Source: a virus
DNA: 64,000 nucleotides
Reading direction: 5' to 3' (one strand)
IMG/VR virus record: IMGVR_UViG_3300048850_000068
Coordinates: 1-64,000 of that record
Under the pieces are notes generated by a model. That model did not search any database. It had not been told where the DNA came from and was given only the letters and a program-made list of their open reading frames with translations. How positions within the stretch are numbered: the first letter of the stretch is position 1; the number at the start of each line of letters is the position of its first letter. A program made the translations under genes and the position numbers. Shown here piece by piece: positions 1 through 64,000 of this stretch.

Positions 1-1259
1 TGTTGCGGGACCCGGCGAGGTCGTGGAAGCGCTGCAAGAACATCCCCTTCGCCTGCTCCCAGCTCCAGCCGTGAATGATGCCCGGATAGATCAGGCTGCG
101 GTCGTGCATGCCGGCGCTCGCGGCGCCGTGCGACCCGGCCCACGTCGCGCGCCTCGAAGCCCGTGTTGTAGATATAGCGGTTGGCGATTGCCTTCACGAT
201 CTCGTCGGCGCCGACAAACGGACCCTGAATGCGCGCCGGGCGCAGACCAGGCTTGTTCCAGACGTCGAGCAGGTTCTCGGGCTTAAACTGCTTCACGAGG
301 GCGTCGAGCTGCCGGCGCTTCTCGGCCTCGACCTTCGGCTTGACCTCGTTGATCGCCTTCTTGAGCAGCTTCGTGATCGTCTTGAGGGTCTTGGGCGTGT
401 AGGACAGGCCCTCGCGCGACGGCTGCGGCGTGATCGACGACGGCGGGGCCTGCAGCACCCACTCGTGATCCTGGACGCGCAGCTCCTCGAGCTCCTTGAG
501 CAGCTTGGCGAGATCCGCGTGCCACTCGATCGGGTATTGCACGTTGGCGAACAGCACCTTCGGGGTCTCGCCGCGGGCGTAGGCGTCCGACTTGGGGAAC
601 AGGGCGTAGCCATGCTCTTTCAGGCCTGCCAGGTCCCGGGTCGCCAGAAGCTCGCCGTTGAGCGTGGCGTGGATACCGCCCTCGTAGACGACCGAGCGAA
701 TCTCCGCCTCGATCTTAACGCGCATCTGCTTGGTGATCGGGATCTGGACAGTGAGCCCGCTCTCAGCGCACGGGAAGGGCCCGGCCATCGGACGCACACC
801 CGGAATGCCCTCGCTCTCCTCATCGCCCTTGTGGACGACATAGATGCGGCGCTCGCCGTTGTGCGAAGAGATGACCGTGAAATGCTCTGCGATGGCGAAC
901 GGCGACTTGGAGCCCAGGCCGAATCCGCCGGTCTGTGCGTCGTCGAGTTCTTTGGTCGAGCCGAACAGCGTCAGGTAGATGCGAACGATCTGATCGTCGG
1001 CGATGCCCGGGCCGCGGTCCTTGACGGTGAACTCGGTATCGGTGAGCGTAATCTCGATGGCACCGGTCCAGCCGGTCATCAGGTGAGCGTCGGCCGCGTT
1101 GCAGAGCACCTCGCGGGCAACGGCGCGTTCTTTGTTCTGGTAGAGAGTGTCGCCCATGATGGTGAAGGCATGAGCGGAGCGGGCGATTTCAGCGGCTCTG
1201 AAGTTTCCGCCGCCCGCAATAGCATAGCTATTTGGTTCTACGATCTCTAGGACCTGCAT
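1..1259 (-). CDS. rIIA-like protein with N-terminal GHKL/HSP90-type ATPase domain (runs off the left edge)
   Basis: Not in the ORF track because it is open at the edge. Manual translation from ATG 1259 gives MQVLEIVE...DTLYQNKERAVAREVLCNAADAH...LFGSTKELDDAQTGGFGLGSKSPFAIAEHFTVIS, the rIIA/GHKL signature. Confidence 0.75.
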   Translation of the reverse strand, partial: MQVLEIVEPNSYAIAGGGNFRAAEIARSAHAFTIMGDTLYQNKERAVAREVLCNAADAHLMTGWTGAIEITLTDTEFTVKDRGPGIADDQIVRIYLTLFGSTKELDDAQTGGFGLGSKSPFAIAEHFTVISSHNGERRIYVVHKGDEESEGIPGVRPMAGPFPCAESGLTVQIPITKQMRVKIEAEIRSVVYEGGIHATLNGELLATRDLAGLKEHGYALFPKSDAYARGETPKVLFANVQYPIEWHADLAKLLKELEELRVQDHEWVLQAPPSSITPQPSREGLSYTPKTLKTITKLLKKAINEVKPKVEAEKRRQLDALVKQFKPENLLDVWNKPGLRPARIQGPFVGADEIVKAIANRYIYNTGFEARDVGRVARRRERRHARPQPDLSGHHSRLELGAGEGDVLAALPRPRRVPQ

Positions 1260-1336
1260 TTAACTTGCTCTCTTCTGTGCGTTGTTATCGCTAGACTGTT
1301 TATCTCACAGTCTAGCGAGGATTGCGGTCGGCTTGT

Positions 1337-1882
1337 TCAGGCAGCTTGCGCGGGGCGGTAGCTGCAGGTCAGGTTGAGGGCGAGCGCCTCGCACTGCTTG
1401 TCGAGCTCCTTGAGCCCGTGACCGTTGTTGATCCGGAGATCGTAGGTGTAGTTGTGCACGTTGGCGTCGGCCGAGTTCGAGGTGATCGGCTCGCCGCGGT
1501 TCCACACGAACAGCGTCGCCACCTTCACATCCCGGACCCGCATAAGCAGGGCCTTGGTGAGCTTGGTGATCATGGCCGGCTCGCGCATGTGGATGAACAC
1601 GAAGTCGGCGTTCGATTCCTCGACGTAGCGCACCGCCTGGTGCGTCTTGAAGCTGTTGTATTCCTCGACCGCGTCACCCACGGCTGAGAGCAGCTTGCGG
1701 TCAGCTTCCGTCTTGCGGTCGATCAGGAAGCCCATGCGCTTGAGCAGGGTGCGGACCGGATCGATGGAGGAGAAGGCCGCGGCCGTCCATTCCAGGCGCT
1801 CAAGGTGCTTCGTGGTGAGCTCCACGACGGTATCCTTGCCCGAGCGGGGAAGGCCGTTGATGATGATGACCGTCTTCGACAT
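1337..1882 (-). CDS. P-loop nucleotide (dNMP/adenylate) kinase-like protein
   Basis: Likely start MSKTVIIINGLPRSGKDT (Walker A), HMREP motif, C-terminal YDLRINN; TAATG overlap with the upstream gene. Confidence 0.6.
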   Translation of the reverse strand: MSKTVIIINGLPRSGKDTVVELTTKHLERLEWTAAAFSSIDPVRTLLKRMGFLIDRKTEADRKLLSAVGDAVEEYNSFKTHQAVRYVEESNADFVFIHMREPAMITKLTKALLMRVRDVKVATLFVWNRGEPITSNSADANVHNYTYDLRINNGHGLKELDKQCEALALNLTCSYRPAQAA

Positions 1883-2406
1883 TAGTCCTGATCCGCGGTT
1901 GGAAGACGGCCTCGGCACTCGTCTTCTTGGTTGAGGAAATCCTCCCAGTCGCAATCCTCTTCCGGCTCATTGTTCGAGGAGCTGAAGAGCCAGGCCCACA
2001 TCCAGAACGAACCGGAGCTCGAGGAATGGCTCTTGGACTTCTTCCAGGGGAGGGGCTTGGTCACGGGCTTCGGCTTGGAGAACCAGCCCGTTGAGACCGT
2101 CGGGATCTTGTTGACCTTCGGGGCATTCAGCACCGGGGTCGGCTTGGCGTTTGCCTTGACGCCCTGAGACGTGAAGGCGGGCTTTGCAGGCGCCGGCGGA
2201 TTGATCGTCGGCTGCGAGGGCTTCGGCGTGGTCGAGAACAGGCTCTTGCCGACGCTTGGCACGGACGTCCGGGAGGACGATGAAGAGCGCGAGACGGACG
2301 ACGACGAACGCCCGCTGCTCGAGCTCTTGGCGAGGGCAGGGGTCACGACCATCGCCGCGACCCCGAGCACCAGCGCCAAACGAATGAGTGGCGCCTTTCG
2401 CATCAT
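1882..2406 (-). CDS. Putative exported/membrane Ser-Pro-Lys-rich protein
   Basis: N-terminal signal-like segment (LALVLGVAAMVVTPALA), low-complexity middle, FWMWAWLF hydrophobic patch, acidic Cys-containing tail. Confidence 0.5.
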   Translation of the reverse strand: MMRKAPLIRLALVLGVAAMVVTPALAKSSSSGRSSSSVSRSSSSSRTSVPSVGKSLFSTTPKPSQPTINPPAPAKPAFTSQGVKANAKPTPVLNAPKVNKIPTVSTGWFSKPKPVTKPLPWKKSKSHSSSSGSFWMWAWLFSSSNNEPEEDCDWEDFLNQEDECRGRLPTADQD

Positions 2407-2618
2407 GCCTCGTCCTCCGGCAGCTTCACGCGCTCAGGGCGGTTGACAGCCCGTTCGACGTCCATGAAGCCCTGCTCGATGTTGGTGCGGGCAAGGGCGA
2501 GCCAGCGCTGATCGACGGTGGCATCGGTGCGGAGCTTGTCGAGGAGGCGGAGAACCCGCTCCTCGAGCTCCTTGCTCGCATTGATGGTTGCGATGTTCTG
2601 GAGCTTGGACAGGCTCAT
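2403..2618 (-). CDS. Acb2-like anti-CBASS cyclic-nucleotide sponge
   Basis: INASKELEE...DQRWLALARTNIEQGFMDVERAVNRP matches the Acb2 pattern N.vKel...RWLAIgkT.iq.G.M...RAia.P; 71 aa. Confidence 0.65.
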   Translation of the reverse strand: MSLSKLQNIATINASKELEERVLRLLDKLRTDATVDQRWLALARTNIEQGFMDVERAVNRPERVKLPEDEA

Positions 2619-3190
2619 GCGGCAACTCCCGTTGAGCCGAAGCCGCCTTCACCGCGAGCGGTGTCGTCGAGCTCCGCGACTTCTTCGGGATCGGGCCGCA
2701 GGACCGGCTTGATCACCAACTGAGCGATGCGGTCACCCGGGTTGATGGTGAGCCACTTCTTGTCGGTGTTGAGCAGGATCACGCCGATATCGCCGCGATA
2801 GTCGCTGTCGATCACGCCGCCGAGAACCGCGATGCCATTCTTATTGGCGAGCCCGGAGCGGCCCTCGATCTGGCCGTAATAGCCCTTCGGGATCGCCATG
2901 CCGATGCCGGTCTTCACGAGAAGACGCTGACCGCTGTAGAGCGCGATCGGCTCCGGAATGTCAGCGTGCAGATCCATTCCGGCCGCGTCACCGCTGCCGT
3001 AGGCGGGAACGATGGCTGTTTCCGACAGGCGCTTCACCTTGACCGTCTTGGGACGGTTCCAGTCGAGCACGATGGTCGGGTGAAGGTTCGGCGACAGGTT
3101 CACGACGATGGGAGGCAAACGCCACGGGCGCGCCAGGAACAGGAAGGGCGTGGCGAGCGGACGGAGAAGGTCAAGAACATACGACGACAT
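2615..3190 (-). CDS. dut: Trimeric dUTPase
   Basis: Motifs AGMDL, GRSGLA, GVIDSDYRG, GDRIAQL, RGEGGFGSTG; probable start MSSYVL at 3190. Confidence 0.93.
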   Translation of the reverse strand: MSSYVLDLLRPLATPFLFLARPWRLPPIVVNLSPNLHPTIVLDWNRPKTVKVKRLSETAIVPAYGSGDAAGMDLHADIPEPIALYSGQRLLVKTGIGMAIPKGYYGQIEGRSGLANKNGIAVLGGVIDSDYRGDIGVILLNTDKKWLTINPGDRIAQLVIKPVLRPDPEEVAELDDTARGEGGFGSTGVAA

Positions 3191-3191
3191 G

Positions 3192-3482
3192 TTAGGCTGC
3201 CTCTGCTGCATCGACGGGGAAGATGACGGGATCGGTGGTCTCGACCTCCTCGAGGTCGATTTCCTCCTCGGACACGTCGTCGGCGAGCGCATCCGAGAGA
3301 AATACGCGGGCCGCTTCACGCGCTGCGGCCTGGTCCTCGAACGGGCCCTCGAGGCGGATCGCATCGGGCTCCTCTTCCGAGGGGATGTTGTAGTAGGCGC
3401 CGGGCGTGACGCCGGCCTTGGCAGCATCCTGGACGTCGAACAGTTCGACGCTGACGCCATAGATATTCTCAACTGTCTTCAT
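3192..3482 (-). CDS. Hypothetical acidic protein
   Basis: 96-aa ORF in operon context. Confidence 0.55.
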   Translation of the reverse strand: MKTVENIYGVSVELFDVQDAAKAGVTPGAYYNIPSEEEPDAIRLEGPFEDQAAAREAARVFLSDALADDVSEEEIDLEEVETTDPVIFPVDAAEAA

Positions 3483-3494
3483 GGGATCCTCGTA

Positions 3495-3512
3495 TAAGTC
3501 AGTAGTGACTGA
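3495..3512. promoter_or_regulatory. 18-bp palindromic operator-like site
   Basis: TAAGTCAGTAGTGACTGA. Confidence 0.65.
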
Positions 3513-3521
3513 CGATGATGG

Positions 3522-4466
3522 TTAAAGGTAATGGGCGTCGAAAACCGCTTCGTGCGGGATCGTCTTGCGGTTCTGGATCCAGCCCCAGAAGTTGCCGTGC
3601 AGGTGACGGTTTGCCCAACGGGTCGGGCGCCACTCGCCGTAGGGTCCTTCATGACCGAGGATCCGGACGTCCGGGGTCGCCTGGTGCTCGGCCGGCGAGG
3701 CATGCACAGGGCGGGAGACGATCAGGCGCTCGTAGCGCTCAAGCTCCGCCGGAATGTCGCCGTTACCGTCGAAGGGCTTGTAGGAGAGACGGGCGCAGCG
3801 GGCGGTGGAAACCTTCTTGGCGATGTCGCGGGCCATTTCGAGCGCCACGAACTCGTTCTCGGCCGCGTCCTGCGAATGGGCTTCAGCGTAGGCGATGAAC
3901 CCCTTCCGGTCCTCATTGGTGATGTAGGGCAGGTGCCACTCGCCGGGCTGCAGGAGCGTGGGCGTGGAAGCAGCAAGCGCCTCCTTCATCATCTGCGCCA
4001 GGTCGCGGATCTCGGGCGCTGCGGCCGGATCGTCGCGCAGAACCATGAAGTTCTCGATATCCGTCGTGGTGAGCAGGACGTCGATATAGCCGAACCACTC
4101 GAGCGGACGGTTGGTCCACTGCTTATGCACGCCGGTTCCGCCGATCTTGGCGAGCTCCGCTACGCCGTAGCGGCAGGCCTCGATCATGTAGTTCCAGATC
4201 CCCTCGGCGCGGGCTTGTTCGTCAGCGGTGAGCGGCTCGCCGGCGACCATGCCAGGCTGGTTCTTGGCGAACTGCGGCACGTAGGGCGCTTCGGTGAGGA
4301 GCGTCTTGACCGGGACGGCTCGCGAAGAGCGCCCATTCCGGGTGAAGACCCGGTGCGTCATGAACTCGGCGTGGATCGGGCGCCAGTAGCGCAGATGAAG
4401 GCTCGGGAGACGAATGTCGTCGGGCGAAATGCTGTCGAGGACGATCTTGGCAAATGCGTCTGTCAT
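3522..4466 (-). CDS. thyX: FAD-dependent thymidylate synthase (phage ThyX-like)
   Basis: IHAEFMTHRVFTRNGRSSRA (variant of RHRx7SxR), HKQxxNRxLE, STARCARLSY, HASPAEH. Confidence 0.8.
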   Translation of the reverse strand: MTDAFAKIVLDSISPDDIRLPSLHLRYWRPIHAEFMTHRVFTRNGRSSRAVPVKTLLTEAPYVPQFAKNQPGMVAGEPLTADEQARAEGIWNYMIEACRYGVAELAKIGGTGVHKQWTNRPLEWFGYIDVLLTTTDIENFMVLRDDPAAAPEIRDLAQMMKEALAASTPTLLQPGEWHLPYITNEDRKGFIAYAEAHSQDAAENEFVALEMARDIAKKVSTARCARLSYKPFDGNGDIPAELERYERLIVSRPVHASPAEHQATPDVRILGHEGPYGEWRPTRWANRHLHGNFWGWIQNRKTIPHEAVFDAHYL

Positions 4467-4507
4467 AATGTTTCCTGTGCGAAGCGAGAGAGGGTCACTC
4501 TCTCGCT

Positions 4508-4525
4508 TAAGTCAGTTCTGACTGA
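4508..4525. promoter_or_regulatory. 18-bp palindromic operator-like site
   Basis: TAAGTCAGTTCTGACTGA. Confidence 0.7.
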
Positions 4526-4531
4526 TTTGTT

Positions 4532-4556
4532 TATAGCTGTCAACGCGCGGATTGCA
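4532..4556 (-). promoter_or_regulatory. Phage promoter-like motif
   Basis: TGCAATCCG-N10-GCTATA. Confidence 0.6.
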
Positions 4557-4567
4557 CGAGAAAACTA

Positions 4568-4834
4568 TCAGGCTGCGAACACGTCCTCATCGAAGAAGAA
4601 CAGCGCCTCGAGGTCGGAATACCCGCCCACGAGCTTTTCCTCTCCATCTTCAAGGGCATAGACCCGCGGGAAGGTGCGGTTCGGCGCCTCGAAGCCGCGC
4701 TCGTCGAGGAACCGGGTGCGCTCGGTGCGCTCCGGGATCTCCACGAACTCGAATGGGATCGTCTTGTCGGCGAGGAGCCCCTTCGCCTTCAGGCAGAAGG
4801 GGCAGCCCTCGTATCCGTAGATGCGATACTGCAT
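4568..4834 (-). CDS. Glutaredoxin
   Basis: CPFC active site, TFPRV, VGGYSDL; start MQYRIYG; near RNR genes. Confidence 0.88.
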   Translation of the reverse strand: MQYRIYGYEGCPFCLKAKGLLADKTIPFEFVEIPERTERTRFLDERGFEAPNRTFPRVYALEDGEEKLVGGYSDLEALFFFDEDVFAA

Positions 4835-4835
4835 A

Positions 4836-5024
4836 TCAGGTCTCACGCTTCTGCCAGAACCAGCGCCGGCGAGCGAGCAAAAGAACAACCTCGTGACCCT
4901 GCGACCATGAAGTAGTCACTCGCCAGCCGTGGCTTAGATAGCCCGCAATCTGCTTGCGATAGTCGAAATTGCTTGAGACCGCCGTGGCCTTCAGAAACTC
5001 GACCTCATAGGTGTAAAGCTTCAT
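4836..5024 (-). CDS. Small hypothetical protein
   Basis: AAGGAG SD before MKLYTYEVE. Confidence 0.5.
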   Translation of the reverse strand: MKLYTYEVEFLKATAVSSNFDYRKQIAGYLSHGWRVTTSWSQGHEVVLLLARRRWFWQKRET

Positions 5025-5034
5025 TTCCAGCTCC

Positions 5035-6777
5035 TTATGCCTCGCACGCCGCACAGGCTTCGGCGTCTTCGACCGCCTGTTCCTGAGCACCCAGCATCAG
5101 CGCACGCGCCTTCTCCTGAGCCTTGTTGAGACCGCGCTGATAGTAGAGCGACTTCACGCCCTGCTCCCATGCGAAGACGTGGAGCTTGTGCACCATCTTC
5201 GGGTCCTGATCGGGCCCAAGCTTGATGTTGAGGCTCTGCATCTGGTCGAGGTGCTTCTGACGATCCGCGGCCTGCTGGATGATCTCGAACTGGTCGATCT
5301 CCAGGAAGGTCTTGAACACCGCCTTCTCACGCTCGGTGAGGAAGTCGAGGTGCTGCACGGAGCCGGCACGCCACAGGATCGAATCCCAGACCTCCCGGGT
5401 ATCCTTGCCCTTTTCGGCGAGGAGCTCCTTCAGGTAGGGGTTCTGGTAGCTGAACTTGCCCTTCTGCACATCGTTGGTGAAGTAGTTCGATTCCAGCGGC
5501 TCGATGCTCTGCGACACCTGGCCCAGAATGAACGCCGAGGACGTGGTAGGCGCGATCGCCATACGGGTGACGTTGCGCTCGCCATAACCCTTGAGCAGGG
5601 GCGGCTCGCCGAACCACTTCGCCATCTGGCGGGATGCGTGGAGCGACCGCTCGTCCATCGTCCGGTGGATCTCGACGTTGAGGGCGCGGGCTTCCGGGCT
5701 CTCGAACGGGATCATCTGCGACTGAAGGAACGAGTGATAGCCGAGCGTGCCAAGACCGATGGCGCGCTGATCGCGGGCAAAGCGCAGGGCCGAGCCCATG
5801 AGGAACTGCTCTTCCTCGTCCATCTGCTCGATCTTGAGGATGTATTCCTCAATCACAGCGTCCAGGAACATGGTCATGATCTCGACCACGTTCGTATGCT
5901 TCCACTCGTTGAAGTGGACCGCATTGAGCGAGGACAGGCAGCACACGAACGACCAATACTCGTTGGAGCACAGGGCGATCTCGATGCACATGTTCGAGCC
6001 CTTGATCACGTGGCCCTTGTCACGGTAGACGCGCGGAGCCGCGTTGTTCACCGTGTCGTGGAACATGATGTAGGGATAGCCCTTCTCCTTGCGCTTGCGC
6101 AGGATCCGGAGCCACACCTTGCGCTTCTCCTTGTCGCCGGCGAGCATGGAACGCATCCACTCGTCCGTGATGGTCACGCCGATCGACATGTGCTGGATCG
6201 GGTGCCCTTCTTCGCGGCACTCGAGGAATTCCATGATGTCCGGGTGGTCGACCGGCAGATAACCGGCATTGTGGCCGCGGCGCACCGACGCCTGGCTGAT
6301 CACGCTGGTCGTGGTCTGGATCTTCTCCATGAAGTGAACCGGGCCGTTCGACTTGCCGCCGCCCGAGATCGGGAAGCCGCGGCCGCGGAGCTCGCCGAGA
6401 TAGGACGAGGTGCCGGCGCCGAACTTGGTCATCATGCCGATCTCAGCCGTCTTGAGCAGGATCGAGGCCGTAGTGTCCTTGAAGTGGCTGTTGTTGCAGC
6501 TAATCGGCAGGCCGCGCTCGATGCCGAAGTTCGACCACACCGGCGAGGCGAGCGAAATCCAGCCATTGAGCATGTAGCGCTCAAAGGTGTCGGCGAAGGT
6601 CGCGATCGTCTCCGGCAGCGGACCCTTGCTGTTGTTCTCCCAGAACATGTTGGTGAGGTGCGTCTGGGCTGCTTCCGCGATTTCGCGAATTCGCCCTTCC
6701 GGGGTCTGCCCGGGCATGAGGTATCCGCGCGACAAAACCGTGCGCGAATCCTCGTTAAGCCAATATCCAGGTTCCAT
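5035..6777 (-). CDS. nrdA: Class I ribonucleotide reductase alpha subunit (compact, no ATP-cone)
   Basis: SPVWSN, ISC, SNMCIEI, VCCLSSLN, IAPTTSS, KSLYY, C-terminal CAACEA. Confidence 0.93.
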   Translation of the reverse strand: MEPGYWLNEDSRTVLSRGYLMPGQTPEGRIREIAEAAQTHLTNMFWENNSKGPLPETIATFADTFERYMLNGWISLASPVWSNFGIERGLPISCNNSHFKDTTASILLKTAEIGMMTKFGAGTSSYLGELRGRGFPISGGGKSNGPVHFMEKIQTTTSVISQASVRRGHNAGYLPVDHPDIMEFLECREEGHPIQHMSIGVTITDEWMRSMLAGDKEKRKVWLRILRKRKEKGYPYIMFHDTVNNAAPRVYRDKGHVIKGSNMCIEIALCSNEYWSFVCCLSSLNAVHFNEWKHTNVVEIMTMFLDAVIEEYILKIEQMDEEEQFLMGSALRFARDQRAIGLGTLGYHSFLQSQMIPFESPEARALNVEIHRTMDERSLHASRQMAKWFGEPPLLKGYGERNVTRMAIAPTTSSAFILGQVSQSIEPLESNYFTNDVQKGKFSYQNPYLKELLAEKGKDTREVWDSILWRAGSVQHLDFLTEREKAVFKTFLEIDQFEIIQQAADRQKHLDQMQSLNIKLGPDQDPKMVHKLHVFAWEQGVKSLYYQRGLNKAQEKARALMLGAQEQAVEDAEACAACEA

Positions 6778-6781
6778 TCTT

Positions 6782-7087
6782 CTATCCTTCAGTTTGCATG
6801 AACTTCGCGAGCTGACGGCGCTTGTTGGTGCGCCCCACCTCAATTGCTTCAGCAGGGATCAGACCCGCCTTAATGCAGCGGTCGACCATTTCGGTCACAT
6901 CCCCGACCTCGAGACCGAGACGCTCGCTGTTGTCGAGGAGCTGCCCGGGCTGAACCTCATTGACGCCAAAGCGCAGCATCTTGGTTGCGCGCTGCTGCAC
7001 CTCGGCGCACTCCTCGATCAGGATCTCGAGGAGCTCGCGCTGGTGCGGGGTCGGCTTAGGGCAGGGCGAGACGAACTTTTCCGTCAT
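6782..7087 (-). CDS. MazG-like nucleotide pyrophosphohydrolase
   Basis: LIEECAEVQQ...LEVGDV (EExxE...ExxD) pattern. Confidence 0.65.
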   Translation of the reverse strand: MTEKFVSPCPKPTPHQRELLEILIEECAEVQQRATKMLRFGVNEVQPGQLLDNSERLGLEVGDVTEMVDRCIKAGLIPAEAIEVGRTNKRRQLAKFMQTEG

Positions 7088-8079
7088 CCGAAAATATCCT
7101 CTTCGCTGTAGGCGACGTCGTGAGCGGTGTATTCGGTCGGATCCTTGTGGAAGAAGTCCGTCTTGGTGCCGCCGATGGTCTCCTCGACCATCCAGTAGAA
7201 ATCGTCCTCATGGGCCGGATTGACCGGCAGCGCGGGGTTGTAGCCGATGGCGCGCAGGCTCTCGTTGAGGCGATAGGCGACGAACGACTTGAGGATGCCG
7301 GCCGACAGCTTCGGGCCGGTGTAGTCACCCACCATCCAGTCGATCACATCGCATTCAGCCTCGAACGCAACCTTGGTCTCTTCCACGATGCGCGCGGCGA
7401 GATCGGCGTCGAACAGCTCCGGATATTCCTTCCGCAGCGTGTTGATGATCTTGATGCCGATCTGAGCGTGGAGAGATTCCTCGTTGCGGGTGTATTGCAC
7501 CTGCTGAGCGCATTCCTTGAGCAGCGTGCCCTCTTCCGAATGCCGGAAGCGGTTGAACCACATGATGACGTAGAACTGCGAGAACAGGCTCACGTTCTCC
7601 ACGAACAGCGTGAAGAGGATCAGGGCGTAAATGTATTGCTTACGGTGATCGTCGCCGTAGACCTTCTTGAGATACTTGCGCAGATACTTCACGCGGCCGG
7701 CGATTACCGGCAGCTTCAGGTTCTCCTCGAACACATGGTTCATGCCGAGCCGGTCGAGCAGCTTCTCATAGGCGTCGTTGTGGATAACCTCGTTCTGCGC
7801 CAGCACCAGGCCGAGATCCTGCAGCGAGGGATGCGGAAGGTTGTCGCCGAGCTTGGCCCAGAACGTCTTGACCGCAACCTCGATCTGCCCGATGGCCGAG
7901 AGGGTGTTCGTGACGACCTGGCGCTCCTGGTCGGTGAGCTCCGTCTTGAACTGATGGTAGTCGGACGCGAAGGTGAACTTCTCTGCGGTCCAGAAGCCGG
8001 CCCAGATATCCTTCTTGAAATCTTCGGTCCAGGGGTAGTGATTGGGCTTGCGCGCAATCTGTTCGTCGAAAAGTGGCAT
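7084..8079 (-). CDS. nrdB: Ribonucleotide reductase beta subunit
   Basis: EVIHNDAY, ENVSLFSQF, NEESLH, DFF..PTEY. Confidence 0.93.
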   Translation of the reverse strand: MPLFDEQIARKPNHYPWTEDFKKDIWAGFWTAEKFTFASDYHQFKTELTDQERQVVTNTLSAIGQIEVAVKTFWAKLGDNLPHPSLQDLGLVLAQNEVIHNDAYEKLLDRLGMNHVFEENLKLPVIAGRVKYLRKYLKKVYGDDHRKQYIYALILFTLFVENVSLFSQFYVIMWFNRFRHSEEGTLLKECAQQVQYTRNEESLHAQIGIKIINTLRKEYPELFDADLAARIVEETKVAFEAECDVIDWMVGDYTGPKLSAGILKSFVAYRLNESLRAIGYNPALPVNPAHEDDFYWMVEETIGGTKTDFFHKDPTEYTAHDVAYSEEDIFG

Positions 8080-8115
8080 TGCTAACCTGTTCGTTTAAGG
8101 GGCACGAATGATAGC

Positions 8116-8133
8116 TAAGTCAGTAATGACTTA
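8116..8133. promoter_or_regulatory. 18-bp palindromic operator-like site
   Basis: TAAGTCAGTAATGACTTA. Confidence 0.7.
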
Positions 8134-8134
8134 C

Positions 8135-8159
8135 TATAGCGAAATTGATACGGAGTTCA
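8135..8159 (-). promoter_or_regulatory. Phage promoter-like motif
   Basis: TGAACTCCG-N10-GCTATA. Confidence 0.5.
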
Positions 8160-8750
8160 TGCGGCAATAGCAGTTGCCTTCCAGACTGCCTTGAGCTGTT
8201 GGAACTCCTGCAGGCCGATGCCGGCCTTGGCGATGGCGATGCCGTCGGCCAGGTGCTCGTTCTCGTCCTTGGGCTCGCCCTTCTTCTTGGTCTTGAAGTT
8301 GCGCTCGTAACGCAGCCAGGGCGCGTCCGGGTAGAGCTCCATCGCCCACTCGATCATTTCATCCTTCGATGCGGTCTTGGTGCCGACGGCCGCAAGCTTC
8401 GCCTCGAAGTTCTGCACCTGCAGGATCGGGATCGGCGAGCAGGCGATAATGCCAATGGAGATGCCAAAGCCCATCGCTGCCCGGTGATCCTGGGCGCCGG
8501 ACGGGATCTCGGCAAAGCCGATGGCGCAGCCCTCGACCGCCTTGCGGAAGCCCTGGTTCTGCTCGATGGCCCGGCGCAGATCGTCCGAATTCTTGCGGAT
8601 GACCTTCTGCTTACCGCCGGTGCCGCTCTCGGTCTTCATCAGGATCAGGTCATCGACTTCCATATCCAGGCTGTCGAGATCGAGGCGTAAGCGCGCCACT
8701 CCGAAATTGCGGAAGCCGGGGTCAATCCCGGCGATCAAAATCTTACTCAT
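8157..8750 (-). CDS. RuvC-like Holliday junction resolvase
   Basis: IAGIDPG, FAEIP, ASKDEMI, EHLADGIAIA. Confidence 0.75.
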   Translation of the reverse strand: MSKILIAGIDPGFRNFGVARLRLDLDSLDMEVDDLILMKTESGTGGKQKVIRKNSDDLRRAIEQNQGFRKAVEGCAIGFAEIPSGAQDHRAAMGFGISIGIIACSPIPILQVQNFEAKLAAVGTKTASKDEMIEWAMELYPDAPWLRYERNFKTKKKGEPKDENEHLADGIAIAKAGIGLQEFQQLKAVWKATAIAA

Positions 8751-9088
8751 GCGTAGGCTCCATAGGTTTCGTTGTTGGCAATCTGGTTCAGTTCGGTCAG
8801 TTCCGCGACCTCGCGGCGCAGGGCTTCAATCTGCGTCCTGAGCTCCGCAATCTCACTGTTTGGCATACTCGCAGCCATATCCATGAGCGCCAGCTTGTTC
8901 TCGATGAACGCCAGGCGCCCCTGCAGACCGATCGCGCCACCGAGGCCCGTTGTGGTCACGGCCATTTTCAGCTCGTTACCCATGCGGTAGCCGGACGAGG
9001 TTTCGGGGTCGAAGGCGCTCTGACCGGCCCATAAAATGCCCTGCGCGAAACCTCTGAGCACTCGCTCTTCCTGTTCGGTCATCGCCAT
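8747..9088 (-). CDS. Hypothetical coiled-coil protein ending NNETYGAYA
   Basis: ORF translationally coupled by TGATG overlap. Confidence 0.55.
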   Translation of the reverse strand: MAMTEQEERVLRGFAQGILWAGQSAFDPETSSGYRMGNELKMAVTTTGLGGAIGLQGRLAFIENKLALMDMAASMPNSEIAELRTQIEALRREVAELTELNQIANNETYGAYA

Positions 9089-9831
9089 CAGAACATTCCC
9101 CATGCGGGGTTGTTCGCCACGATCACGTCCTGCTCAAGCGCGGCGAGCTGCTCCGCGGCGTCCTGCTCCTCACGGGCAATCCGGGCGTCCTCCTCGGCCT
9201 TGATCTTCATGCGCGCCTCTTCCTCGCGCTGCCGGCGATCTTCTGCGGCCCGCTTGGCTTCACGCTCCTCCTGGGCCTTCCTCTGACGTGCCCACTTGTC
9301 CTCGCGCTCCTTGCGGGCAGCTTCAGCCTTGGCCTTCTTCGTCAGGCTCGGGTCGATCTCCTCAAAGGCCCATTCGTATTCGGTCTCCGAGAACGTATCG
9401 CCGTTGTCGCGTCGCTCCCATGGCTGATCGGCACGAAGCGCGGTCGAGTGCGAGACCACATCAGTCACATCGGACTTCCAGCGCTTGCCGTGCCCGAATG
9501 CCGCCCAGGTGTGCCTAACCAGAGCATCCTCGATCCGGTAGCCCTCGAAGGTGTCGCCGCCGAAGTTTGCCGTGATAAAGACAATGCCAACCGGGAAATC
9601 TGGAAAGCCGACAATGGTCTCGGCGTCTTGATCGACGAGCTCGATGGCATGAAGCTGCGTTGAGGGAACGGAATTGCCGTTGTGATCAAAGCCCTGCGTC
9701 GAGGCGTATTGCGCCTCGAACACATGCTCGCCGATCCTGAAGCGTTTGCCGATCGTTCCGTAATAGAGGTGACGACCTTCCGCGCCGAGCAGATCGAAGA
9801 ACTCGCGGCAGACGGCTGGGGCGTAGCTCAT
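9088..9831 (-). CDS. Hypothetical protein with charged coiled coil, C-terminal NNPAWGMF
   Basis: ORF coupled by ATGA overlap. Confidence 0.6.
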   Translation of the reverse strand: MSYAPAVCREFFDLLGAEGRHLYYGTIGKRFRIGEHVFEAQYASTQGFDHNGNSVPSTQLHAIELVDQDAETIVGFPDFPVGIVFITANFGGDTFEGYRIEDALVRHTWAAFGHGKRWKSDVTDVVSHSTALRADQPWERRDNGDTFSETEYEWAFEEIDPSLTKKAKAEAARKEREDKWARQRKAQEEREAKRAAEDRRQREEEARMKIKAEEDARIAREEQDAAEQLAALEQDVIVANNPAWGMF

Positions 9832-10262
9832 CCGAACATACCCCACATCGGGTTGTCCTGGTTCGCCTCGACGCTCTCCTTGCGAGTGCTCTCCTCGAAA
9901 TCAGCCATAAAGATCTTCACCGCCTCGTTCCAGTCCGGAACGCTGTCACCGTCCTCAAAACCGAGCGCCGTGACCAGGAAGTATTCCAGGCCGGTGAATT
10001 GCTCGAACTGCGACGGCTTCGACAGCTCCATCTGCGTGTAGGGCTTGTCGTCGAACGGCACGAATTCCAGGATGAAGTTACCGCGCGCACCCGTGCGCAC
10101 GCCCTTTAGGATAAATTCATCCCCGCCGGTGAGCGGCCTGGTCTTGTAGGTGCCGTTTTCCAACACCGACGTCTTGAGCGCGCCTTCGAGGGCGAAGGCC
10201 GGCTCCTCACGCCTGATCGCAGCGAGAAGCTTGTCGATCACTGCCTGGGTTGCTGGGTTCAT
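9828..10262 (-). CDS. Hypothetical protein, C-terminal DNPMWGMFG
   Basis: ORF downstream of a palindrome + promoter-motif pair. Confidence 0.6.
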   Translation of the reverse strand: MNPATQAVIDKLLAAIRREEPAFALEGALKTSVLENGTYKTRPLTGGDEFILKGVRTGARGNFILEFVPFDDKPYTQMELSKPSQFEQFTGLEYFLVTALGFEDGDSVPDWNEAVKIFMADFEESTRKESVEANQDNPMWGMFG

Positions 10263-10273
10263 GGTGGTTCCTA

Positions 10274-10291
10274 TCAGTCAGTTCTGACTTA
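10274..10291. promoter_or_regulatory. 18-bp palindromic operator-like site
   Basis: TCAGTCAGTTCTGACTTA. Confidence 0.7.
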
Positions 10292-10296
10292 CTAAT

Positions 10297-10515
10297 CTAG
10301 CTATAGCTTGGAACGAACGGATTGTTCAATGCTCGTTTCAACTGGGCAATCGTATTTTTGATCGAGCGGGCGTCTCCGGGCGTGGAAGCGGAATACACCG
10401 CCTGCCCGCCGCCCGGAGGGGTCCACTTCAGGTGACGCCCGCCGGTCTCCTCGACCGTCCAGCCGTCAGCCTTGTAGCGCTTAATGAGCTTCTTCAAATC
10501 GCCTTTGAGAGACAT
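10297..10515 (-). CDS. HicA-like (dsRBD-fold) small protein
   Basis: GWTVEETGGRHLKW...STPGD.R...N...LKR pattern. Confidence 0.55.
   Translation of the reverse strand: MSLKGDLKKLIKRYKADGWTVEETGGRHLKWTPPGGGQAVYSASTPGDARSIKNTIAQLKRALNNPFVPSYS
10302..10326 (-). promoter_or_regulatory. Phage promoter-like motif
   Basis: AACAATCCG-N10-GCTATA. Confidence 0.55.
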
Positions 10516-10991
10516 TGTTGCCACTCCTTCCAAACATTCTTCATCGCCCGTCTCCTCTCCTCGACGTAGCGAACACAATTACCGGTGCCGCCGGCACGGC
10601 CATTCCAGAGCGCTAGAACCAGATCGCAACGATCAACCATCCAGCGGTTGCGGATCTGCATCTTGTGAGACTCGAATCCGCCTTGGCAGACGATCACCAC
10701 CTCGGAAGCGTCCTGGACCAGCTTGAGATACATTTGCTGATCCGCGTGGCTCCAAAGCTTCTCCTGTCCGAAGAAGGGGATCGCTGCGATGTAAGGGATG
10801 CGCAGCGAGAGTGCCGCCTGAGCAAGAGCGGTGTCCCAGCCAATCGCCATGCCGGAGATCACCTTCCGCGGCTTGAGCTCCTGAAGCTGCTCGATGGCGA
10901 ACTCAGCCAGGCGAATCCGCGCATCGGGGCCGTATCCGCCGAGCGAGACCGGACGATGCCCGGTGCCGGCAATTACGGGACCCGCCGTCAC
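10494..10991 (-). CDS. SLOG-family (YspA/DUF1273-like) protein
   Basis: AGTGHRP, ISGMAIGWD, RNRWMVD, GGTGNCV. Confidence 0.78.
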   Translation of the reverse strand: MTAGPVIAGTGHRPVSLGGYGPDARIRLAEFAIEQLQELKPRKVISGMAIGWDTALAQAALSLRIPYIAAIPFFGQEKLWSHADQQMYLKLVQDASEVVIVCQGGFESHKMQIRNRWMVDRCDLVLALWNGRAGGTGNCVRYVEERRRAMKNVWKEWQQCLSKAI

Positions 10992-11284
10992 TTCGCTTCA
11001 CCCGGCTTGGGAATGGGGAGCCAGTAGACAGCGCGGTATCCGGTCTCCTCGAGCGGAGCGCTGCTGGCCGTGTAAAGAGCAGGGCGACGGTTGCACCAGT
11101 TCCAGGTGCAGTCCGTGAAGCGCTTCCACTCGAAGGAATCATCCTCCGGCTTCCAGCGCTTCGCCCATACATCAAACGGGGTGTCTTCTCTGATTTCGTC
11201 GGCCACGTCCAGGCGCCCGCTGTGACCGTAGACGGGCTTGAACGGGCTCGCCGATGCTGGTGCGTCCTTTGTGATCGTAATCAT
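10988..11284 (-). CDS. Hypothetical protein
   Basis: Coupled ORF ending YWLPIPKP, a common phage small-protein motif. Confidence 0.5.
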   Translation of the reverse strand: MITITKDAPASASPFKPVYGHSGRLDVADEIREDTPFDVWAKRWKPEDDSFEWKRFTDCTWNWCNRRPALYTASSAPLEETGYRAVYWLPIPKPGEAK

Positions 11285-13221
11285 GCTGAAGCTTCCTCCA
11301 GAGTGCTCTCCCACTTCGCCTTCTTGACGACAGTGATCGTGTTGGAAATCCAATCCTTGAGATTGTTGTGGCTGATGACGAAGACCGAGCCGCGCTCGCG
11401 CGCCTTCTCCTCGAGGATCTGCATCAGGCGCTCGAGGCCTGCCGGGTCGAGGGCGTCGTCGATCTCGTCGCCGATGAAGAGCTCAATGGGCTTGGTCGCC
11501 CGGCGCGCGACGAGGTCCTGCAGGGCCAGGGCCGCAGCGATCCGGACCTTGCGCTTCTCGCCGCCCGAGACGCTCTTGAAGGTGTCGCCGCCCTCGGCGT
11601 GAACAACCTCGATGGAGAACTTCTCCTTGAGATTGCCCTTCGAATCCGGAACCAGAGTTGACCAGGTCGCCGTGATGTTGCCGTCGGACAGGGTGCCTAG
11701 ATACTTGGCGGTCTGATCGTTAAGGAAGGGTGTCACCTCGTCGAGCATGAAAGCCCGCACGCCGGCCGGTGAGAACACCCTTGCGACCGTCTCGCTCGCC
11801 TTGACCAGCGCAACCGCCCCGTCGACCTCCTCAGACAGCTCCTTGAGCCGTGTTTCGATGTCCTCAATCTCGCCGTCCATGCGCTCGATCTGGGCCGCGA
11901 AGGGGTTTTCCGCCTTCTTAACCTCGTTGAGCCGCTCGACATAACCCTTCGCCTTCTGGACGTGGGTCTCCTTCGCCTGCTCCAGGCCGGTGATCGTATT
12001 CAGATCGTTGCGCATCTCGCGCAGGGACGCATTTGTTGCGCTCAAGTCAGTCATACTAGCGCGATGCTTGGAAAGCTCGTCAGTGACGCTCTGAAGCGAT
12101 TTCTGAGCGTCTTCCAGTTCTGTCTTTGCTGCGTTGAAGCTCGCGACAGTCGCACGATAGCGCGCAGCGATGGCATCTTGCACCGGCTTGACGTCCTGAG
12201 CCGTGATCGGCTTAGAGCAGGCGTTGCACGGGCAGCCGATCTGATGCTTGGCGTCGTCGTGCTCCTTCTTCTCGCGGTCGGCCTGGCTCTTGAGGGTCCG
12301 GAGCTGCACCTGGGCCGAAGTCACGGTCTGCGTTGCCGTCAGCACCCGCGCCTCGAGCTCCTTCTCCTTCTTGCGCTCGTCGGCCGAGCCGTCGATCATC
12401 GCCTCAAGGCGCTTGATGACGCTCAAGGTCGTGGGCTTGTCGAACTTGGACAGCCGGTCAGCCACACCGACGGCAAAATCCCTCTCGCTCTTGGCGAGCC
12501 GGGTCAGTTCGACTACCTGATCCGCACGTCTACTCTCATAGTCCTTGTAAGACGTCTTAAGAGTAGCGAAACGGTTCTGGGCATCGGTCAGCCGGGTCGA
12601 TTGCAGTTGCACCTGGCGCTGGAATCCGTCGAGAATGCCCTTTGCAGCCGTGACGCGGGTATTCGCCTCCTTGTAAGCCGCCTCGAGCAAGGTTGCGCCG
12701 GACGCCTCTTCGATCAGGAGCTTCAACTGCTTGTCGGTCATGCCCGGAAGGTCGGGCATCATCTCCTGGCCCGCATAGACCGCGCTCTTGAACACGTCGT
12801 AGGAGCAACCGATGACCTTGTCGATCTCGATCTGAGTGAGGGCATTCGTGCCCTTGGTCAGGTCGGTGATGGCGCCGGTCGTATCGAGGCGCAAGAGCTG
12901 GACGAGGTTCTTGTGCTGCTTGTGCTTGCGGTAGCGGTTGATCCGGTAGACGTCATCGCCATCCTCGATATCGACCGTGACCATGCAATCCTTCTTCGCC
13001 GACAGGTTCACGACCTTGTCGCCGTCTTCCCCGCGCGCCGTGACGCCATAGAGCGCCCAGCAGATGCCGTCGGGCAGCGAGGACTTGCCGGCGCCGTTGG
13101 AATCGGCCGAGGTGTCGCGGTTGTTCTCGCCCTGGATCAGCACCAGGCCGCGGTCCGCGAGCTTGACGTCGCCTTCCTTGATCGTGAGGAAGTTCTGGAA
13201 CTTTGCGCGCAGGATCTTCAC
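11281..13221 (-). CDS. SbcC/Rad50 (gp46-like) ABC ATPase
   Basis: NGAGKSS Walker A, coiled coil, CNAC hook, SGGEK signature, IGDEIDDALD, ISH. Confidence 0.9.
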   Translation of the reverse strand: MKILRAKFQNFLTIKEGDVKLADRGLVLIQGENNRDTSADSNGAGKSSLPDGICWALYGVTARGEDGDKVVNLSAKKDCMVTVDIEDGDDVYRINRYRKHKQHKNLVQLLRLDTTGAITDLTKGTNALTQIEIDKVIGCSYDVFKSAVYAGQEMMPDLPGMTDKQLKLLIEEASGATLLEAAYKEANTRVTAAKGILDGFQRQVQLQSTRLTDAQNRFATLKTSYKDYESRRADQVVELTRLAKSERDFAVGVADRLSKFDKPTTLSVIKRLEAMIDGSADERKKEKELEARVLTATQTVTSAQVQLRTLKSQADREKKEHDDAKHQIGCPCNACSKPITAQDVKPVQDAIAARYRATVASFNAAKTELEDAQKSLQSVTDELSKHRASMTDLSATNASLREMRNDLNTITGLEQAKETHVQKAKGYVERLNEVKKAENPFAAQIERMDGEIEDIETRLKELSEEVDGAVALVKASETVARVFSPAGVRAFMLDEVTPFLNDQTAKYLGTLSDGNITATWSTLVPDSKGNLKEKFSIEVVHAEGGDTFKSVSGGEKRKVRIAAALALQDLVARRATKPIELFIGDEIDDALDPAGLERLMQILEEKARERGSVFVISHNNLKDWISNTITVVKKAKWESTLEEASA

Positions 13222-13538
13222 AGGCTCTCTTCCCTGACAGTGATGTTTTCGGACATTTCGGTTTCGACGATCATGGGCCTCTCGTCGTTGAAGGGCAGCA
13301 CCACGCGCACGGACGGGCTATCCATGCCGTCGCGGTGCGCCAGGAGGATCACACCTTCCTCGGCGTGCTCGACCCAGATTCGCGGGCCCTTGTCGTAGCC
13401 CGGGACCGTGTCGTGCTTCTCGGCTACATCGATGACGATCGCCGTCTCGCCGAGATTGGCACGGAACGCCACCTTGTCGCGGGCGTCCCGGCTGCCTCTC
13501 ATGCGTGAGAGAAGACCGCTAATCGGCCAGACCATCAC
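13218..13538 (-). CDS. Hypothetical protein
   Basis: Overlap-coupled ORF. Confidence 0.5.
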   Translation of the reverse strand: MMVWPISGLLSRMRGSRDARDKVAFRANLGETAIVIDVAEKHDTVPGYDKGPRIWVEHAEEGVILLAHRDGMDSPSVRVVLPFNDERPMIVETEMSENITVREESL

Positions 13539-13891
13539 TCCCCTCCGATCGTGTTGACGAGAGCGCCATAGGTGCCCGTGTGGATATTGCTGGCGGGCGC
13601 TGGCTTTGATCCCATGTCCGCGAAGTCGTTCCGGTCGGCCTTACGGAAGCTCTTTCCTGAGCCCTTGCCCGAATGCTTGAAGCTGGTTTTCCCGCCGCGC
13701 TGCGGCTGCTCGTATTGTCGCGTGATGACGGCATTCGGATCTTTGCCCTTGTATGCTTCGGCGGTGGTGTAAGGCAGGTCGTGGAGCGTGACCGAAATCC
13801 GCTCCTCGCGATCATCGATCTTCTTGCCTTTCTCGTCGAAAACCGAGATCAACTGCCTGCGTGTGAAAGTGACCGAATAAAGCTGAGACAT
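13535..13891 (-). CDS. Hypothetical protein
   Basis: ORF directly downstream of the promoter motif at 13923-13947. Confidence 0.55.
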   Translation of the reverse strand: MSQLYSVTFTRRQLISVFDEKGKKIDDREERISVTLHDLPYTTAEAYKGKDPNAVITRQYEQPQRGGKTSFKHSGKGSGKSFRKADRNDFADMGSKPAPASNIHTGTYGALVNTIGGE

Positions 13892-13922
13892 TACGCCCTC
13901 GTCTGTGTTGCTATTCTTATAA

Positions 13923-13947
13923 TCTAGCAGAAACTACGCGGATTGCG
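13923..13947 (-). promoter_or_regulatory. Phage promoter-like motif
   Basis: CGCAATCCG-N10-GCTAGA. Confidence 0.55.
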
Positions 13948-13953
13948 GTCGGC

Positions 13954-15033
13954 TTATACTGTCACCGAGCGGACAGTTGTCAGGACGTCAGCAGCCATCG
14001 ACTTGATCAGGGCCGCGTTCGGCAACTTCTGATCGTCGATATACTTATCCACGCTTTCGTCGAGGCTGAGCCCCTTGGTTGCCACGCTCCCGGTGCGGGC
14101 CGAGGCGACGACCCGTGCGACCTGGAACGAGGCACCAAGCGCGCCCATCTTCTCCAGCTCGGTCCGGAACTTGACGATCTCGACGTCGGTCAGCTTCATG
14201 CCGCGGATGCGGATGTAGTTGCCGTCGACCAGGAGCGGAATGTCATCCTCGTCGGTGTCGTTGGTGATCTCGATGAAGTTCGGCGCGTGCGAGGCGCGGT
14301 GCTCGAAGCGATCTTCGTAGACCAGCAGGAACCCGGCCTGTGTGCCGATATCGCCCCATTGCTGATGCGTCGTGGCGCCGATCGAGATGACCTTCGTGTT
14401 CAGAGGCTTGAAATTGTGATAGTGGCCGGCGAAGACCCGCTTGAAGCCCCAGGACGCAACCTCGGTGGCGTCGAGCCCGTGATCCGGCATGTTCATGATG
14501 ACGCCGTTGATGCCGGCATGGATGATGAGGTCGACCTCGGCCGGGTCCATCTTGAGCGCGATGATGCGATCGGCCAGCTCGTCCTGCTTCTGACGCAGAT
14601 CGTCATAGGACGAGCACCAGGGGACAAAGGCGAGCCAGGCGCCTTGTGCCGTCTGGATCAGGTCGGGCTTGGTCATCACCATGAAGCCGTCGAGGGCGCC
14701 AAGCGTCTGGATGGCGTTGCCGAGCTCCGTCGTCTCCTTGCCCTTCAGGTCGTGATTGCCGGGGATGGCGACGATGGTGAAGCCCCAGCCGAGCAGCTTG
14801 CGGAACATGTTGTGGGTCGGGTTGAACACTTCCGGATCGAGCTTGCCGCGCTCGTGGAAGATATCGCCCGCGATCACGATGGTATCGCCGCCCGCCTTCC
14901 GCAGCTCCACTGCCGCCCGCTCCAGCTCATTGAGAATGGTGAGGAGACGGCTGTTGATGCCGCTGGCGTCGGTTTTGGCGAAGGCGGACCAGGCGTGGCA
15001 GTGCAGGTCGGAGACGAGCAGATAGGGCTTCAT
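13954..15033 (-). CDS. SbcD/Mre11 (gp47-like) nuclease
   Basis: SDLH, AGDIFH, PGNHD, GHYH metallophosphoesterase motifs; near sbcC-like gene. Confidence 0.88.
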   Translation of the reverse strand: MKPYLLVSDLHCHAWSAFAKTDASGINSRLLTILNELERAAVELRKAGGDTIVIAGDIFHERGKLDPEVFNPTHNMFRKLLGWGFTIVAIPGNHDLKGKETTELGNAIQTLGALDGFMVMTKPDLIQTAQGAWLAFVPWCSSYDDLRQKQDELADRIIALKMDPAEVDLIIHAGINGVIMNMPDHGLDATEVASWGFKRVFAGHYHNFKPLNTKVISIGATTHQQWGDIGTQAGFLLVYEDRFEHRASHAPNFIEITNDTDEDDIPLLVDGNYIRIRGMKLTDVEIVKFRTELEKMGALGASFQVARVVASARTGSVATKGLSLDESVDKYIDDQKLPNAALIKSMAADVLTTVRSVTV

Positions 15034-15046
15034 GTGTTCCTCTTTG

Positions 15047-15064
15047 TCAGTCAGTTCTGACTTA
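15047..15064. promoter_or_regulatory. 18-bp palindromic operator-like site
   Basis: TCAGTCAGTTCTGACTTA. Confidence 0.7.
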
Positions 15065-15074
15065 CATTCGTGTT

Positions 15075-15099
15075 TATAGCAAGATCTGATCGGATTGCA
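15075..15099 (-). promoter_or_regulatory. Phage promoter-like motif
   Basis: TGCAATCCG-N10-GCTATA. Confidence 0.6.
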
Positions 15100-15116
15100 T
15101 GCGGCAATTTCTTGGA

Positions 15117-15530
15117 TCAGATGCGAACCTTGCCCGAGCGGTAGCGAAACTGCGTCAGGTTGACGTGGCGCTGCAGGGAGCCGTTCTTGCCGGAATAGTT
15201 CAGGATCTTGTAGAACCGCTTGTCGAAGAAGCGGTCGAGCGTCGTCATGTAGAGGTCCTTGGTGTCGCGGACCAGGACGCCGACGAACGGGATACCCTGC
15301 GCTCGAACCTGCAATAAGGTTTCGTCGTCAAGGGCCCAGGTGGCGACCCCTTTGCGGATCGCGTCCGAGATCGACTTCTCGCCGGAACGGAAGATCTCGG
15401 TGGTCTTACGGTAGGCGACATAGGCTCGCCTACCGTCCTCAAGCGTGTAGATGGCACCGTAAAGTCTGCGGCCCTTCTTAAGCTGCACAACCTTGATGCC
15501 GGAAGAGCGGGATGACGTTTTCGACGACAT
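15117..15530 (-). CDS. Hypothetical protein
   Basis: Probable start MSSKTSS; basic protein. Confidence 0.5.
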   Translation of the reverse strand: MSSKTSSRSSGIKVVQLKKGRRLYGAIYTLEDGRRAYVAYRKTTEIFRSGEKSISDAIRKGVATWALDDETLLQVRAQGIPFVGVLVRDTKDLYMTTLDRFFDKRFYKILNYSGKNGSLQRHVNLTQFRYRSGKVRI

Positions 15531-15957
15531 GGGGCAATCCGTTGTATTCCCAGATGCCCTGCTGCCCACGTGCCGGAACCGGGTTGTCGAACACCTCTGG
15601 GTCGCGCAAGCGCCAGGCGTAACGTCCCGGTTGCCACCATCCGAAGGCCCGCTCTTCGTCGGTGATGTCCTCGAGGTCCTCATCCGTGATCGGATCGCAG
15701 GAGTTGAGGGTCACCGTGCCGAGAATGCAGCCATGCGGTAGAGCGTCGAGCTCCGGCAGGCCTGTCTCGTCATAGAACTTGCGGAACCCCGGATCCTCCA
15801 TCGCGGCTCGCTGCTCGGGCCGGATCACCTTGGTTGAGGCGATGGCGATGCGCTGCCGAATGAGGGACTTGGGAGCAGGCCATCCACGAGTTTCGATGAG
15901 CTTGTGGCGATAGACAACCAGACTTGCATATGGCTGCCAGATCGAAATGACCTTCAC
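15478..15957 (-). CDS. ASCH-domain protein
   Basis: ISIWQPYASL..KLIETRGW, GCILGTV, YAW.L, RGQQGIW. Confidence 0.85.
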   Translation of the reverse strand: MKVISIWQPYASLVVYRHKLIETRGWPAPKSLIRQRIAIASTKVIRPEQRAAMEDPGFRKFYDETGLPELDALPHGCILGTVTLNSCDPITDEDLEDITDEERAFGWWQPGRYAWRLRDPEVFDNPVPARGQQGIWEYNGLPHVVENVIPLFRHQGCAA

Positions 15958-16026
15958 GATAAACTCCCCTATCTGCGTCAGAGTAACACATAGGGGAGTT
16001 CATAGCTGGTGTAAATAAAGGGCGAA

Positions 16027-16260
16027 TTAGCGATCTTCGAGTTTTTCGTCGCCTGAGACGATTTCTTCTGCGGCGTAGTCGATCACCTCGACGGAGATAA
16101 ACCCACCGACCGGAACCCAGGCGAGATCGCCGTTTTCATCGTCCTCGACGATTTTCTCGGCCGCATCCGTGGCCTCCTGGAGAGTGTCAGCCTCAATGGT
16201 GAGGCTGACTTCCTCCTGGACCTTGACGTGGCGCTTAGCGGTCACGTCCCAGAATGCCAT
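16027..16260 (-). CDS. Hypothetical acidic protein
   Basis: TAATG-coupled to recA. Confidence 0.5.
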   Translation of the reverse strand: MAFWDVTAKRHVKVQEEVSLTIEADTLQEATDAAEKIVEDDENGDLAWVPVGGFISVEVIDYAAEEIVSGDEKLEDR

Positions 16261-17348
16261 TACGCGGCTTCCTCCTGCTCGAGCTCGACCTCAGCGACGA
16301 CGGGCGGCTCGTAATTCGCCGGCAGCAGCGCCAGAAGCTTCTTGAAGCCGACATCGCCTTCCTTCTCGATGGCCCGGGCGACAGTCTCCTTCGGGTAGGA
16401 CTTGCCGTTCCACTCGATCGTGCCGGCCTTCGAGCCCGCCTTGAGGATTCCCTCCTCGGAGAGGAAGTCGATCAGCGAGCGCTCGCGGTCGAAGCGGCCG
16501 GTGCCGTCTTCCTGATACATAAAGCGCCAGGATGCGGTGCGGAACGGGCGCGCCACCTTGTTCTTCATGAACTTGCCGGTGACCTCCTGTCCGATGACCT
16601 CGTCGCCCTTCTTGATCTGGGACGCCGAGAGCCAGAGACGCTGCGAGAAGTAGAACTCCGGCGCCTGCCCGCCCGTGGTCTTACGCGGATCACCGAACAT
16701 GACGCCGATCTTCATGCGGATCTGGTTGAGGAAGATGGCGCAGATATCGAACTCCTCGCAAAGCTGCGCGAAAGCCGGGAACGAGTTCGACGTGGCGCGA
16801 GCCAGAGCCGAGTTGTCGTTCATGTTGCGGTCCTCGAGGGACTTCACACCGACAGCCTTGCCGTTCTTCATCTCGTAATAGGCGCTCTGGGGCACCATTG
16901 CGGCGAGAGAGTCGAACACCCAGCAAATCGGCGCATCCGGCGCGATCAGCTTCTTAGAGCGGATGTGCCTTGCGGCAATCGCGCAGATCTGCAGGCTTTC
17001 CTCGAACGTCTTGGGCTTCTTAAAGATGAAGCGACCAGGCGTGACGTCGAGGCCGAGGCGGGGCGCCAGATCCACAGAGAACGAGCGCTCGTGATCCATA
17101 AAGCCCGCAATACCGCCCGCCTTCTGTGCGGCAGCCATGGCTGCGGTCGCGATCGCGGTCTTGCCCGAGGAAGGCGGACCGGCGATTTCCAGCATGCGGC
17201 CGACGGGCAATCCGCCGTCCCACTTGGAGCTCGAACCGTGGTTGAGGGGCGGGAAGCCGGTGTTCAGGAACGACCGGACCGTTGCCTCTTCGTCATTGTC
17301 GCCGATGATCCCGGCGAGTGACTTTGCAATGTCTTCTGCTGATGCCAT
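16260..17348 (-). CDS. recA: RecA/UvsX-like recombinase
   Basis: GLPVGRMLEIAGPPSSGKT, FDSLAAM, FLNQIRMKIGVMFGDP, KNKVARPF. Confidence 0.92.
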   Translation of the reverse strand: MASAEDIAKSLAGIIGDNDEEATVRSFLNTGFPPLNHGSSSKWDGGLPVGRMLEIAGPPSSGKTAIATAAMAAAQKAGGIAGFMDHERSFSVDLAPRLGLDVTPGRFIFKKPKTFEESLQICAIAARHIRSKKLIAPDAPICWVFDSLAAMVPQSAYYEMKNGKAVGVKSLEDRNMNDNSALARATSNSFPAFAQLCEEFDICAIFLNQIRMKIGVMFGDPRKTTGGQAPEFYFSQRLWLSASQIKKGDEVIGQEVTGKFMKNKVARPFRTASWRFMYQEDGTGRFDRERSLIDFLSEEGILKAGSKAGTIEWNGKSYPKETVARAIEKEGDVGFKKLLALLPANYEPPVVAEVELEQEEAA

Positions 17349-17361
17349 TTGTGTGCTCCTC

Positions 17362-17994
17362 TTAGTCGTCAATGAAACCGGCGTCGGCAATGCCGCCGGT
17401 CTTGGGGTCTGGAACTTCGGTCGGGTCGAGCTTGACGATCTTCACGCGCCGCTCTTCTTCGTCGTCGAAGATCACCGTGCCGCCGGCGTCCTTCACCAGG
17501 CGCCCCGCGGGTGGGCGCCACTCACGCGGCTTTCGGCGGGGTGGGGTAGGGGTCTCGTCACCGCCCGAGAAGTCAGGCGGCAGCGTCACAGCCCCGCCAG
17601 TGAGCCTTGAGAGCTCCGCGAGCTCGTCGTCGTCCGAGGTGAGCACAAGCTTGCCTCCCGGCATGACAGTCGCGGGCGTTGTGTTCGGCCCAGGAACGAA
17701 GGCGATGCTCGTCGGCGGGTTGAACGCGGCCGGGACCGGGCTCAACACGGGGATCAATGCGGGACCCGCCGTGGGTAGATCCATGTCGAGCGAGAAGCGC
17801 CCGGTCGTGGCGATGCTCACCTGACGCGCGAGCAGCGCCTTCTGTTGCACCCCGTTGAGGCTCTGCCCCAGGAAGGCGAACACCTTGTTGGCGTGCTCCT
17901 CATCGATCTGAGCGCCGGCCTGCTCGAACGCCTTGACCAGCTCGCCCAGAGCCTTGCCGACCTTGTTGACGGCCTGTTCGATCTTCTGGCTCAT
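17362..17994 (-). CDS. Hypothetical protein (Pro-rich linker)
   Basis: ORF coupled to the exonuclease gene. Confidence 0.55.
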   Translation of the reverse strand: MSQKIEQAVNKVGKALGELVKAFEQAGAQIDEEHANKVFAFLGQSLNGVQQKALLARQVSIATTGRFSLDMDLPTAGPALIPVLSPVPAAFNPPTSIAFVPGPNTTPATVMPGGKLVLTSDDDELAELSRLTGGAVTLPPDFSGGDETPTPPRRKPREWRPPAGRLVKDAGGTVIFDDEEERRVKIVKLDPTEVPDPKTGGIADAGFIDD

Positions 17995-18992
17995 GCTGCT
18001 TCCTTCATGCCGGCGGGAGTGAACGGCTCCAGCCAGGTCTCCAAATCAGTCAGTATTGACTGAAACATAAACTCACCGCAAAACGCGCCGAACTCTTCGG
18101 CCTTGGGCTTCCCGTCGCCCTTGATCGTCATACCGGCCGGAGCGGGGATCTGCGGGTGATTGAGATCCATCAGCCACATGTTGCGCTGGAAGTTCGCGAT
18201 CTTGTCAGCGTCGGTGGCGAAATCCTTCAGCTTCTTGGGCAGCTTCAGGTTCTCGAGATTGGCGCGGTTCCAGAACTCGGTGACCGAGCCGAACTTGTTG
18301 ACCAGGTCGATCGCGCCCTTCTCGCCGATGCCGCCAACACCCGGAAGGTTGTCGGAGATATCGCCCATCATCGCCTTGACCTCGAGCCAGGCGCGAGCGG
18401 AGGGAACGCCGATCCATTCGGATTCGATCTCGATGCCGTCCTCGTCCTTCTTCAGCACCTTCTTGTAGCCGAGCTCCTTCGAGAGGTTCTTGAAGTTGAT
18501 GATCTGCTCGCGGATCATATCGCGCCAGGCCACGCCCGGACGCACCAACTGGATCCAGTCCTTGTCGCCCGAGATCAGCACGACCTTCTTGCCGTTGTTG
18601 GCCCAGCGCTTGCACAGGATGCCGGCGAGATCGTCGGCCTCGAGGTTCATGGCGTGCATCTGACGAACACCGAGGAGCTCGAGACCGCGCTTGATCTGCG
18701 GGATCTGCTTCTTGCAGCTCTCGCGGATCGCCTGGGCCTTCTGCTCGTAGTCCTTCTTGGCGTCGGGCTTGTCGCGCTTGTCCTTGTATTCCGGATAGAC
18801 GTCATAGCGCCAGGAGCGACCGTCCCAGAGGACGATGGGCGCGAGCGTCGGGTAGCGGCAGATCAGTGGGCGCAACTGCTTCAGGAAGCCGTAGATCGCC
18901 TGGGTCTCGGTGTCGCCGACCTTGAGAACCTTGTTGGCAGCGTTCGCGTGAGCGACGTTGCTGCCGTCGATGAGGAGATAGCCGTCGCTCAC
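17991..18992 (-). CDS. 5'-3' exonuclease / flap endonuclease (PolA N-terminal / T5 D15-like)
   Basis: LLIDG, YPEYK, EADD, ISGDKD, GDISDNLPGVGGIGEK. Confidence 0.9.
   Translation of the reverse strand: MSDGYLLIDGSNVAHANAANKVLKVGDTETQAIYGFLKQLRPLICRYPTLAPIVLWDGRSWRYDVYPEYKDKRDKPDAKKDYEQKAQAIRESCKKQIPQIKRGLELLGVRQMHAMNLEADDLAGILCKRWANNGKKVVLISGDKDWIQLVRPGVAWRDMIREQIINFKNLSKELGYKKVLKKDEDGIEIESEWIGVPSARAWLEVKAMMGDISDNLPGVGGIGEKGAIDLVNKFGSVTEFWNRANLENLKLPKKLKDFATDADKIANFQRNMWLMDLNHPQIPAPAGMTIKGDGKPKAEEFGAFCGEFMFQSILTDLETWLEPFTPAGMKEAA
18046..18063. promoter_or_regulatory. 18-bp palindromic site inside the exonuclease 3' end
   Basis: TCAGTCAGTATTGACTGA. Confidence 0.6.
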
Positions 18993-19158
18993 TTCTGTTC
19001 TCCTGCGGCGACAACGCCATATTTCAAATGCGGGCGAGCCGCCTGACGCTCTTCTGCGAAGCGTTGCGCCTCAGCTTCGGTCTTAAAAATGCGGCGTCTA
19101 GCGTCGCGGATGGTCTCACCCCGACGGGTGATGATGCAGATGAGATAGCCGTCGCTCA
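18975..19158. repeat. 17-bp direct repeat pair bounding a small ORF
   Basis: GAGATAGCCGTCGCTCA at 18975-18991 and 19142-19158. Confidence 0.8.
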
Positions 19159-19159
19159 T
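18989..19159 (-). CDS. Small hypothetical protein beginning with the same MSDGYL as the exonuclease
   Basis: GTGAGG SD; FKTEAEAQRFA; bounded by a 17-bp direct repeat. Confidence 0.5.
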   Translation of the reverse strand: MSDGYLICIITRRGETIRDARRRIFKTEAEAQRFAEERQAARPHLKYGVVAAGEQK

Positions 19160-19392
19160 GCGAGCCTCACCTTGATCTGAATTTCCGGGATATCGTCCCA
19201 CTTGTGAGCGACCGGAGAGAATGCAGGAGCCGGGACCGGGCGAAGACGCACGATTTCCTCGTCGTTTTCGTCATCCGTTTCGAAGCCGTAATATCCAAGC
19301 CAGAGATCAACCGCCTTCTCCGGGCTCTCGGCAGTGACGAACAGATCGAAGTCTTCGCCATCCATGCCAAACTGAATGAAGTATTGGATCAT
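19156..19392 (-). CDS. Hypothetical protein
   Basis: AGGAGG SD upstream. Confidence 0.55.
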   Translation of the reverse strand: MIQYFIQFGMDGEDFDLFVTAESPEKAVDLWLGYYGFETDDENDEEIVRLRPVPAPAFSPVAHKWDDIPEIQIKVRLA

Positions 19393-19409
19393 CTAATCCT
19401 CCTAGAGAC

Positions 19410-19438
19410 AAAAGAGGCGGGGATTTGACTCCCCGCCC
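19410..19438 (-). terminator. Probable intrinsic terminator downstream of the SSB gene
   Basis: Minus strand GGGCGGGGA-GTCAAA-TCCCCGCCTC-TTT, preceded by a second GC hairpin. Confidence 0.45.
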
Positions 19439-19485
19439 AAGTAACACGCGCCACAAGGGGCAAACTGTGGCGCGTGGTCTGCGGA

Positions 19486-20421
19486 TTAGATGTTGTCGAG
19501 GTCGCCGAGGAGATCGTCGATCTCACCTGCGGGGAGGGCGGTGCCGAACTCGTCTTCCTCGGGCTCAGGGGCCGGAGCCGGAGCGGGCTTTGCAGCCTTG
19601 GTCGTGGTGGCAGCAGCAGGCTTCGTCGCCGGAGCCGGAGCGGTTGCCAGCTCGTCCTCGAGCTCAGCCAGTTCTGCGTCTTCGACCTTCGCGCTGGTCA
19701 GGAGAGCAGCATTGCCGCCCTTCGGGCCGGTCAGGGCAGGGGCGCCGACAACAACGCCGGTGACCGACGCGATTGCATTGAGGGCCTTCTGCTCTTCGCC
19801 GCGGAAGAATTCACGCTTGATGAACTCCTCGAGGTCGTGGCGCTTCTTCATGGAGTCCTCGGAGACCGGGGCGGACTTCATGGCCGGCATGACCGTATAC
19901 TTCGTGTCCTTGCCCTTGCCGACACGCTCGATCACGAAGTCGATGCCGTCGGTCAGGCTGAGCGGATCGCTGTCCGTGCCGTATTCATCAATCATCGACA
20001 GGATGTTGCCGAAGGCGGTGACGGGCAGTTCGAGGATGACGGGGTCTTCGGACTTGGTGTCGCCCGAGCGCACCAGGGCGTTCACGAGAACCGACTTCTT
20101 AACCTTCCACTCCTTGATGATCTCGAGGGTGGCGTCGTCGGGAGCGCTCTTGGATGCCTTGTCGATGGCATTGCAGATGGCGCAGGGCTTCTCGTGGACA
20201 TGCTCTTCGCACCCAACGACCGCGACGGGCTTGCCGTCCTTCTCGGTCTTGATCCAGTGAACGCCGAGATCGGCCCAGAACTTGCCGAGTTCGTTGTCAG
20301 GATTGGGGAGGATGCGGATCTTCGTCTTGCCTTCCTTCAGCTTCACGGTCTTGGCGTTGCTGTAGGAATACTTGGCCTTCTGGTTCTTGACCAGGTTCAT
20401 GAGGGCTGGATTGAGAGCCAT
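19486..20421 (-). CDS. gp32-like single-stranded DNA-binding protein
   Basis: KIRILP, FW...HWI, C..H...CAIC, G.DF.I.R.G.GKDTKY, acidic C-terminus IDDLLGDLDNI. Confidence 0.72.
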   Translation of the reverse strand: MALNPALMNLVKNQKAKYSYSNAKTVKLKEGKTKIRILPNPDNELGKFWADLGVHWIKTEKDGKPVAVVGCEEHVHEKPCAICNAIDKASKSAPDDATLEIIKEWKVKKSVLVNALVRSGDTKSEDPVILELPVTAFGNILSMIDEYGTDSDPLSLTDGIDFVIERVGKGKDTKYTVMPAMKSAPVSEDSMKKRHDLEEFIKREFFRGEEQKALNAIASVTGVVVGAPALTGPKGGNAALLTSAKVEDAELAELEDELATAPAPATKPAAATTTKAAKPAPAPAPEPEEDEFGTALPAGEIDDLLGDLDNI

Positions 20422-20521
20422 CGTAACTTCTTTCTATCTATCTATCTGTGCCTGGTGCCTTGCGGCTCGTGGCAGACTGGGGTTCTAGCTCGTTCGCTAA
20501 TTAGCGATTTCGCTATTTGTA

Positions 20522-20546
20522 TATAGCGCTTTCAGAGCGGATTGCA
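20522..20546 (-). promoter_or_regulatory. Phage promoter-like motif
   Basis: TGCAATCCG-N10-GCTATA. Confidence 0.6.
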
Positions 20547-20580
20547 GAAGATTTCTTGCGGATTTGTGAGGTTTTCTCCT

Positions 20581-20913
20581 TCAGCAATAAGGTGTCATGA
20601 AGAGGTAGTAGACGCGCCCGTTGAGCGTCATGAAGCTCTCCGGGGTGTCGCCGCTGAGGTCGCAGACCTTCTCCCAGTCCTCCGTGTATTCCACGGGCTG
20701 CCAGCTATGGCTGATATCCTCCCAGCGCAGTTCGCGCGCCTCGAGGTGGTTCTGGGATGAGCCGATCTGAAGGCAGGTCAGCAGACGGGTGTAGGGGTCC
20801 TCCTGGCTGTCGCCACAGGCTTCCCAAACCAGTTGATCCGGATCGATGGAAAAGCCGCCGAGGCCGTTCTTGCGCTCATGTTCGGCTTTCTGCTCACTCG
20901 ACAAAATCGGCAT
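20581..20913 (-). CDS. Hypothetical protein
   Basis: AGGAGG SD upstream. Confidence 0.5.
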   Translation of the reverse strand: MPILSSEQKAEHERKNGLGGFSIDPDQLVWEACGDSQEDPYTRLLTCLQIGSSQNHLEARELRWEDISHSWQPVEYTEDWEKVCDLSGDTPESFMTLNGRVYYLFMTPYC

Positions 20914-21010
20914 CACTTTCCTCCTGCGACGATCCAGCAAACGAAGATGAAGGCGCCGGCCGCGATCGCAGCCTCGAACCAGCGCCAGGGCTTGTCGTAA
21001 GCCCGCCCCG

Positions 21011-21580
21011 TCATGCGGGGTTCTCCGCGGCCTCGCGGGTGCTGCGCTGCCGGCCCATCACGCGGTTCTTGAGGCCTTCGACCTGCTCCTCGCGCATGTT
21101 CCGCAAGCCCAGACGAACCTCGCCCTCGAGCTCGGCGCGCTCACGAGAGCCGTGCTGCACCAGCATATCCTTGCGGTTCTTGAAGGCCTCGACGGCGATC
21201 TTGCCGATGGCTTCGATCTGCTTCGCCTCGTTGAGGGCCTTCTTGACCTCGATCACCTGCGGGTGACGGGCGACGAGCTTTTCGAGCATCGGCTCGGTGA
21301 CCTTCTCACCGGCCTTGGCCTTCTCGTCGCGGATCTTGCGGTCGACGGCTGCCTCGGCGTTCTCGAGGAGCATCTTCATGTCGTCCACCTGGCGCGAGGC
21401 CTTGGCGGAGAGCACGCCGTAATGGGCGAGCAGCGAGGCCTGATCCATCATGGCGCCCGAGATATCGGACATCGTGTAGGAGAGATCCTGCTTGAGCTGC
21501 TTCTCGTCGATCCACTGCTTCACCGCGACCTTGCGCGTCTTGCGCGGCGCGGTTGCCGTATCATCGTCTTGGTCAGACAT
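21011..21580 (-). CDS. Helical hypothetical protein, possibly UvsY-like recombination mediator
   Basis: All-alpha pattern KVTE..LE..V..HP...AF..RKDML; located near ssb and recA. Confidence 0.4.
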   Translation of the reverse strand: MSDQDDDTATAPRKTRKVAVKQWIDEKQLKQDLSYTMSDISGAMMDQASLLAHYGVLSAKASRQVDDMKMLLENAEAAVDRKIRDEKAKAGEKVTEPMLEKLVARHPQVIEVKKALNEAKQIEAIGKIAVEAFKNRKDMLVQHGSRERAELEGEVRLGLRNMREEQVEGLKNRVMGRQRSTREAAENPA

Positions 21581-21597
21581 TGCGTGTGTCCTCTGTG

Positions 21598-21615
21598 TAA
21601 GTCAGTTCTGACTTA
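21598..21615. promoter_or_regulatory. 18-bp palindromic operator-like site
   Basis: TAAGTCAGTTCTGACTTA. Confidence 0.7.
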
Positions 21616-21624
21616 TGATCTAGT

Positions 21625-21649
21625 TATAGCGAAAATCAAGCGGATTGCA
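21625..21649 (-). promoter_or_regulatory. Phage promoter-like motif
   Basis: TGCAATCCG-N10-GCTATA. Confidence 0.6.
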
Positions 21650-21836
21650 CGCGGGAGATTGCTCGATATTCGAACTCCCACACATGATCGTCCCATCCGG
21701 CGTAGCAGGTGCCCTGGCGCTCGACGTATTCGAGCCAGCGGCAATCCCCACGGGCGACCCTCACGGGATACCAGGCGAACCAACGATGCCATTCGTCAAG
21801 CCGGCGCCTCGGCTTCCTGTCACAGTTAATCCTCAT
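21636..21836 (-). CDS. Small Trp-rich phage protein (WHRWFAWxPV), copy 1
   Basis: Paralogue of the adjacent ORF. Confidence 0.6.
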   Translation of the reverse strand: MRINCDRKPRRRLDEWHRWFAWYPVRVARGDCRWLEYVERQGTCYAGWDDHVWEFEYRAISRVQSA

Positions 21837-22045
21837 ACCATCACCATGCTTGCGCGGTATTCATTCTCCCAGTCACCGCCGGCCCAGTTGCCATTGTAGG
21901 TGCACTTGCGCTCCACCCACTCCAACCAGCAGATCTCTGTCGGGCTAATCCTCACAGGACGCCAGGCGAACCAGCGGTGCCATTCCTCGCAATTCACCGA
22001 CGCCTTCTTGCTTAAATTGAACCTCATACCATCACCATGCTTGCG
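21831..22045. repeat. 24-bp direct repeat pair bounding a small ORF
   Basis: CCTCATACCATCACCATGCTTGCG at 21831-21854 and 22022-22045. Confidence 0.85.
21833..22027 (-). CDS. Small Trp-rich phage protein (WHRWFAWxPV), copy 2
   Basis: Start MRFNLS; bounded by a 24-bp direct repeat. Confidence 0.6.
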   Translation of the reverse strand: MRFNLSKKASVNCEEWHRWFAWRPVRISPTEICWLEWVERKCTYNGNWAGGDWENEYRASMVMV

Positions 22046-25000
22046 ACCTGTCCAAAGACTTCGTTGAGGGCGGTCTGCTTGTCCGGATCGTGATAGATCT
22101 CGCCCGGATTGAAGCCGATCACCAGATTGGCGTCGAGCGCCTGGTTGTAGAGCACCTTGCCGGCCATATCGGACGCCTTGCCCTTGAACTCGGGGATGAA
22201 GTGACGCACCACGGTCGAGCCCAAGAGCACGATCACGGTTGGCTTCACCAGCTCGATCTCCTTCTTCAGGTAGGGCGCCCAATCGGTGACTTCGGTGGGA
22301 CCGACCGTCTTGCCCTCCTTGGGCCGCTTGATCAGTCCGGTCCAGTAGCCGTCATTGCGGCACAGGTCGTGCTCGCGAAGGGCCTGGCCGATCCAATCCC
22401 AGTTGCCGCCGAAGGCGAAGAACTGGGCATCCTCTTCGCCCTTGGTCGGCCCGTCGAAGATCGCCATGAACTTCGCGCCTTCCTTGACGTGCGGCTTGAC
22501 CGCGAGGTTGTAGACGTTCTCGCGGGCGTGCTGCATCACCAGCGCGACCTTGGCCCGGGTGTGCTTGTCGGTGTGCATATCGCGGTTGACCGGCACCACA
22601 TCCGTAATCAGGCCCGGGATCAGCTCGACCTGGTCCTTGATGCGGTCCGGATGTCGGGCTGCGATCTGTGAGGGCTCGATCCTGGCGAATGCCCCGATCC
22701 TGTTAAGCACCTCGCGGTGCCGGGCGTTGCACTTGCGCTTCTCGACCCGCTTCTCAAGATCCAGCATCGACTTGAACGGACCATCCTTGCGCGCCTCGAG
22801 GATCGCCTGGGTGGTGTTGTCCGAGATGCCCTTGACCCGGTTGAACGGGATCGCCAGCATCGTGTCGGTGATGATCTCGAATTGGCCCGTGGACAGGTTG
22901 ATGTCCGGAAGGGTGATCTCGATCCCGAGGCGCGCAGCTTCGCGCAGGATTGCCGGCAGCTTCTCCTCCTTCATCAGCGACAGAGCCGCGGCGAAGAACT
23001 CGACCGGATAATTCACCTTGAGCCACATCGATTGATAGGAGATCAGGGTGTATTCGACCGAGTGCGACTTGTTGAAGCCGTATCCGGCGAAGCCCTCGAT
23101 CTTGTCGAACAGCTCTCCGGCCCACTCCTCTGTTTCGCCGACCGTCGCGACCACGCCCTTAACGAAGTTACCGCGCTCCTTTGCCATCTCCTCGGGCAGC
23201 TTCTTACCCATGATCTTACGCAGCTTGTCGGCGCCGGCCGCGGAATAGCCCGCGATAACCCGCGACACCTGCATGACCTGCTCCTGGTAGACCATGACGC
23301 CGAAGGTGGGCGCGAGGATCTCTTCCATGAGCGGGTGGTCGTAATCGACGGTCTCGAGGCCCTGCTTGCGCTTCCAGTAGGAATCCATCATGCCCGATTC
23401 CATCGGACCCGGACGATACAGCGCGGTTGCGGCCGTGATATCGTCGAAGGTGATCACGCCGTCCTTGCCGAGCTCCTTCAAGAGGCGCCGCATGCCGCCC
23501 GACTCAAACTGGAAGATACCCGTCGTCTGACCCGCGGCGAACGCCTGCAGCACCTTGTCGTCGTCGAGCGGGATCTTCATCAGGTCCACGCGCTTCGAAT
23601 GGCGCTGGCGGATATACTTCAGGGTCGCGTCGATGAGATCGAGGGTCGAGAGACCCAGAATATCCATCTTCACGAGGCCCTGGTCCTCGACGATGCGCTT
23701 ATCCCAGCAGACGACGGTTTCGCCCTTGCGCCGCTCGAGCACGGCACGCTCCACCAGGTCGCACCCGCCGACGACGATACCCGCGGCGTGCTGCGACAGG
23801 TTGCGCATGACGCCTTCGAGTTGAAGCATCACGCCCCAGAGCGGATCATACTTGTCGCGGAAGGCTGCGATCTCCGGAACGGCCTCGGCTGCCTTGGTCA
23901 AGGGGACGTTGGCGCCGTGGTTCTTCGGCATCATCTTAGATGCAGAATACTCCCGTTCATCAAGACCAAAGACGCGCGAGACGTCGCGCATCGCGCTTGC
24001 GCCCGCAAGCGTGCCGAAATTACTAATGCCGGCAACACGCTCTTGCCCATACTTCTTGACCAGGTATTCGACAACCTCGTGCCGACGCTCCGACATAAAG
24101 TCCAGGTCAGCATCGGGGAGATCGAGGCGATCCGGGTTAATGAAGCGCTCGAATAGGAGCCCAAATCGAATGGGGTCGCAGTCGGTGATCCCCATGAGAT
24201 ACGCGACAAGAGATCCGCCGACCGAACCTCGACCAGGGCCAACCAGAATACCGGAGCTCTTCGCGAACCGGACGACGTCCTGGACAAGCAGGAAGTAACC
24301 CGCAAATCCAAGCTTCTTGAGGACTGAGAGTTCATAGACCAATCGCGGCCGGTAGACCGCCTCCAATTCGTTTGCGCCGGGCTTGTGACCGAAGACCTCG
24401 CTTGCAAAGCGCGTCTTGAAGCCCTTGATGCACTCGTTCTTGAGCGCCTCAAACTCGTCCGGGGCCATCACGGGCAGGGTCGGGTCCTGCTTCTCCCAGA
24501 CATAGCTGACGCTGTTCACCAGATCGTCGGTGTGTCTGAGCGCTGCCTTGAACCAGGCGCCCGCATCTTCAATGCCGTAGCGGTCGCGCAGGCGCACCGC
24601 AGCGCCCTTGACCTGCTCGATCAGCTCCGGGGCAGTGAGCGGGTGAAGATCGCGCCAATACGGCTGCCAGTGCCACATTTCGGAGACCTTCACGTTGCGG
24701 GTCACCGCGTTCATGATCTCCTGGGCGTCAGCCTGCTCCTTCGGATAGGCCGCGGGGCGGGTGGCGAGCGTCCAGATGCCGAGCTTTTCAGCAAGCCGGA
24801 TCGCCTTGGCGTTGAGGGTGTCCCAGAGCGGCGCGTCGATGGGCGTGAGCGTCGCAAAGACACTGGCGCGGCCGAGCGCTTCCATCCAGCCAGCAACGAT
24901 GCTCTCGGCTTCCGGATGCGTGAGCACACTGAAGGCGTCGCCGGTGGCAATGGCGAGATCCGGGCTCTCCTCCTGGGCCTGAATGCGCATCAGGAAGTCG

Positions 25001-25389
25001 AACAGGTCGTTGAAGCCCAACTTGGGCACGTTGTAGAAGCGCTCGTCGGAATTGGCGAGGGTGAGCATGCGGAACACCAGGTCGAGCCCGCGCTTGCTCT
25101 TGATGTAGAGGGTGGCGAAATACTCCGGCGGGGCCTTGACCTTCTGACCCTTCGGCTTCTTCCAGGTCGGATCATCCACCAGGCGCAGACGGACGCCGAT
25201 GATCGGCTTGACCTCGGCCTTCTTCGCCTTGTTGGTGAAATCGATCATGCCGGTGACCGACATGGTGTCGGTGATCGCAATGGCCTTGGCGCCGGCCTTC
25301 TTCGAATCCTCGATCAGCTTCTCGACGGTATAGATGCTCTCGCCGATGGAGAAGTTGGTTCGCGCCGCTAATACGGAGTGCATACTCAT
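22024..25389 (-). CDS. dnaE: DNA polymerase III alpha subunit with C-terminal uracil-DNA-glycosylase-like domain
   Basis: PHP N-terminus, GPGRGS, FERFINPDR..PDADLDF, HAAG, KMDILGL, FNKSHS; C-terminal LKKEIELVKPTVIVLLG. Confidence 0.95.
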   Translation of the reverse strand: MSMHSVLAARTNFSIGESIYTVEKLIEDSKKAGAKAIAITDTMSVTGMIDFTNKAKKAEVKPIIGVRLRLVDDPTWKKPKGQKVKAPPEYFATLYIKSKRGLDLVFRMLTLANSDERFYNVPKLGFNDLFDFLMRIQAQEESPDLAIATGDAFSVLTHPEAESIVAGWMEALGRASVFATLTPIDAPLWDTLNAKAIRLAEKLGIWTLATRPAAYPKEQADAQEIMNAVTRNVKVSEMWHWQPYWRDLHPLTAPELIEQVKGAAVRLRDRYGIEDAGAWFKAALRHTDDLVNSVSYVWEKQDPTLPVMAPDEFEALKNECIKGFKTRFASEVFGHKPGANELEAVYRPRLVYELSVLKKLGFAGYFLLVQDVVRFAKSSGILVGPGRGSVGGSLVAYLMGITDCDPIRFGLLFERFINPDRLDLPDADLDFMSERRHEVVEYLVKKYGQERVAGISNFGTLAGASAMRDVSRVFGLDEREYSASKMMPKNHGANVPLTKAAEAVPEIAAFRDKYDPLWGVMLQLEGVMRNLSQHAAGIVVGGCDLVERAVLERRKGETVVCWDKRIVEDQGLVKMDILGLSTLDLIDATLKYIRQRHSKRVDLMKIPLDDDKVLQAFAAGQTTGIFQFESGGMRRLLKELGKDGVITFDDITAATALYRPGPMESGMMDSYWKRKQGLETVDYDHPLMEEILAPTFGVMVYQEQVMQVSRVIAGYSAAGADKLRKIMGKKLPEEMAKERGNFVKGVVATVGETEEWAGELFDKIEGFAGYGFNKSHSVEYTLISYQSMWLKVNYPVEFFAAALSLMKEEKLPAILREAARLGIEITLPDINLSTGQFEIITDTMLAIPFNRVKGISDNTTQAILEARKDGPFKSMLDLEKRVEKRKCNARHREVLNRIGAFARIEPSQIAARHPDRIKDQVELIPGLITDVVPVNRDMHTDKHTRAKVALVMQHARENVYNLAVKPHVKEGAKFMAIFDGPTKGEEDAQFFAFGGNWDWIGQALREHDLCRNDGYWTGLIKRPKEGKTVGPTEVTDWAPYLKKEIELVKPTVIVLLGSTVVRHFIPEFKGKASDMAGKVLYNQALDANLVIGFNPGEIYHDPDKQTALNEVFGQVASMVMV

Positions 25390-25601
25390 CCCTTGAGTTG
25401 CGACCAGTAGGTCAGAAACACATTCGTAAAGTTTGGATTTTCCTCGCGAATGCGGCGCTCGATGTGCTCGATATCCGCGAAGACCTTGGGCGCTTTCATA
25501 TTAGTGAAGGTGATGCGGCCAACGCCCGAGCCTGGCACCCCTCTAAGCAGCCCCTCGGAAGGGGCTGCTGACTGAAAGGAATAGACGACGTAAAGGAGCA
25601 T
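25386..25601 (-). CDS. Hypothetical protein
   Basis: Resembles the C-terminal domain of the adjacent ORF. Confidence 0.5.
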   Translation of the reverse strand: MLLYVVYSFQSAAPSEGLLRGVPGSGVGRITFTNMKAPKVFADIEHIERRIREENPNFTNVFLTYWSQLKG

Positions 25602-26023
25602 CAGGCCTGCAGGGCCTTCCAGTTGGTGATCAGCACGCGGACGAGAGTGCCCTTCGACTGTTCGACCAAGCCCTTCTCGATCTCGAAAATGTCCTGCACC
25701 GTGAGAATGTCGCGCATGCGGTTGAGGAAGGCGCGCTCGGTGCCCTTCGTGGCGTCCTGGCGGATATAGTCGAACACGACCATCACCTTCGGGCCGTTGT
25801 TGTCGATGATCTGCTGCACCTCTTCCGGGGTGAACAGCTTCACCGGGGCCGGAGCCTCGGCCGGCGCCTGGTTTACCTCGTCGCCCTGTGCCTTGGTTCC
25901 ACCCTGTTCGCCGTCGCGGCTCTTGAGCACCTCGCCCTCGGCGGTAACCACCTCTTCAAGCTTGGCGCGCTCGTCGAGCGAGAGAGCTTCAAAGGCGTCA
26001 CGGGTCATAATCGTCTGGTTCAC
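25601..26023 (-). CDS. Hypothetical protein
   Basis: Probable GTG start after GAGG. Confidence 0.5.
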   Translation of the reverse strand: MNQTIMTRDAFEALSLDERAKLEEVVTAEGEVLKSRDGEQGGTKAQGDEVNQAPAEAPAPVKLFTPEEVQQIIDNNGPKVMVVFDYIRQDATKGTERAFLNRMRDILTVQDIFEIEKGLVEQSKGTLVRVLITNWKALQA

Positions 26024-26027
26024 TTGT

Positions 26028-26567
26028 CTACCTCTTGAGTGAAATTCGGCCGTCGGTTTCGGTGGCAGCACCAACCGCAACGAGCAGTTGGCTTGCCTGC
26101 AGAGCGTGGGCGGCCGCTGTGCCCTCGCTCCACTCAAACTTCTTCATGAAAGCCTCGACGAGACCCTGCCGGCTGATCTGGTTGCCGCTCAGGTGCAGCA
26201 GCAGATGACAGGCGACGAGCAGGAACGCCGGCTTCTTCTTCGCCGCGAAAGGGTTGCGGCCCTCGCGCAGACTTTCGGTGATCTTGATCCCGGCCCGATC
26301 GATGCGCTCCATGAGCTCCTCGACCTTCTTTGGCAGCGTCATCACGCCCGCGTCCTTGACGATCTGCTTGCGCTCGACCTTGGGCTTTTCCACCCGCGGG
26401 GCGATGCCGAGCTTTTCGCGCAGGCGCTCCATGCGGGCTTCCGAGATCGGCTTGCAGCGGGCCGAGAACGGGCAGGTTTGGCATTCAACCTGGCTCTCCT
26501 TGTAGGTGAGGGCCGAGCCGAAGCAGCCTGGGGCGAGGTGGGTGTCCGGGGTTGCATAAGTCATCAC
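26028..26567 (-). CDS. Hypothetical protein with N-terminal Cys cluster (possible Zn ribbon)
   Basis: PGCFG..CQTCPFSARC. Confidence 0.55.
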   Translation of the reverse strand: MMTYATPDTHLAPGCFGSALTYKESQVECQTCPFSARCKPISEARMERLREKLGIAPRVEKPKVERKQIVKDAGVMTLPKKVEELMERIDRAGIKITESLREGRNPFAAKKKPAFLLVACHLLLHLSGNQISRQGLVEAFMKKFEWSEGTAAAHALQASQLLVAVGAATETDGRISLKR

Positions 26568-26574
26568 TGACTGA
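26557..26574. promoter_or_regulatory. 18-bp palindromic site at a gene overlap
   Basis: TAAGTCATCACTGACTGA. Confidence 0.6.
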
Positions 26575-27178
26575 CTTTTCCAATCGCGCGAATTTCTGCC
26601 GTAACCTGATTGCGTTCCGCCCGGGTCAGGCCCATCAGGTCGAACACCTGAGCGGCCGTCAACGAGGTCGGGGCAATCGTGTTGATGCCGCGGGAACGGG
26701 CGAACTCGGCCCGGGCCTGCACGTTGTTGACCTCGCTCATGAGCTCCGGCGGTGGGCTCTCCAGGATCTCGTAGAACTGGCGCGCCCGCGGGCTGAGACG
26801 GGCAAGGGCCCTGTCGCGCAGCTCCTTCTCCTCGAGCAGCTCGTCGGAGGGACGCGCCGTGTCGGGGATCGCTGAGTGAAGCTCATTCTCGCCGTCCTCG
26901 CCGGTGGTTTTATCGAGCGAGGTTGGAGCGAGCATGAACTCGCCGATCTCGCTCTTCAGCCAACGGTTGACGTGGTTGAAGCATCCCCGCCGCAGATAGG
27001 CCACGAAGGGGACGGGGCCGGGCTGGTAGTTCGCATCCGCCTGGATCCAGGCAATCGCGAGCTCCTGCATGATATCCTCGAGCTGGATCGAGGCGGCGCC
27101 AGCAGCGCGACAGCGCCGCTGCACGCGAAGGGCGATGCCCTTCAGGACCGGGAGGCTTGCCTCGTAGCTCGTGGACAT
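26564..27178 (-). CDS. Sigma-70-like (region 2 + HTH) transcription factor
   Basis: LEDIMQE...A...Y.P..VPFVAYL....N; SLD; LARLSPR; C-terminal HTH-like segment. Confidence 0.6.
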   Translation of the reverse strand: MSTSYEASLPVLKGIALRVQRRCRAAGAASIQLEDIMQELAIAWIQADANYQPGPVPFVAYLRRGCFNHVNRWLKSEIGEFMLAPTSLDKTTGEDGENELHSAIPDTARPSDELLEEKELRDRALARLSPRARQFYEILESPPPELMSEVNNVQARAEFARSRGINTIAPTSLTAAQVFDLMGLTRAERNQVTAEIRAIGKVSQ

Positions 27179-28395
27179 CAGCCGAACATCCTCTGTGCGA
27201 CCTGGTCGAGGGCGCCCTTGTCGGAGCGCGACAGACGGTTGAGGAAGCCCTGGCGCAGGCCGATGCGGTAGTTGCCGCCCCGGACGAGTGCATTCTTGGC
27301 GACCTTGATCAGCTCGCGGGTCGAAGGCACGGAGCCGATCTTGCCGGCCTTGAATTCGTCGCGCGCCTTGTTGGCGAACTCGACAAGCTTTTCCGCTTCG
27401 CCCTTCGGGATGCCCGCCTGGGCCGACACGATCGCAGCCTCGATCACCGGCGCCATGTATTCGACCTCTTCGACGATGCCGAAGCGCGAGTAGTTGGCGG
27501 CGTTCTGGATGTTGGTGCCCTGATACAGGCCCGTCTCGTCGCCGACGCCGTTGGTGTTGCCCGTTGCGACGAAGCGGAAGTTCGGATGCGGGCGGATGAT
27601 GCGGAACTCGGGAGGCGCATCCTTGATCACCAGGGGCTTGCCCTCGAGGACCGGCTGGTAGACGGACGTGACGTTCGGCATGGCGAAGTCGTATTCGTCG
27701 GCGCAGTAGACCAGGCCCTCGATCATCGCCTGGGGCAACGGGCCGAGCTGGAATTCGGTCACGGTCTGGTTTTCGATCAGGGTGTGCTTGACGCCGTGCG
27801 CGTCGAGCTTCTCGACCTCAGCCGGACGCGAGCGCACGACATACTGCCCGATGATGTGGCTTTCTTCGGTGTTGGCGGTGTGCTGGACGCGCAGGAACGG
27901 GCGCTTGGTGCGGGCGCAGGTCTGTTCGAGGATCGTGGTCTTGCCCGTGCCGTGATAGCCCCAGAGATACATGGGCTCGTTGAGCTCCAGGGCGATGATC
28001 GCGGTCTTGACCAGTTCGATGTTGAACACATAGGCCGGATCGATGTCGGGCACGAGGGCGAGCTGGTTGTCGTCGAGGTCGACCATCACGGACACCTCGA
28101 TCGGGGCGCCGCGCGAGTTGTTGGCAGCGTTCTTGGGCAGGCCGAACACCTCGAAGAGGGGCTTGCGCTCGAAATCGGTCAGCGGCTTCGACCCTGCGGC
28201 GCCGGCAGCCTTCTTGGCCTGGGCCTGGCGCACGAGCTCCTTCGCCTTCTCGGACAGGAGCGGCGCGGTGGGGAACTGCTTGCGGTAATCGTCAAGGCTG
28301 ACGGCGGGGTGATTCTTCCGCAGGTGGAGCTCAATCGAATGAACGAGAGCGCCGTCGAGTTCGCATTTGATCTTTTCGTCAGTCATGACGGACAT
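27178..28395 (-). CDS. CobS-like MoxR AAA+ ATPase
   Basis: GYHGTGKT, ADEYD, HPNFRFVATGNTNG.GD.TGLYQGT; N-terminal C..H zinc-finger-like segment. Confidence 0.85.
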   Translation of the reverse strand: MSVMTDEKIKCELDGALVHSIELHLRKNHPAVSLDDYRKQFPTAPLLSEKAKELVRQAQAKKAAGAAGSKPLTDFERKPLFEVFGLPKNAANNSRGAPIEVSVMVDLDDNQLALVPDIDPAYVFNIELVKTAIIALELNEPMYLWGYHGTGKTTILEQTCARTKRPFLRVQHTANTEESHIIGQYVVRSRPAEVEKLDAHGVKHTLIENQTVTEFQLGPLPQAMIEGLVYCADEYDFAMPNVTSVYQPVLEGKPLVIKDAPPEFRIIRPHPNFRFVATGNTNGVGDETGLYQGTNIQNAANYSRFGIVEEVEYMAPVIEAAIVSAQAGIPKGEAEKLVEFANKARDEFKAGKIGSVPSTRELIKVAKNALVRGGNYRIGLRQGFLNRLSRSDKGALDQVAQRMFG

Positions 28396-28467
28396 CAGAA
28401 CCTCTTTCGTTGTGTGCGCTGCGCTTTCGCGCTGACTTAGACAATCTACTGTTTTAGACGCGGGATG

Positions 28468-28485
28468 CAAGTCAGAACTGACTTA
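28468..28485. promoter_or_regulatory. 18-bp palindromic operator-like site
   Basis: CAAGTCAGAACTGACTTA. Confidence 0.65.
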
Positions 28486-28539
28486 CTTTTGTAGGGATAA
28501 GAAAGGCTGAACGCAAGGGAAATCGCGGTCAGCTCGGGC

Positions 28540-28836
28540 TTATTTCAGGTCGTAGGCTCGGACATCCCACTGTCCGGGATGCTTCTTGGATGCGTGGGCT
28601 TCGCGGGCGTCGTCCTCGTTCCGGTAGACGTCCTCGACCTGCTCATCGCCGACCTGCGGCAGCCAGAACAGGATCCAGACCTGGTTCTCGACCTTCTCGC
28701 GCTCACGCTCCTCGGCCTCGTGCTCGCAGCGCCCGCACTGGATCTTGCCGAGGCCGGCGACGTTGCCGCACCGGCAGTGGGTCATCTGAGCGGTCTCGGC
28801 CTGGCGCTGAGCCCTGGTCTTAGGAGATGGGATCAT
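28540..28836 (-). CDS. Hypothetical Zn-finger protein
   Basis: CRCG...CGRC. Confidence 0.5.
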   Translation of the reverse strand: MIPSPKTRAQRQAETAQMTHCRCGNVAGLGKIQCGRCEHEAEEREREKVENQVWILFWLPQVGDEQVEDVYRNEDDAREAHASKKHPGQWDVRAYDLK

Positions 28837-29113
28837 AAGACCCTCCGTGAAAGGCACGAAAACAATCGTCCGGCGCGCACCGGCGACGGCAGGATTCCGT
28901 CACCTTGGCGCCACAACCGCCGCAGGGGTCGGCCTCGAGGATCTCCACCCTATGCCTGAGATCCGCGAGCTCCTTCGCAAGTTTGTCCCGATGCTTCAAG
29001 AACCAGAGACAAGCCCGATCATTGTTGTCCATGAAGTCGCGGTCACTCTCCATGTAACCGTCGCGCTGATGTCGGTCCCAGAGCCGGCGCTTCTTGACCT
29101 TGGGGAGCCGCAT
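28820..29113 (-). CDS. Hypothetical Cys-rich protein
   Basis: CGGC...C...C...C. Confidence 0.5.
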   Translation of the reverse strand: MRLPKVKKRRLWDRHQRDGYMESDRDFMDNNDRACLWFLKHRDKLAKELADLRHRVEILEADPCGGCGAKVTESCRRRCAPDDCFRAFHGGSYDPIS

Positions 29114-29421
29114 CAGAATTGACCCCAGGTGAAGCTGTCGAGCCGGCCGGATTCGTGGAGCTTCTTGACCCGCTCGACCTCGTCGCGGAACGGCTTCTCC
29201 TCGTGGTAGTGAACCACCTCGAGGCCGCGATCGCCGTAGGTGGCAACCCAGAAGTTCGGCTTGCGCTTGACCTCGTCGGTCAGGCGCTTGATCCAGCGGG
29301 CCGCGTCTGCCTGCTCCTCCTGCAAGGCGGAACCTTCAACAAGGATCTTGTAGAGGGGATCATCCTCAAGCTTCTTGTCCATCTGTCTCTCCCGTATGCT
29401 GTGGGACCCGCCGCTGCTCAC
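29113..29421 (-). CDS. Hypothetical protein
   Basis: Overlap-coupled ORF. Confidence 0.5.
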   Translation of the reverse strand: MSSGGSHSIRERQMDKKLEDDPLYKILVEGSALQEEQADAARWIKRLTDEVKRKPNFWVATYGDRGLEVVHYHEEKPFRDEVERVKKLHESGRLDSFTWGQF

Positions 29422-31985
29422 GCAGCGGTCAGGATCCGCTTCAACTCGCCCATGACCACGCCCGGCAGCTCCTCGACATTGTTGAGGACCATGTTCTTCG
29501 GGTAGAAGGTCCGCACCGACGCATCCTGGATGCCGATGCCGATGATCTCGACATTCGCCTTCCCCGCGTCTTCGACGACCTTATGGACGTGGCTGTAGAC
29601 CTCGCGATCGACGCCCGGACCGGTTGCGGGGCGGCCGTCAGAGAGCACCAGGATCACCTTGCGGGCTTCCTTGCGCTTGAGGATCTGATGCAGGGCGAAC
29701 TCGACGCTCTCGCCATCGACGTTCGCGCCCATATCGACCTTGTTCTGAGCCGCGACCGCGAAGCGCTTGCGCACCTCGGGCGTCACGCGCTCATCGAAGG
29801 TCTTGTAGATCGGCATGTAGAGCGCCTCGACCCGCGAGAAGAGACGGCCCAGGCGCTTCTGCTCCTTCTGCACCTCGTCCCAGTCCGCGAGCTGCCAGCC
29901 CTTCTTGCTGAAGTGGCCCATATAGTGCCCCATCTTCAAGCCGAGCGTCGTGAAGCCCGAGACCTGGTGCTTGATGCCGACCCGCTCGAGGGTCTGGGAG
30001 AGCGCATAGCCCGCCAGCATCGCGGTCGTCATCTTGGAGCCCTGCATGGACCCGGAGTTGTCGATCTTCAGGTAGACAACCGTATCCTTCGAGTTGTTGA
30101 CGTGGGTGCGGCGGAACACGCGGTCATCGTTGACCATCAGGCGATGCAGGTTGCCGGCATGCAGGCGCCCCGAGCGATAACCCGGAACACGCTGCACCAT
30201 CGAGCGCGCAGCCATCATGCGCTCGATCTCCTTCTGCATCGGACCGACCATCATACGGGTCTTGTCTTCGATGAACTCCACCCACTCGTCGGGCACGTCC
30301 TTCGGCAGTTGCAGGGTCTCGATCCGGTCGTAGTCGCGCGAGTAGACCACGTAATCGGCGCCGCGGGCATTGCGCGATGCCTCGTCCGTGATGCGGTTGG
30401 CGATGGCGTTGTCAAACTCGGTTACTTCGATGTGCTCGTGGGCGAAGGGCGAGGGCGTCGTGTCCATGTGACGATCGCCGCCTTCTTCCTCCTGCTCGCC
30501 CTGGCCTTGGCGATCGTCCTCGTTCTCTTCGCCTTCGCCATCCGTGCCTGAGCCCTGCTCAAGATCGCCATCGCGATCATCGCTCTTATCTCCTTCGCCT
30601 TCCTGCTCGTCGCCCTTCTCAGAGCCGCCTAAGCCGCCCTCTTCGTCATCACCTTCCGCTTCGTCCTTCTGATCGCCTTCATCGTCATTAGATCCATCTG
30701 AGCTTTCAGAACCGGATCCACCGGATTCCTCGTCGGCCTCATCGCCAGCGTCTTCCGGAGCGTCATCAGCATCGTCACCGGCCGAGCCCTTATTCTGCGA
30801 ATGCTCTTCGCCATCGGCTTCGTCCGCCTCTTGATCGTCATCTTGCGAACCGCCGCGGCCATTTTCGGTCTCGTCGGTATCGTCATCCTCACGCTCAGAT
30901 CCCGATTGACCAGCTTCAGAATCCCGTTCATCGGCGGCGCCATCGCCCTGATCCTCGGAATCGCCGTCGGCGCCCTTCTCACCGGCGTCGGCTTCATCAT
31001 CGCCTTCCTCCCGATCGCTACCATCTCCCGCAGAGCCTTCGTTCTTGTCGTCAGTGTCGTCGTCGGCTTCATCACCTTCGCCCGCACTGCCGGAAGAGTC
31101 CTGCTCATCGGCGTCGTCGCCTTCATCCTCTTCATTCTGCTCGCCCTTGCCCGAAGAGCCCTCGCTCTCCTTCTCGTCGTCGCTGTCGCCGCCGGAGCCC
31201 TGGTCTTCGTCGTCCTCGGGCTTGTTCTGGTTCGAACCCTTGCCGTCCTGCTTCTCATCCGACTTGTCGTCGGACTTGCCCTGGCCTTCGCCCTGCTCCT
31301 GATCGTCGCTCTCTTGCGGCGGGGGAGGGGCGGGCGGTGCCGGCGGGTAGACGATGTTGTGAAGGATCTGGGCGAGCTCCCAGGCGTCCTGCGTGCTCTT
31401 CATGAGCGGCACGCGGTCGAGGGCCTCTTGCGGCATGCGGTCCATCACCGCTTTGATCAGCGGGTGGTCCCAGTAATCGTTCATGAAGTCCTGGAACACC
31501 TTCTGGCCGGCCCAGGCTCGCACCATCGGCACGCCGAGCACGCCGAACTCGTCGGCCGGCGTTTTGCAGACGTCGAGCGCCGGCTTGGTGATCTTCTCGA
31601 GGAAGAAGGTGTGCAGGCGATTGAGGTTGTAAGCAGAACCGGGGAACCGCTTCTGCTGACACTTTTCGACCCGGGGATCCTCGAAAATGTTGCGCCACGA
31701 GTTCCAGGTTGGGCCCTTGAGGTTGGATTCACGGACAACAGTCCAGTCCGTGTCCAGAACGTGCCCGATCTCGTGATCGATGAACCCTTGAATCGCCAGA
31801 ATAAAGTCTTCGGTGGCGTTGTCCGGGATGTTCGGAATGTTCACGCGGATCGGCTCGAGGGTTCTCGCGTCGGTCTGCACGAAAGCATTCGCGCCCTCCT
31901 GCGTTACGCGCAGGCCCTTCTTGCCCGAGAGCATGCGCGTGACCTTCGTCACCACCTCTCTCAGGACAATAATATCATGGTTCAT
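29418..31985 (-). CDS. CobT-like protein: HExxH N-domain, long acidic linker, C-terminal vWA
   Basis: DHEIGH...NIFEDPRVE; IDNSGSM (MIDAS); LVLSDGRP; GIGI. Confidence 0.85.
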   Translation of the reverse strand: MNHDIIVLREVVTKVTRMLSGKKGLRVTQEGANAFVQTDARTLEPIRVNIPNIPDNATEDFILAIQGFIDHEIGHVLDTDWTVVRESNLKGPTWNSWRNIFEDPRVEKCQQKRFPGSAYNLNRLHTFFLEKITKPALDVCKTPADEFGVLGVPMVRAWAGQKVFQDFMNDYWDHPLIKAVMDRMPQEALDRVPLMKSTQDAWELAQILHNIVYPPAPPAPPPPQESDDQEQGEGQGKSDDKSDEKQDGKGSNQNKPEDDEDQGSGGDSDDEKESEGSSGKGEQNEEDEGDDADEQDSSGSAGEGDEADDDTDDKNEGSAGDGSDREEGDDEADAGEKGADGDSEDQGDGAADERDSEAGQSGSEREDDDTDETENGRGGSQDDDQEADEADGEEHSQNKGSAGDDADDAPEDAGDEADEESGGSGSESSDGSNDDEGDQKDEAEGDDEEGGLGGSEKGDEQEGEGDKSDDRDGDLEQGSGTDGEGEENEDDRQGQGEQEEEGGDRHMDTTPSPFAHEHIEVTEFDNAIANRITDEASRNARGADYVVYSRDYDRIETLQLPKDVPDEWVEFIEDKTRMMVGPMQKEIERMMAARSMVQRVPGYRSGRLHAGNLHRLMVNDDRVFRRTHVNNSKDTVVYLKIDNSGSMQGSKMTTAMLAGYALSQTLERVGIKHQVSGFTTLGLKMGHYMGHFSKKGWQLADWDEVQKEQKRLGRLFSRVEALYMPIYKTFDERVTPEVRKRFAVAAQNKVDMGANVDGESVEFALHQILKRKEARKVILVLSDGRPATGPGVDREVYSHVHKVVEDAGKANVEIIGIGIQDASVRTFYPKNMVLNNVEELPGVVMGELKRILTAA

Positions 31986-32009
31986 CGTGTGCGCCTCGTG
32001 TTGTGTCTT

Positions 32010-32027
32010 TAAGTCATCACTGACTTA
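32010..32027. promoter_or_regulatory. 18-bp palindromic operator-like site
   Basis: TAAGTCATCACTGACTTA. Confidence 0.7.
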
Positions 32028-32042
32028 CTCAGTAAAAGCACA

Positions 32043-32264
32043 CTACACAGCATTCTGTTGGATTACAAACGGAAGAAGAAGGCATGTTCCCAGGGGCGGA
32101 ACAACTACGTAAATGCTTCCACGGACCGGGTGAATACCCTTCCAGACGTCGGTGGAACCATTGGAATGATAGGATCGCTCTTCCATATCGGCGATAATAT
32201 CTGCGGCTTCGTCATGGGAAATATCAGTAAAAGGGCTGTTTTCGGCTGCGGCGGCGAGCTTCAT
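32043..32264 (-). CDS. Small hypothetical protein flanked on both sides by 18-bp palindromes
   Basis: GGGGA SD; lower GC than neighbouring genes. Confidence 0.5.
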   Translation of the reverse strand: MKLAAAAENSPFTDISHDEAADIIADMEERSYHSNGSTDVWKGIHPVRGSIYVVVPPLGTCLLLPFVIQQNAV

Positions 32265-32292
32265 GTCTGGGGTTCCCCTGTTCTCTGGGTCT

Positions 32293-32310
32293 TAAGTCAG
32301 TAATGACTTA
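32293..32310. promoter_or_regulatory. 18-bp palindromic operator-like site
   Basis: TAAGTCAGTAATGACTTA. Confidence 0.7.
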
Positions 32311-32411
32311 ATGGTGGTGGCACAGAAAAGGCGTCCTGACAAGAGACGGGACGCCATTCTGCACAGTTTCCCCAAGGGTCATGACAGATGATCCTTGGGT
32401 GGTCCGGGCGT

Positions 32412-32855
32412 TTACGCCCGAACCGTCTTGATACGCGAGCGATACCACTCGCGGAATTCGTCTTCGAGCTCCTCCGGGAACACCGTGTCGGTGTCCGGGC
32501 CATGTAGCTCCGCGGTAACCTCGCGGGCGATGCGCACCAGGCGCACCTCGGCCTTGGAGAAGACGTCACCAAAGACCTCGGCCACGGCGCTCTTCAGATC
32601 GGGCCAATACTGCTCGACACACATCCGGAAGAGAAACGCCGTATCCACGTGCAAGGCCTTGGCGAAAGCCGGGACCTTGTCCAAGGGCACCTTCATCTCG
32701 CCCTTCTTGAACATGGATATGATGTTGGGCTTGTCGTAGCCCATTTCTGCGGCAATCTCGCGCTGGGACTTCTGCCCCTGAAGCCCGTCGATGACCTTCG
32801 TTAAGTAACGAGCGAGTGGTAGATCGGCGCTCTTCATGGCAGCCCTCGCGTTCAT
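32412..32855 (-). CDS. XRE/Cro-C1-type HTH regulator (candidate immunity repressor)
   Basis: SQREIAAEMGYDKPNIISMFKKG HTH; GGAGGG SD; surrounded by palindromic sites. Confidence 0.75.
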   Translation of the reverse strand: MNARAAMKSADLPLARYLTKVIDGLQGQKSQREIAAEMGYDKPNIISMFKKGEMKVPLDKVPAFAKALHVDTAFLFRMCVEQYWPDLKSAVAEVFGDVFSKAEVRLVRIAREVTAELHGPDTDTVFPEELEDEFREWYRSRIKTVRA

Positions 32856-32941
32856 TTACATACCCTCCTAACCTCTTATGTGCTTTTCAGTTTAGATCAT
32901 TTGCTCTGCGTCTTTTACTCAAACGCTCGTTGTATCTTAGC

Positions 32942-32966
32942 TATAGCGTAATCGTTGCGGATCACA
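32942..32966 (-). promoter_or_regulatory. Phage promoter-like motif upstream of the repressor
   Basis: TGTGATCCG-N10-GCTATA. Confidence 0.5.
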
Positions 32967-33028
32967 TGCGTATAATCTTGGGAAGAACATGAGGTTACGT
33001 GTTTCCGTTGTGCTGGAGACTGACCGAT

Positions 33029-33046
33029 TAAGTCAGTTCTGAGTGA
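33029..33046. promoter_or_regulatory. 18-bp palindromic operator-like site upstream of the repressor
   Basis: TAAGTCAGTTCTGAGTGA. Confidence 0.6.
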
Positions 33047-33135
33047 ACAGTCACCAAGATAAGTCTGAGGTGTCAAGTTGGTTTCAAGTCAAAAACCCTT
33101 TTTACCGTGAACAGATGGAGAACAAAGTGCCACAC

Positions 33136-33144
33136 TTATCCACA
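33136..33144 (+). promoter_or_regulatory. DnaA box
   Basis: Perfect TTATCCACA in the long AT-richer intergenic region upstream of the rep candidate. Confidence 0.6.
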
Positions 33145-33151
33145 AGGGGTA

Positions 33152-33169
33152 TCGGTCAGGACTGACTGA
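33152..33169. promoter_or_regulatory. Degenerate 18-bp palindromic site next to the DnaA box
   Basis: TCGGTCAGGACTGACTGA. Confidence 0.5.
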
Positions 33170-33516
33170 GCACTCGCGGCAACGGACAAAAGGCAATTTA
33201 GATGGGTGAATGATTCGAATCACGCGGGAAGATTGTCGCAGCAAGGATTCGCACGGCCCAGGTTCCATAAGGTTTCTTATGCGAATCCTACCTGAATGCG
33301 CGAAAGCCCGGGAGCGACCCGGGCCATCGACAAATGGGCATCCCTGCCCTCTCCGTGTGCGCGGAGTGATTTGCTTAAACTGTCGCAGGCTGGGTCGTTC
33401 GTCAAGAGCCCACAGGTTTTGCCCGGTTCAGTCTTGGCTTAACCGTGGAATCGGAGCAGGCTTCGCGGTTAACGGGCGATTCCGCCTGTTTGGAGCAACG
33501 ATGACGTAGGAATGGA

Positions 33517-33591
33517 CAAAGCAAAGGCCCCGAAGTTGGAAGCTTCGAGGCCTTTAGGAGCCTGGTGAGGGCCCAATCGGTAACTGTTGCA
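33517..33591 (-). ncRNA. Predicted ~75-nt antisense copy-control RNA (ctRNA)
   Basis: Minus-strand promoter TTGACT-N17-TCTAAT (33626-33598) followed by hairpin AAAGGCCTCGAAG-CTTCCAA-CTTCGGGGCCTTT and GCTTT; antisense to the leader of the plus-strand rep candidate. Confidence 0.55.
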
Positions 33592-33597
33592 AGTCCG

Positions 33598-33626
33598 ATT
33601 AGACCCTCTCCGACAATCGAAGTCAA
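33598..33626 (-). promoter_or_regulatory. Sigma70-type promoter for the antisense RNA
   Basis: -35 TTGACT, exact 17-nt spacer, -10 TCTAAT. Confidence 0.6.
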
Positions 33627-33680
33627 GAGAACACCGCTTCGGTGAACGCTCCCGCTTTGCCTTCTTCACAGGAGGTTTAG

Positions 33681-34214
33681 GTGAGACAGAAATATCTTTC
33701 GCGCTGGTCGGGCAATTTCAAAGCACCCAAGCGCATGATGAGGTGGCTCGAGGAGCGCCTGGCCGGCGAGACTTACGCGGTCCAGGCCGCAACGGTCGCC
33801 GTGATGTGCATGCGGGTCTGGTGCTCGCCGGGCCGCATCGGTGAAGAATTCGCCCTTTCGCGAACGGACGTGGCCCGGAAGCTGGGTCTCAGGGAGTGGG
33901 AGACCCGCAAGGGGATCGAGCTCCTGGTCGCCGTCGGCTTCCTGTCCGCCAAAGCCCCTGAATCCTTGCAAGCCCGTCGCACAGCCAAAGGGATTCGACG
34001 CCCGCCGATCCTCTATCGCGTCTGCCTGACGATCGTCTCCTACTTCCGCAGATTGCTCGAAAAGCGTTCCGCACCAGTATTTAATCTTTCAGAAGGGAAT
34101 CTACCAAAGACCGAAGGTCTATATTCTGGTGTGGGACCCGCCGACATAAAAAAGGGCGATCCCGAAGGACCGCCCGCGCACACAAAGAGGAAACACGACT
34201 TTAGCCGGGAATGA
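33681..34214 (+). CDS. Winged-helix protein, candidate plasmid replication initiator
   Basis: Only credible plus-strand gene; AGGAGG SD; LSRTDVARKLGL...IELLVAVGFL wHTH; DnaA box and ctRNA-like element upstream. Confidence 0.55.
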   Translation: MRQKYLSRWSGNFKAPKRMMRWLEERLAGETYAVQAATVAVMCMRVWCSPGRIGEEFALSRTDVARKLGLREWETRKGIELLVAVGFLSAKAPESLQARRTAKGIRRPPILYRVCLTIVSYFRRLLEKRSAPVFNLSEGNLPKTEGLYSGVGPADIKKGDPEGPPAHTKRKHDFSRE

Positions 34215-34260
34215 ACCCTTGGCACCCAAGTCGTCAGGGATTCTGAGGTATCGACTATGG

Positions 34261-34278
34261 TAAGTCAATACTTACTTT
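34261..34278. promoter_or_regulatory. Degenerate 18-bp palindromic site between convergent genes
   Basis: TAAGTCAATACTTACTTT. Confidence 0.5.
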
Positions 34279-34548
34279 TTAGGTGGCATCGATTCCGGAG
34301 GGCCGGTGAGCGAATTCCTCAAGATGCTTTCCAATAACGTCGTGGATCTTCTCCTCGGCGATGGCCGCGGCGAGCTCCTCGATCTTGGTGATCAGGTGCT
34401 CCCGCCAGTCCCGGCGCCCGTAGGTGCCGGGCTTGGAGCCCTCGTAAAGCTCCATCGCCTTGCGCAGGTGGTCGCGCTGACGCTGAACGGGCGTTCGCGT
34501 GCCATGCTTGGCGAGGGTCTCGATGTCCTTTTGGAGCTTGTCACTCAT
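34279..34548 (-). CDS. Hypothetical protein
   Basis: Coupled to the ligase gene. Confidence 0.5.
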   Translation of the reverse strand: MSDKLQKDIETLAKHGTRTPVQRQRDHLRKAMELYEGSKPGTYGRRDWREHLITKIEELAAAIAEEKIHDVIGKHLEEFAHRPSGIDAT

Positions 34549-35972
34549 GCTGCATCCTTCAGGTTTTCGTCCTTGTCGTCGCGGAAGCGCACAAAGCGCG
34601 GGTGGCGCAATGAGCCGTCCGGAGTGATCTCGTGAAACTCGATCTCAGCGAGACGCCCGAGCACCTGGCGCCCTGCCCCGCCGCGGTATAGAACCTTGTT
34701 CTTCTCAGTGACGGGTGTCACGCCGGCGCTGTCGGCGCGCAGCAGCGGCTCGAGCTCCTCGCGCTCATGCTCCTTGAACCCGCCGCCGATCTTGACCTCG
34801 ACCATCTTGCCTTCGTGCTCGCGCTCGACCAGCAATCCGCCGAACTTGCCTTCCAGCTTCGTTCCAGCCTCGCCCTCGAACCAGCCGGTGATGCGCAGAT
34901 CCTCGGTCTCCTCGGCCTTCATCTTCATCCAGAGGAAGCCCTTCGACTTGACGTAGTGCGCATCGAGTGGCTTCACCATCGCGCCCTCGAGGCCGTTGGC
35001 GCGGTGCTCCTCGTAGATCGCCTGAATCTCCTCGTGGCTGTTCGCCAGGCGCAGGTCCGTCATCTTGACGATGAGGCCTTCCGGAGCGAAGCCCGCAATG
35101 AACTCGGCGAACTTGCGCCGCGCCTTGAACGGAATCTTGATCTCGTTCTCGGACGAGGTTGCGAGATTGTAGGGCAGCGCGTCGAACAGGTTGATAATGG
35201 CGTTCTCGGCGTCGGCGCTCTTGCGGCGCACCTCTCCGGACGCCTCGTTGAAATGCCCGCCGGTAGTGATCTCAGCGTCGAGGGCAGCCGTTGCGCCCCG
35301 AGCTCCGAGCATCTTAGCGTAGAGCTCCATCAGCTTGTCGCCCGGAGCCTTCTCGACCGCAGTCTTAGCCGCAGCGCGCACCATCTCTGCGATCAGATCC
35401 GACAGATAGTCGAGCGAGGGAATGTGATTGCCGACGCGCGTGAATCCCTTTGCCGCGCCGTCCTTGACCAGGAACATCGCCCGCATGCCATCGAGCTTGG
35501 GCTCGACCGCGACCGGGAACACCTTCACGCGCTTCTCCTCGTAGGGCTTGGAGAGCATGACGTCGAAGGTCGGGATCGTGCCAGGCATGACCCGGTTGAC
35601 CGTGTTCTTCGAGAAGCCGGCGCGCAGGTCCTTCTTGAGGATGCGCCACAGGAGCTCGCTCGACTTAGGCTCGAGGTCCTCGAGGATGTTCTTGACCGCA
35701 GTCTTCGCGGCCGCGCCGGTGAGCTCGCGCTTGGAGAGCTGGTGCAGCATCACCCACGGCTGCGGGGAAATCTCGTCGAAGCTCCGGGAGCCGAACGTCT
35801 TCGACTTCGTGGGCGTCAGCCCGAAGGTGATGAAGGGGTCGAGAGCTGCCTTCACAACCTGGCGCGCGAGCTCGGATTCGCCGAGAAGCGCCTCGACGAG
35901 TTCCGCCTTGGCGGATGTTGAGGACGTGGCCGCGATCTGGTCGATGCGGTCTAAAAGATCGGTCGAGTTCAT
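34545..35972 (-). CDS. ATP-dependent DNA ligase
   Basis: EPKLDGMR, LDAEI, EGAMVK, WMKMK, GSLRHPRF. Confidence 0.92.
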   Translation of the reverse strand: MNSTDLLDRIDQIAATSSTSAKAELVEALLGESELARQVVKAALDPFITFGLTPTKSKTFGSRSFDEISPQPWVMLHQLSKRELTGAAAKTAVKNILEDLEPKSSELLWRILKKDLRAGFSKNTVNRVMPGTIPTFDVMLSKPYEEKRVKVFPVAVEPKLDGMRAMFLVKDGAAKGFTRVGNHIPSLDYLSDLIAEMVRAAAKTAVEKAPGDKLMELYAKMLGARGATAALDAEITTGGHFNEASGEVRRKSADAENAIINLFDALPYNLATSSENEIKIPFKARRKFAEFIAGFAPEGLIVKMTDLRLANSHEEIQAIYEEHRANGLEGAMVKPLDAHYVKSKGFLWMKMKAEETEDLRITGWFEGEAGTKLEGKFGGLLVEREHEGKMVEVKIGGGFKEHEREELEPLLRADSAGVTPVTEKNKVLYRGGAGRQVLGRLAEIEFHEITPDGSLRHPRFVRFRDDKDENLKDAA

Positions 35973-36193
35973 ACGAGTTCCGATACCTGCTTGACGGTGA
36001 GAGACTTGCCCGTGAGGGCGGTGAAGATGAAGGCGGCATTCATGGCGAGCTCGACCCGCTCACCTCCGTTGCCTTCGGCGCCCTGCTGAAGACCTGAAAT
36101 GATCTCCAGCGAGCGTTCGAGCTTGCGGTGCAGGTCATAGGCCTGAGCCATCGACCGCTCACCGTCGCCCATGAAGATCTGACGGCTCGTCAT
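35969..36193 (-). CDS. Hypothetical protein
   Basis: Overlap-coupled ORF. Confidence 0.45.
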   Translation of the reverse strand: MTSRQIFMGDGERSMAQAYDLHRKLERSLEIISGLQQGAEGNGGERVELAMNAAFIFTALTGKSLTVKQVSELV

Positions 36194-36873
36194 GCTGCGC
36201 TCTGCTGTTGGCGGGCGAGACGTGCTCGCTCAAGAAGGGAAAGGGTCGTTCCCGCGGCTGGGGCGGTCACAGGCGGCGTTGCCGGCTTCGGCTGGGGCTT
36301 CGGGGCTTCTGCGACCGGAGCAGCTTCTACGGGCTTGTTTTGCGGGGTCTGGGCCGCGGCATTGATTGCGGCCGACATATCGCCGGCCGTGGCTGCTGCA
36401 ATCGCGTCATCCTTGACGGGCTTCGAAGCCGCGGGCTTCTCGGGCGCCTTGACGTCCTCGAGCCGGGTCGTGCTCGCCTTGGTGCGCGGCACCGCGGCCT
36501 TCATGTCGTTCGACGCCGTGAGGAGCTCGCGCTCGCGATCGGAGACGCCGAACTTGTCCATCGTGCGGCCCTGGACCTGGACCGGGGCGATGCGCTCGAG
36601 GATGTGCTTCGGCCAGGGCAGGGTCTTGGGCTCGGTCGAATGGATCGGATCGTCGTCCGTGCGCTCCATATGCTTGACCAGATGATAGACCGGGCACTTG
36701 GAATCAGTCAGCGCTGCCTGACAACCGCGCCGAACATCGAGCCGCTTCCCCTTCCAGAGTTCGTCCCGGAGCGCCAGGCACGCCGAGATCTTGCTCTCGA
36801 CATTGAACACCGGGCAGGTGATGCAGGCCTGGTTCTCGCGGGCCAGGGTCTTTTTCAGTCCGAACGACGCCAT
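36190..36873 (-). CDS. Hypothetical Cys-containing protein
   Basis: TCPV..AC..RRGCQA...KCP; Pro/Ala-rich tail. Confidence 0.55.
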   Translation of the reverse strand: MASFGLKKTLARENQACITCPVFNVESKISACLALRDELWKGKRLDVRRGCQAALTDSKCPVYHLVKHMERTDDDPIHSTEPKTLPWPKHILERIAPVQVQGRTMDKFGVSDRERELLTASNDMKAAVPRTKASTTRLEDVKAPEKPAASKPVKDDAIAAATAGDMSAAINAAAQTPQNKPVEAAPVAEAPKPQPKPATPPVTAPAAGTTLSLLERARLARQQQSAA

Positions 36874-37379
36874 TAGAACATTCCCCACATCGGATTGTTT
36901 TCGATCTGCTGCTCGGGCGTGAGCACTTCCTCGGGCAGCGGGATCGGCTTCTTGTCCTTCTTCTTGAAGGTGCCGTCCTTCTGCTGCTCGAACTCGACCT
37001 CCTCGGGCGCCCGTGCGCCGGCGGTGTTGATACCGGGCAGGATGAACTTGAGATCAGCCGGCGACATTTGTGCGAGATACTGTGTGCCAAGCGCCTTCTT
37101 GAGCGCGGTCTCATCGTTGATCACGAGATTGTCGTCGCGGAAATGATCGCGGTATTCGCCCTCGAACTTCTCGCGATACTTCTTGTCGAACAGGGATTGC
37201 GCGTGGCTCTGCGTCGTCGCCTGAACCTTCAGGCTGCCGAACTTGCCGGCCTTGCCGAAGCGCTCGATGTAGAGCGCTTTGCCGCTGTCGGACGTCAGAA
37301 CGAGGACAAGGTGATACTCCTTTCCTCCCGACACGGACTGGGCCCGTGCCGACTTCTTGATGACTGTCATGGGGAACAT
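36873..37379 (-). CDS. WGR-like domain protein, C-terminal NNPMWGMF
   Basis: KEYHL...YIERFGKAGKFG...A...FDKK.REK...Y resembles the WGR fold. Confidence 0.5.
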   Translation of the reverse strand: MFPMTVIKKSARAQSVSGGKEYHLVLVLTSDSGKALYIERFGKAGKFGSLKVQATTQSHAQSLFDKKYREKFEGEYRDHFRDDNLVINDETALKKALGTQYLAQMSPADLKFILPGINTAGARAPEEVEFEQQKDGTFKKKDKKPIPLPEEVLTPEQQIENNPMWGMF

Positions 37380-37415
37380 GACTGTCTCCTCTCTCTTGCT
37401 GTGTGCTAAGTCTGT

Positions 37416-37440
37416 TATAGCGATTTCTAAGCGGATATTA
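37416..37440 (-). promoter_or_regulatory. Phage promoter-like motif
   Basis: TAATATCCG-N10-GCTATA. Confidence 0.5.
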
Positions 37441-38599
37441 AGTCAGTTCTGACTGGATTATTCAGGCGACGCTCAGCCGCTTCAGCGTCGGCATAGGGGT
37501 TCTTGAGCATCCACTTCATCGCCAGGGCCGGCGTGTAGGTGTGTGCCTTCCAGAACGCCTCGCAAACCACCTCGGGCAGCACCTCGTTCGGGTCCTTCTT
37601 GTAAGGAAGTAACGCGATCTTTGACCGCACCCCGATCTTGCGCACCTTGTCGGCCGCTTCCAGGACAGCGCTGATCACCTTGGGCTCGCCGTCCCACATG
37701 AAGGTGAGCTCCTCGAGGCCGTGCGCCTTGAGCTGCAGGATGCGGCCGAGCTGGTCGTCGCCGTCGAGCGAGCCGTAGCTCAGGTGCTTGCCGAAGGTGC
37801 CGACGGCTGCCACGTCGCGCAGGTCAACCTGGGTATCCAGCGCCTTCTTGATGGAGAACACGTCGAAGGCACCCTCCCCGGCACAGGCACGCTTGGCCCG
37901 GAGTGCGTTTTGCCCGTTATACAAATACTTGCCCGTTCCAGGCAGGCCCTTGGGGAACCGGTATTTCTCATCCGACGTGCCGGTGATGTCGCGGCCCTGG
38001 AAGGTCTTGAGCTCGCCGTCGAGATCGAAGACCGGGATGATCACGCGGTTGTCGAACTTCTGCCCGCCCTGAGAGCCGTCGTCCTTCTGGTAGTTCCACC
38101 AGCCCTCGATGCAGAAGCGCAGATGGAAGTATTTCGCCAGGTCGGCGTCAATGCCGCGGGTCTCGAGGTATTGCAGATTGCGCCCGTCGGCCGTCGGCAG
38201 CGGGAAAGACAGCGGCAGCTTGACCTCGCCCACCTCGACGGCAGCCGTGGTCAGACGCTTCGGGCGCCAGCCCTGATCTTTCAGCGCCTCGACCACATGC
38301 TCGCGGGTCTGACGCCAGCCGTCCTTTTCATCCGGATCACCGTGGAGATAGGTGTGAATGAACGACAGCTTGCCCCGGAAGCGGGTGTTGCAGACGAAGC
38401 AGTTGCCGACGCCCGATTCCGCGTTGAGATAGACCCTGGAGCGCTTGTCGCCGCACGATTGCACCGGACAGGCCTCGGCATTGATCTGCATGCCAGAGGA
38501 GCCCCGCGAGAGCTTGTAGGACAGGCTCTCGCGGTCGAACCAGGATTCCAGGTCGAGCTCTTCCTCGAGCTCCTTCCAGGTCGGCCCGTTGTTGCTCAT
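37427..38599 (-). CDS. DNA primase (Zn finger + TOPRIM)
   Basis: CPVQSC...CFVC, RVIIPV, FQGR, KY, GEGAFD, MWDGE, KDPNE. Confidence 0.85.
   Translation of the reverse strand: MSNNGPTWKELEEELDLESWFDRESLSYKLSRGSSGMQINAEACPVQSCGDKRSRVYLNAESGVGNCFVCNTRFRGKLSFIHTYLHGDPDEKDGWRQTREHVVEALKDQGWRPKRLTTAAVEVGEVKLPLSFPLPTADGRNLQYLETRGIDADLAKYFHLRFCIEGWWNYQKDDGSQGGQKFDNRVIIPVFDLDGELKTFQGRDITGTSDEKYRFPKGLPGTGKYLYNGQNALRAKRACAGEGAFDVFSIKKALDTQVDLRDVAAVGTFGKHLSYGSLDGDDQLGRILQLKAHGLEELTFMWDGEPKVISAVLEAADKVRKIGVRSKIALLPYKKDPNEVLPEVVCEAFWKAHTYTPALAMKWMLKNPYADAEAAERRLNNPVRTDLISA
37439..37456. promoter_or_regulatory. 18-bp palindromic site inside the primase 3' end
   Basis: TAAGTCAGTTCTGACTGG. Confidence 0.65.
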
Positions 38600-38817
38600 G
38601 TGAAGGCTCCCGGATAGGTGGCGTAGCGCAAGAGCTTGCCCTCGGCTGAATAAGCCAGATTTGCCGCGTCAGAGGGCGAGGCGTCGATCCATTCCAGGGT
38701 GCGGAAGGTGCCGTGCATATCACCCCGGTAGCTGATCTCGACTTGGAGCACCTGGACCCGCTTGCGCGAAAACAAGTGCTTGCGCCGTTCGACGAACCTG
38801 AAACGTCCGGTCCTCAT
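38596..38817 (-). CDS. Small hypothetical protein
   Basis: Coupled between helicase and primase. Confidence 0.5.
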   Translation of the reverse strand: MRTGRFRFVERRKHLFSRKRVQVLQVEISYRGDMHGTFRTLEWIDASPSDAANLAYSAEGKLLRYATYPGAFT

Positions 38818-40187
38818 GCGCTTTCCTTCCCGAGGAACTTGGTGAGGAACTGCATCTTGGCGCGGTCCTGCTGGATGCGCAGCACGAACTCGCCCTCGGT
38901 GTTACGGGACGCGGCGAAGAACAGCCGCGCCTCGCCGATCTGCTTCTCGGCCGAGGTGGCGTTGATCGTGATGACGATATCGGCCGTGCGGATACGGTTG
39001 TAGTCTTCGGCCACGTCCGTTGCCTTGGCGATCGAGGCCTTGGCGCCGTCACGGTTGGTCTGCGTCGCAGTGAGCACGGCGGCGTTGTTCTCGAAGGCCA
39101 CGGCGCGCAGATCCACATAGATCTGGCGTGAGGCTTCGCGCAGCTCGTCCTGCACCCGCTCCGGCATCATCAGGTCGGCGTAATCGACGATGATGAGGTC
39201 GAAGATGATGCCCTTGGTCCGGTAGCGCTCGATCAGGCGACGGAGCTGCGACACCTTGAAGGTGCCGGACGCGAACTCGTGGATCTTGAGCAGGCCGGAC
39301 TTTGCCTTGATCTTACGGATCTCGTCACGGACCGCATTCGGCTTGTCCTTGAGCACCTTCATCATGGTGTTGGACAGCTTCGCGTCGAGACGATCGCCGA
39401 TGATGCGCTTGCCCACTTCGAGCGTGATGCCGAGCACGTTGTAGCCGGCCATCGACGCCATCGCGCCGTGATCCCACAGCGCAATCGACTTGCCCGACTT
39501 GGCCGGGCCCATGTAGAGCGAAAGCTCTTTACGGCCCCATCCGCCGTGAATGAGCTCCTTGTCGAGATCCGGATAGCCGGTAGTGATGCCGTCGGGCTTG
39601 ATCGTGCCGCAAGCGACCGCGATGCGGTGCTCGGTGCGGGCCTCGACCTCCTCGAAGTAATCGTATTCGCCGATATCCTCGGCCGTGCCCACCAGGCCCG
39701 CCTTCTGGACGTCTCTGATCACGTCCTCGAAGCGCCCGCGTTGCCAGTTTGCCACGCCGTCGGTGAGTGCCTTCTCGAAGGCCCGATACCGGGCGAACTT
39801 GCCAACCTCGTCGATCACGAAGTCGCGGTCCGAGATATCCTGCTGAAGCGCCAGCTTGACCCGGTCCTTGACCTCGGCGACGAGATCCGAGCGGATCTTC
39901 TTCGACTGGATCGCGTCCTTCAGGATGACGCCGATCGAACCCCGGTCCGGCGCCTTCTTGTAGGTCTTAAAGTGATCGAGCGCCACCTTGACGATCGCGC
40001 CGTCGGCGTCGTTCTCGAGGAAGCTCGGGTCGATCAGGCCGTCGGTGCGGTTGACGAACACCGTGTCGCGCAGGGTGAGCGCCACGATCTTCGATTGGAA
40101 CTCGTCGTCGAACTCATAGGTCGAGGTTGCGAGACCCTGATCCTCGTCCTCGTCGTCATTGGCTGCAACTGCGGCGGAAGCGGCCAT
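38814..40187 (-). CDS. DnaB-like replicative helicase
   Basis: TTGYPDLD, GPAKSGKS, TLE, IIVDYADL, TATQTNR. Confidence 0.9.
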   Translation of the reverse strand: MAASAAVAANDDEDEDQGLATSTYEFDDEFQSKIVALTLRDTVFVNRTDGLIDPSFLENDADGAIVKVALDHFKTYKKAPDRGSIGVILKDAIQSKKIRSDLVAEVKDRVKLALQQDISDRDFVIDEVGKFARYRAFEKALTDGVANWQRGRFEDVIRDVQKAGLVGTAEDIGEYDYFEEVEARTEHRIAVACGTIKPDGITTGYPDLDKELIHGGWGRKELSLYMGPAKSGKSIALWDHGAMASMAGYNVLGITLEVGKRIIGDRLDAKLSNTMMKVLKDKPNAVRDEIRKIKAKSGLLKIHEFASGTFKVSQLRRLIERYRTKGIIFDLIIVDYADLMMPERVQDELREASRQIYVDLRAVAFENNAAVLTATQTNRDGAKASIAKATDVAEDYNRIRTADIVITINATSAEKQIGEARLFFAASRNTEGEFVLRIQQDRAKMQFLTKFLGKESA

Positions 40188-40474
40188 TACACGATCTCCT
40201 CGTAGCCGGCCAATCCTGACTTAAAGTAAGTCACTACTGACTTACGACCCTCAACAAGCCTTTCGAGCTTCAGGGTGTAGGCGTCCGTCTGCACGAGAAC
40301 GCCCTCATGGACCGGGCGATTGAAGTCAGGCACGGCGCTGTAGAGACGCACGGGCCGGCCGACCAGGCTCTTAAGCTCGTCCTGGTGCGACCAGGGCTTT
40401 ACCTTGTAGGGCTTGCGCTCGTTCTTCTTCTCGACGATCAAATTGCGCCGTCCGTAATTATCACCAAATGCCAT
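40187..40474 (-). CDS. Hfq/LSm-like small protein
   Basis: QDEL...PVRLY...EGVLVQTDAYTLKL...TYFKSGL aligns by eye with the Hfq Sm1/Sm2 motifs. Confidence 0.55.
   Translation of the reverse strand: MAFGDNYGRRNLIVEKKNERKPYKVKPWSHQDELKSLVGRPVRLYSAVPDFNRPVHEGVLVQTDAYTLKLERLVEGRKSVVTYFKSGLAGYEEIV
40227..40244. promoter_or_regulatory. 18-bp palindromic site inside the Hfq-like CDS, upstream of the helicase
   Basis: TAAGTCACTACTGACTTA. Confidence 0.65.
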
Positions 40475-40506
40475 TGTTGTTCTCTTATGTTGCGCGTTGA
40501 TTTGAA

Positions 40507-40531
40507 TATAGCGAAGTAGAAGCGGATTAGA
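40507..40531 (-). promoter_or_regulatory. Phage promoter-like motif
   Basis: TCTAATCCG-N10-GCTATA. Confidence 0.55.
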
Positions 40532-40542
40532 ACAAGTATCTA

Positions 40543-41244
40543 TCAGGCTGCTTCAAGGACACGATTGAGATAATCTTGTCCGAAACGGGCCTTCACCTTG
40601 TCTTCCGGAAGCACCTGCTTGTCGTAGACCAACTGGTTGAGCAGATGGGTGGCGTTCCCGCGCTTCATCACCTGGGCCAGGATCCACTCGTGGTGATCGT
40701 CCTGAGCCTTGAGCCCCTGATAGAAGCTGTTGTGATAGTTCGGGTGGCGCGAGTAGAACAGAAACCCCTCCTGCCGGTCCTCCCACAGCGGCCCGATCTT
40801 GTCGGTGATCAGGTCCGAATACATGTGCGAGGGCTGCGGCAGACGATCCTGATTCCAGTAGCGGAGCTGAATGTCGAACGCGAGGTCGAGGAAGACGTCG
40901 TAGGGCATGCCGGCCGCGTCTGCGATCTGCCGGCCACGCCATACGGCGCTCATCTTCGGGCTCTTGTCGCCCGTGAACATTTCCTTGATCTTGATCGGCT
41001 GCACATACTCGGCCCGGGTGCGGTCGATCTCGCGACGATAATAGCGCCGATACGCCTTGGTGAACTCGTGGGCGTAGACATAGGTCGCCTGGACCGGATG
41101 CAGGAAGCGATAAGCGAACCACTTGCCGGTGAACAGGGCGGTCTCGACCGCGACCCAGTCCTTGCGCACATACTTCTGCATGTGTTCGTCGCAGGTGTCC
41201 GGATCGAGGTCGATGCCGTAGATAATGTCGTCGCCGAAGTCCAT
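40543..41244 (-). CDS. Hypothetical protein (aromatic-rich)
   Basis: 233-aa ORF, TAATG-coupled to phoH. Confidence 0.6.
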   Translation of the reverse strand: MDFGDDIIYGIDLDPDTCDEHMQKYVRKDWVAVETALFTGKWFAYRFLHPVQATYVYAHEFTKAYRRYYRREIDRTRAEYVQPIKIKEMFTGDKSPKMSAVWRGRQIADAAGMPYDVFLDLAFDIQLRYWNQDRLPQPSHMYSDLITDKIGPLWEDRQEGFLFYSRHPNYHNSFYQGLKAQDDHHEWILAQVMKRGNATHLLNQLVYDKQVLPEDKVKARFGQDYLNRVLEAA

Positions 41245-42092
41245 TATGATCCCAAAAAGCGCTGTAGGCCTGACTGAGCATCTTCGCTCTCAGTCGTGCT
41301 ATAGCGCTTTTCGGGCGGGCTGCATGAAGTCAATTCTGGCTCCTCGTAGGCTTCCACGATCGCCTGGCACATGCCGGAGCGCACGATATCCTCGCGGGAG
41401 AACTCGACCGCACCGATGCCCTTGATCCGGGCGAGACGCTTGACCGCATCGGCCAGGCCCGACTTCGAGGCGTCCGGCAGGTCGCACTGACGCACGTCGC
41501 CATTGATCAGGAACTTGGCGTTCTCACCGATACGCGACAGGAGCAGCTTGAACTGGCCCTTGGTGGCATTCTGCATCTCGTCCGCGATCACCCAGGCGTT
41601 CTTAAGCGTCGAGCCGCGCAGCAGCGCCATTGGGCGCCCTTCGATGACCTTGTTCTTGATCAGATACTCCAACTGACCGGCGCCGAAGAACTCCTCGAGG
41701 GCGTCGAGCACAGGACGGAAATAGGGATCAGTCTTTTCGGTCTCGTCGCCCGGCAGGAACCCGAGATCCTCTTCCTCGGCCGCGACGATCGGGCGAGTGA
41801 AGATGATCTTCTCGGTCTCGCCCTTCTGCAGAGCCTCGCAGGCGCGCATCACCTCGAGCCAGGTCTTGCCGGTGCCGGCCGGACCCGTGGCGAAGACGAT
41901 GGTGTTGACGGCAATGGCGGTGTCGAGCTGGCGCTGGGTTTCGTTCAGAGGTTCGATAGCACGCTTGTTCGGCTTGCGCGGCCGGCGCGTGATCTCCTCG
42001 TGCTGAGCAATCTGAATGAGAGGGTCGTGGTTCTTCTTACGGCCGTCGCGGCGCTTCATACGATTTGCGGCGCGATCCTTCGGGTTGCCCAT
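41244..42092 (-). CDS. phoH: PhoH-family ATPase
   Basis: GPAGTGKT, LGFLPGD, RGST, DEMQN, SRIGE, GD..QCD, DIVRS. Confidence 0.92.
   Translation of the reverse strand: MGNPKDRAANRMKRRDGRKKNHDPLIQIAQHEEITRRPRKPNKRAIEPLNETQRQLDTAIAVNTIVFATGPAGTGKTWLEVMRACEALQKGETEKIIFTRPIVAAEEEDLGFLPGDETEKTDPYFRPVLDALEEFFGAGQLEYLIKNKVIEGRPMALLRGSTLKNAWVIADEMQNATKGQFKLLLSRIGENAKFLINGDVRQCDLPDASKSGLADAVKRLARIKGIGAVEFSREDIVRSGMCQAIVEAYEEPELTSCSPPEKRYSTTESEDAQSGLQRFLGS
41300..41324 (-). promoter_or_regulatory. Phage promoter-like motif inside the phoH 3' end
   Basis: TGCAGCCCG-N10-GCTATA. Confidence 0.45.
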
Positions 42093-42138
42093 TTTGGTCT
42101 CCAGAGAGTGAGGTGGTGTCTCTGGAGACCATGTTAGC

Positions 42139-42156
42139 TAAGTCAGTTCTGACTTA
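42139..42156. promoter_or_regulatory. 18-bp palindromic operator-like site
   Basis: TAAGTCAGTTCTGACTTA. Confidence 0.7.
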
Positions 42157-42168
42157 CCATTCTTGACT

Positions 42169-43287
42169 TTAAGAAAGTCCGCGCTCCTTGCGCAGCATGT
42201 CGAGATGCTTCACCCCTTCATACATATCATCGAAGAACAGGGTGCGACCATTCGCCGGATCGTGGATCGTCAGCGGGGTCAGGAACGGCTGCTGCGGCCG
42301 GAAGTGTTCGCGCCGGGCATAGCCATCGATCGTCTTGTAGGCGCCGAGCTGCACGCCATGGACAGCCTTGCTCTCGCCCATCCAGCGCTTCTCGTAGGTC
42401 ACGTGGCCGGCCTGGTGAATGTGCCCGCCCCAGATCACGTCCTCGCCTTCCCAGCGCTCGAGGATGTGGACCGCAATCGAGTGCATCGGGTTGAACCGGC
42501 TCATGCCCTTATACTTGTGCCGCGCCAGGTGCGTGAACTGCGTGCCTTCCGGGGTCGTGAGCCGCACGCGCACCTCGTCCGTGTCATAGATCGCGCCCAG
42601 ACCGAAGCCTTCGAACAGCTTCTTCGTCACATCGACGCCGCCGGCTTCCGTCGACCAGTCCATGTGATTGCCCGAGATCGCAGCGACCAGCTTCGGGGCA
42701 AGAAGCGTCACATAGTATTCCAGCAGGCGCCAGGCGTCGCTGTGGCTCATGATATCCTTGCGGCGCTCGCGCTCGAGGCGCCCGACGATGAAGTTGTCGA
42801 GCCAGTCACCGATGCCGACGGCAAAGAGTGCCGGATGCTGGGCGATGAACTCGGCGTCCTGCAGGGCGCGGCTCAAGTTCGTGCCGAGATTGTTGAGGTG
42901 GTGATCCGGCAGGCCGACAACGGCGAACGGGCCCGGAACCTTGATCTTCACATCGATGATGTGCTTCGCCTGGTGGTAGGCGGCATAGTCCTGATTGATC
43001 TTGCTCACGCGGTCGATCAGGTCCTCGATCGGCTCGACATAGTCCGGCAGGATCGTGGTGATCTCGCGGCCCGAGATGCCGGCTTCCTTCTGGGTCTTCG
43101 AGGCCTTGCGGGTGACGAGCTCCGGCAGCGTCGTGTCGTTCTTCCGCAGGCGCCGCAGCACGGCTGCATAGTTCCGGACAGTCTGATACGAGTAGCCGAG
43201 GGACGCGGCGACGTCTGCCATGTGCGGGAACTGCGTGACGTCATTGTAGATCGCCGCAAACCGGACCCAGTCAATCGAGGTGCTCAT
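42169..43287 (-). CDS. N-terminal HTH + calcineurin-like metallophosphoesterase
   Basis: MADVAASLGYSYQTV HTH; PDHH, GDWLDN, GNH, RH, GHIH. Confidence 0.75.
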   Translation of the reverse strand: MSTSIDWVRFAAIYNDVTQFPHMADVAASLGYSYQTVRNYAAVLRRLRKNDTTLPELVTRKASKTQKEAGISGREITTILPDYVEPIEDLIDRVSKINQDYAAYHQAKHIIDVKIKVPGPFAVVGLPDHHLNNLGTNLSRALQDAEFIAQHPALFAVGIGDWLDNFIVGRLERERRKDIMSHSDAWRLLEYYVTLLAPKLVAAISGNHMDWSTEAGGVDVTKKLFEGFGLGAIYDTDEVRVRLTTPEGTQFTHLARHKYKGMSRFNPMHSIAVHILERWEGEDVIWGGHIHQAGHVTYEKRWMGESKAVHGVQLGAYKTIDGYARREHFRPQQPFLTPLTIHDPANGRTLFFDDMYEGVKHLDMLRKERGLS

Positions 43288-43303
43288 GTGTTTCTCTTTG
43301 GGT

Positions 43304-43321
43304 TAAGTCATTGCTGACTGA
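43304..43321. promoter_or_regulatory. 18-bp palindromic operator-like site
   Basis: TAAGTCATTGCTGACTGA. Confidence 0.65.
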
Positions 43322-43420
43322 GGAAGGAAAGCGACATTCCGGGGAATTCCCAAAGCCGTCGCGCTACTACTAGAAACTACTTAGTCATTACTTAAGACTG
43401 TAAGCGAAAGGCCCCGGGAA

Positions 43421-43936
43421 TTACCGGAGCCTTCCGATGATGGTGTTGATTGCTCCGGACTTGTCAGCGCTTCCGCGCGAGGAGCCGAAGTAGTAGTTCA
43501 GCACCAGGCCGAAGGCCGTGGACAGGGTGCCGAAGAGGATGCTGGCCGTGGAGCTCTCCGGGATCTGCTTGAACATCACGGCGCCGGTCAGGGACAGGAA
43601 GCCGAGAACCACCGTGAAGGCGAGCACCGTTGGAGCCCAGGCGAGCACGGAGCCGGCCTTCACCATCTCAAGCTGCGTGGCCCGGGCGTCCTGAATGTCC
43701 TCGAGCTGGAGCTTCAGATGCGCCGTCTCCTGATCGAGGCGGGCCTTGAACTGCTCGAGGAGCGCCGGATTGTTGGCGATCTGTTGCAGAGCGCCCTCGG
43801 CATCTGCGCCTGGATCACCGATAACCTGAGTGGCGACCTTGCCGGCAATCTTGACCACTTCCGCAGCCTTGCCGCCGCCCAGGAGGTCAGCGAGTTCGGG
43901 AACAAGCTGTAGCAGCGCAGGGATTAAACTGAACAT
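43421..43936 (-). CDS. Holin-like membrane protein
   Basis: DIQDAR, two C-terminal TM segments, YYFGSS motif; next to the endolysin. Confidence 0.65.
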   Translation of the reverse strand: MFSLIPALLQLVPELADLLGGGKAAEVVKIAGKVATQVIGDPGADAEGALQQIANNPALLEQFKARLDQETAHLKLQLEDIQDARATQLEMVKAGSVLAWAPTVLAFTVVLGFLSLTGAVMFKQIPESSTASILFGTLSTAFGLVLNYYFGSSRGSADKSGAINTIIGRLR

Positions 43937-44634
43937 GACTTCGCACTCGCGTTCGCAAAAGGGAGCGTTTCGCTCCCAGTGACTTCGGGAAGGGGCTTAA
44001 ATGCTGCTTGCGCTGCAACGAGCGCAGCGAGATATGCGTCGGCATACTCAGCGATGGCTTCGGCCTTGTCGGTGCCGTTGATGATGCGGCGGGCCTGGAC
44101 GAAGTCCTTGTGCTCGTCGCCGTCCACGCGGTCGTCGATATAGTCGTCGAGATCCTTGCCAGTGAACCAACCTTCCTCCATCCCGACGAACATGATGATC
44201 GCGGCGTAGAGCGGAATCATCACGTCATCCGGACGGTTGACGAAGTCCACATCGAAGCCCATCTCGCGCAGCTTCTTGGTCGCCTTGGCGTAGTTGTTCT
44301 TACCCGTGAGCTGGACATAGCCGCGGCCGCAATACTTGGCCCCGTCGCCCGGGGTCAGGTTGCCGAGCTCGCGGGCCTTGGCCGGGCGCGATCCCTTGAT
44401 GTCATACATCTTGGTGAAATACGCCGTGCCGCCCCATTCCTTGATCGGCTGCATGGTGCCGCCGGTCTCGAGATGCGGCGTGGCGAACACATAGGCGAGC
44501 TGCGGAACAGAGGTCTTGGCCCCGTAACGCGCATGGGCGTCGAGGATCGCATTGATGCCTTCGACCTGGCCGTTAGTGAAGCGCCCGAACGGCTTCTTGC
44601 GCAGGTGAGCAAACAGGGTGTCACGATCAAACAT
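43924..44634 (-). CDS. Endolysin, GH19 chitinase/lysozyme-like
   Basis: AYVFAT..LET, YCGRGYVQLTGKNNY, ARRIING. Confidence 0.85.
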   Translation of the reverse strand: MFDRDTLFAHLRKKPFGRFTNGQVEGINAILDAHARYGAKTSVPQLAYVFATPHLETGGTMQPIKEWGGTAYFTKMYDIKGSRPAKARELGNLTPGDGAKYCGRGYVQLTGKNNYAKATKKLREMGFDVDFVNRPDDVMIPLYAAIIMFVGMEEGWFTGKDLDDYIDDRVDGDEHKDFVQARRIINGTDKAEAIAEYADAYLAALVAAQAAFKPLPEVTGSETLPFANASAKSCSV

Positions 44635-44636
44635 GA

Positions 44637-44654
44637 TAAGTCAGTCCTTACTTA
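44637..44654. promoter_or_regulatory. 18-bp palindromic site immediately upstream of the endolysin
   Basis: TAAGTCAGTCCTTACTTA. Confidence 0.6.
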
Positions 44655-44657
44655 CTA

Positions 44658-44930
44658 TTACTGCCACAGCTTTGCAAGCTTGTCCCACGCACCGAGCGCC
44701 CACATCAGCATGGCGCCCAAGCCCACGAGGACGATGTAGCCGCCCTTGGCCGTGGTGAAGAAGCTCTTCACGTCGGCCTGCTCCTTCTGAACAGCCTCGA
44801 TCTTGGCGTCGGTCTTGGCGAACCGATCATCCACCTTGGTCTCAAGCTTTTCGAAGCTCTTGCGCAGATTATCGAGGCGCTCGAGGATAACGGCCTGAAC
44901 GGGGTCTTCTACATTGGGAACCTGGGACAT
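44658..44930 (-). CDS. Coiled-coil + C-terminal TM protein (holin/antiholin-like)
   Basis: Heptad-rich N-terminus and one TM segment, upstream of the endolysin. Confidence 0.5.
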   Translation of the reverse strand: MSQVPNVEDPVQAVILERLDNLRKSFEKLETKVDDRFAKTDAKIEAVQKEQADVKSFFTTAKGGYIVLVGLGAMLMWALGAWDKLAKLWQ

Positions 44931-45034
44931 CGGATACTCCATCGGGGTAAGAAGGGGCATCCTGAGTTCACGAGGTCGCTTACGATTGTCAGGATTGAGC
45001 TATTATAACCGTGCGATTCCACTGCGGCCACAAA

Positions 45035-45052
45035 TAAGTCAATCCTGACTTA
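45035..45052. promoter_or_regulatory. 18-bp palindromic operator-like site
   Basis: TAAGTCAATCCTGACTTA. Confidence 0.7.
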
Positions 45053-45053
45053 C

Positions 45054-45707
45054 TTACTGCGACAGAGTGCCCGCGTAAATAAAGAGATCGTCCACCTGCT
45101 CCTCGGTCAGATCGAGCTCAAGCCCGATCGACAGCACATAGGGGTTCTGACGCTCCCAGATCCGGGCTTCCCTGAACCACAGGGAGACGCGACGGTTCTT
45201 GAACGCCTCGACAATCTCTTCCGTCCTGGTGAGCAGGTCCGGCGTGGCGCCCAGAACCAGCTTGCCGGTGCCGGGAATAGGATCGCCGCTCACATCCTTA
45301 TCGTAGACGATTCCGTAATCGAGCAGCGCCACCTTGGCCTGGGCCGCGGTCACGTCGGAAACACGATCAGCCGAGATCAACGTGCCGGTATCCCAGTCAA
45401 CCAGCCATTGCTTGAAGCGGAGCTCGTCGAGCTGATCGTCGGGCCGACGCGGGATGCTCACGACCAGGCAATCCATCGGACTGATCCGGTCGATTGCGTT
45501 TTCGGCGCTGAGAACCCGGCCTGTCTCCTCCTGCACCAGGAGCCAGGTGCGGTTCGCCGGCGCCAGATCGCGAAAGTCATACCAGTCCATCGACGGGTCA
45601 TCGACGCTGCGGCGGAAGATAATACCGTGCTCGGTTTCGAGCTCCTTCTTCGGGTGATCGCTGGGCAGCGTGTAGACTTCCCAGCGACCGAAATTCTCAA
45701 CGCTCAT
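45054..45707 (-). CDS. Tail fibre assembly/chaperone-like protein
   Basis: DWY motif, VTAAQAKVAL, LTEEQVDDLF..A; downstream of the fibre gene. Confidence 0.6.
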   Translation of the reverse strand: MSVENFGRWEVYTLPSDHPKKELETEHGIIFRRSVDDPSMDWYDFRDLAPANRTWLLVQEETGRVLSAENAIDRISPMDCLVVSIPRRPDDQLDELRFKQWLVDWDTGTLISADRVSDVTAAQAKVALLDYGIVYDKDVSGDPIPGTGKLVLGATPDLLTRTEEIVEAFKNRRVSLWFREARIWERQNPYVLSIGLELDLTEEQVDDLFIYAGTLSQ

Positions 45708-45716
45708 AATCTCTCC

Positions 45717-48700
45717 TTATGCCGTAACGTCATACCAAACGCCGGCCACTTCCTTCTGCATATACTTGTGCCAGAGGCCGATATCGGTGCCGTTGCTGCC
45801 GTCGCGGATGCCGTAGACGAGCCAGTTACCGGCTTCCCACTGCTGGCCGGGCGTCAGGATGGTGTAGGCATGTCCGACATAGCGCAGATTACCGATGCGA
45901 TTGGCTGCGTGAGCCGCTCCCCAGGCAGAGCCGCGATTCTCAATGTGACCATAGAGATCACCAAACTGCGTGGTGTTGATGTCGCCACTACCGCCGATCG
46001 ACAGCATGACGCCGCCGCCCTGGTCCTGCAGGTAAATGCGGCCGTCGCCGCCGGCCTTCCAGCGCGCACGACGCACGCCGGGATAGTGCATCCAGAAGCC
46101 GTGATCGGCGCCGCCGGCCTCGAAGCCGCCCGCTGTCGTGCTGTAGAAAGCCGGAGAGGTCACGCTCCGCCCGGTCGACATATCTCCATTCTGGTTTACG
46201 CTCATCGCCCAGGCGGTGCCGGCCGCGTTGAGGAAACCCCAGTAGCTCGACCGGAAGACCGTGCGGTCTGAGCCGTTGTCGTAGATCGTGGAGCCGCGCC
46301 CGAGGTCGATGCTCTGACCCGCGGCCATCCTGAAGCCGCTGGGAGCCTCAAGCTTGAAGTCGGCGCCGATATGCAGAAGGTTGCGGATCGCAGAAGAGCC
46401 GTCATCCTTGATCTGCTGAAGGTAGAAGGCGCCCTGGTCGTAGATAAACCGGAGGTTCTTCTGATCGACAGCCGCGTTGGTGTCGTAGAGATCCACGATC
46501 GGGTAGGGGCCACGAACAAAGAGCTGCCCGCTATGGACGCCGCCCGTCGTGGCAAGAACGCCGTTCTCCAGCGTCAGGAGCGAGGTCGCGCCGTCCTCGC
46601 TGAGGATGTGCAGGCTGTTGTTGTTGGTCTTGATGATCGTGCGGCCGGCATTGTTGAGACCGCTCGAGTTCTGATCCGAGATCGAACCGCCATGCGAGAA
46701 CATGACGCCCGCGAGCTCGCTTGTGACCCTGAGACCCTTCGGCACCACCATCTCGCCGGTCTTGAGATCGAGATCGAGATGATCCGTCCACTCGAGGCTC
46801 GCGCCAGGCGCCCCGCGCCGGATCTTAAAGCGTTCGTTCGTGCCGTCGTCGTAGAACCCGGCGAAGAACGAGGGCTTGGTCGTATCGTCGCGCCCCGAGG
46901 CGTCGAGGTAAACGTTGGTGAGGATGCCGGTCTGCTTCACGCCCCAGATAGTCGCGTGCAGGAAGCGCCCGTAAGGAACGGTGAAGTTACCGTCGACCTC
47001 GACGCCGTTGCCGCCGATGGTGAAATCCTTGTATTCGCTGTTGGAATTCACCATGAACCAGCCGCCCTCGGCGGTGAACCCGCCGATCGGGTTGACGCCG
47101 GGCTGCGCCACCCAGAACGTGACGGCGCGATAGCCCTCATAGATCATGTTGTTGGCGACGTTGTATTGCCAGAGCCAGGCCGGCTTGGTCGCGTCGAGCC
47201 GGTTCCAGCTCGTGCCGTTCCACGCGGCGTTGACCGCCTCGTAATAGTCGCCGTTGATGGTTCCCTTCCAGGAGATGCCGCCCGTGGTCATCGACGGGGC
47301 GGACACAGGACGCGAGAAGGTCGCATCGGTCAGGTCATCGGCCGTCAGCACCACGTCACCGGCACGGCCGGCAACCGAAAGCACCGTCGAGGCGGCAGCC
47401 GTGCTGGTGATCGTGCCCGTGGCCGGGTCGTAGGTGATGCCCGGGCCGGGCTTCATCGCCGCGCGGGCCGCATTGGTTGCGCGAGCGTCGGTATAATAAA
47501 GGTTCGTGCCCTCGGCGATATCAGACGTCGTGAGCGTCACATCAGCCGTGCCGTCGAAGCTCTTGCCGTTAATGGTGCGCGCCGTAGCGAGCTTGGTCGC
47601 CGATGCGGCATTGCCCTGCAGGGCAGCGGTGATCGTGCCGGCCGAGAAGTTGCCGGAGCCGTCGCGCGCCACGATGGCGCCATTGGTGTTTGCAGCCGTC
47701 GCATTGGACGTGAACACGCCGGTTACCGGATCGTAAACCAGGCCCGTTCCAGCAGCCGAGACGGAAGCGCGGGCGCGAGCGGTCGTGAAATAAACCGCCT
47801 GGCCTTCCGGCACATTGTCGGTGGTGATCGCAATCGAGCCGACAGGCACCGTGCCGGTCAACTTCGAGGCATCAAGCGCGGTCACATTGAGCGTGATCGC
47901 CGAGGAGCCGTTGAAAGACACGCCGGACGCGGTCGCGCCGCCTGAGATCGAGATATTGCGGCTGGTCTTCAGGGTCGTGGCCGTCGAGGCGTTGCCAGAG
48001 AGCTCGCCGTAGAAGGTCGCCGCCTCGATGTCACCCAGCGTGCCGGCCGAGGCGAGGTCGTTGCCCGAGGTGTAGGCGGTCCAGCGGTCGGTGCTCTCGT
48101 TGAACACGAGGAAAGCGTCGGTGCCGCCGCGCTCGACCTTGAGACCGGCATAGGGCAGCGTCGCGCCGGAGTTGTTCTTCGCAACCTGAATGATCGCGTC
48201 CTCGACCGACACCGTGCCGACGTCGAGGGTGATCGTGTCGCCCTGCACTGTAAGATCGCCGGTGACGGTCAGGCTGCCCGTAATGATGCCGCCGTTAGCG
48301 TCGAGCGGGGTGAAACCGAGCGCCGTGGTGACATTGGCCTTCGACAGAGCAGCAATCGCCGTGACGCGGCCCTTGTTGTCGATCGTGAGGTTCGAATAGG
48401 AGCCGGCCGTCAGACCAGGCAGGGTCTTGAGCTGGGTATCGATGGTGATCGCCACCGAGCCATCGAAGTCGCCGTTCGTGGTAACGGCCGTAGTCGAGAG
48501 CACGTCGCCACCGACCGAGATCTTGCGGGATGCGGCGAGCTTCGAGGCAGTTGCGGCATTGCCCGACACGGACACGTCATAGGTGCCGGTGAGCCGGGCC
48601 TTGTCGATCGTGCCGGTGAGCTTGGTCGCATCGAGCGCCGTGACGTCGAGGGCAATATCGGTGGAGCCGTCGAGGGCGATAGCTGCAGCCGTGGCGCCGC

Positions 48701-49598
48701 CCGAGATCGACACATTGCGGGCCGTGGCCCACTTGGTCGCGGTCGCGGCATTGCCGGTGACGGAAATATCGTAGGAACCGGTCAGGCGTGCCTTGGCGAC
48801 GGTGCCGGCCGACAGTGTCGAGGCGTCGAGCGCCGTGACGTCGAGGGTGATGTTGCTCGAGCCATCAAAGTTGACGCCTGCGGCCGTGGCGCCACCCGAG
48901 AGCGCGATGCTGCGCGCGGTGGCAAACTTCGTGGCGCTATCGGCATTACCTTGAAGAGCGCCAATGAACTTCGGCGCCGTAACATTGCCCGTAAAGGCGC
49001 CCGTGCCGCCCACGACGGCATTGCCGGTGAGCTCAAGGGAGCCGCCCGAGATCTTACCCGAGGCGTTGATCGTGGTGAGACCGGTGAGGCCCTGCCCGCC
49101 GAACGTCCACAGCTCCGCGAGCTCATCCCAGAGGATCGACACGGTCGGAAGGTCGCCACGCTCGATGATCAGGCCTGCATCGGCGCCTGGCTCGCCCGTC
49201 ATGCCGCGCTGCAGGGTGAAGGTCGGAGATGCAATGCCGGTGAGTGCCCCGCCCTGCGCCCCGAGGGTCTTCATGGCCGCATCCATGGTGGAGAAGGATT
49301 GCTGCAGGAGCCCGGCCGTGTTGGTGTCGCCGTAGGAGAGGGTCGGCATGCGCAGAGCGGACGTGAAGTCGCGATGGATTGCGTAACCCGCCTCAACCTT
49401 GCTCGCGCCGGTATAGTCCGAGTTGAGCGTGGCCGTGGATGCTGCCGTGTCGACCGAGACGATCTGATACCAGACATTCTCGCCCGCGAACGAAAACAGG
49501 TTGCCAGGCTCCACATTCCCGACGAGCGTCGCGCCGACGAATGAAACAACCCGCGCGCCGTTTGCGAGCGACGCCTTGCCAAACCTGTATTGTGCCAT
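45717..49598 (-). CDS. Tail fibre protein
   Basis: Repeated GNA.TATK.ATAR.I motifs; Gly/Thr/Ala-rich; C-terminal receptor-binding-like region. Confidence 0.85.
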   Translation of the reverse strand: MAQYRFGKASLANGARVVSFVGATLVGNVEPGNLFSFAGENVWYQIVSVDTAASTATLNSDYTGASKVEAGYAIHRDFTSALRMPTLSYGDTNTAGLLQQSFSTMDAAMKTLGAQGGALTGIASPTFTLQRGMTGEPGADAGLIIERGDLPTVSILWDELAELWTFGGQGLTGLTTINASGKISGGSLELTGNAVVGGTGAFTGNVTAPKFIGALQGNADSATKFATARSIALSGGATAAGVNFDGSSNITLDVTALDASTLSAGTVAKARLTGSYDISVTGNAATATKWATARNVSISGGATAAAIALDGSTDIALDVTALDATKLTGTIDKARLTGTYDVSVSGNAATASKLAASRKISVGGDVLSTTAVTTNGDFDGSVAITIDTQLKTLPGLTAGSYSNLTIDNKGRVTAIAALSKANVTTALGFTPLDANGGIITGSLTVTGDLTVQGDTITLDVGTVSVEDAIIQVAKNNSGATLPYAGLKVERGGTDAFLVFNESTDRWTAYTSGNDLASAGTLGDIEAATFYGELSGNASTATTLKTSRNISISGGATASGVSFNGSSAITLNVTALDASKLTGTVPVGSIAITTDNVPEGQAVYFTTARARASVSAAGTGLVYDPVTGVFTSNATAANTNGAIVARDGSGNFSAGTITAALQGNAASATKLATARTINGKSFDGTADVTLTTSDIAEGTNLYYTDARATNAARAAMKPGPGITYDPATGTITSTAAASTVLSVAGRAGDVVLTADDLTDATFSRPVSAPSMTTGGISWKGTINGDYYEAVNAAWNGTSWNRLDATKPAWLWQYNVANNMIYEGYRAVTFWVAQPGVNPIGGFTAEGGWFMVNSNSEYKDFTIGGNGVEVDGNFTVPYGRFLHATIWGVKQTGILTNVYLDASGRDDTTKPSFFAGFYDDGTNERFKIRRGAPGASLEWTDHLDLDLKTGEMVVPKGLRVTSELAGVMFSHGGSISDQNSSGLNNAGRTIIKTNNNSLHILSEDGATSLLTLENGVLATTGGVHSGQLFVRGPYPIVDLYDTNAAVDQKNLRFIYDQGAFYLQQIKDDGSSAIRNLLHIGADFKLEAPSGFRMAAGQSIDLGRGSTIYDNGSDRTVFRSSYWGFLNAAGTAWAMSVNQNGDMSTGRSVTSPAFYSTTAGGFEAGGADHGFWMHYPGVRRARWKAGGDGRIYLQDQGGGVMLSIGGSGDINTTQFGDLYGHIENRGSAWGAAHAANRIGNLRYVGHAYTILTPGQQWEAGNWLVYGIRDGSNGTDIGLWHKYMQKEVAGVWYDVTA

Positions 49599-49626
49599 TG
49601 GGATCCTTCTCCTGATCCTCTAATAA

Positions 49627-49644
49627 TAAGTCAGTAATGACTTA
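49627..49644. promoter_or_regulatory. 18-bp palindromic operator-like site
   Basis: TAAGTCAGTAATGACTTA. Confidence 0.7.
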
Positions 49645-49655
49645 TCTTCAATCGC

Positions 49656-49994
49656 CTATGAAGGCAAGTTATCATCGATGATCCAGAGCGACCGATTGAT
49701 CAGCTCGGCGGTGTCGATATCACCCCGGTTGGGATAGGGCATCTGAAACTCGGCGGTGAAGTCGGACGCAATCGAGTAGTTTTGCCCCGTGTAGGTGTAG
49801 AGCGGCAGATCCGGGATCGGCCGGGCCAGGCGCAGGTGCGTGTCGTCGATGACCTCGGACACCTGAACCGGGATCATGAACCACTCGAGGGTGAACATGT
49901 CACCCACCTTGACGGCGCCGGCCCAGGAGGTGTCCTTCCCGGTCACCACGTCCTGCCCGCCGGTGATGGTGACGGTGCCTTCCGTATACTTCAT
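49656..49994 (-). CDS. Stand-alone tail-fibre N-terminal (attachment) domain protein
   Basis: Y..GTVTITGG..VTG..TSW...V..GD motif; parallels the fibre N-terminus. Confidence 0.6.
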   Translation of the reverse strand: MKYTEGTVTITGGQDVVTGKDTSWAGAVKVGDMFTLEWFMIPVQVSEVIDDTHLRLARPIPDLPLYTYTGQNYSIASDFTAEFQMPYPNRGDIDTAELINRSLWIIDDNLPS

Positions 49995-50269
49995 AGCGGC
50001 AGCTCCATCTGCGGATCCTCGGTCTCTTCAGGCTTCGTCGTGTTCGCGCCCTCCACAATGGTCTTCGTGGCGAGATCAACCCGGTGGGTTTCGGGCTGAC
50101 CCTGACCCTCGAGGATCGGGTCATCAGCCTCGAGATGGTTGTCAAGGATAATCCGCTGCAAAGTGCCGGCCATCACGATCTCGCCCGTGGCGGGGTCGTA
50201 ACGGACGAAGCTCACCGACGCCAGCGGATCGGGAGCGCCTTCATAGGCGTAATCAGCCAAAGTCTTCAT
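49991..50269 (-). CDS. Small tail-associated protein
   Basis: FVRYDPATGEI; coupled to J. Confidence 0.5.
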   Translation of the reverse strand: MKTLADYAYEGAPDPLASVSFVRYDPATGEIVMAGTLQRIILDNHLEADDPILEGQGQPETHRVDLATKTIVEGANTTKPEETEDPQMELPL

Positions 50270-53200
50270 CGTGCAAACTCCAGAACAGTCATGACGGCGC
50301 CCATAGCGCGGTCGCTGTTGGGGCAATGGAGACGGAAAGTCTTCGTCTCCTCGTTCGGGTTATTGATGATCCACTGATGCGTGATCGGGTAAATGAACGT
50401 CGTAGAGATATTCTCGCCATAAACGTTCGTGTAGGTGACCGTAGCAGAGCTGGCGACCATCGAGCCGCTCTGCAATACGTTATCGACATAGAGGTTGAAG
50501 GTGGTGACGCCGGGATTGGTGCCATTAACCTGCCCGCCCGCATGCGAGGCGATCACCACGCACTTACCGCCCTGACGGCAATAGACGTTCACGGCGATAC
50601 CACTGCCGGCCCGGGAATCAGCCCGACCCGACACCGCGGCCATGGTCGAGATCGCGCTATTCTTCAGCCGCAGGGTGCCGATGGTGGCAACCCCGATATT
50701 AGCCTCGTCGATGACGGCGTGACCAATCTGAGCGCTGCGGGTGATCAGAACCCCGGTCGTGACCTTATCGGCGGTGATCGACTCGGCCTGAATGCGGTTG
50801 CCGTGCAGCGAGTTCACGTGGATCTTGTCGCCGTGCAGGTCCGCGATATAGGCGTTGCCGATCGCCGCGCCCGCAATGTAGGTGCCGATGTTGTGCGCGC
50901 CGATGTAATCGACGGCCGACATGGCGCCAAAGCCCGTGGTGCGCGACTTGTCGATGGAGCCGGAGAGCTTCGACGTATCGAGCGAGGCGATGGCGTGGTT
51001 CGGGATCACTGAGGCGCCGAACCCGCCCGTGCCGAAGATATAGGTGCCGTTGGCGTCGAACATCTGCAGGCCGTAATCGGTCGTGCCCTCGCCGAGCTTG
51101 CCGAGGCGCACCCGCAGACGTCCGGCCGAGAGCTCGCCCGGGAGCACGCCGATGGGCTGGGCGTCGTAGATATTGAGGTTCTGACCCGGAGCCCACAGCA
51201 CGAACCGGTCACCGCCGACGCGGATCTTATCGGCAGCCGAGAGCGTGCCGCCCGCGAGCTTGTCGAAGGTGATGTATCCGGCCAGGTGGGTGTTCTCGAT
51301 GATACCGCCCTTGATCTGCGCCTTGTCGGTGATGAACTCGCCGGCCGCGACCAGGTCCGCGGTGAGCGAGCCCGTGCGGATCTGGTTGCCGTCGATCATC
51401 GTGCGGCCGTAGGTCATGTTGAGATCGACACCGCCGCGATAGGTGCCGAGGATGATCTGATCGGCGCCGGCGGGAGGCGTCGTGGGTGTCGAGAGCGCGG
51501 TGGTGCCGCGGGTCCAGACGAAATAGATCACGGTGCCGGCAGCCCAGGTCTTCGACGAGGCGGAGATCGCGTCCACCTTCATCTTGCCGTCGTCGCCGAT
51601 ATATTCGATCGTGCCCGAGCTCCAGGAGACCTGGTTCGTCTCCTTGTTGTAGGAGAACTGCAGGCCCGAAACCGTGATGCCGCGCAGACCCACCTCGAGC
51701 TGGTTCGCCGAGATCGAGTTCGCGGCAATCGACCCGCCGCGGATCTTGGTCAGGTCGGTGCCGTCGCGCCAGGATGCCAGCGAGACGTCGCCGGCGATGA
51801 GGATCTGGCCCGGGTCGATCTTCGTGGTCTGGGAGTTGATCAGCTTTCCCGGCTCGGTCGTGGCGCCGATGGAGACGCCCGTCTTGCCGATGGTGATCGT
51901 GGGCGGCAGGCTGGTGTTGATGTTGAGGTGCTCGCCCTCGATCGCACCCGCCTGGATCTTGTCGGCTGTGATGGCATTGGCCGCGATATCGCCCTCGGCG
52001 ACCTGACCCGGGGTGACCGACGCCACAGCGCTGAAATTCGACTGTAGAGCGCTCGTGTTGACAGAGCGCACCCAGTAATAGCGCGTAACGTTGGTCGCGA
52101 TCCCTGCATGCGTAAAAGCGATCCCTGCGCTTGTTCCGACGAGCAGTGCATCTGCGATGTTATTCGTCGTCGAAGACCAGATCTCGACCACGGACAAATC
52201 GGGGTCGGACGGGTTCGCCCACTTGAGATAGGCGCTCTTCAGCGACGCGGTCGCGGTCAGGTTGGTGGGCGCGCCCGGCTTCACCGTGTTGAGCGGCGTC
52301 TTGTGCGAGACCTCAGTCGAGTAGCCCGACGCGACGCCGTTGCGCGAGCGCGCCTTGACGCGCACCGTATAGGTCTCGTTGAGCGCCAGGCCCGACCAGA
52401 CATAGGTGGCGTTCTCAGCCTTGGGATCGCCCGAGGTGACAAAGCCGATCCAGTCACCGGCGCCGCGCTTGATCTCGACCTCGAAGGTGGAGAAGTTCTC
52501 GGACGGGCTCTTCGCCCAGGTTGCGGTCAGCGTCGCCGAGATCACGCCGTCGGACGCGCGCTCGACCTTCGAGGCGAGCGCCAGGCCCGTCGGGATCGCC
52601 GGCGGGGTGTTGTCCACGACAATGCCCGACATGGTCATCTCGACTTCCGGCGAGATATTCAGGCCGACCTTGCCGAAGCTGTCATAGGCCGCAAAGCGGA
52701 TGTAGTAGGTGGCGAACTCCTCGAGCGGGATCGACACGAAGTTGTTCGGGCCGTCATAGACCGGCGATGTCGCATAGGGGTCGAAGTTCGGCGCGCGCGA
52801 AGCCCAGACCAAGCCGCCCGCGAAATCGAGATCGTCCGGGAACGGGTAATCGACATAGAGGGCGCCGGAGTTGTTGGTCCACAGCTTCGGGATGATCAGG
52901 TCCGGCACCGGGTTCTCGACCGTGAGCACGGCCGGCGAGCTTTCGCGCCCGAGCGTGTCACGCACCGTCACCTCGAAGCGGAACTTACGCTGCGCACTCT
53001 TCCCGATCGTGCGGAAGTCCTGCACGTTCTTGTCGAAGGAATAGGTGTAATCGTTGGTCAGGATCGCCTCGGTGCGCACCAGGCGCCCGGTCTCGACGTC
53101 GAACACGCGGATGACGTTGTCGCGGTAGAACGGGTTGACGTTGCCCGCGCCGGCCGTGCCGGTGCCGGTCTCATAGGACGAGCCCGGGAAGTTGTTGCGC

Positions 53201-55515
53201 CACACGAAGCGTGCGTCGCGGCCGGCGAACTCCGTCGAGGAGCCGCGGCCATAGAGCTCGAGGTGCGACACGTAAGGAGCGCCCGCTCCTTCCCAGCCGC
53301 GCGCATTGAATTCCAGGGCAGCCGGAGACGAGGTCTTCGAGGTGCGCGACACCGCCGACACGTAGAAGATCCACTTGCCGGCCGCGGCGTCCTCGATGTC
53401 GAGCGAGGTCGAGGCGACCTGGCCGAAGCTCACGAAGCCGTCGCGGGGCGACTGGGCCGAGATCAGGTAACCGGCAGCCATGAAGTCGTCGGACGGGGTC
53501 CAGGACAGCGAGATCCGGCTCTTGGCCTGGCCGTTGCGCCAGTAGAGGCTTTCGACCGCGGTCAGGTTGGTCGGCGCCTTGATCAGGTCTTGCGGCCGCG
53601 TGTAGGGGATTTGCGGCAGCTTGATATCGAGTTCGACGCGGGCATACTTGGTCGGGTCGTTGAACAGCGCCGTGATCTTGAACAGGTGCTTGTCCGTCTC
53701 GGTGACCGACATGACGCGGAAGCGCCGCGGGGCGACGTCGGTGCCGGTGATCACCCATTGCGCGCCCTTGACCGCAACCTGCGGGAACGACAGGGCGGTG
53801 CGGATCTCGGTGTAGCCACCGTCGGCGTCGGGCAGGTCCCAGGCCGCGATGGCACGGCTCTCCACCTTGCCGTCGGGCATGACCACGTAGAGCACGTAGG
53901 ATTCGCCGGGCTTCGGGATGAAACCCTTGTCGAGGGTGAAGCGGTTGCCCGTGGCCGTGAGAAGACGCCCGCCGAGGCGCACCTGCGCCTTCTTCGGGTC
54001 GGCAATGAGCACGATCTGCCCGGGCTTCAGGTCCGCCTGGTCCCAGGATGCTTCCCACTCGGCGGTTTCGGTCTCGTGCTGCTCGGTGTCGAGCGCCCAC
54101 TTGCCGTAGCGGTGCGCCTGGCCGCGGCTGGTGCATCCCACCGCCTGCATTTCGAGCGGACGATAGCCGAACTTGGCGAGCTGCTCGGCATTCTCGACGT
54201 ATTCGATCGCCGAGCGGTAATGATCCGTCGGATCGTTCCAGCCGACGAGCGCCACGGAATGCCGGGCCTTCATCGACGTGCCGGAATACTTGAAGTGCCC
54301 GCCGATGACGTTCGAGGGCGTGATCAGCTTGACCGGGTCCTGCGGCATGTCGGCCGAGGCGTAGACCTGCCCATAGGACCAATAGGCCATACCGCGGAAG
54401 GCGGTCGTGACGGTCTGCAACACCTTGTAAGCGTCGTCCCTCGTGTTGATGACGCCGTTGAAGGTGAAGCGCGGCTCCATGATGTTGGAACCGTCCGGGT
54501 TGTGATAGCCCGACGGCACCTTCTGGTCGCAGTATTGCGCGATCTGATAGAGCGACCACTTGTCGACCTTGGTCGCGTCGATGAACTCGCCCAGCCCGTA
54601 GCGGTCGTTGGTCAGGAGATCATACAGAACCCAGGCCGGGTTGTTCGACCAGACGCGCTTGAACGAGCCGTCCCAGATGCCCGAGTATTCGCGGGTGATC
54701 GGGTTGTAGTTGGTCGGGACCAGAATGCGCAGGCCCTTGATGTGATAGGAGCGCTCCGGGATGTTCGAGCCAAACTGCTCGGCGTCGAGCTCCATCGCCA
54801 CAAGGGCGGTGTTCGGATACGAGAACTTGCCCTCGGTGAGGATCGTGTAGCTCTCCCACCAGGTTTCGTTCTGGAGCTCGACCTTTTCGGAATCGGGCGT
54901 GCGCCGGCGCACGCGCAGGTTCCAGACGCCATCGACGGAATCCGGCAGCTCGACGCGGTGCGCCTTCTGGTAGGGCGAGGTGGTCTTCTGGTTGGTGATG
55001 TCGACCTTGACCTTCTCGACCCAGGATGCGCCCGGCACCTGAACGTCGATCGAATAGGACACGGACGCGCCCTTGAGCGTGCCCTCGTCGTCCTGCTCGG
55101 CGAGCGCGGGAATGCGGATGATGAAGCGCACCGCATCGGCGTTGCGGTCGTTGATCTGGCGGATCGGCGCAGTCTCGTTGAACTTCACCTCGGTCTCGAC
55201 CTGGACCGGCTGTTCGGTCATGGTGAAGTTCTTGAGGTAGTCCTGATCGGCCAGGCCGTAGCGAACCTGACGCGACACGCCCTTGAAATTGAACGAGCCG
55301 TTGGGGTTCTCGACCGGCGTGGTGTCGAAATAGATCCACTGCAGACCGTCCTTGGCCGGCCCCTCGATGCGACCCTCGCCCAGGATCTCGATCAGGCGTG
55401 CCTTTGCCTTCGAGCGCAGGGTGTTGTCAGCCTCTTCGGCTCCCCCTCCGCCCATCTTGCCGCCGCCACCGCCCGAGCCGCTGATGCCCTCAAGCTGATC
55501 GAAAAAGTCACGCAT
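50266..55515 (-). CDS. Tail tip / host-specificity protein J-like (FN3 domains)
   Basis: EGRIEG, YPNTAL, WSNNPAW, EPRFTFNG, GCTSRGQA.R.GKW. Confidence 0.92.
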   Translation of the reverse strand: MRDFFDQLEGISGSGGGGGKMGGGGAEEADNTLRSKAKARLIEILGEGRIEGPAKDGLQWIYFDTTPVENPNGSFNFKGVSRQVRYGLADQDYLKNFTMTEQPVQVETEVKFNETAPIRQINDRNADAVRFIIRIPALAEQDDEGTLKGASVSYSIDVQVPGASWVEKVKVDITNQKTTSPYQKAHRVELPDSVDGVWNLRVRRRTPDSEKVELQNETWWESYTILTEGKFSYPNTALVAMELDAEQFGSNIPERSYHIKGLRILVPTNYNPITREYSGIWDGSFKRVWSNNPAWVLYDLLTNDRYGLGEFIDATKVDKWSLYQIAQYCDQKVPSGYHNPDGSNIMEPRFTFNGVINTRDDAYKVLQTVTTAFRGMAYWSYGQVYASADMPQDPVKLITPSNVIGGHFKYSGTSMKARHSVALVGWNDPTDHYRSAIEYVENAEQLAKFGYRPLEMQAVGCTSRGQAHRYGKWALDTEQHETETAEWEASWDQADLKPGQIVLIADPKKAQVRLGGRLLTATGNRFTLDKGFIPKPGESYVLYVVMPDGKVESRAIAAWDLPDADGGYTEIRTALSFPQVAVKGAQWVITGTDVAPRRFRVMSVTETDKHLFKITALFNDPTKYARVELDIKLPQIPYTRPQDLIKAPTNLTAVESLYWRNGQAKSRISLSWTPSDDFMAAGYLISAQSPRDGFVSFGQVASTSLDIEDAAAGKWIFYVSAVSRTSKTSSPAALEFNARGWEGAGAPYVSHLELYGRGSSTEFAGRDARFVWRNNFPGSSYETGTGTAGAGNVNPFYRDNVIRVFDVETGRLVRTEAILTNDYTYSFDKNVQDFRTIGKSAQRKFRFEVTVRDTLGRESSPAVLTVENPVPDLIIPKLWTNNSGALYVDYPFPDDLDFAGGLVWASRAPNFDPYATSPVYDGPNNFVSIPLEEFATYYIRFAAYDSFGKVGLNISPEVEMTMSGIVVDNTPPAIPTGLALASKVERASDGVISATLTATWAKSPSENFSTFEVEIKRGAGDWIGFVTSGDPKAENATYVWSGLALNETYTVRVKARSRNGVASGYSTEVSHKTPLNTVKPGAPTNLTATASLKSAYLKWANPSDPDLSVVEIWSSTTNNIADALLVGTSAGIAFTHAGIATNVTRYYWVRSVNTSALQSNFSAVASVTPGQVAEGDIAANAITADKIQAGAIEGEHLNINTSLPPTITIGKTGVSIGATTEPGKLINSQTTKIDPGQILIAGDVSLASWRDGTDLTKIRGGSIAANSISANQLEVGLRGITVSGLQFSYNKETNQVSWSSGTIEYIGDDGKMKVDAISASSKTWAAGTVIYFVWTRGTTALSTPTTPPAGADQIILGTYRGGVDLNMTYGRTMIDGNQIRTGSLTADLVAAGEFITDKAQIKGGIIENTHLAGYITFDKLAGGTLSAADKIRVGGDRFVLWAPGQNLNIYDAQPIGVLPGELSAGRLRVRLGKLGEGTTDYGLQMFDANGTYIFGTGGFGASVIPNHAIASLDTSKLSGSIDKSRTTGFGAMSAVDYIGAHNIGTYIAGAAIGNAYIADLHGDKIHVNSLHGNRIQAESITADKVTTGVLITRSAQIGHAVIDEANIGVATIGTLRLKNSAISTMAAVSGRADSRAGSGIAVNVYCRQGGKCVVIASHAGGQVNGTNPGVTTFNLYVDNVLQSGSMVASSATVTYTNVYGENISTTFIYPITHQWIINNPNEETKTFRLHCPNSDRAMGAVMTVLEFAR

Positions 55516-56172
55516 TTAAGCTGCCACCTTGTAAGAGCCGATGTCCTCGATATCGATGCCGGCGGATGCCGGGATGGAGCCGGTGATGACCTCGCCGTAG
55601 ACCAGCGGCACGGCGCTTCCCTGCTCGTTCATGTTGACGGGTCCGGAGAAGGCGAAGCTCTCGTCCTTGCTCTCGTCCTTGGGCTCTTCCTTGGGTGCGA
55701 GCATTTGGCTGACGCCAGCGAGCGTCATCGCCATGCCGAACATCGCAATGTTGCCCCAGGTGATGCTCATGGGACCGATCGAGAACGCGGTCTGTCCGAG
55801 GCCTGCGACCAGTCCGCCGGCAGCACCCGCCGACATGAAGACCGCAACGCCGATCAGCGCCACGCCAAGCACTGCCTTGAGCGCTCCACCGCCGCCCTTA
55901 CCACCGCCCTGTGCCGAGCCTTCAGCGACCGGGACCAGGTGCAGATCCGCATTGCCGACATTGAAGGTGTTCACGATCTCCAGATCGATGTGCATGCCGG
56001 TCTTCCGCTTGCCGCGGACGATCTGATACGAACCGATCTCGAGCGCCTTCAGGAACTCGGTGCCGAAATTGGCATAGAGCGCGCGAATGGCTTCGCCCGC
56101 GGTCTGAACGTCGAACGAGAACTCGGCCCCGAACTTCTTGCGAAGATGGCCGTGCAGAATGACCTTACGCAT
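55516..56172 (-). CDS. Tail assembly protein I-like
   Basis: V.LHG.L...FG, FSGPVN..EQG..VPLVYGE. Confidence 0.85.
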   Translation of the reverse strand: MRKVILHGHLRKKFGAEFSFDVQTAGEAIRALYANFGTEFLKALEIGSYQIVRGKRKTGMHIDLEIVNTFNVGNADLHLVPVAEGSAQGGGKGGGGALKAVLGVALIGVAVFMSAGAAGGLVAGLGQTAFSIGPMSITWGNIAMFGMAMTLAGVSQMLAPKEEPKDESKDESFAFSGPVNMNEQGSAVPLVYGEVITGSIPASAGIDIEDIGSYKVAA

Positions 56173-56947
56173 CTTGATTGAGCTCCGGATGACGCACCCA
56201 CATGTCCGCCCCGTGGGCCCAGACGCCGGCAGGCTCGCGCCGGCTCAGCCGGTTCGGCAGGTGGTGCAAAATCATGTCGCCCTCGAGCAGGATTCCCGCG
56301 TGGCTCGGAACCGGCGAACCCGGAAGGGCAATGAGAAAGCAATCGCCGGGCTTCGCCACGCTTGCGCTGATGCGCTGAAAACCCAGCTTCTTGAGCCAGT
56401 CGCCGTAGAGATCCTGACCCTTGGTCCAGTAGGCGTCTTCGCGCGGCACGGCCGGCAGGCTCTTGCCGAAATGCTCCTGGAAGGCATCGCGCACGAGGCT
56501 GTAGCAATCGAACACACCCCAGACGAACGGGCGCTCGAGAAGCGGCGCGCGGGGCAGCGTGTCGCCCCAGATCACCAGCTCTTCAGCAGCCTCGGTCTCG
56601 CCGGTATGCGTGTCGTGATTGACCACGACGATGATCCACGGCAGATCCGTGGTGATCTGGCCGCGCATGTCGTTCTCGGACGGATACATCGGGCCGTTCG
56701 GGTGCGAGTGCACGATCGCCTCGACCTTGCGGCCGCTCTCGCTGAGACTGATCAGCGTCTCAGGGGCGATCTTGAAATCGGTCTCGGGGTTGAGCGCGTA
56801 ATTGAAGCAGGGAATGTATTGTCCGTCGGCAATGACCCCGCAGCTTTCCTTGGGGAATTGCTCGACCGCGTGCTGACGCGCAGCCAAGAGCGCAGAGGGA
56901 TTGAACAGGGCGCGCACCTCGCCCTTCCATTGTGCGAAGTCGCTCAT
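56165..56947 (-). CDS. Tail assembly protein K-like (JAB + NlpC/P60)
   Basis: PKESCG, HSHP....PSEND, DCYSLVRD, HAGI, ILHH. Confidence 0.88.
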   Translation of the reverse strand: MSDFAQWKGEVRALFNPSALLAARQHAVEQFPKESCGVIADGQYIPCFNYALNPETDFKIAPETLISLSESGRKVEAIVHSHPNGPMYPSENDMRGQITTDLPWIIVVVNHDTHTGETEAAEELVIWGDTLPRAPLLERPFVWGVFDCYSLVRDAFQEHFGKSLPAVPREDAYWTKGQDLYGDWLKKLGFQRISASVAKPGDCFLIALPGSPVPSHAGILLEGDMILHHLPNRLSRREPAGVWAHGADMWVRHPELNQDA

Positions 56948-57690
56948 GACAGACGAACCCTTGCCACGCCCGGGAATGCGCCGAACGGCTTGGTTGCGCC
57001 CTCGCCATAGCGAGCCTCGCAGCCGTCGAGCTGATGGTTGCACACGTCCTTGTCGATGGTCGTGGGCTTGTTGAAACGGTCGAAATACTTGCCGCCCGTG
57101 TAGGGGCACGCCGTGGTGCCGGTGTGATAGACCTGGCGCGCCGGGGTGACCAAGCGGCCGAGCGCGTCATAGACGGCCGGCTCCCAGCGCCGATAGCGCC
57201 ACTGACAGGTGTCGCGCAGGATCACGCGGCCCGGAAGCTTGCGGCCCTCCTGGTCGATCGAGGCGGACAGCTCCCATTCGATGAAGATCGGGTTCTCGTC
57301 AGCCTTGCGCTCGACGCGGAAGCGGTCAGGGCCGAAATACGCGGTCGGATCAGCCTCAGCCTCGCCGTCGAGGAAGCGCCGGAAGGTGCGCACGCGGGCC
57401 ACATCGCAGCCGAGCATGTCACCATAGGTGTTGACCATGCCCTGAATGACGCCGTTGCCGTTGGCGATGCGCATCTTCGGGGTCGGCAGCGCGCCGTTGC
57501 CATTGGTCTCGAAGTCGGAGAACTCGACATCGACCGGCGTGTAGTAGACGCCGCCGAAGGTCACGCCCTTGGTGTCATAGGCGCCCTGGCAGAAATAGTA
57601 GACCTGCCCGCCGATGCTGGTCGCATCAAGACGGAACAGGGTTACGATTTCGCCGGGATTTGGAGCCTGAACGACGGACTGTAGTGACAT
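56944..57690 (-). CDS. Minor tail protein L-like
   Basis: CQWRYR...C.Y.G...D.C...L.GC..R...PFGAFPG. Confidence 0.88.
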   Translation of the reverse strand: MSLQSVVQAPNPGEIVTLFRLDATSIGGQVYYFCQGAYDTKGVTFGGVYYTPVDVEFSDFETNGNGALPTPKMRIANGNGVIQGMVNTYGDMLGCDVARVRTFRRFLDGEAEADPTAYFGPDRFRVERKADENPIFIEWELSASIDQEGRKLPGRVILRDTCQWRYRRWEPAVYDALGRLVTPARQVYHTGTTACPYTGGKYFDRFNKPTTIDKDVCNHQLDGCEARYGEGATKPFGAFPGVARVRLS

Positions 57691-57717
57691 AAGAACCTTT
57701 TCGCTGAGTGCCTATGA

Positions 57718-57735
57718 TAAGTCAATACTGACTTA
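57718..57735. promoter_or_regulatory. 18-bp palindromic operator-like site
   Basis: TAAGTCAATACTGACTTA. Confidence 0.7.
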
Positions 57736-58089
57736 CTGTGCAACGTTAAATGAACGTCGGAACACGCACTTCACCTCGCGCAGACCGCCCTTCCCGCGCA
57801 CGTCGGAAATCTCCTTGCAGGTCCACCTGATCGGAGTGGTTTCGTCCGAGGGCGTGTAGAGGAAGGCGGTGTCACCGCCGTGGCGCCGAATGAAGTCGGT
57901 AATATACTTGGCGTGGACCGGGTGCAGCACATCCCATTGCAGCGTCAGCACGTCCCGGATGTGGTTCATGCCGTCGCGGGTGGTCTGGGTGTAGCCGTCG
58001 CCGAACTCCGCCTCGAGGAGCTTGAACTCGGGCACGTTCTCGGTGCCCGGGCTCGGTGGGACTGGCGGATTAAACGTCTCGTATGCCAT
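57733..58089 (-). CDS. Minor tail protein M-like
   Basis: FGDGYTQ...DG.N motif. Confidence 0.85.
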   Translation of the reverse strand: MAYETFNPPVPPSPGTENVPEFKLLEAEFGDGYTQTTRDGMNHIRDVLTLQWDVLHPVHAKYITDFIRRHGGDTAFLYTPSDETTPIRWTCKEISDVRGKGGLREVKCVFRRSFNVAQ

Positions 58090-58102
58090 TCTCTCGTTCT
58101 CC

Positions 58103-61100
58103 TTAGCGCCGCAGCATGCCGCCCGGGCGCATTTGCTGCCGGATTTCCTGGCCCACCATGGCCTTTGCGGCTTCCTGGACCTTCTTGCCGATCATGTCGG
58201 CGAGCTTCTCGTCCTGCTTCTGGTTGCCGGAGGAGCCGCCCGAGACATTCACGTTGATGTTCTGCTGCACCTGGTTGCCGCCGACGCCACCGCCGAGAGC
58301 CTTCATCTGCTCAGGGGTGAACACGCCCTCGCCCTTCTTGAGCACGGCCGGCACCTCGTCAGAACCGATGATCCCGCCAGTGTGGAACTTGGGCAGGGCC
58401 GAAAGGTCGACGCCGACATTGCGGGTGAAGGTGTGCTCGGATCCGGCAATGCCGCCCGTGTGCAGCCCGAAGAGCTTCATGATCGACTTGCCGCCCGCCG
58501 CTCCCGCACCAGGCACGGCACCGCCCATCTTGCCGCCGGAACCCTTCGATCCGCCGAACATGCCGGAGAAGGCAGCCTTCAGGGCGATCTTGGTCATGTC
58601 GGCGATGATCGACTTGGCGAGCGAGGCGAAATCGGCCTTACCCGTGGTGATGAACTGAGCGAGCGCGTCGGCTGCCCCGTCCATCCAGCCGGTCATGGCC
58701 TGTTCCATGTTCTTGCCGAAGTTGCCCCACTCCTGCATCTGCTTGGCGAGCGGACCGGATGCCGACACCTGCTGGGCATAGGCCTGCTTCTTCGCCTGAA
58801 GCGTCTGCTCGATCTGGGCCCGGCGCTCGGCCGTGAGACCTTCCATCTGCAGCAGCGCCTCGAGGCGACGCAGTTCGGCCTGGTGCGTCTGCTCGCGCGC
58901 CTGCTCGGTGGTGAGAAGACCGCGCCTGACCGCCTCGACCTTCTCATTCTCGGTCATCAGGAACTCGCGCATCTCGCGGTCCCGCAGCGACGAGATATAG
59001 CGGGCGTTGTCCTCGAGGACCTGGCGTGCCTGAGCCTGCTGCGCCTCGTTGAAGGCGCCGGAGTTCAGACCCTTGTTGATCAGGTCGTTTTCACGCTCGC
59101 GGGACGCACGCTCCCGGTAGTAGCTGTCCGAGTATTCGAACCCGCCGCCTGCCTTCTCACGCCGGCGCAGCTCCGCCTCGCGCAGCTCGAGGTCTTCCAT
59201 GCGCGCCTTCGAGCCCGTCGAGGAGCGCTCAAGCTGGTCACGGAATTCCTTGTTCTTGCGCGCCTTCTTGTCGGCTTCGTCCCACTCCTTTGCGAGCGCG
59301 ATCAGCTCCTTATACTGTGCGGAGTTCGGGTCGACATTACCGGCAATGATCTTGCCTTCCTTGATCGACTTGACGATCGCCGTGTAGTTCTTGTCGAGCC
59401 CTTCGCTCTGCTGCGTCGCCTCGACGATCTCGCGCTTGACGCGCTCCATCTCGTCGGACAGGGCGTTCTTGCCGAGGATCTTATTGAGCTCCGCCTGCAG
59501 GCCCTTCAGATCCTCGATCTTGTCCTGCGCCCAACCCGGACCGGCCGGGGTGTCGCGCTTGGCGTCGTTCGGGTCGGTCGAGGGCTGAGCCGGGATCGCC
59601 GGACGCACGGGAGAACGTCCGTCGCGCCCACCACCGCCGTAGCCGAGATTGATGAAGGTATGCGCACCGATCTGCTTACCGGGCGTATGGCCCCAGCCGC
59701 CCGGCTGCATGGCCCGGTCGCCGCGCGAAAGCGACGTGGCCTTGTTCAGGAAGTGCGTCGCCCCGTTGGTGACGTCCTGGATCGTGCCGGCGAGCACGCC
59801 GTTGACGATATCGAGCGCCCGCTTGTATTCGTCAGACAGCGGGTTGATCGCGGCCATGCGGGCGCGACCCTCGGCGGTGTTCCAGGGCTCGAACTGCCAG
59901 GGCGCCTGAACGACCCCATCGAGGCTCTTCCCGGAGCTGTTGGCCCGGTTGCGGATCACTTCCGCCACAGCCTGCATGCCGACGTCGCCCTGATTGCGAG
60001 CTTCCGCCAGCACCGTGCGCACCACGCGGTCGATCTCGCCGGCGCCGACCTGGCCGGAATAGGGCGTGCCCGATCCCATCTGGATCTTGCCGTTGGCGTC
60101 GATCGAGACATTGGCCGCATTGTCGGCAACCAAGCCGAAGGCCTGACCGATCTGCTGCACCACGCCGAGGAAGGTCTGGGCGCTGGACAGCACCGTGCCG
60201 CCAAAGACGTCGCGGATCGCAGCACCGGCGCGGCCGGCTTCCGTCGTGGTCTGGGTGAAAGCGGTCTTGACGCCGGTGATCGTGCGCTGCATCGGGGTAG
60301 ACCCGAAGTCGCTTTCCAGCATGCCCTTATACTTGAGGATCAGCTTGTCGACCTCGGACGAGCCGCGGTTCTGAGCCTCGAAGATATCGTTCTGAAGCTT
60401 GCGCTTCAGGTTGGCGGCATCGCGCTCGAAATCGGTGCGGCCGTCGAGCGCCTTCTTGGTCGCGTCGATCTGTTCCTGGACCTCAAGGAGCTGCTCGACC
60501 GTCTCGGCAATCTTCCTGTTGTCGAGCGGGCCATACTTCTGCATCTCCATGAGCTCGAAGCGCAGCTTCTCAGCCTCGCTCGAGGCGCCGGCGAGTTCAG
60601 CCCGGTTGCCGGCGAGCTCCGCCTTCATGCGGTTGAGAGCGGTCGCGGCCTTCTGGTAGAGCTTTTCCTCGTCCTGGGCCTTGGCCGACATCGGCGTGCC
60701 CTTCTCGAGGGCGCGCAAGGCATCGGCCGACTGGCGCATCTGCGCGATCCGGCGGGTGATGATCTCCTGCGTGGCCGTCATCGCAGCCTTTTCGGCCGCG
60801 CTGATCTCACCCATGGCGCCGCTTGCCGCCTGGACCTGGGCTTCCCAGTAGCTTTCCAGCTCGCGGATGGAATCCTCGTAGAACCGGAGCTGACGCGAGC
60901 GGGTGTCGTTGCGATACTCTTCCTCGAGGTCGACAATCGACTGCCCGGCCTTGATCGCCGCGTTGCGCTTACTCTCATACTGCTTGGAGAAGGCCACGAA
61001 CTCCTGGTCGTAGCTCTTCTGGATCGAGGCCTGGCGCTTCTGGATCTCAGCTTCGATCGCCTCGGTCTGCTTGCGCCCTTCCGCTTCCTCGGCCTTGGCG

Positions 61101-62683
61101 CCGAAATCAGCGAATTGACGCTCCATTTCATCGAGCTTCTTGCGCTCGTTGGCGATCTGATCAACGAGAGAATCGCCGATGCCGAAGATCGCCGACTTAC
61201 CAGCGCGGTCCTTGCCGACCATCTTCTGCTGATAGGCGAGATCAGCCTCGAGGAGACGCAGCTTCTCGCGCTGCTGCTCCAGGAACGGCTGAGCGTCCTG
61301 CACGGCCTTGCGGCTCGAGGCGCCATACTTCTCAAGGTTCTCCCAGGCGTCCCGGGTCTTGTCGGAGAACAACCCGAGGGCATTGCCGGTAAGCAGCACC
61401 GCGCCGGCAACCAAAGGCAGCCAGGGCGCAATGGTAGACAGGCTCACGGAGAGAAGACCAACAGCCGTTGTCGCGCTTCGCAACGTGGTAGCGAGCGCGG
61501 TCGAGCCCATGATCCAAGGCTGCATAGGGCCATGTGCGCCCACGGCATTTCGTCCAGCCCACGCCATGAAGCCGGTCTGGAAGGCCTGCACCTGCAGAGA
61601 GGCAAGACGCATGCTCGTGGTGAGCTGACCCACCATCGAGATCATGCCCTGAAGACCCGCCATCGCAAGTCGCCCACCGAAGGCAACCGCCATGACCTGC
61701 CCGGCGAGGATCAGTTCGTCCTTGTATTCGATGATGGCGTTGACCGCCATCCGGACGTAACCAATCGCCGCGGTGAGCCCATTGCCGACGCTCTGAGCGA
61801 AGGCCGAGGCCTGCGGCGTGGACAGCACGCGGTTGAAGTCCTCGAGCTGCTTCTTGATCGCATCGAAATAGCCGGTCTGCCCAACCTTGATGGCAAAGTC
61901 CTGCAGGCCCGTGCGGGTGCGGTTGAGCAAGCCGTTGAAGGTGTTCATCTGGGCTTCAGCCGCGCCACCGAAGGTGCGGTCGAGTTCGAGCCGGAGCGCT
62001 TCGAGCGCGGGCTTGGCCTGCACCGTGCCGGTCGCAATATCCTGGGCCAACTGAGCGTAGGTGGTGCCGAGCGCGCGGGCCAGGAGCTCGGTGGCGCGGG
62101 GAACCGCTTCACCCAACTGCTGCCGCAGCTCTTCCATCTGAATGACGCCCTTGCCCGCCATCTGCGAGATCGCGAGCGAGGCACGGTTGAGCTGATCTTC
62201 GGTGCCGCCCGCGGCCGCAACGGAATCGACCAGCGCCTTCATCGAGCCGGCCATCGGGTCGATACCCGTGGTCTTCATCTTGACGAAGACGTTGGTCAGG
62301 GCTGCGAGCGAATAGGGTGCGTTCTTGGCGCTCTCGCGCAGATATTCGATCTGGCGGGTGGCGTCGCGGATCGGGTCGGCTGCCTGAGACATGCCGGCAA
62401 GGAGCGTCTTCATACGCTCCATCTCGGCATTCACCTGGACGATTTGGCCGGCCCAGCCGGTCATGAGACCCTGGACGTTGTTGATCGCGGCGCCGAACAG
62501 GCCTGCAACCACGGTGACGTCGCGCAAGGTGCCGAGGAAGTCGCGGGAGCTCTCGTTGAGCTGCCGGACAGAGGTCATCCCCTGCCCGACATTGCGCTGA
62601 AACTGGCGAACGGTTTCGCCGGCATGCAGCATCCGGGTCGTGAAGGACCCATCAACAAGTTCTAGCTCAACCCGGATTGCCAT
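58103..62683 (-). CDS. Tape measure protein with internal SleB-like cell-wall hydrolase domain
   Basis: QMAGKGVIQMEELRQQLGE tape-measure motif; AEARNQ..GMQAVAEVIRNR...QFEPWN...GATHF; C-terminal RPGGML. Confidence 0.9.
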   Translation of the reverse strand: MAIRVELELVDGSFTTRMLHAGETVRQFQRNVGQGMTSVRQLNESSRDFLGTLRDVTVVAGLFGAAINNVQGLMTGWAGQIVQVNAEMERMKTLLAGMSQAADPIRDATRQIEYLRESAKNAPYSLAALTNVFVKMKTTGIDPMAGSMKALVDSVAAAGGTEDQLNRASLAISQMAGKGVIQMEELRQQLGEAVPRATELLARALGTTYAQLAQDIATGTVQAKPALEALRLELDRTFGGAAEAQMNTFNGLLNRTRTGLQDFAIKVGQTGYFDAIKKQLEDFNRVLSTPQASAFAQSVGNGLTAAIGYVRMAVNAIIEYKDELILAGQVMAVAFGGRLAMAGLQGMISMVGQLTTSMRLASLQVQAFQTGFMAWAGRNAVGAHGPMQPWIMGSTALATTLRSATTAVGLLSVSLSTIAPWLPLVAGAVLLTGNALGLFSDKTRDAWENLEKYGASSRKAVQDAQPFLEQQREKLRLLEADLAYQQKMVGKDRAGKSAIFGIGDSLVDQIANERKKLDEMERQFADFGAKAEEAEGRKQTEAIEAEIQKRQASIQKSYDQEFVAFSKQYESKRNAAIKAGQSIVDLEEEYRNDTRSRQLRFYEDSIRELESYWEAQVQAASGAMGEISAAEKAAMTATQEIITRRIAQMRQSADALRALEKGTPMSAKAQDEEKLYQKAATALNRMKAELAGNRAELAGASSEAEKLRFELMEMQKYGPLDNRKIAETVEQLLEVQEQIDATKKALDGRTDFERDAANLKRKLQNDIFEAQNRGSSEVDKLILKYKGMLESDFGSTPMQRTITGVKTAFTQTTTEAGRAGAAIRDVFGGTVLSSAQTFLGVVQQIGQAFGLVADNAANVSIDANGKIQMGSGTPYSGQVGAGEIDRVVRTVLAEARNQGDVGMQAVAEVIRNRANSSGKSLDGVVQAPWQFEPWNTAEGRARMAAINPLSDEYKRALDIVNGVLAGTIQDVTNGATHFLNKATSLSRGDRAMQPGGWGHTPGKQIGAHTFINLGYGGGGRDGRSPVRPAIPAQPSTDPNDAKRDTPAGPGWAQDKIEDLKGLQAELNKILGKNALSDEMERVKREIVEATQQSEGLDKNYTAIVKSIKEGKIIAGNVDPNSAQYKELIALAKEWDEADKKARKNKEFRDQLERSSTGSKARMEDLELREAELRRREKAGGGFEYSDSYYRERASRERENDLINKGLNSGAFNEAQQAQARQVLEDNARYISSLRDREMREFLMTENEKVEAVRRGLLTTEQAREQTHQAELRRLEALLQMEGLTAERRAQIEQTLQAKKQAYAQQVSASGPLAKQMQEWGNFGKNMEQAMTGWMDGAADALAQFITTGKADFASLAKSIIADMTKIALKAAFSGMFGGSKGSGGKMGGAVPGAGAAGGKSIMKLFGLHTGGIAGSEHTFTRNVGVDLSALPKFHTGGIIGSDEVPAVLKKGEGVFTPEQMKALGGGVGGNQVQQNINVNVSGGSSGNQKQDEKLADMIGKKVQEAAKAMVGQEIRQQMRPGGMLRR

Positions 62684-62701
62684 TGACGTCCTGTCCTTAA
62701 G

Positions 62702-62719
62702 TAAGTCAGTTATGACTTA
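62702..62719. promoter_or_regulatory. 18-bp palindromic operator-like site
   Basis: TAAGTCAGTTATGACTTA. Confidence 0.7.
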
Positions 62720-62733
62720 CTATTGTAATCATG

Positions 62734-63099
62734 TTAGCTCCACTTTCCCATCCCTTTCAGAGCCATCAGGCCGTCGCGGTCGCGTTCGGCTTCCGCCTGG
62801 GCGATCTGCTGCTGCGCCAGTGCCTCCTCGTCGTAGACAACCACATCACCGATGGTCTTGCGGCTGTTCTCGAGAAAGGCGTCGTGGCCCTTCTCCGACT
62901 GGGATGCGACCAGCACCATCAACTGCCGCTGGTCCTCTTCCGAGGCCAGGCGATCGATGTTCCGGTTGAGCAGCCAGAAATGCTTGATGGGTGTCTTCAG
63001 GACCGCCTTGAAGTCCTGAAAACCGTAGAAGCGAAAAACGCGGGTAACGAGATAGCCAAAATCGATGGCTTTCAGGGCCCCGCCTACTGAGGGTTTTCC
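62734..63099 (-). CDS. Tail assembly chaperone T portion (read via -1 frameshift from G)
   Basis: The -1 frame after GGAAAAC reads KPSVGGALKAIDFGYLVTRVFRFYG...FWLLNRNIDRL...LMVLVASQ, continuous with ORF 62734-62922. Confidence 0.7.
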   Translation of the reverse strand, partial: GKPSVGGALKAIDFGYLVTRVFRFYGFQDFKAVLKTPIKHFWLLNRNIDRLASEEDQRQLMVLVASQSEKGHDAFLENSRKTIGDVVVYDEEALAQQQIAQAEAERDRDGLMALKGMGKWS

Positions 63100-63437
63100 T
63101 CGCCCTGCGCCTCGGCCTGGGCCACGGCTTCCTGTTCGCCGGCCTTCTGGCCGTTGGCGTTCTGGGCCGCGTCGGAGAGCTTGCGGAGCTGCTCGAGGGT
63201 GAGCGCGCCAAGATCCTCGTCCGTCATGGTCGGGAAGGCAGCCAACAGCACCTTCTTGACGTTGACGATCTCTTCGGCGACGTCGCTGGAGCGACCGACC
63301 TGCTGGATCAACTTGATATTGTGCACGAAGCTGTCGACCGTGACGGGTGCGAGTTCGTGAATCTTGCCGCCGAGCTTCACCTGGAGCAGAACGGGCGTTT
63401 CGATGGCATCGAGGTCGAGGAGCTGGATATCCGACAT
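63084..63437 (-). CDS. Tail assembly chaperone G-like
   Basis: Located between major tail protein and tape measure; ends GEENPQ*. Confidence 0.75.
   Translation of the reverse strand: MSDIQLLDLDAIETPVLLQVKLGGKIHELAPVTVDSFVHNIKLIQQVGRSSDVAEEIVNVKKVLLAAFPTMTDEDLGALTLEQLRKLSDAAQNANGQKAGEQEAVAQAEAQGEENPQ
63093..63099 (-). other. Predicted -1 ribosomal frameshift slippery site
   Basis: G GAA AAC just before the G stop codon; the -1 frame is open to 62734. Confidence 0.65.
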
Positions 63438-63481
63438 GGGGTCCCTATAGGCAAAAGAAAACTGACGGCCCTGGTGAGCCG

Positions 63482-63499
63482 TCAGTCATTACTGACTTA
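63482..63499. promoter_or_regulatory. 18-bp palindromic operator-like site
   Basis: TCAGTCATTACTGACTTA. Confidence 0.7.
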
Positions 63500-63522
63500 T
63501 TCCTGCGAGCAGGTCAAGTCCA

Positions 63523-64000
63523 TTACGGGGTCGCGTCAGCCGCCTCGTGGCCGACGTAGAACAGACGCTCGTTCGTCGGGTCCGGATAGCCGGAGAAGGT
63601 GCAGTTGAACACGCGCTCGTCTTCGAGCTTGTAGGCGAACTGCATCGCGCCCGGGGTCATGGCGCGGGGCACCACGAAGTCCTCGGACTCGTCGCTGTCG
63701 GGCAGGCTCTTCGGGTGAAGGCGCAGCTCCTTGGCGTAGTCGAGCAGCGACAGGCCGATACCCGTCTTCACATCGACGCGGCGCACATCGACATCGCCGG
63801 AATCCGTGACGAGCGAGGCGCCCGGCATGATCAGCACGAGGTTGTCGAGGGTGGTCTCGGCCAGCGGAACCTTCACGGTCACGTTACGCGACATGATGAT
63901 CTCGTTGATGACGGTCTTACCGAACTGATCCACTTCGACCTTCTTCGTTTCGGTGGTCACTTCCACCTCAACACCGCCCTTGGTGTAACCCAGGTCCTTG
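63523..64000 (-). CDS. Major tail tube protein (5' part outside window)
   Basis: DLGYTKGGVEVEVTT...DQFG...VPLAE; position upstream of the chaperones. Confidence 0.75.
   Translation of the reverse strand, partial: KDLGYTKGGVEVEVTTETKKVEVDQFGKTVINEIIMSRNVTVKVPLAETTLDNLVLIMPGASLVTDSGDVDVRRVDVKTGIGLSLLDYAKELRLHPKSLPDSDESEDFVVPRAMTPGAMQFAYKLEDERVFNCTFSGYPDPTNERLFYVGHEAADATP

Follow-up and report, generated by a model that had tools for sequence, protein, structure and literature searches.

A fixed-spacing promoter class and its candidate sigma factor in a relative of Rhizobium phage-plasmids

Elements of the form TGCAATCCG-N10-GCTATA are, judged from sequence, a genuine and distinct class of phage promoter, here called class I, that is kept in related phages, departs from the canonical host type, and is predicted to drive operons for replication, recombination and nucleotide metabolism. 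They may be read by the host core polymerase together with a sigma factor encoded by the phage itself (26564-27178), an assignment that we consider plausible and put forward tentatively.

The window, meaning the whole 64,000-nt stretch that was analysed, is half of the complete genome (117.6 kb; 117,557 bp) of a rhizobial phage-plasmid whose kin are the Rhizobium phage-plasmids RHEph10 and V1VFA-S. Phage-plasmid relatives encode parA, parB and repC (PMC12509600), and a tblastn search did not find a RepC homologue in the present genome. rIIA/rIIB, gp32-like and RecA/UvsX-like genes are also present in the phage. The literature that we found on large Rhizobiales phage-plasmids consists of genome announcements and surveys, without promoter analysis.

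A two-part motif with fixed spacing

Exact matches to TGCAATCCG-N10-GCTATA number four, against 0.00 expected from 100 shuffles. When up to three mismatches are allowed the number rises to 11, compared with a mean of 0.89 and a maximum of 5 in shuffled sequence; every match is on the minus strand, and they fall exactly at the coordinates of the 11 copies listed in the original prediction. The invariant 10-nt gap that had been claimed for these copies is likewise borne out, in that exactly 10 nt separate TGCAATCCG from GCTATA at every one of them, and other gaps are rare genome-wide: TCCG-Nx-GCTATA has 11 occurrences in the 117,557-bp genome with x=10, and 0-2 with any other x between 7 and 14. 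When dyads in upstream regions were counted de novo, TCCG-N10-GCTA, found in 10 regions, came out at the top of the non-palindrome dyads. A weight matrix made with 14 sites matched the same 14 genome-wide and none in 10 simulated genomes, although it is overfitted to its own sites.

All class I promoters in the window lie on the minus strand. The exact copies are found at 4532-4556, upstream of a Thy1-like gene (3522-4466); at 15075-15099, upstream of a metallophosphoesterase gene (13954-15033); at 20522-20546, upstream of the gp32-like ssb gene; and at 21625-21649, downstream of the pol III alpha gene. The remaining sites are 8135-8159, upstream of the ribonucleotide reductase (RNR) small-subunit gene (7084-8079); 10302-10326, upstream of 9828-10262; 13923-13947, a GCTAGA variant upstream of 13535-13891 and an SbcC-like gene; 32942-32966, which precedes an XRE-type HTH gene and has no palindrome; 37416-37440, at the 3' end of the primase gene; 40507-40531, upstream of 40187-40474 and a DnaB-like helicase gene; and the weakest, 41300-41324, within the 3' end of a PhoH-like gene and upstream of 40543-41244. 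With start codons taken from the gene calls made in this analysis, all 11 sites have the end of GCTATA 31-100 nt upstream of the next start codon on the minus strand. Relatives have sites in the same positions, following pol III, preceding ssb and at the end of primase.

A twelfth site in the window, also on the minus strand, is the variant CCGACCGCAATCC-N12-GAGATA (1301-1331), which precedes rIIA and whose -10-like hexamer is flanked by a 9-bp inverted repeat. Beyond the window, class I sites occur at 82866 (+), 109968 (-) and 114574 (-). The tail module is free of sites, as had been noted, with none in 43.4-64 kb of the window, and the sole motif match in 43.4-81.2 kb of the genome is intragenic and has three mismatches (79773). 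The earlier description of these elements as a middle-gene class is too narrow, because variants also serve rIIA and a small-gene region at 92-115 kb. In one soil metatranscriptome, contigs identical to the phage match only the ssb gene (19597-20448), downstream of the 20522 site; they might reflect DNA carry-over, and starts are not resolvable from contigs.

If TATAnn is numbered -12 to -7, GCTATA occupies -14 to -9 and TGCAATCCG occupies -33 to -25. The -10-like part has A at -11 in 14 of 14 sites and T at -7 in 4 of 14; T at -7 is found in 1 of 18 sites in V1VFA-S and 3 of 18 in G001, another relative. The best-kept upstream bases, ATCCG (-29 to -25), are just downstream of the usual position of a -35 hexamer. 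A host primary-sigma promoter would have TTGACA or CTTGAC 16-18 nt upstream of the -10; a sigma-70 consensus scan calls none of the 11 class I sites, and in positions 1-43,399 it gives 3 hits against about 8 expected from shuffles. With a matrix of our own, however, site 8135 scores as host-type (CATGAA-N17-TATAGT).

A genome-wide palindrome and host-type promoters

The palindrome TAAGTCA-N4-TGACTTA, a symmetric 7-4-7 arrangement, has 46 copies in the genome. Its arms have 36 deviating positions, of which 34 are one-sided, and 31 of these break pairing; the 4-nt centre varies freely. Because the arm deviations are uncompensated, the palindrome appears to be an operator type bound by protein rather than an RNA hairpin.

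At about half of class I sites the palindrome covers the expected start site. Its 16-nt core lies downstream of the promoters at 4532 (core 4509-4524), 8135 (8117-8132), 10302 (10275-10290), 15075 (15048-15063) and 21625 (21599-21614), and starts +7, +2, +11, +11 and +10 nt after GCTATA, respectively. The 18-mer thus starts 1-10 nt downstream of GCTATA, in agreement with what had been reported for five cases. The further palindrome that was said to overlap an upstream element has its core at 37440-37455, and abuts or overlaps the upstream edge of promoter 37416; V1VFA-S has the same arrangement. Downstream of the ssb promoter is a second operator type, TAGCGAAATCGCTAATTAGCGAA, at 20493-20515.

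The idea that the palindrome goes with class I alone did not hold up. Many copies lie in the tail and head modules, where the palindrome is also found within sigma-70-type promoters; its presence inside the spacers of structural-half promoters argues for a genome-wide operator, not one that accompanies class I alone. These host-type promoters, which we call class II, have the form CTTGAA/TTGACT-N17-19-TAnnAT, with 8 hits in 64-84 kb compared with 3.2 +/- 1.7 in shuffles, and the canonical CTTGAA-N18-TATNNT promoters of the structural half carry the palindrome within the spacer. Examples in the tail module, both on the minus strand and both with a palindrome in the spacer, are ATTGAA-N18-TATTAT at 49623-49652 and GTTGCA-N19-TATCAT at 57714-57744. 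A tentative host-type promoter, CTTGCA-N17-TAGATT (28443-28471, minus strand), is upstream of the operon with the cobS-like and sigma genes; a stricter E. coli-style scan does not call it. The -35 element of this tentative promoter overlaps a palindrome at 28469-28484.

The palindrome might be bound by the XRE-type HTH protein (32412-32855, minus strand). The putative recognition helix of this protein varies among three phages with differing half-sites, and the operator half-sites are AAGTCA, AAGTAA or AATCAA according to lineage. The region 31900-34600 has no Rfam matches. A terminator-like hairpin is present at 32348-32332, and matches in its region (5) are not above those in shuffles (6.9).

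The phage sigma factor and its neighbour

The protein of 204 amino acids encoded at 26564-27178 (minus strand), previously described as sigma-like, is predicted to be a genuine sigma factor with sigma-2 and sigma-4 domains, and is the only one encoded; Pfam, a family profile and structure alignment all point this way. Its score with Pfam Sigma70_r2 is 24.5 bits against a cut-off of 24 (26.3 bits in a six-frame search), it is the sole match to this model in the genome, and 78 of 79 members of its family also match. The family profile aligns with SigA region 2 at 1.9e-12. In a Foldseek search the top 50 rows are all sigma factors, with weak E-values of 0.01-0.06. Residues 1-80 of the model, whose mean pLDDT is 74, align with the N-terminal domain of SigE (VIA-align Z 10.4, rmsd 1.9, 73 residues aligned). 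Residues 109-204 align with sigma-4 structures 3mzy (Z 7.9), 2h27_D (7.1), 3vep_D (7.1), 3hug_A (6.9), 2o8x (6.6) and 8jzt (6.5); for a domain made of helices, such values are moderate. Pfam region 4 was undetected in the protein and in its family, and a search with the protein alone gave no sequence match among solved structures. It resembles ECF sigma factors in size and domain plan only, and scores 25.2 bits with the curated ECF model NCBIfam TIGR02937, below the cut-off of 42.9.

A gene for a 179-amino-acid protein with a Cys-rich N-terminus (26028-26567, minus strand) overlaps the sigma stop codon. It is kept in sigma-bearing relatives and also in Pseudomonas phage nickie; in both lineages its place is between cobS and dnaE. 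Compared with solved structures, its family has no significant match, the only row being FlgM at E 0.34. Paralogy between this protein and the sigma C-terminal domain was considered and rejected, since the hhalign probability of 32% with single sequences fell to 0.4% with profile against profile. The block from cobT to pol III that contains the sigma gene is the longest class I-free stretch of the replication half (11.3 kb) and is flanked alike in V1VFA-S, RHEph10, G001 and G002.

Conservation in related phages

We searched for related sigma loci with a 7-row sigma alignment, and found CC[GC]-N10-12-GCTATA in every sigma-bearing genome or locus examined (V1VFA-S, RHEph10 with CTATT, G001, G002, L007, L009, L010, L012, L016, L017 and L018). 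Sigma identity across lineages is 32-51% and the hosts range from 52 to 66% GC, yet CCG is invariant. The -10 flavours differ by lineage even within one host genus, with CTATTc in RHEph10 and GCTATAA in V1VFA-S.

Co-variation of motif and sigma across relatives, which the original prediction offered as a check on their pairing, was not observed. Among 14 sigma sequences, the residues of the recognition helix do not change in step with the upstream element: genomes that share GCAATCC have AERNQ in the C-terminal HTH recognition helix here but xEQTx in L009, L010 and L016, and there is therefore no helix-to-motif co-variation. RHEph10 combines a 3-residue insertion in sigma region 2 with its CTATT flavour, in this single lineage only.

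Phage nickie has a syntenic replication module, and no sigma was detected in its one record (positive control, 4 of 4). Its -10 elements are of the host type yAnnAT, and 5 of 5 end in T. Upstream, it has CCCC-N13-hexamer, with 5 sites at N13 and 0-1 at other gaps, where the corresponding arrangement in the present phage is TCCG-N12-TATAnn. Since nickie has the C-rich element without the sigma, the sigma is not required for that element. That nickie retains the C-rich element while its -10 is of host type fits the idea that the sigma of the present phage reads GCTATA, and suggests that another factor is responsible for the upstream element. Nickie is the only sigma-less lineage found, and its host is different too.

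Possible readers of class I promoters

We propose that host core RNA polymerase with the two-domain sigma of the phage recognises class I sites. GCTATA would be recognised by the sigma-2 domain, with no need for T at -7, and either the sigma-4 domain or another conserved phage factor would contact the upstream element. At roughly half of the sites, TAAGTCA-N4-TGACTTA covers the predicted start, at -1 to +11 after GCTATA, and a dimeric DNA-binding protein on it would block initiation. Several points speak against the sigma. GCTATA fits the alphaproteobacterial primary-sigma -10 consensus, the recognition helix does not co-vary with the motif, and nickie has the C-rich element without a sigma. 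Phage sigma factors more often serve late genes, and typical ECF promoters have a gap about 3 bp longer than that between the upstream element and GCTATA.

A possible but rather doubtful alternative is that the host primary-sigma holoenzyme reads GCTATA, while a phage accessory protein at TCCG/CCCC (about -26) replaces the -35 contact in the manner of T4 middle promoters, in which case the phage sigma would serve something else. The upstream box is centred at about -29 with no -35 hexamer, which is the geometry of T4 middle promoters; sigma-less nickie has CCCC-N13-yAnnAT at fixed spacing; and the conserved Cys-rich gene between cobS and dnaE is found in both lineages. GCTATA also suits the -10 consensuses that are given in Table 3 of PMC4943231, cTATat for S. 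meliloti and GCTANAWC for Caulobacter, neither of which specifies -7. However, -10 elements of primary sigmas characteristically have T at -7, and there is no enrichment of it here (4 of 14, and 1 of 18 in V1VFA-S); the putative activator would also require an independent promoter of its own. A six-frame search of the complete genome at E<=1 with PF09158 (MotCF) and PF09010 (AsiA) found no homologue of the MotA C-terminal domain or AsiA.

Host SigA by itself is an unlikely reader. It would have to accept cGCTATA as a good extended -10 with lax demands at -35, and the upstream bases would then represent common descent or a slight optimum for affinity. A specific contact is favoured instead by the fixed 10-nt gap and by the CCG that is invariant across divergent sigmas and host GC, clear CTTGAA-N18-TATNNT promoters are used elsewhere in the same genome, none of the 11 sites passes the consensus scan, and RHEph10 and V1VFA-S have lineage-specific -10 flavours within one host genus. 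To its credit are the host-type score of site 8135, the description of rhizobial SigA as lax in PMC4943231 along with the -10 consensuses tabulated there, and CTTGAC-N17-CTATAT, which appears as the S. meliloti sigma-70 motif in PMC2873474. Class I also serves genes that are possibly needed first after entry. In V1VFA-S, class I sites occur near the record start, a region that has been connected with terminal repeats (PMC12509600); should this end be the first to enter, reading class I would fall to host polymerase alone, which also counts against the phage sigma.

It is quite improbable, in our view, that reading is split, with the phage sigma contacting GCTATA only, without T at -7, and a separate conserved factor, common to sigma-less relatives such as nickie, contacting the C-rich element at about -26. 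The Cys-rich 179-amino-acid protein encoded beside the sigma would be one candidate for this factor. The rhizobial lineage would have added a sigma to an older system of host sigma and phage -35 substitute, and one operator protein would gate both class I, over the start, and the host-type structural promoters, in the spacer.

That the motif is a repeated intergenic signal other than a promoter, with a part in replication, packaging or recombination for example, is very hard to credit, for even though the only RNA evidence is the ssb contigs described above, all sites are on the coding strand shortly before start codons, have a two-part layout with a fixed gap and a -10-like downstream part, and maintain orthologous positions in relatives.

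Comparison with known regulatory systems

Large phage-plasmids of Rhizobiales (Rhizobium, Methylobacterium/Methylorubrum) are little characterised. The regulatory map offered here comprises two promoter classes divided by genome half, a putatively dedicated sigma and two lineage-variable operator types. If the phage sigma does read class I, such phages could supply natural, possibly orthogonal, pairs of sigma and promoter and of repressor and operator for alphaproteobacteria, and comparison with the sigma-less Pseudomonas relative could show by what stages a phage replaces part of host promoter recognition.

Phage sigma factors with their own promoter classes include gp28 of Bacillus phage SPO1, for middle promoters, and gp36 of coliphage phiEco32. 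These systems and the present one have in common a small protein of the sigma-70 family encoded among early or replication genes, and a two-element, non-host consensus that is repeated before non-structural operons. Unlike those cases, the motif here joins a C-rich element to GCTATA across a short gap, the sigma belongs to a family without a characterised member, and its assignment to the motif is putative. The usual late-sigma logic also appears reversed, as it is the structural genes that carry host-type promoters.

T4 middle promoters have a MotA box at -30 and a sigma-70 -10 element, and depend on sigma appropriation by MotA/AsiA. Class I promoters similarly consist of a -10 element and a conserved box near -30 that takes the place of the -35 element at fixed spacing, and they too precede genes for replication and nucleotide metabolism, but the sequence of the box differs and T at -7 is not conserved. 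The rIIA/rIIB, gp32-like and RecA/UvsX-like genes are a further likeness to T4.

The operators of the C1 repressor of phage-plasmid P1 are scattered through the genome, as are the "stoperators" of mycobacteriophage L5 gp71. The palindrome resembles them in that tens of copies of one operator are spread over a large temperate genome, both at promoters and in the short gaps between genes. It differs in being a symmetric 7-4-7 palindrome and in having a class-dependent position, within the spacer at host-type promoters but covering the predicted start at class I.

The rhizobial primary-sigma consensus CTTGAC-N16-23-TATNNT (PMC4943231, Table 3) is matched in full by the class II promoters of this phage. 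Class I has in common with rhizobial primary-sigma promoters (CTTGAC-N17-cTATat) the (c)TATa of the -10 element, but lacks the CTTGAC hexamer and T at -7, and has instead the conserved ATCCG.

Genome organization and relatives

The complete 117,557-bp record (61% G+C), of which the window is bases 1-64,000, is a single contig with an IMG/VR-style completeness of 100%, and nearly all of its genes lie on the minus strand. The stretch that was sampled, 13000-22000, is present in its entirety in a soil-metagenome run, from which the record may derive. An rIIA gene spans the record ends (window 3-1259 plus genome 116151-117557), so the record ends fall within a coding sequence; either the genome is circularly permuted or it was opened at an arbitrary point. 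Closest among named phages are RHEph10, RHph_X66, V1VFA-S and B1VFA, all of Rhizobium and 115-122 kb long; in DNA, their pol III alpha is ~72% identical. V1VFA-S and B1VFA are described as siphophages that carry parA, parB and repC, and are likely phage-plasmids (PMC12509600). The present genome still has a ParA-like gene (85.0 kb) and a ParB-N gene (80.5 kb), and tblastn detected no RepC homologue anywhere in it. At the place matching repC of RHEph10 and V1VFA-S, which is on the opposite strand, there is a 1.4-kb region of lower G+C (0.55) with no confident gene (window 32856-34278), and Rfam gave zero matches in 31900-34600.

A replication, recombination and nucleotide-metabolism module occupies 1.3-43.3 kb of the window and encodes RNR, Thy1-like, dUTPase, SbcCD-like, RecA-like, gp32-like, 5'-3' exonuclease, pol III alpha, CobT/CobS-like, ligase, primase, DnaB-like and PhoH-like proteins. 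The lysis and tail module follows at 43.4-64 kb.

A promoter class with fixed spacing

Class I sites consist of a C-rich element (TCCG) and the hexamer GCTATA, separated by 10 nt. The 11 copies originally predicted are borne out, all on the minus strand and exactly at 4532, 8135, 10302, 13923, 15075, 20522, 21625, 32942, 37416, 40507 and 41300; 4 are exact and 11 have at most three mismatches, compared with 0.89 expected. The gap is indeed invariant. Genome-wide, TCCG-Nx-GCTATA has 11 occurrences at x = 10, against 0-2 for each other x from 7 to 14. TCCG-N10-GCTA was also the top non-palindrome dyad in a count over predicted upstream regions that did not use the predicted motif. From the end of the site to the minus-strand start codon downstream the distance is 31-100 nt at every site, and the tail module is free of class I, as had been claimed. 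A palindrome, TAAGTCA-N4-TGACTTA, begins 1-10 nt downstream of GCTATA at the five sites where this was predicted, and at one further site it abuts the upstream element. Judged by sequence, class I is a genuine phage promoter class that relatives conserve, and about half of its copies have a putative operator at the predicted start.

Three sites lie beyond the window, at 82866-82890 (plus strand), 109968 and 114574 (both minus strand). The plus-strand site ends just 8 nt ahead of the ATG of a 63-aa ORF, and would produce a leaderless or near-leaderless transcript or serve a gene further along. A looser variant, CCGnCCGCAWTCC-N11/12-GCGACA/GAGATA/GATACA, is found upstream of rIIA (window 1301-1331) and at seven places in the 92-106 kb region of the genome (92631, 93079, 96204, 101007, 102213, 104394 and 106147). 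CCGnCCGCAWTCC is common to all, and GCGACA, GAGATA or GATACA stands where class I has GCTATA. The -10-like hexamers of these variants are flanked or followed by inverted repeats whose arms vary from site to site.

The class I architecture is common to relatives, with a sequence flavour particular to each. V1VFA-S has ~18 GCGnTCCC-N10/11-GCTATAA sites, ten of them with its own palindrome (TAAGTAA-N4-TTACTTA) no more than 15 nt downstream, and RHEph10 has nine GCAACCCG-N10/11-(G/T)CTATTc sites. Sites occupy orthologous positions following pol III alpha, ahead of ssb and at the primase gene's end; at the last of these the palindrome is upstream both here and in V1VFA-S. We also sampled 13 IMG/VR loci retrieved via the sigma-like protein described below, and the two whole records behind them. 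One record (G001; 117.5 kb, 66% G+C) carries AACCCGA-N9-GCTATA in 12 upstream regions and a palindrome identical to that of the present phage; in the other (G002; 112 kb, 52% G+C) the form is CCC(c/t)-N11/12-GCTATA and the palindrome differs. The motif is present at the expected orthologous places in loci L007, L009, L010, L012, L016, L017 and L018.

Literature searches on RHEph10, V1VFA-S/B1VFA/RHph, Nickievirus, and rhizobiophage sigma factors or promoters yielded genome announcements and surveys, and no description of class I. The motif is described in neither PMC12509600 nor PMC8537276, and the word "promoter" does not occur in the latter.

A soil metatranscriptome contains four low-depth contigs that match the gp32-like ssb gene with its leader (window 19597-20448) at every position, and nothing else in 13000-22000 is phage-identical; the only other contigs there correspond to ~45 nt of conserved recA sequence, from which they differ at 1-4 positions. 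The ssb-identical contigs may represent DNA carry-over.

Comparison with host-type promoters

Class I departs from the host-type (sigma-70-type) promoter pattern. A sigma-70 consensus scan called none of the 11 class I sites, and gave only 3 matches in 1-43,399 versus ~8 expected from shuffles. If TATAnn occupies -12 to -7, the conserved ATCCG is at -29 to -25, not -35 to -30, and T at -7 is found in 4 of 14 sites in the present genome, 1 of 18 in V1VFA-S and 3 of 18 in G001. The rhizobial primary-sigma consensus in Table 3 of PMC4943231 is CTTGAC-N16-23-TATNNT, to which the structural half, in contrast to class I, has good matches. The consensus scan found 8 matches in 64-84 kb, versus 3.2 +/- 1.7 in shuffles. 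Host-type promoters of the form CTTGAA/TTGACT-N17-19-TAnnAT precede tail, head and packaging genes (window 43400-64000; genome 64-87 kb), and our own matrix, whose matches have T at -7 by construction, places them at 73012, 70321, 67709, 64102, 57714, 49623, 81248 and 86766 (plus strand).

The sigma-like protein and recognition of class I

The 204-aa product of 26564-27178 (minus strand) just reaches the Pfam cut-off for Sigma70_r2 but not the NCBIfam one for ECF sigmas, and is encoded by the only Sigma70_r2-type gene in the genome. Its family comprises 822 cluster representatives of ~210 aa, with Sigma70_r2 in 78 of 79 sampled members and a profile match to SigA region 2 at 1.9e-12; orthologues in named relatives are just 31-33% identical. 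In the AlphaFold model (pLDDT 74), a disordered linker (81-110) connects two helical domains. The top 50 Foldseek matches are all sigma factors, with weak E-values, and VIA-align matched the model to a sigma-2 domain (Z 10.4) and to six sigma-4 domains (Z 6.5-7.9), one of them sigma-E region 4 on -35 DNA.

Overlapping the sigma stop codon is the gene for a 179-aa protein (26028-26567) with a conserved Cys-rich N-terminus (PGCFG...C..C...C). All relatives, the sigma-less Pseudomonas phage nickie among them, keep it between cobS and dnaE; its product belongs to no Pfam family, and no solved structure matches it significantly.

A link between this sigma factor and class I is plausible, and that the phage sigma reads class I is a tentative reading with a little under an even chance. 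Class I is non-canonical although the genome has canonical promoters elsewhere, and sigma and GCTATA occur together in every lineage examined, in a set of loci selected by way of sigma. Nowhere in the replication half is there a longer stretch free of class I than the cobT-cobS-sigma-pol III block, and the same is true of four other genomes. Nickie, which lacks sigma (the positive control was found in 4 of 4 cases), has a syntenic replication module but host-type -10s (CATAAT/TACAAT/TATCAT), a contrast limited by its being a single lineage with a different host; the search for relatives yielded no second sigma-less one. Each nickie -10 lies between inverted-repeat arms of promoter-specific sequence.

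On the other side, GCTATA is compatible with an alphaproteobacterial primary-sigma -10 too, PMC4943231 characterises rhizobial SigA as lax, and the sigma HTH helix and the upstream element do not co-vary. Nickie also has CCCC(A)-N13-yAnnAT, with CCCC 13 nt from the hexamer at 5 sites versus 0-1 at other gaps, and this fixed spacing without sigma implies that the C-rich element does not depend on sigma. It is rather unlikely that host sigma reads class I with a phage accessory factor, and a six-frame search of the genome at E<=1 gave no homologue of AsiA or of the MotA C-terminal domain. Recognition by host sigma alone is less likely again, class I being invisible to the sigma-70 scan. That class I, conserved ahead of genes across relatives, is not a promoter is very improbable.

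The palindrome network

The palindrome has 46 genome copies with at most two mismatches (25 in the window), of which 40 are outside predicted coding regions, and the dyad AAGT-N6-TGACT occurs 64 times versus 0.36 expected. Arm deviations are one-sided in 34 of 36 cases, 31 of these 34 break pairing, and the 4-nt centre varies freely, a pattern that marks it as an operator bound by protein and not as an RNA stem. Half-sites differ by lineage (AAGTCA here and in G001, AAGTAA in V1VFA-S, A(A/G)T(C/A)AA in RHEph10 and AACTA in G002). A candidate binder is the XRE-type HTH protein encoded at 32412-32855, whose gene has a class I promoter lacking the palindrome ahead of it and a weak terminator-like hairpin behind it, and whose putative recognition helix varies between phages.

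A second operator-like repeat, TAGCGAA/TTCGCTA, is present downstream of the ssb promoter (window 20493-20515) and upstream of several small-gene promoters at genome 104-110 kb. The ssb promoters of relatives have the same kind of second element in lineage-specific sequence (TAGCTA in V1VFA-S).

The predicted pairing of palindromes with class I holds at part of the class I sites but is not exclusive, and the network is wider than claimed: ~7 copies accompany class I and ~11 accompany host-type promoters. In five of the latter (49623, 57714, 67709, 73012 and 86766, plus strand) the palindrome fills the 18-19-nt spacer, its last TA being the start of the -10; at 64102, 70321 and 81248 it flanks the promoter, over the -35 or just downstream. 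The other copies are orphans in short gaps between genes, with about 21 orphans in gaps that are very short. Some, such as those at 44638 and 45036 in the window and at 74951 and 79422 beyond it, carry a Shine-Dalgarno-like AAGGA/CAGGA in the 4-nt centre region, a few nucleotides ahead of a start codon. The layout of the orphan palindromes resembles that of dispersed repressor sites, or "stoperators".
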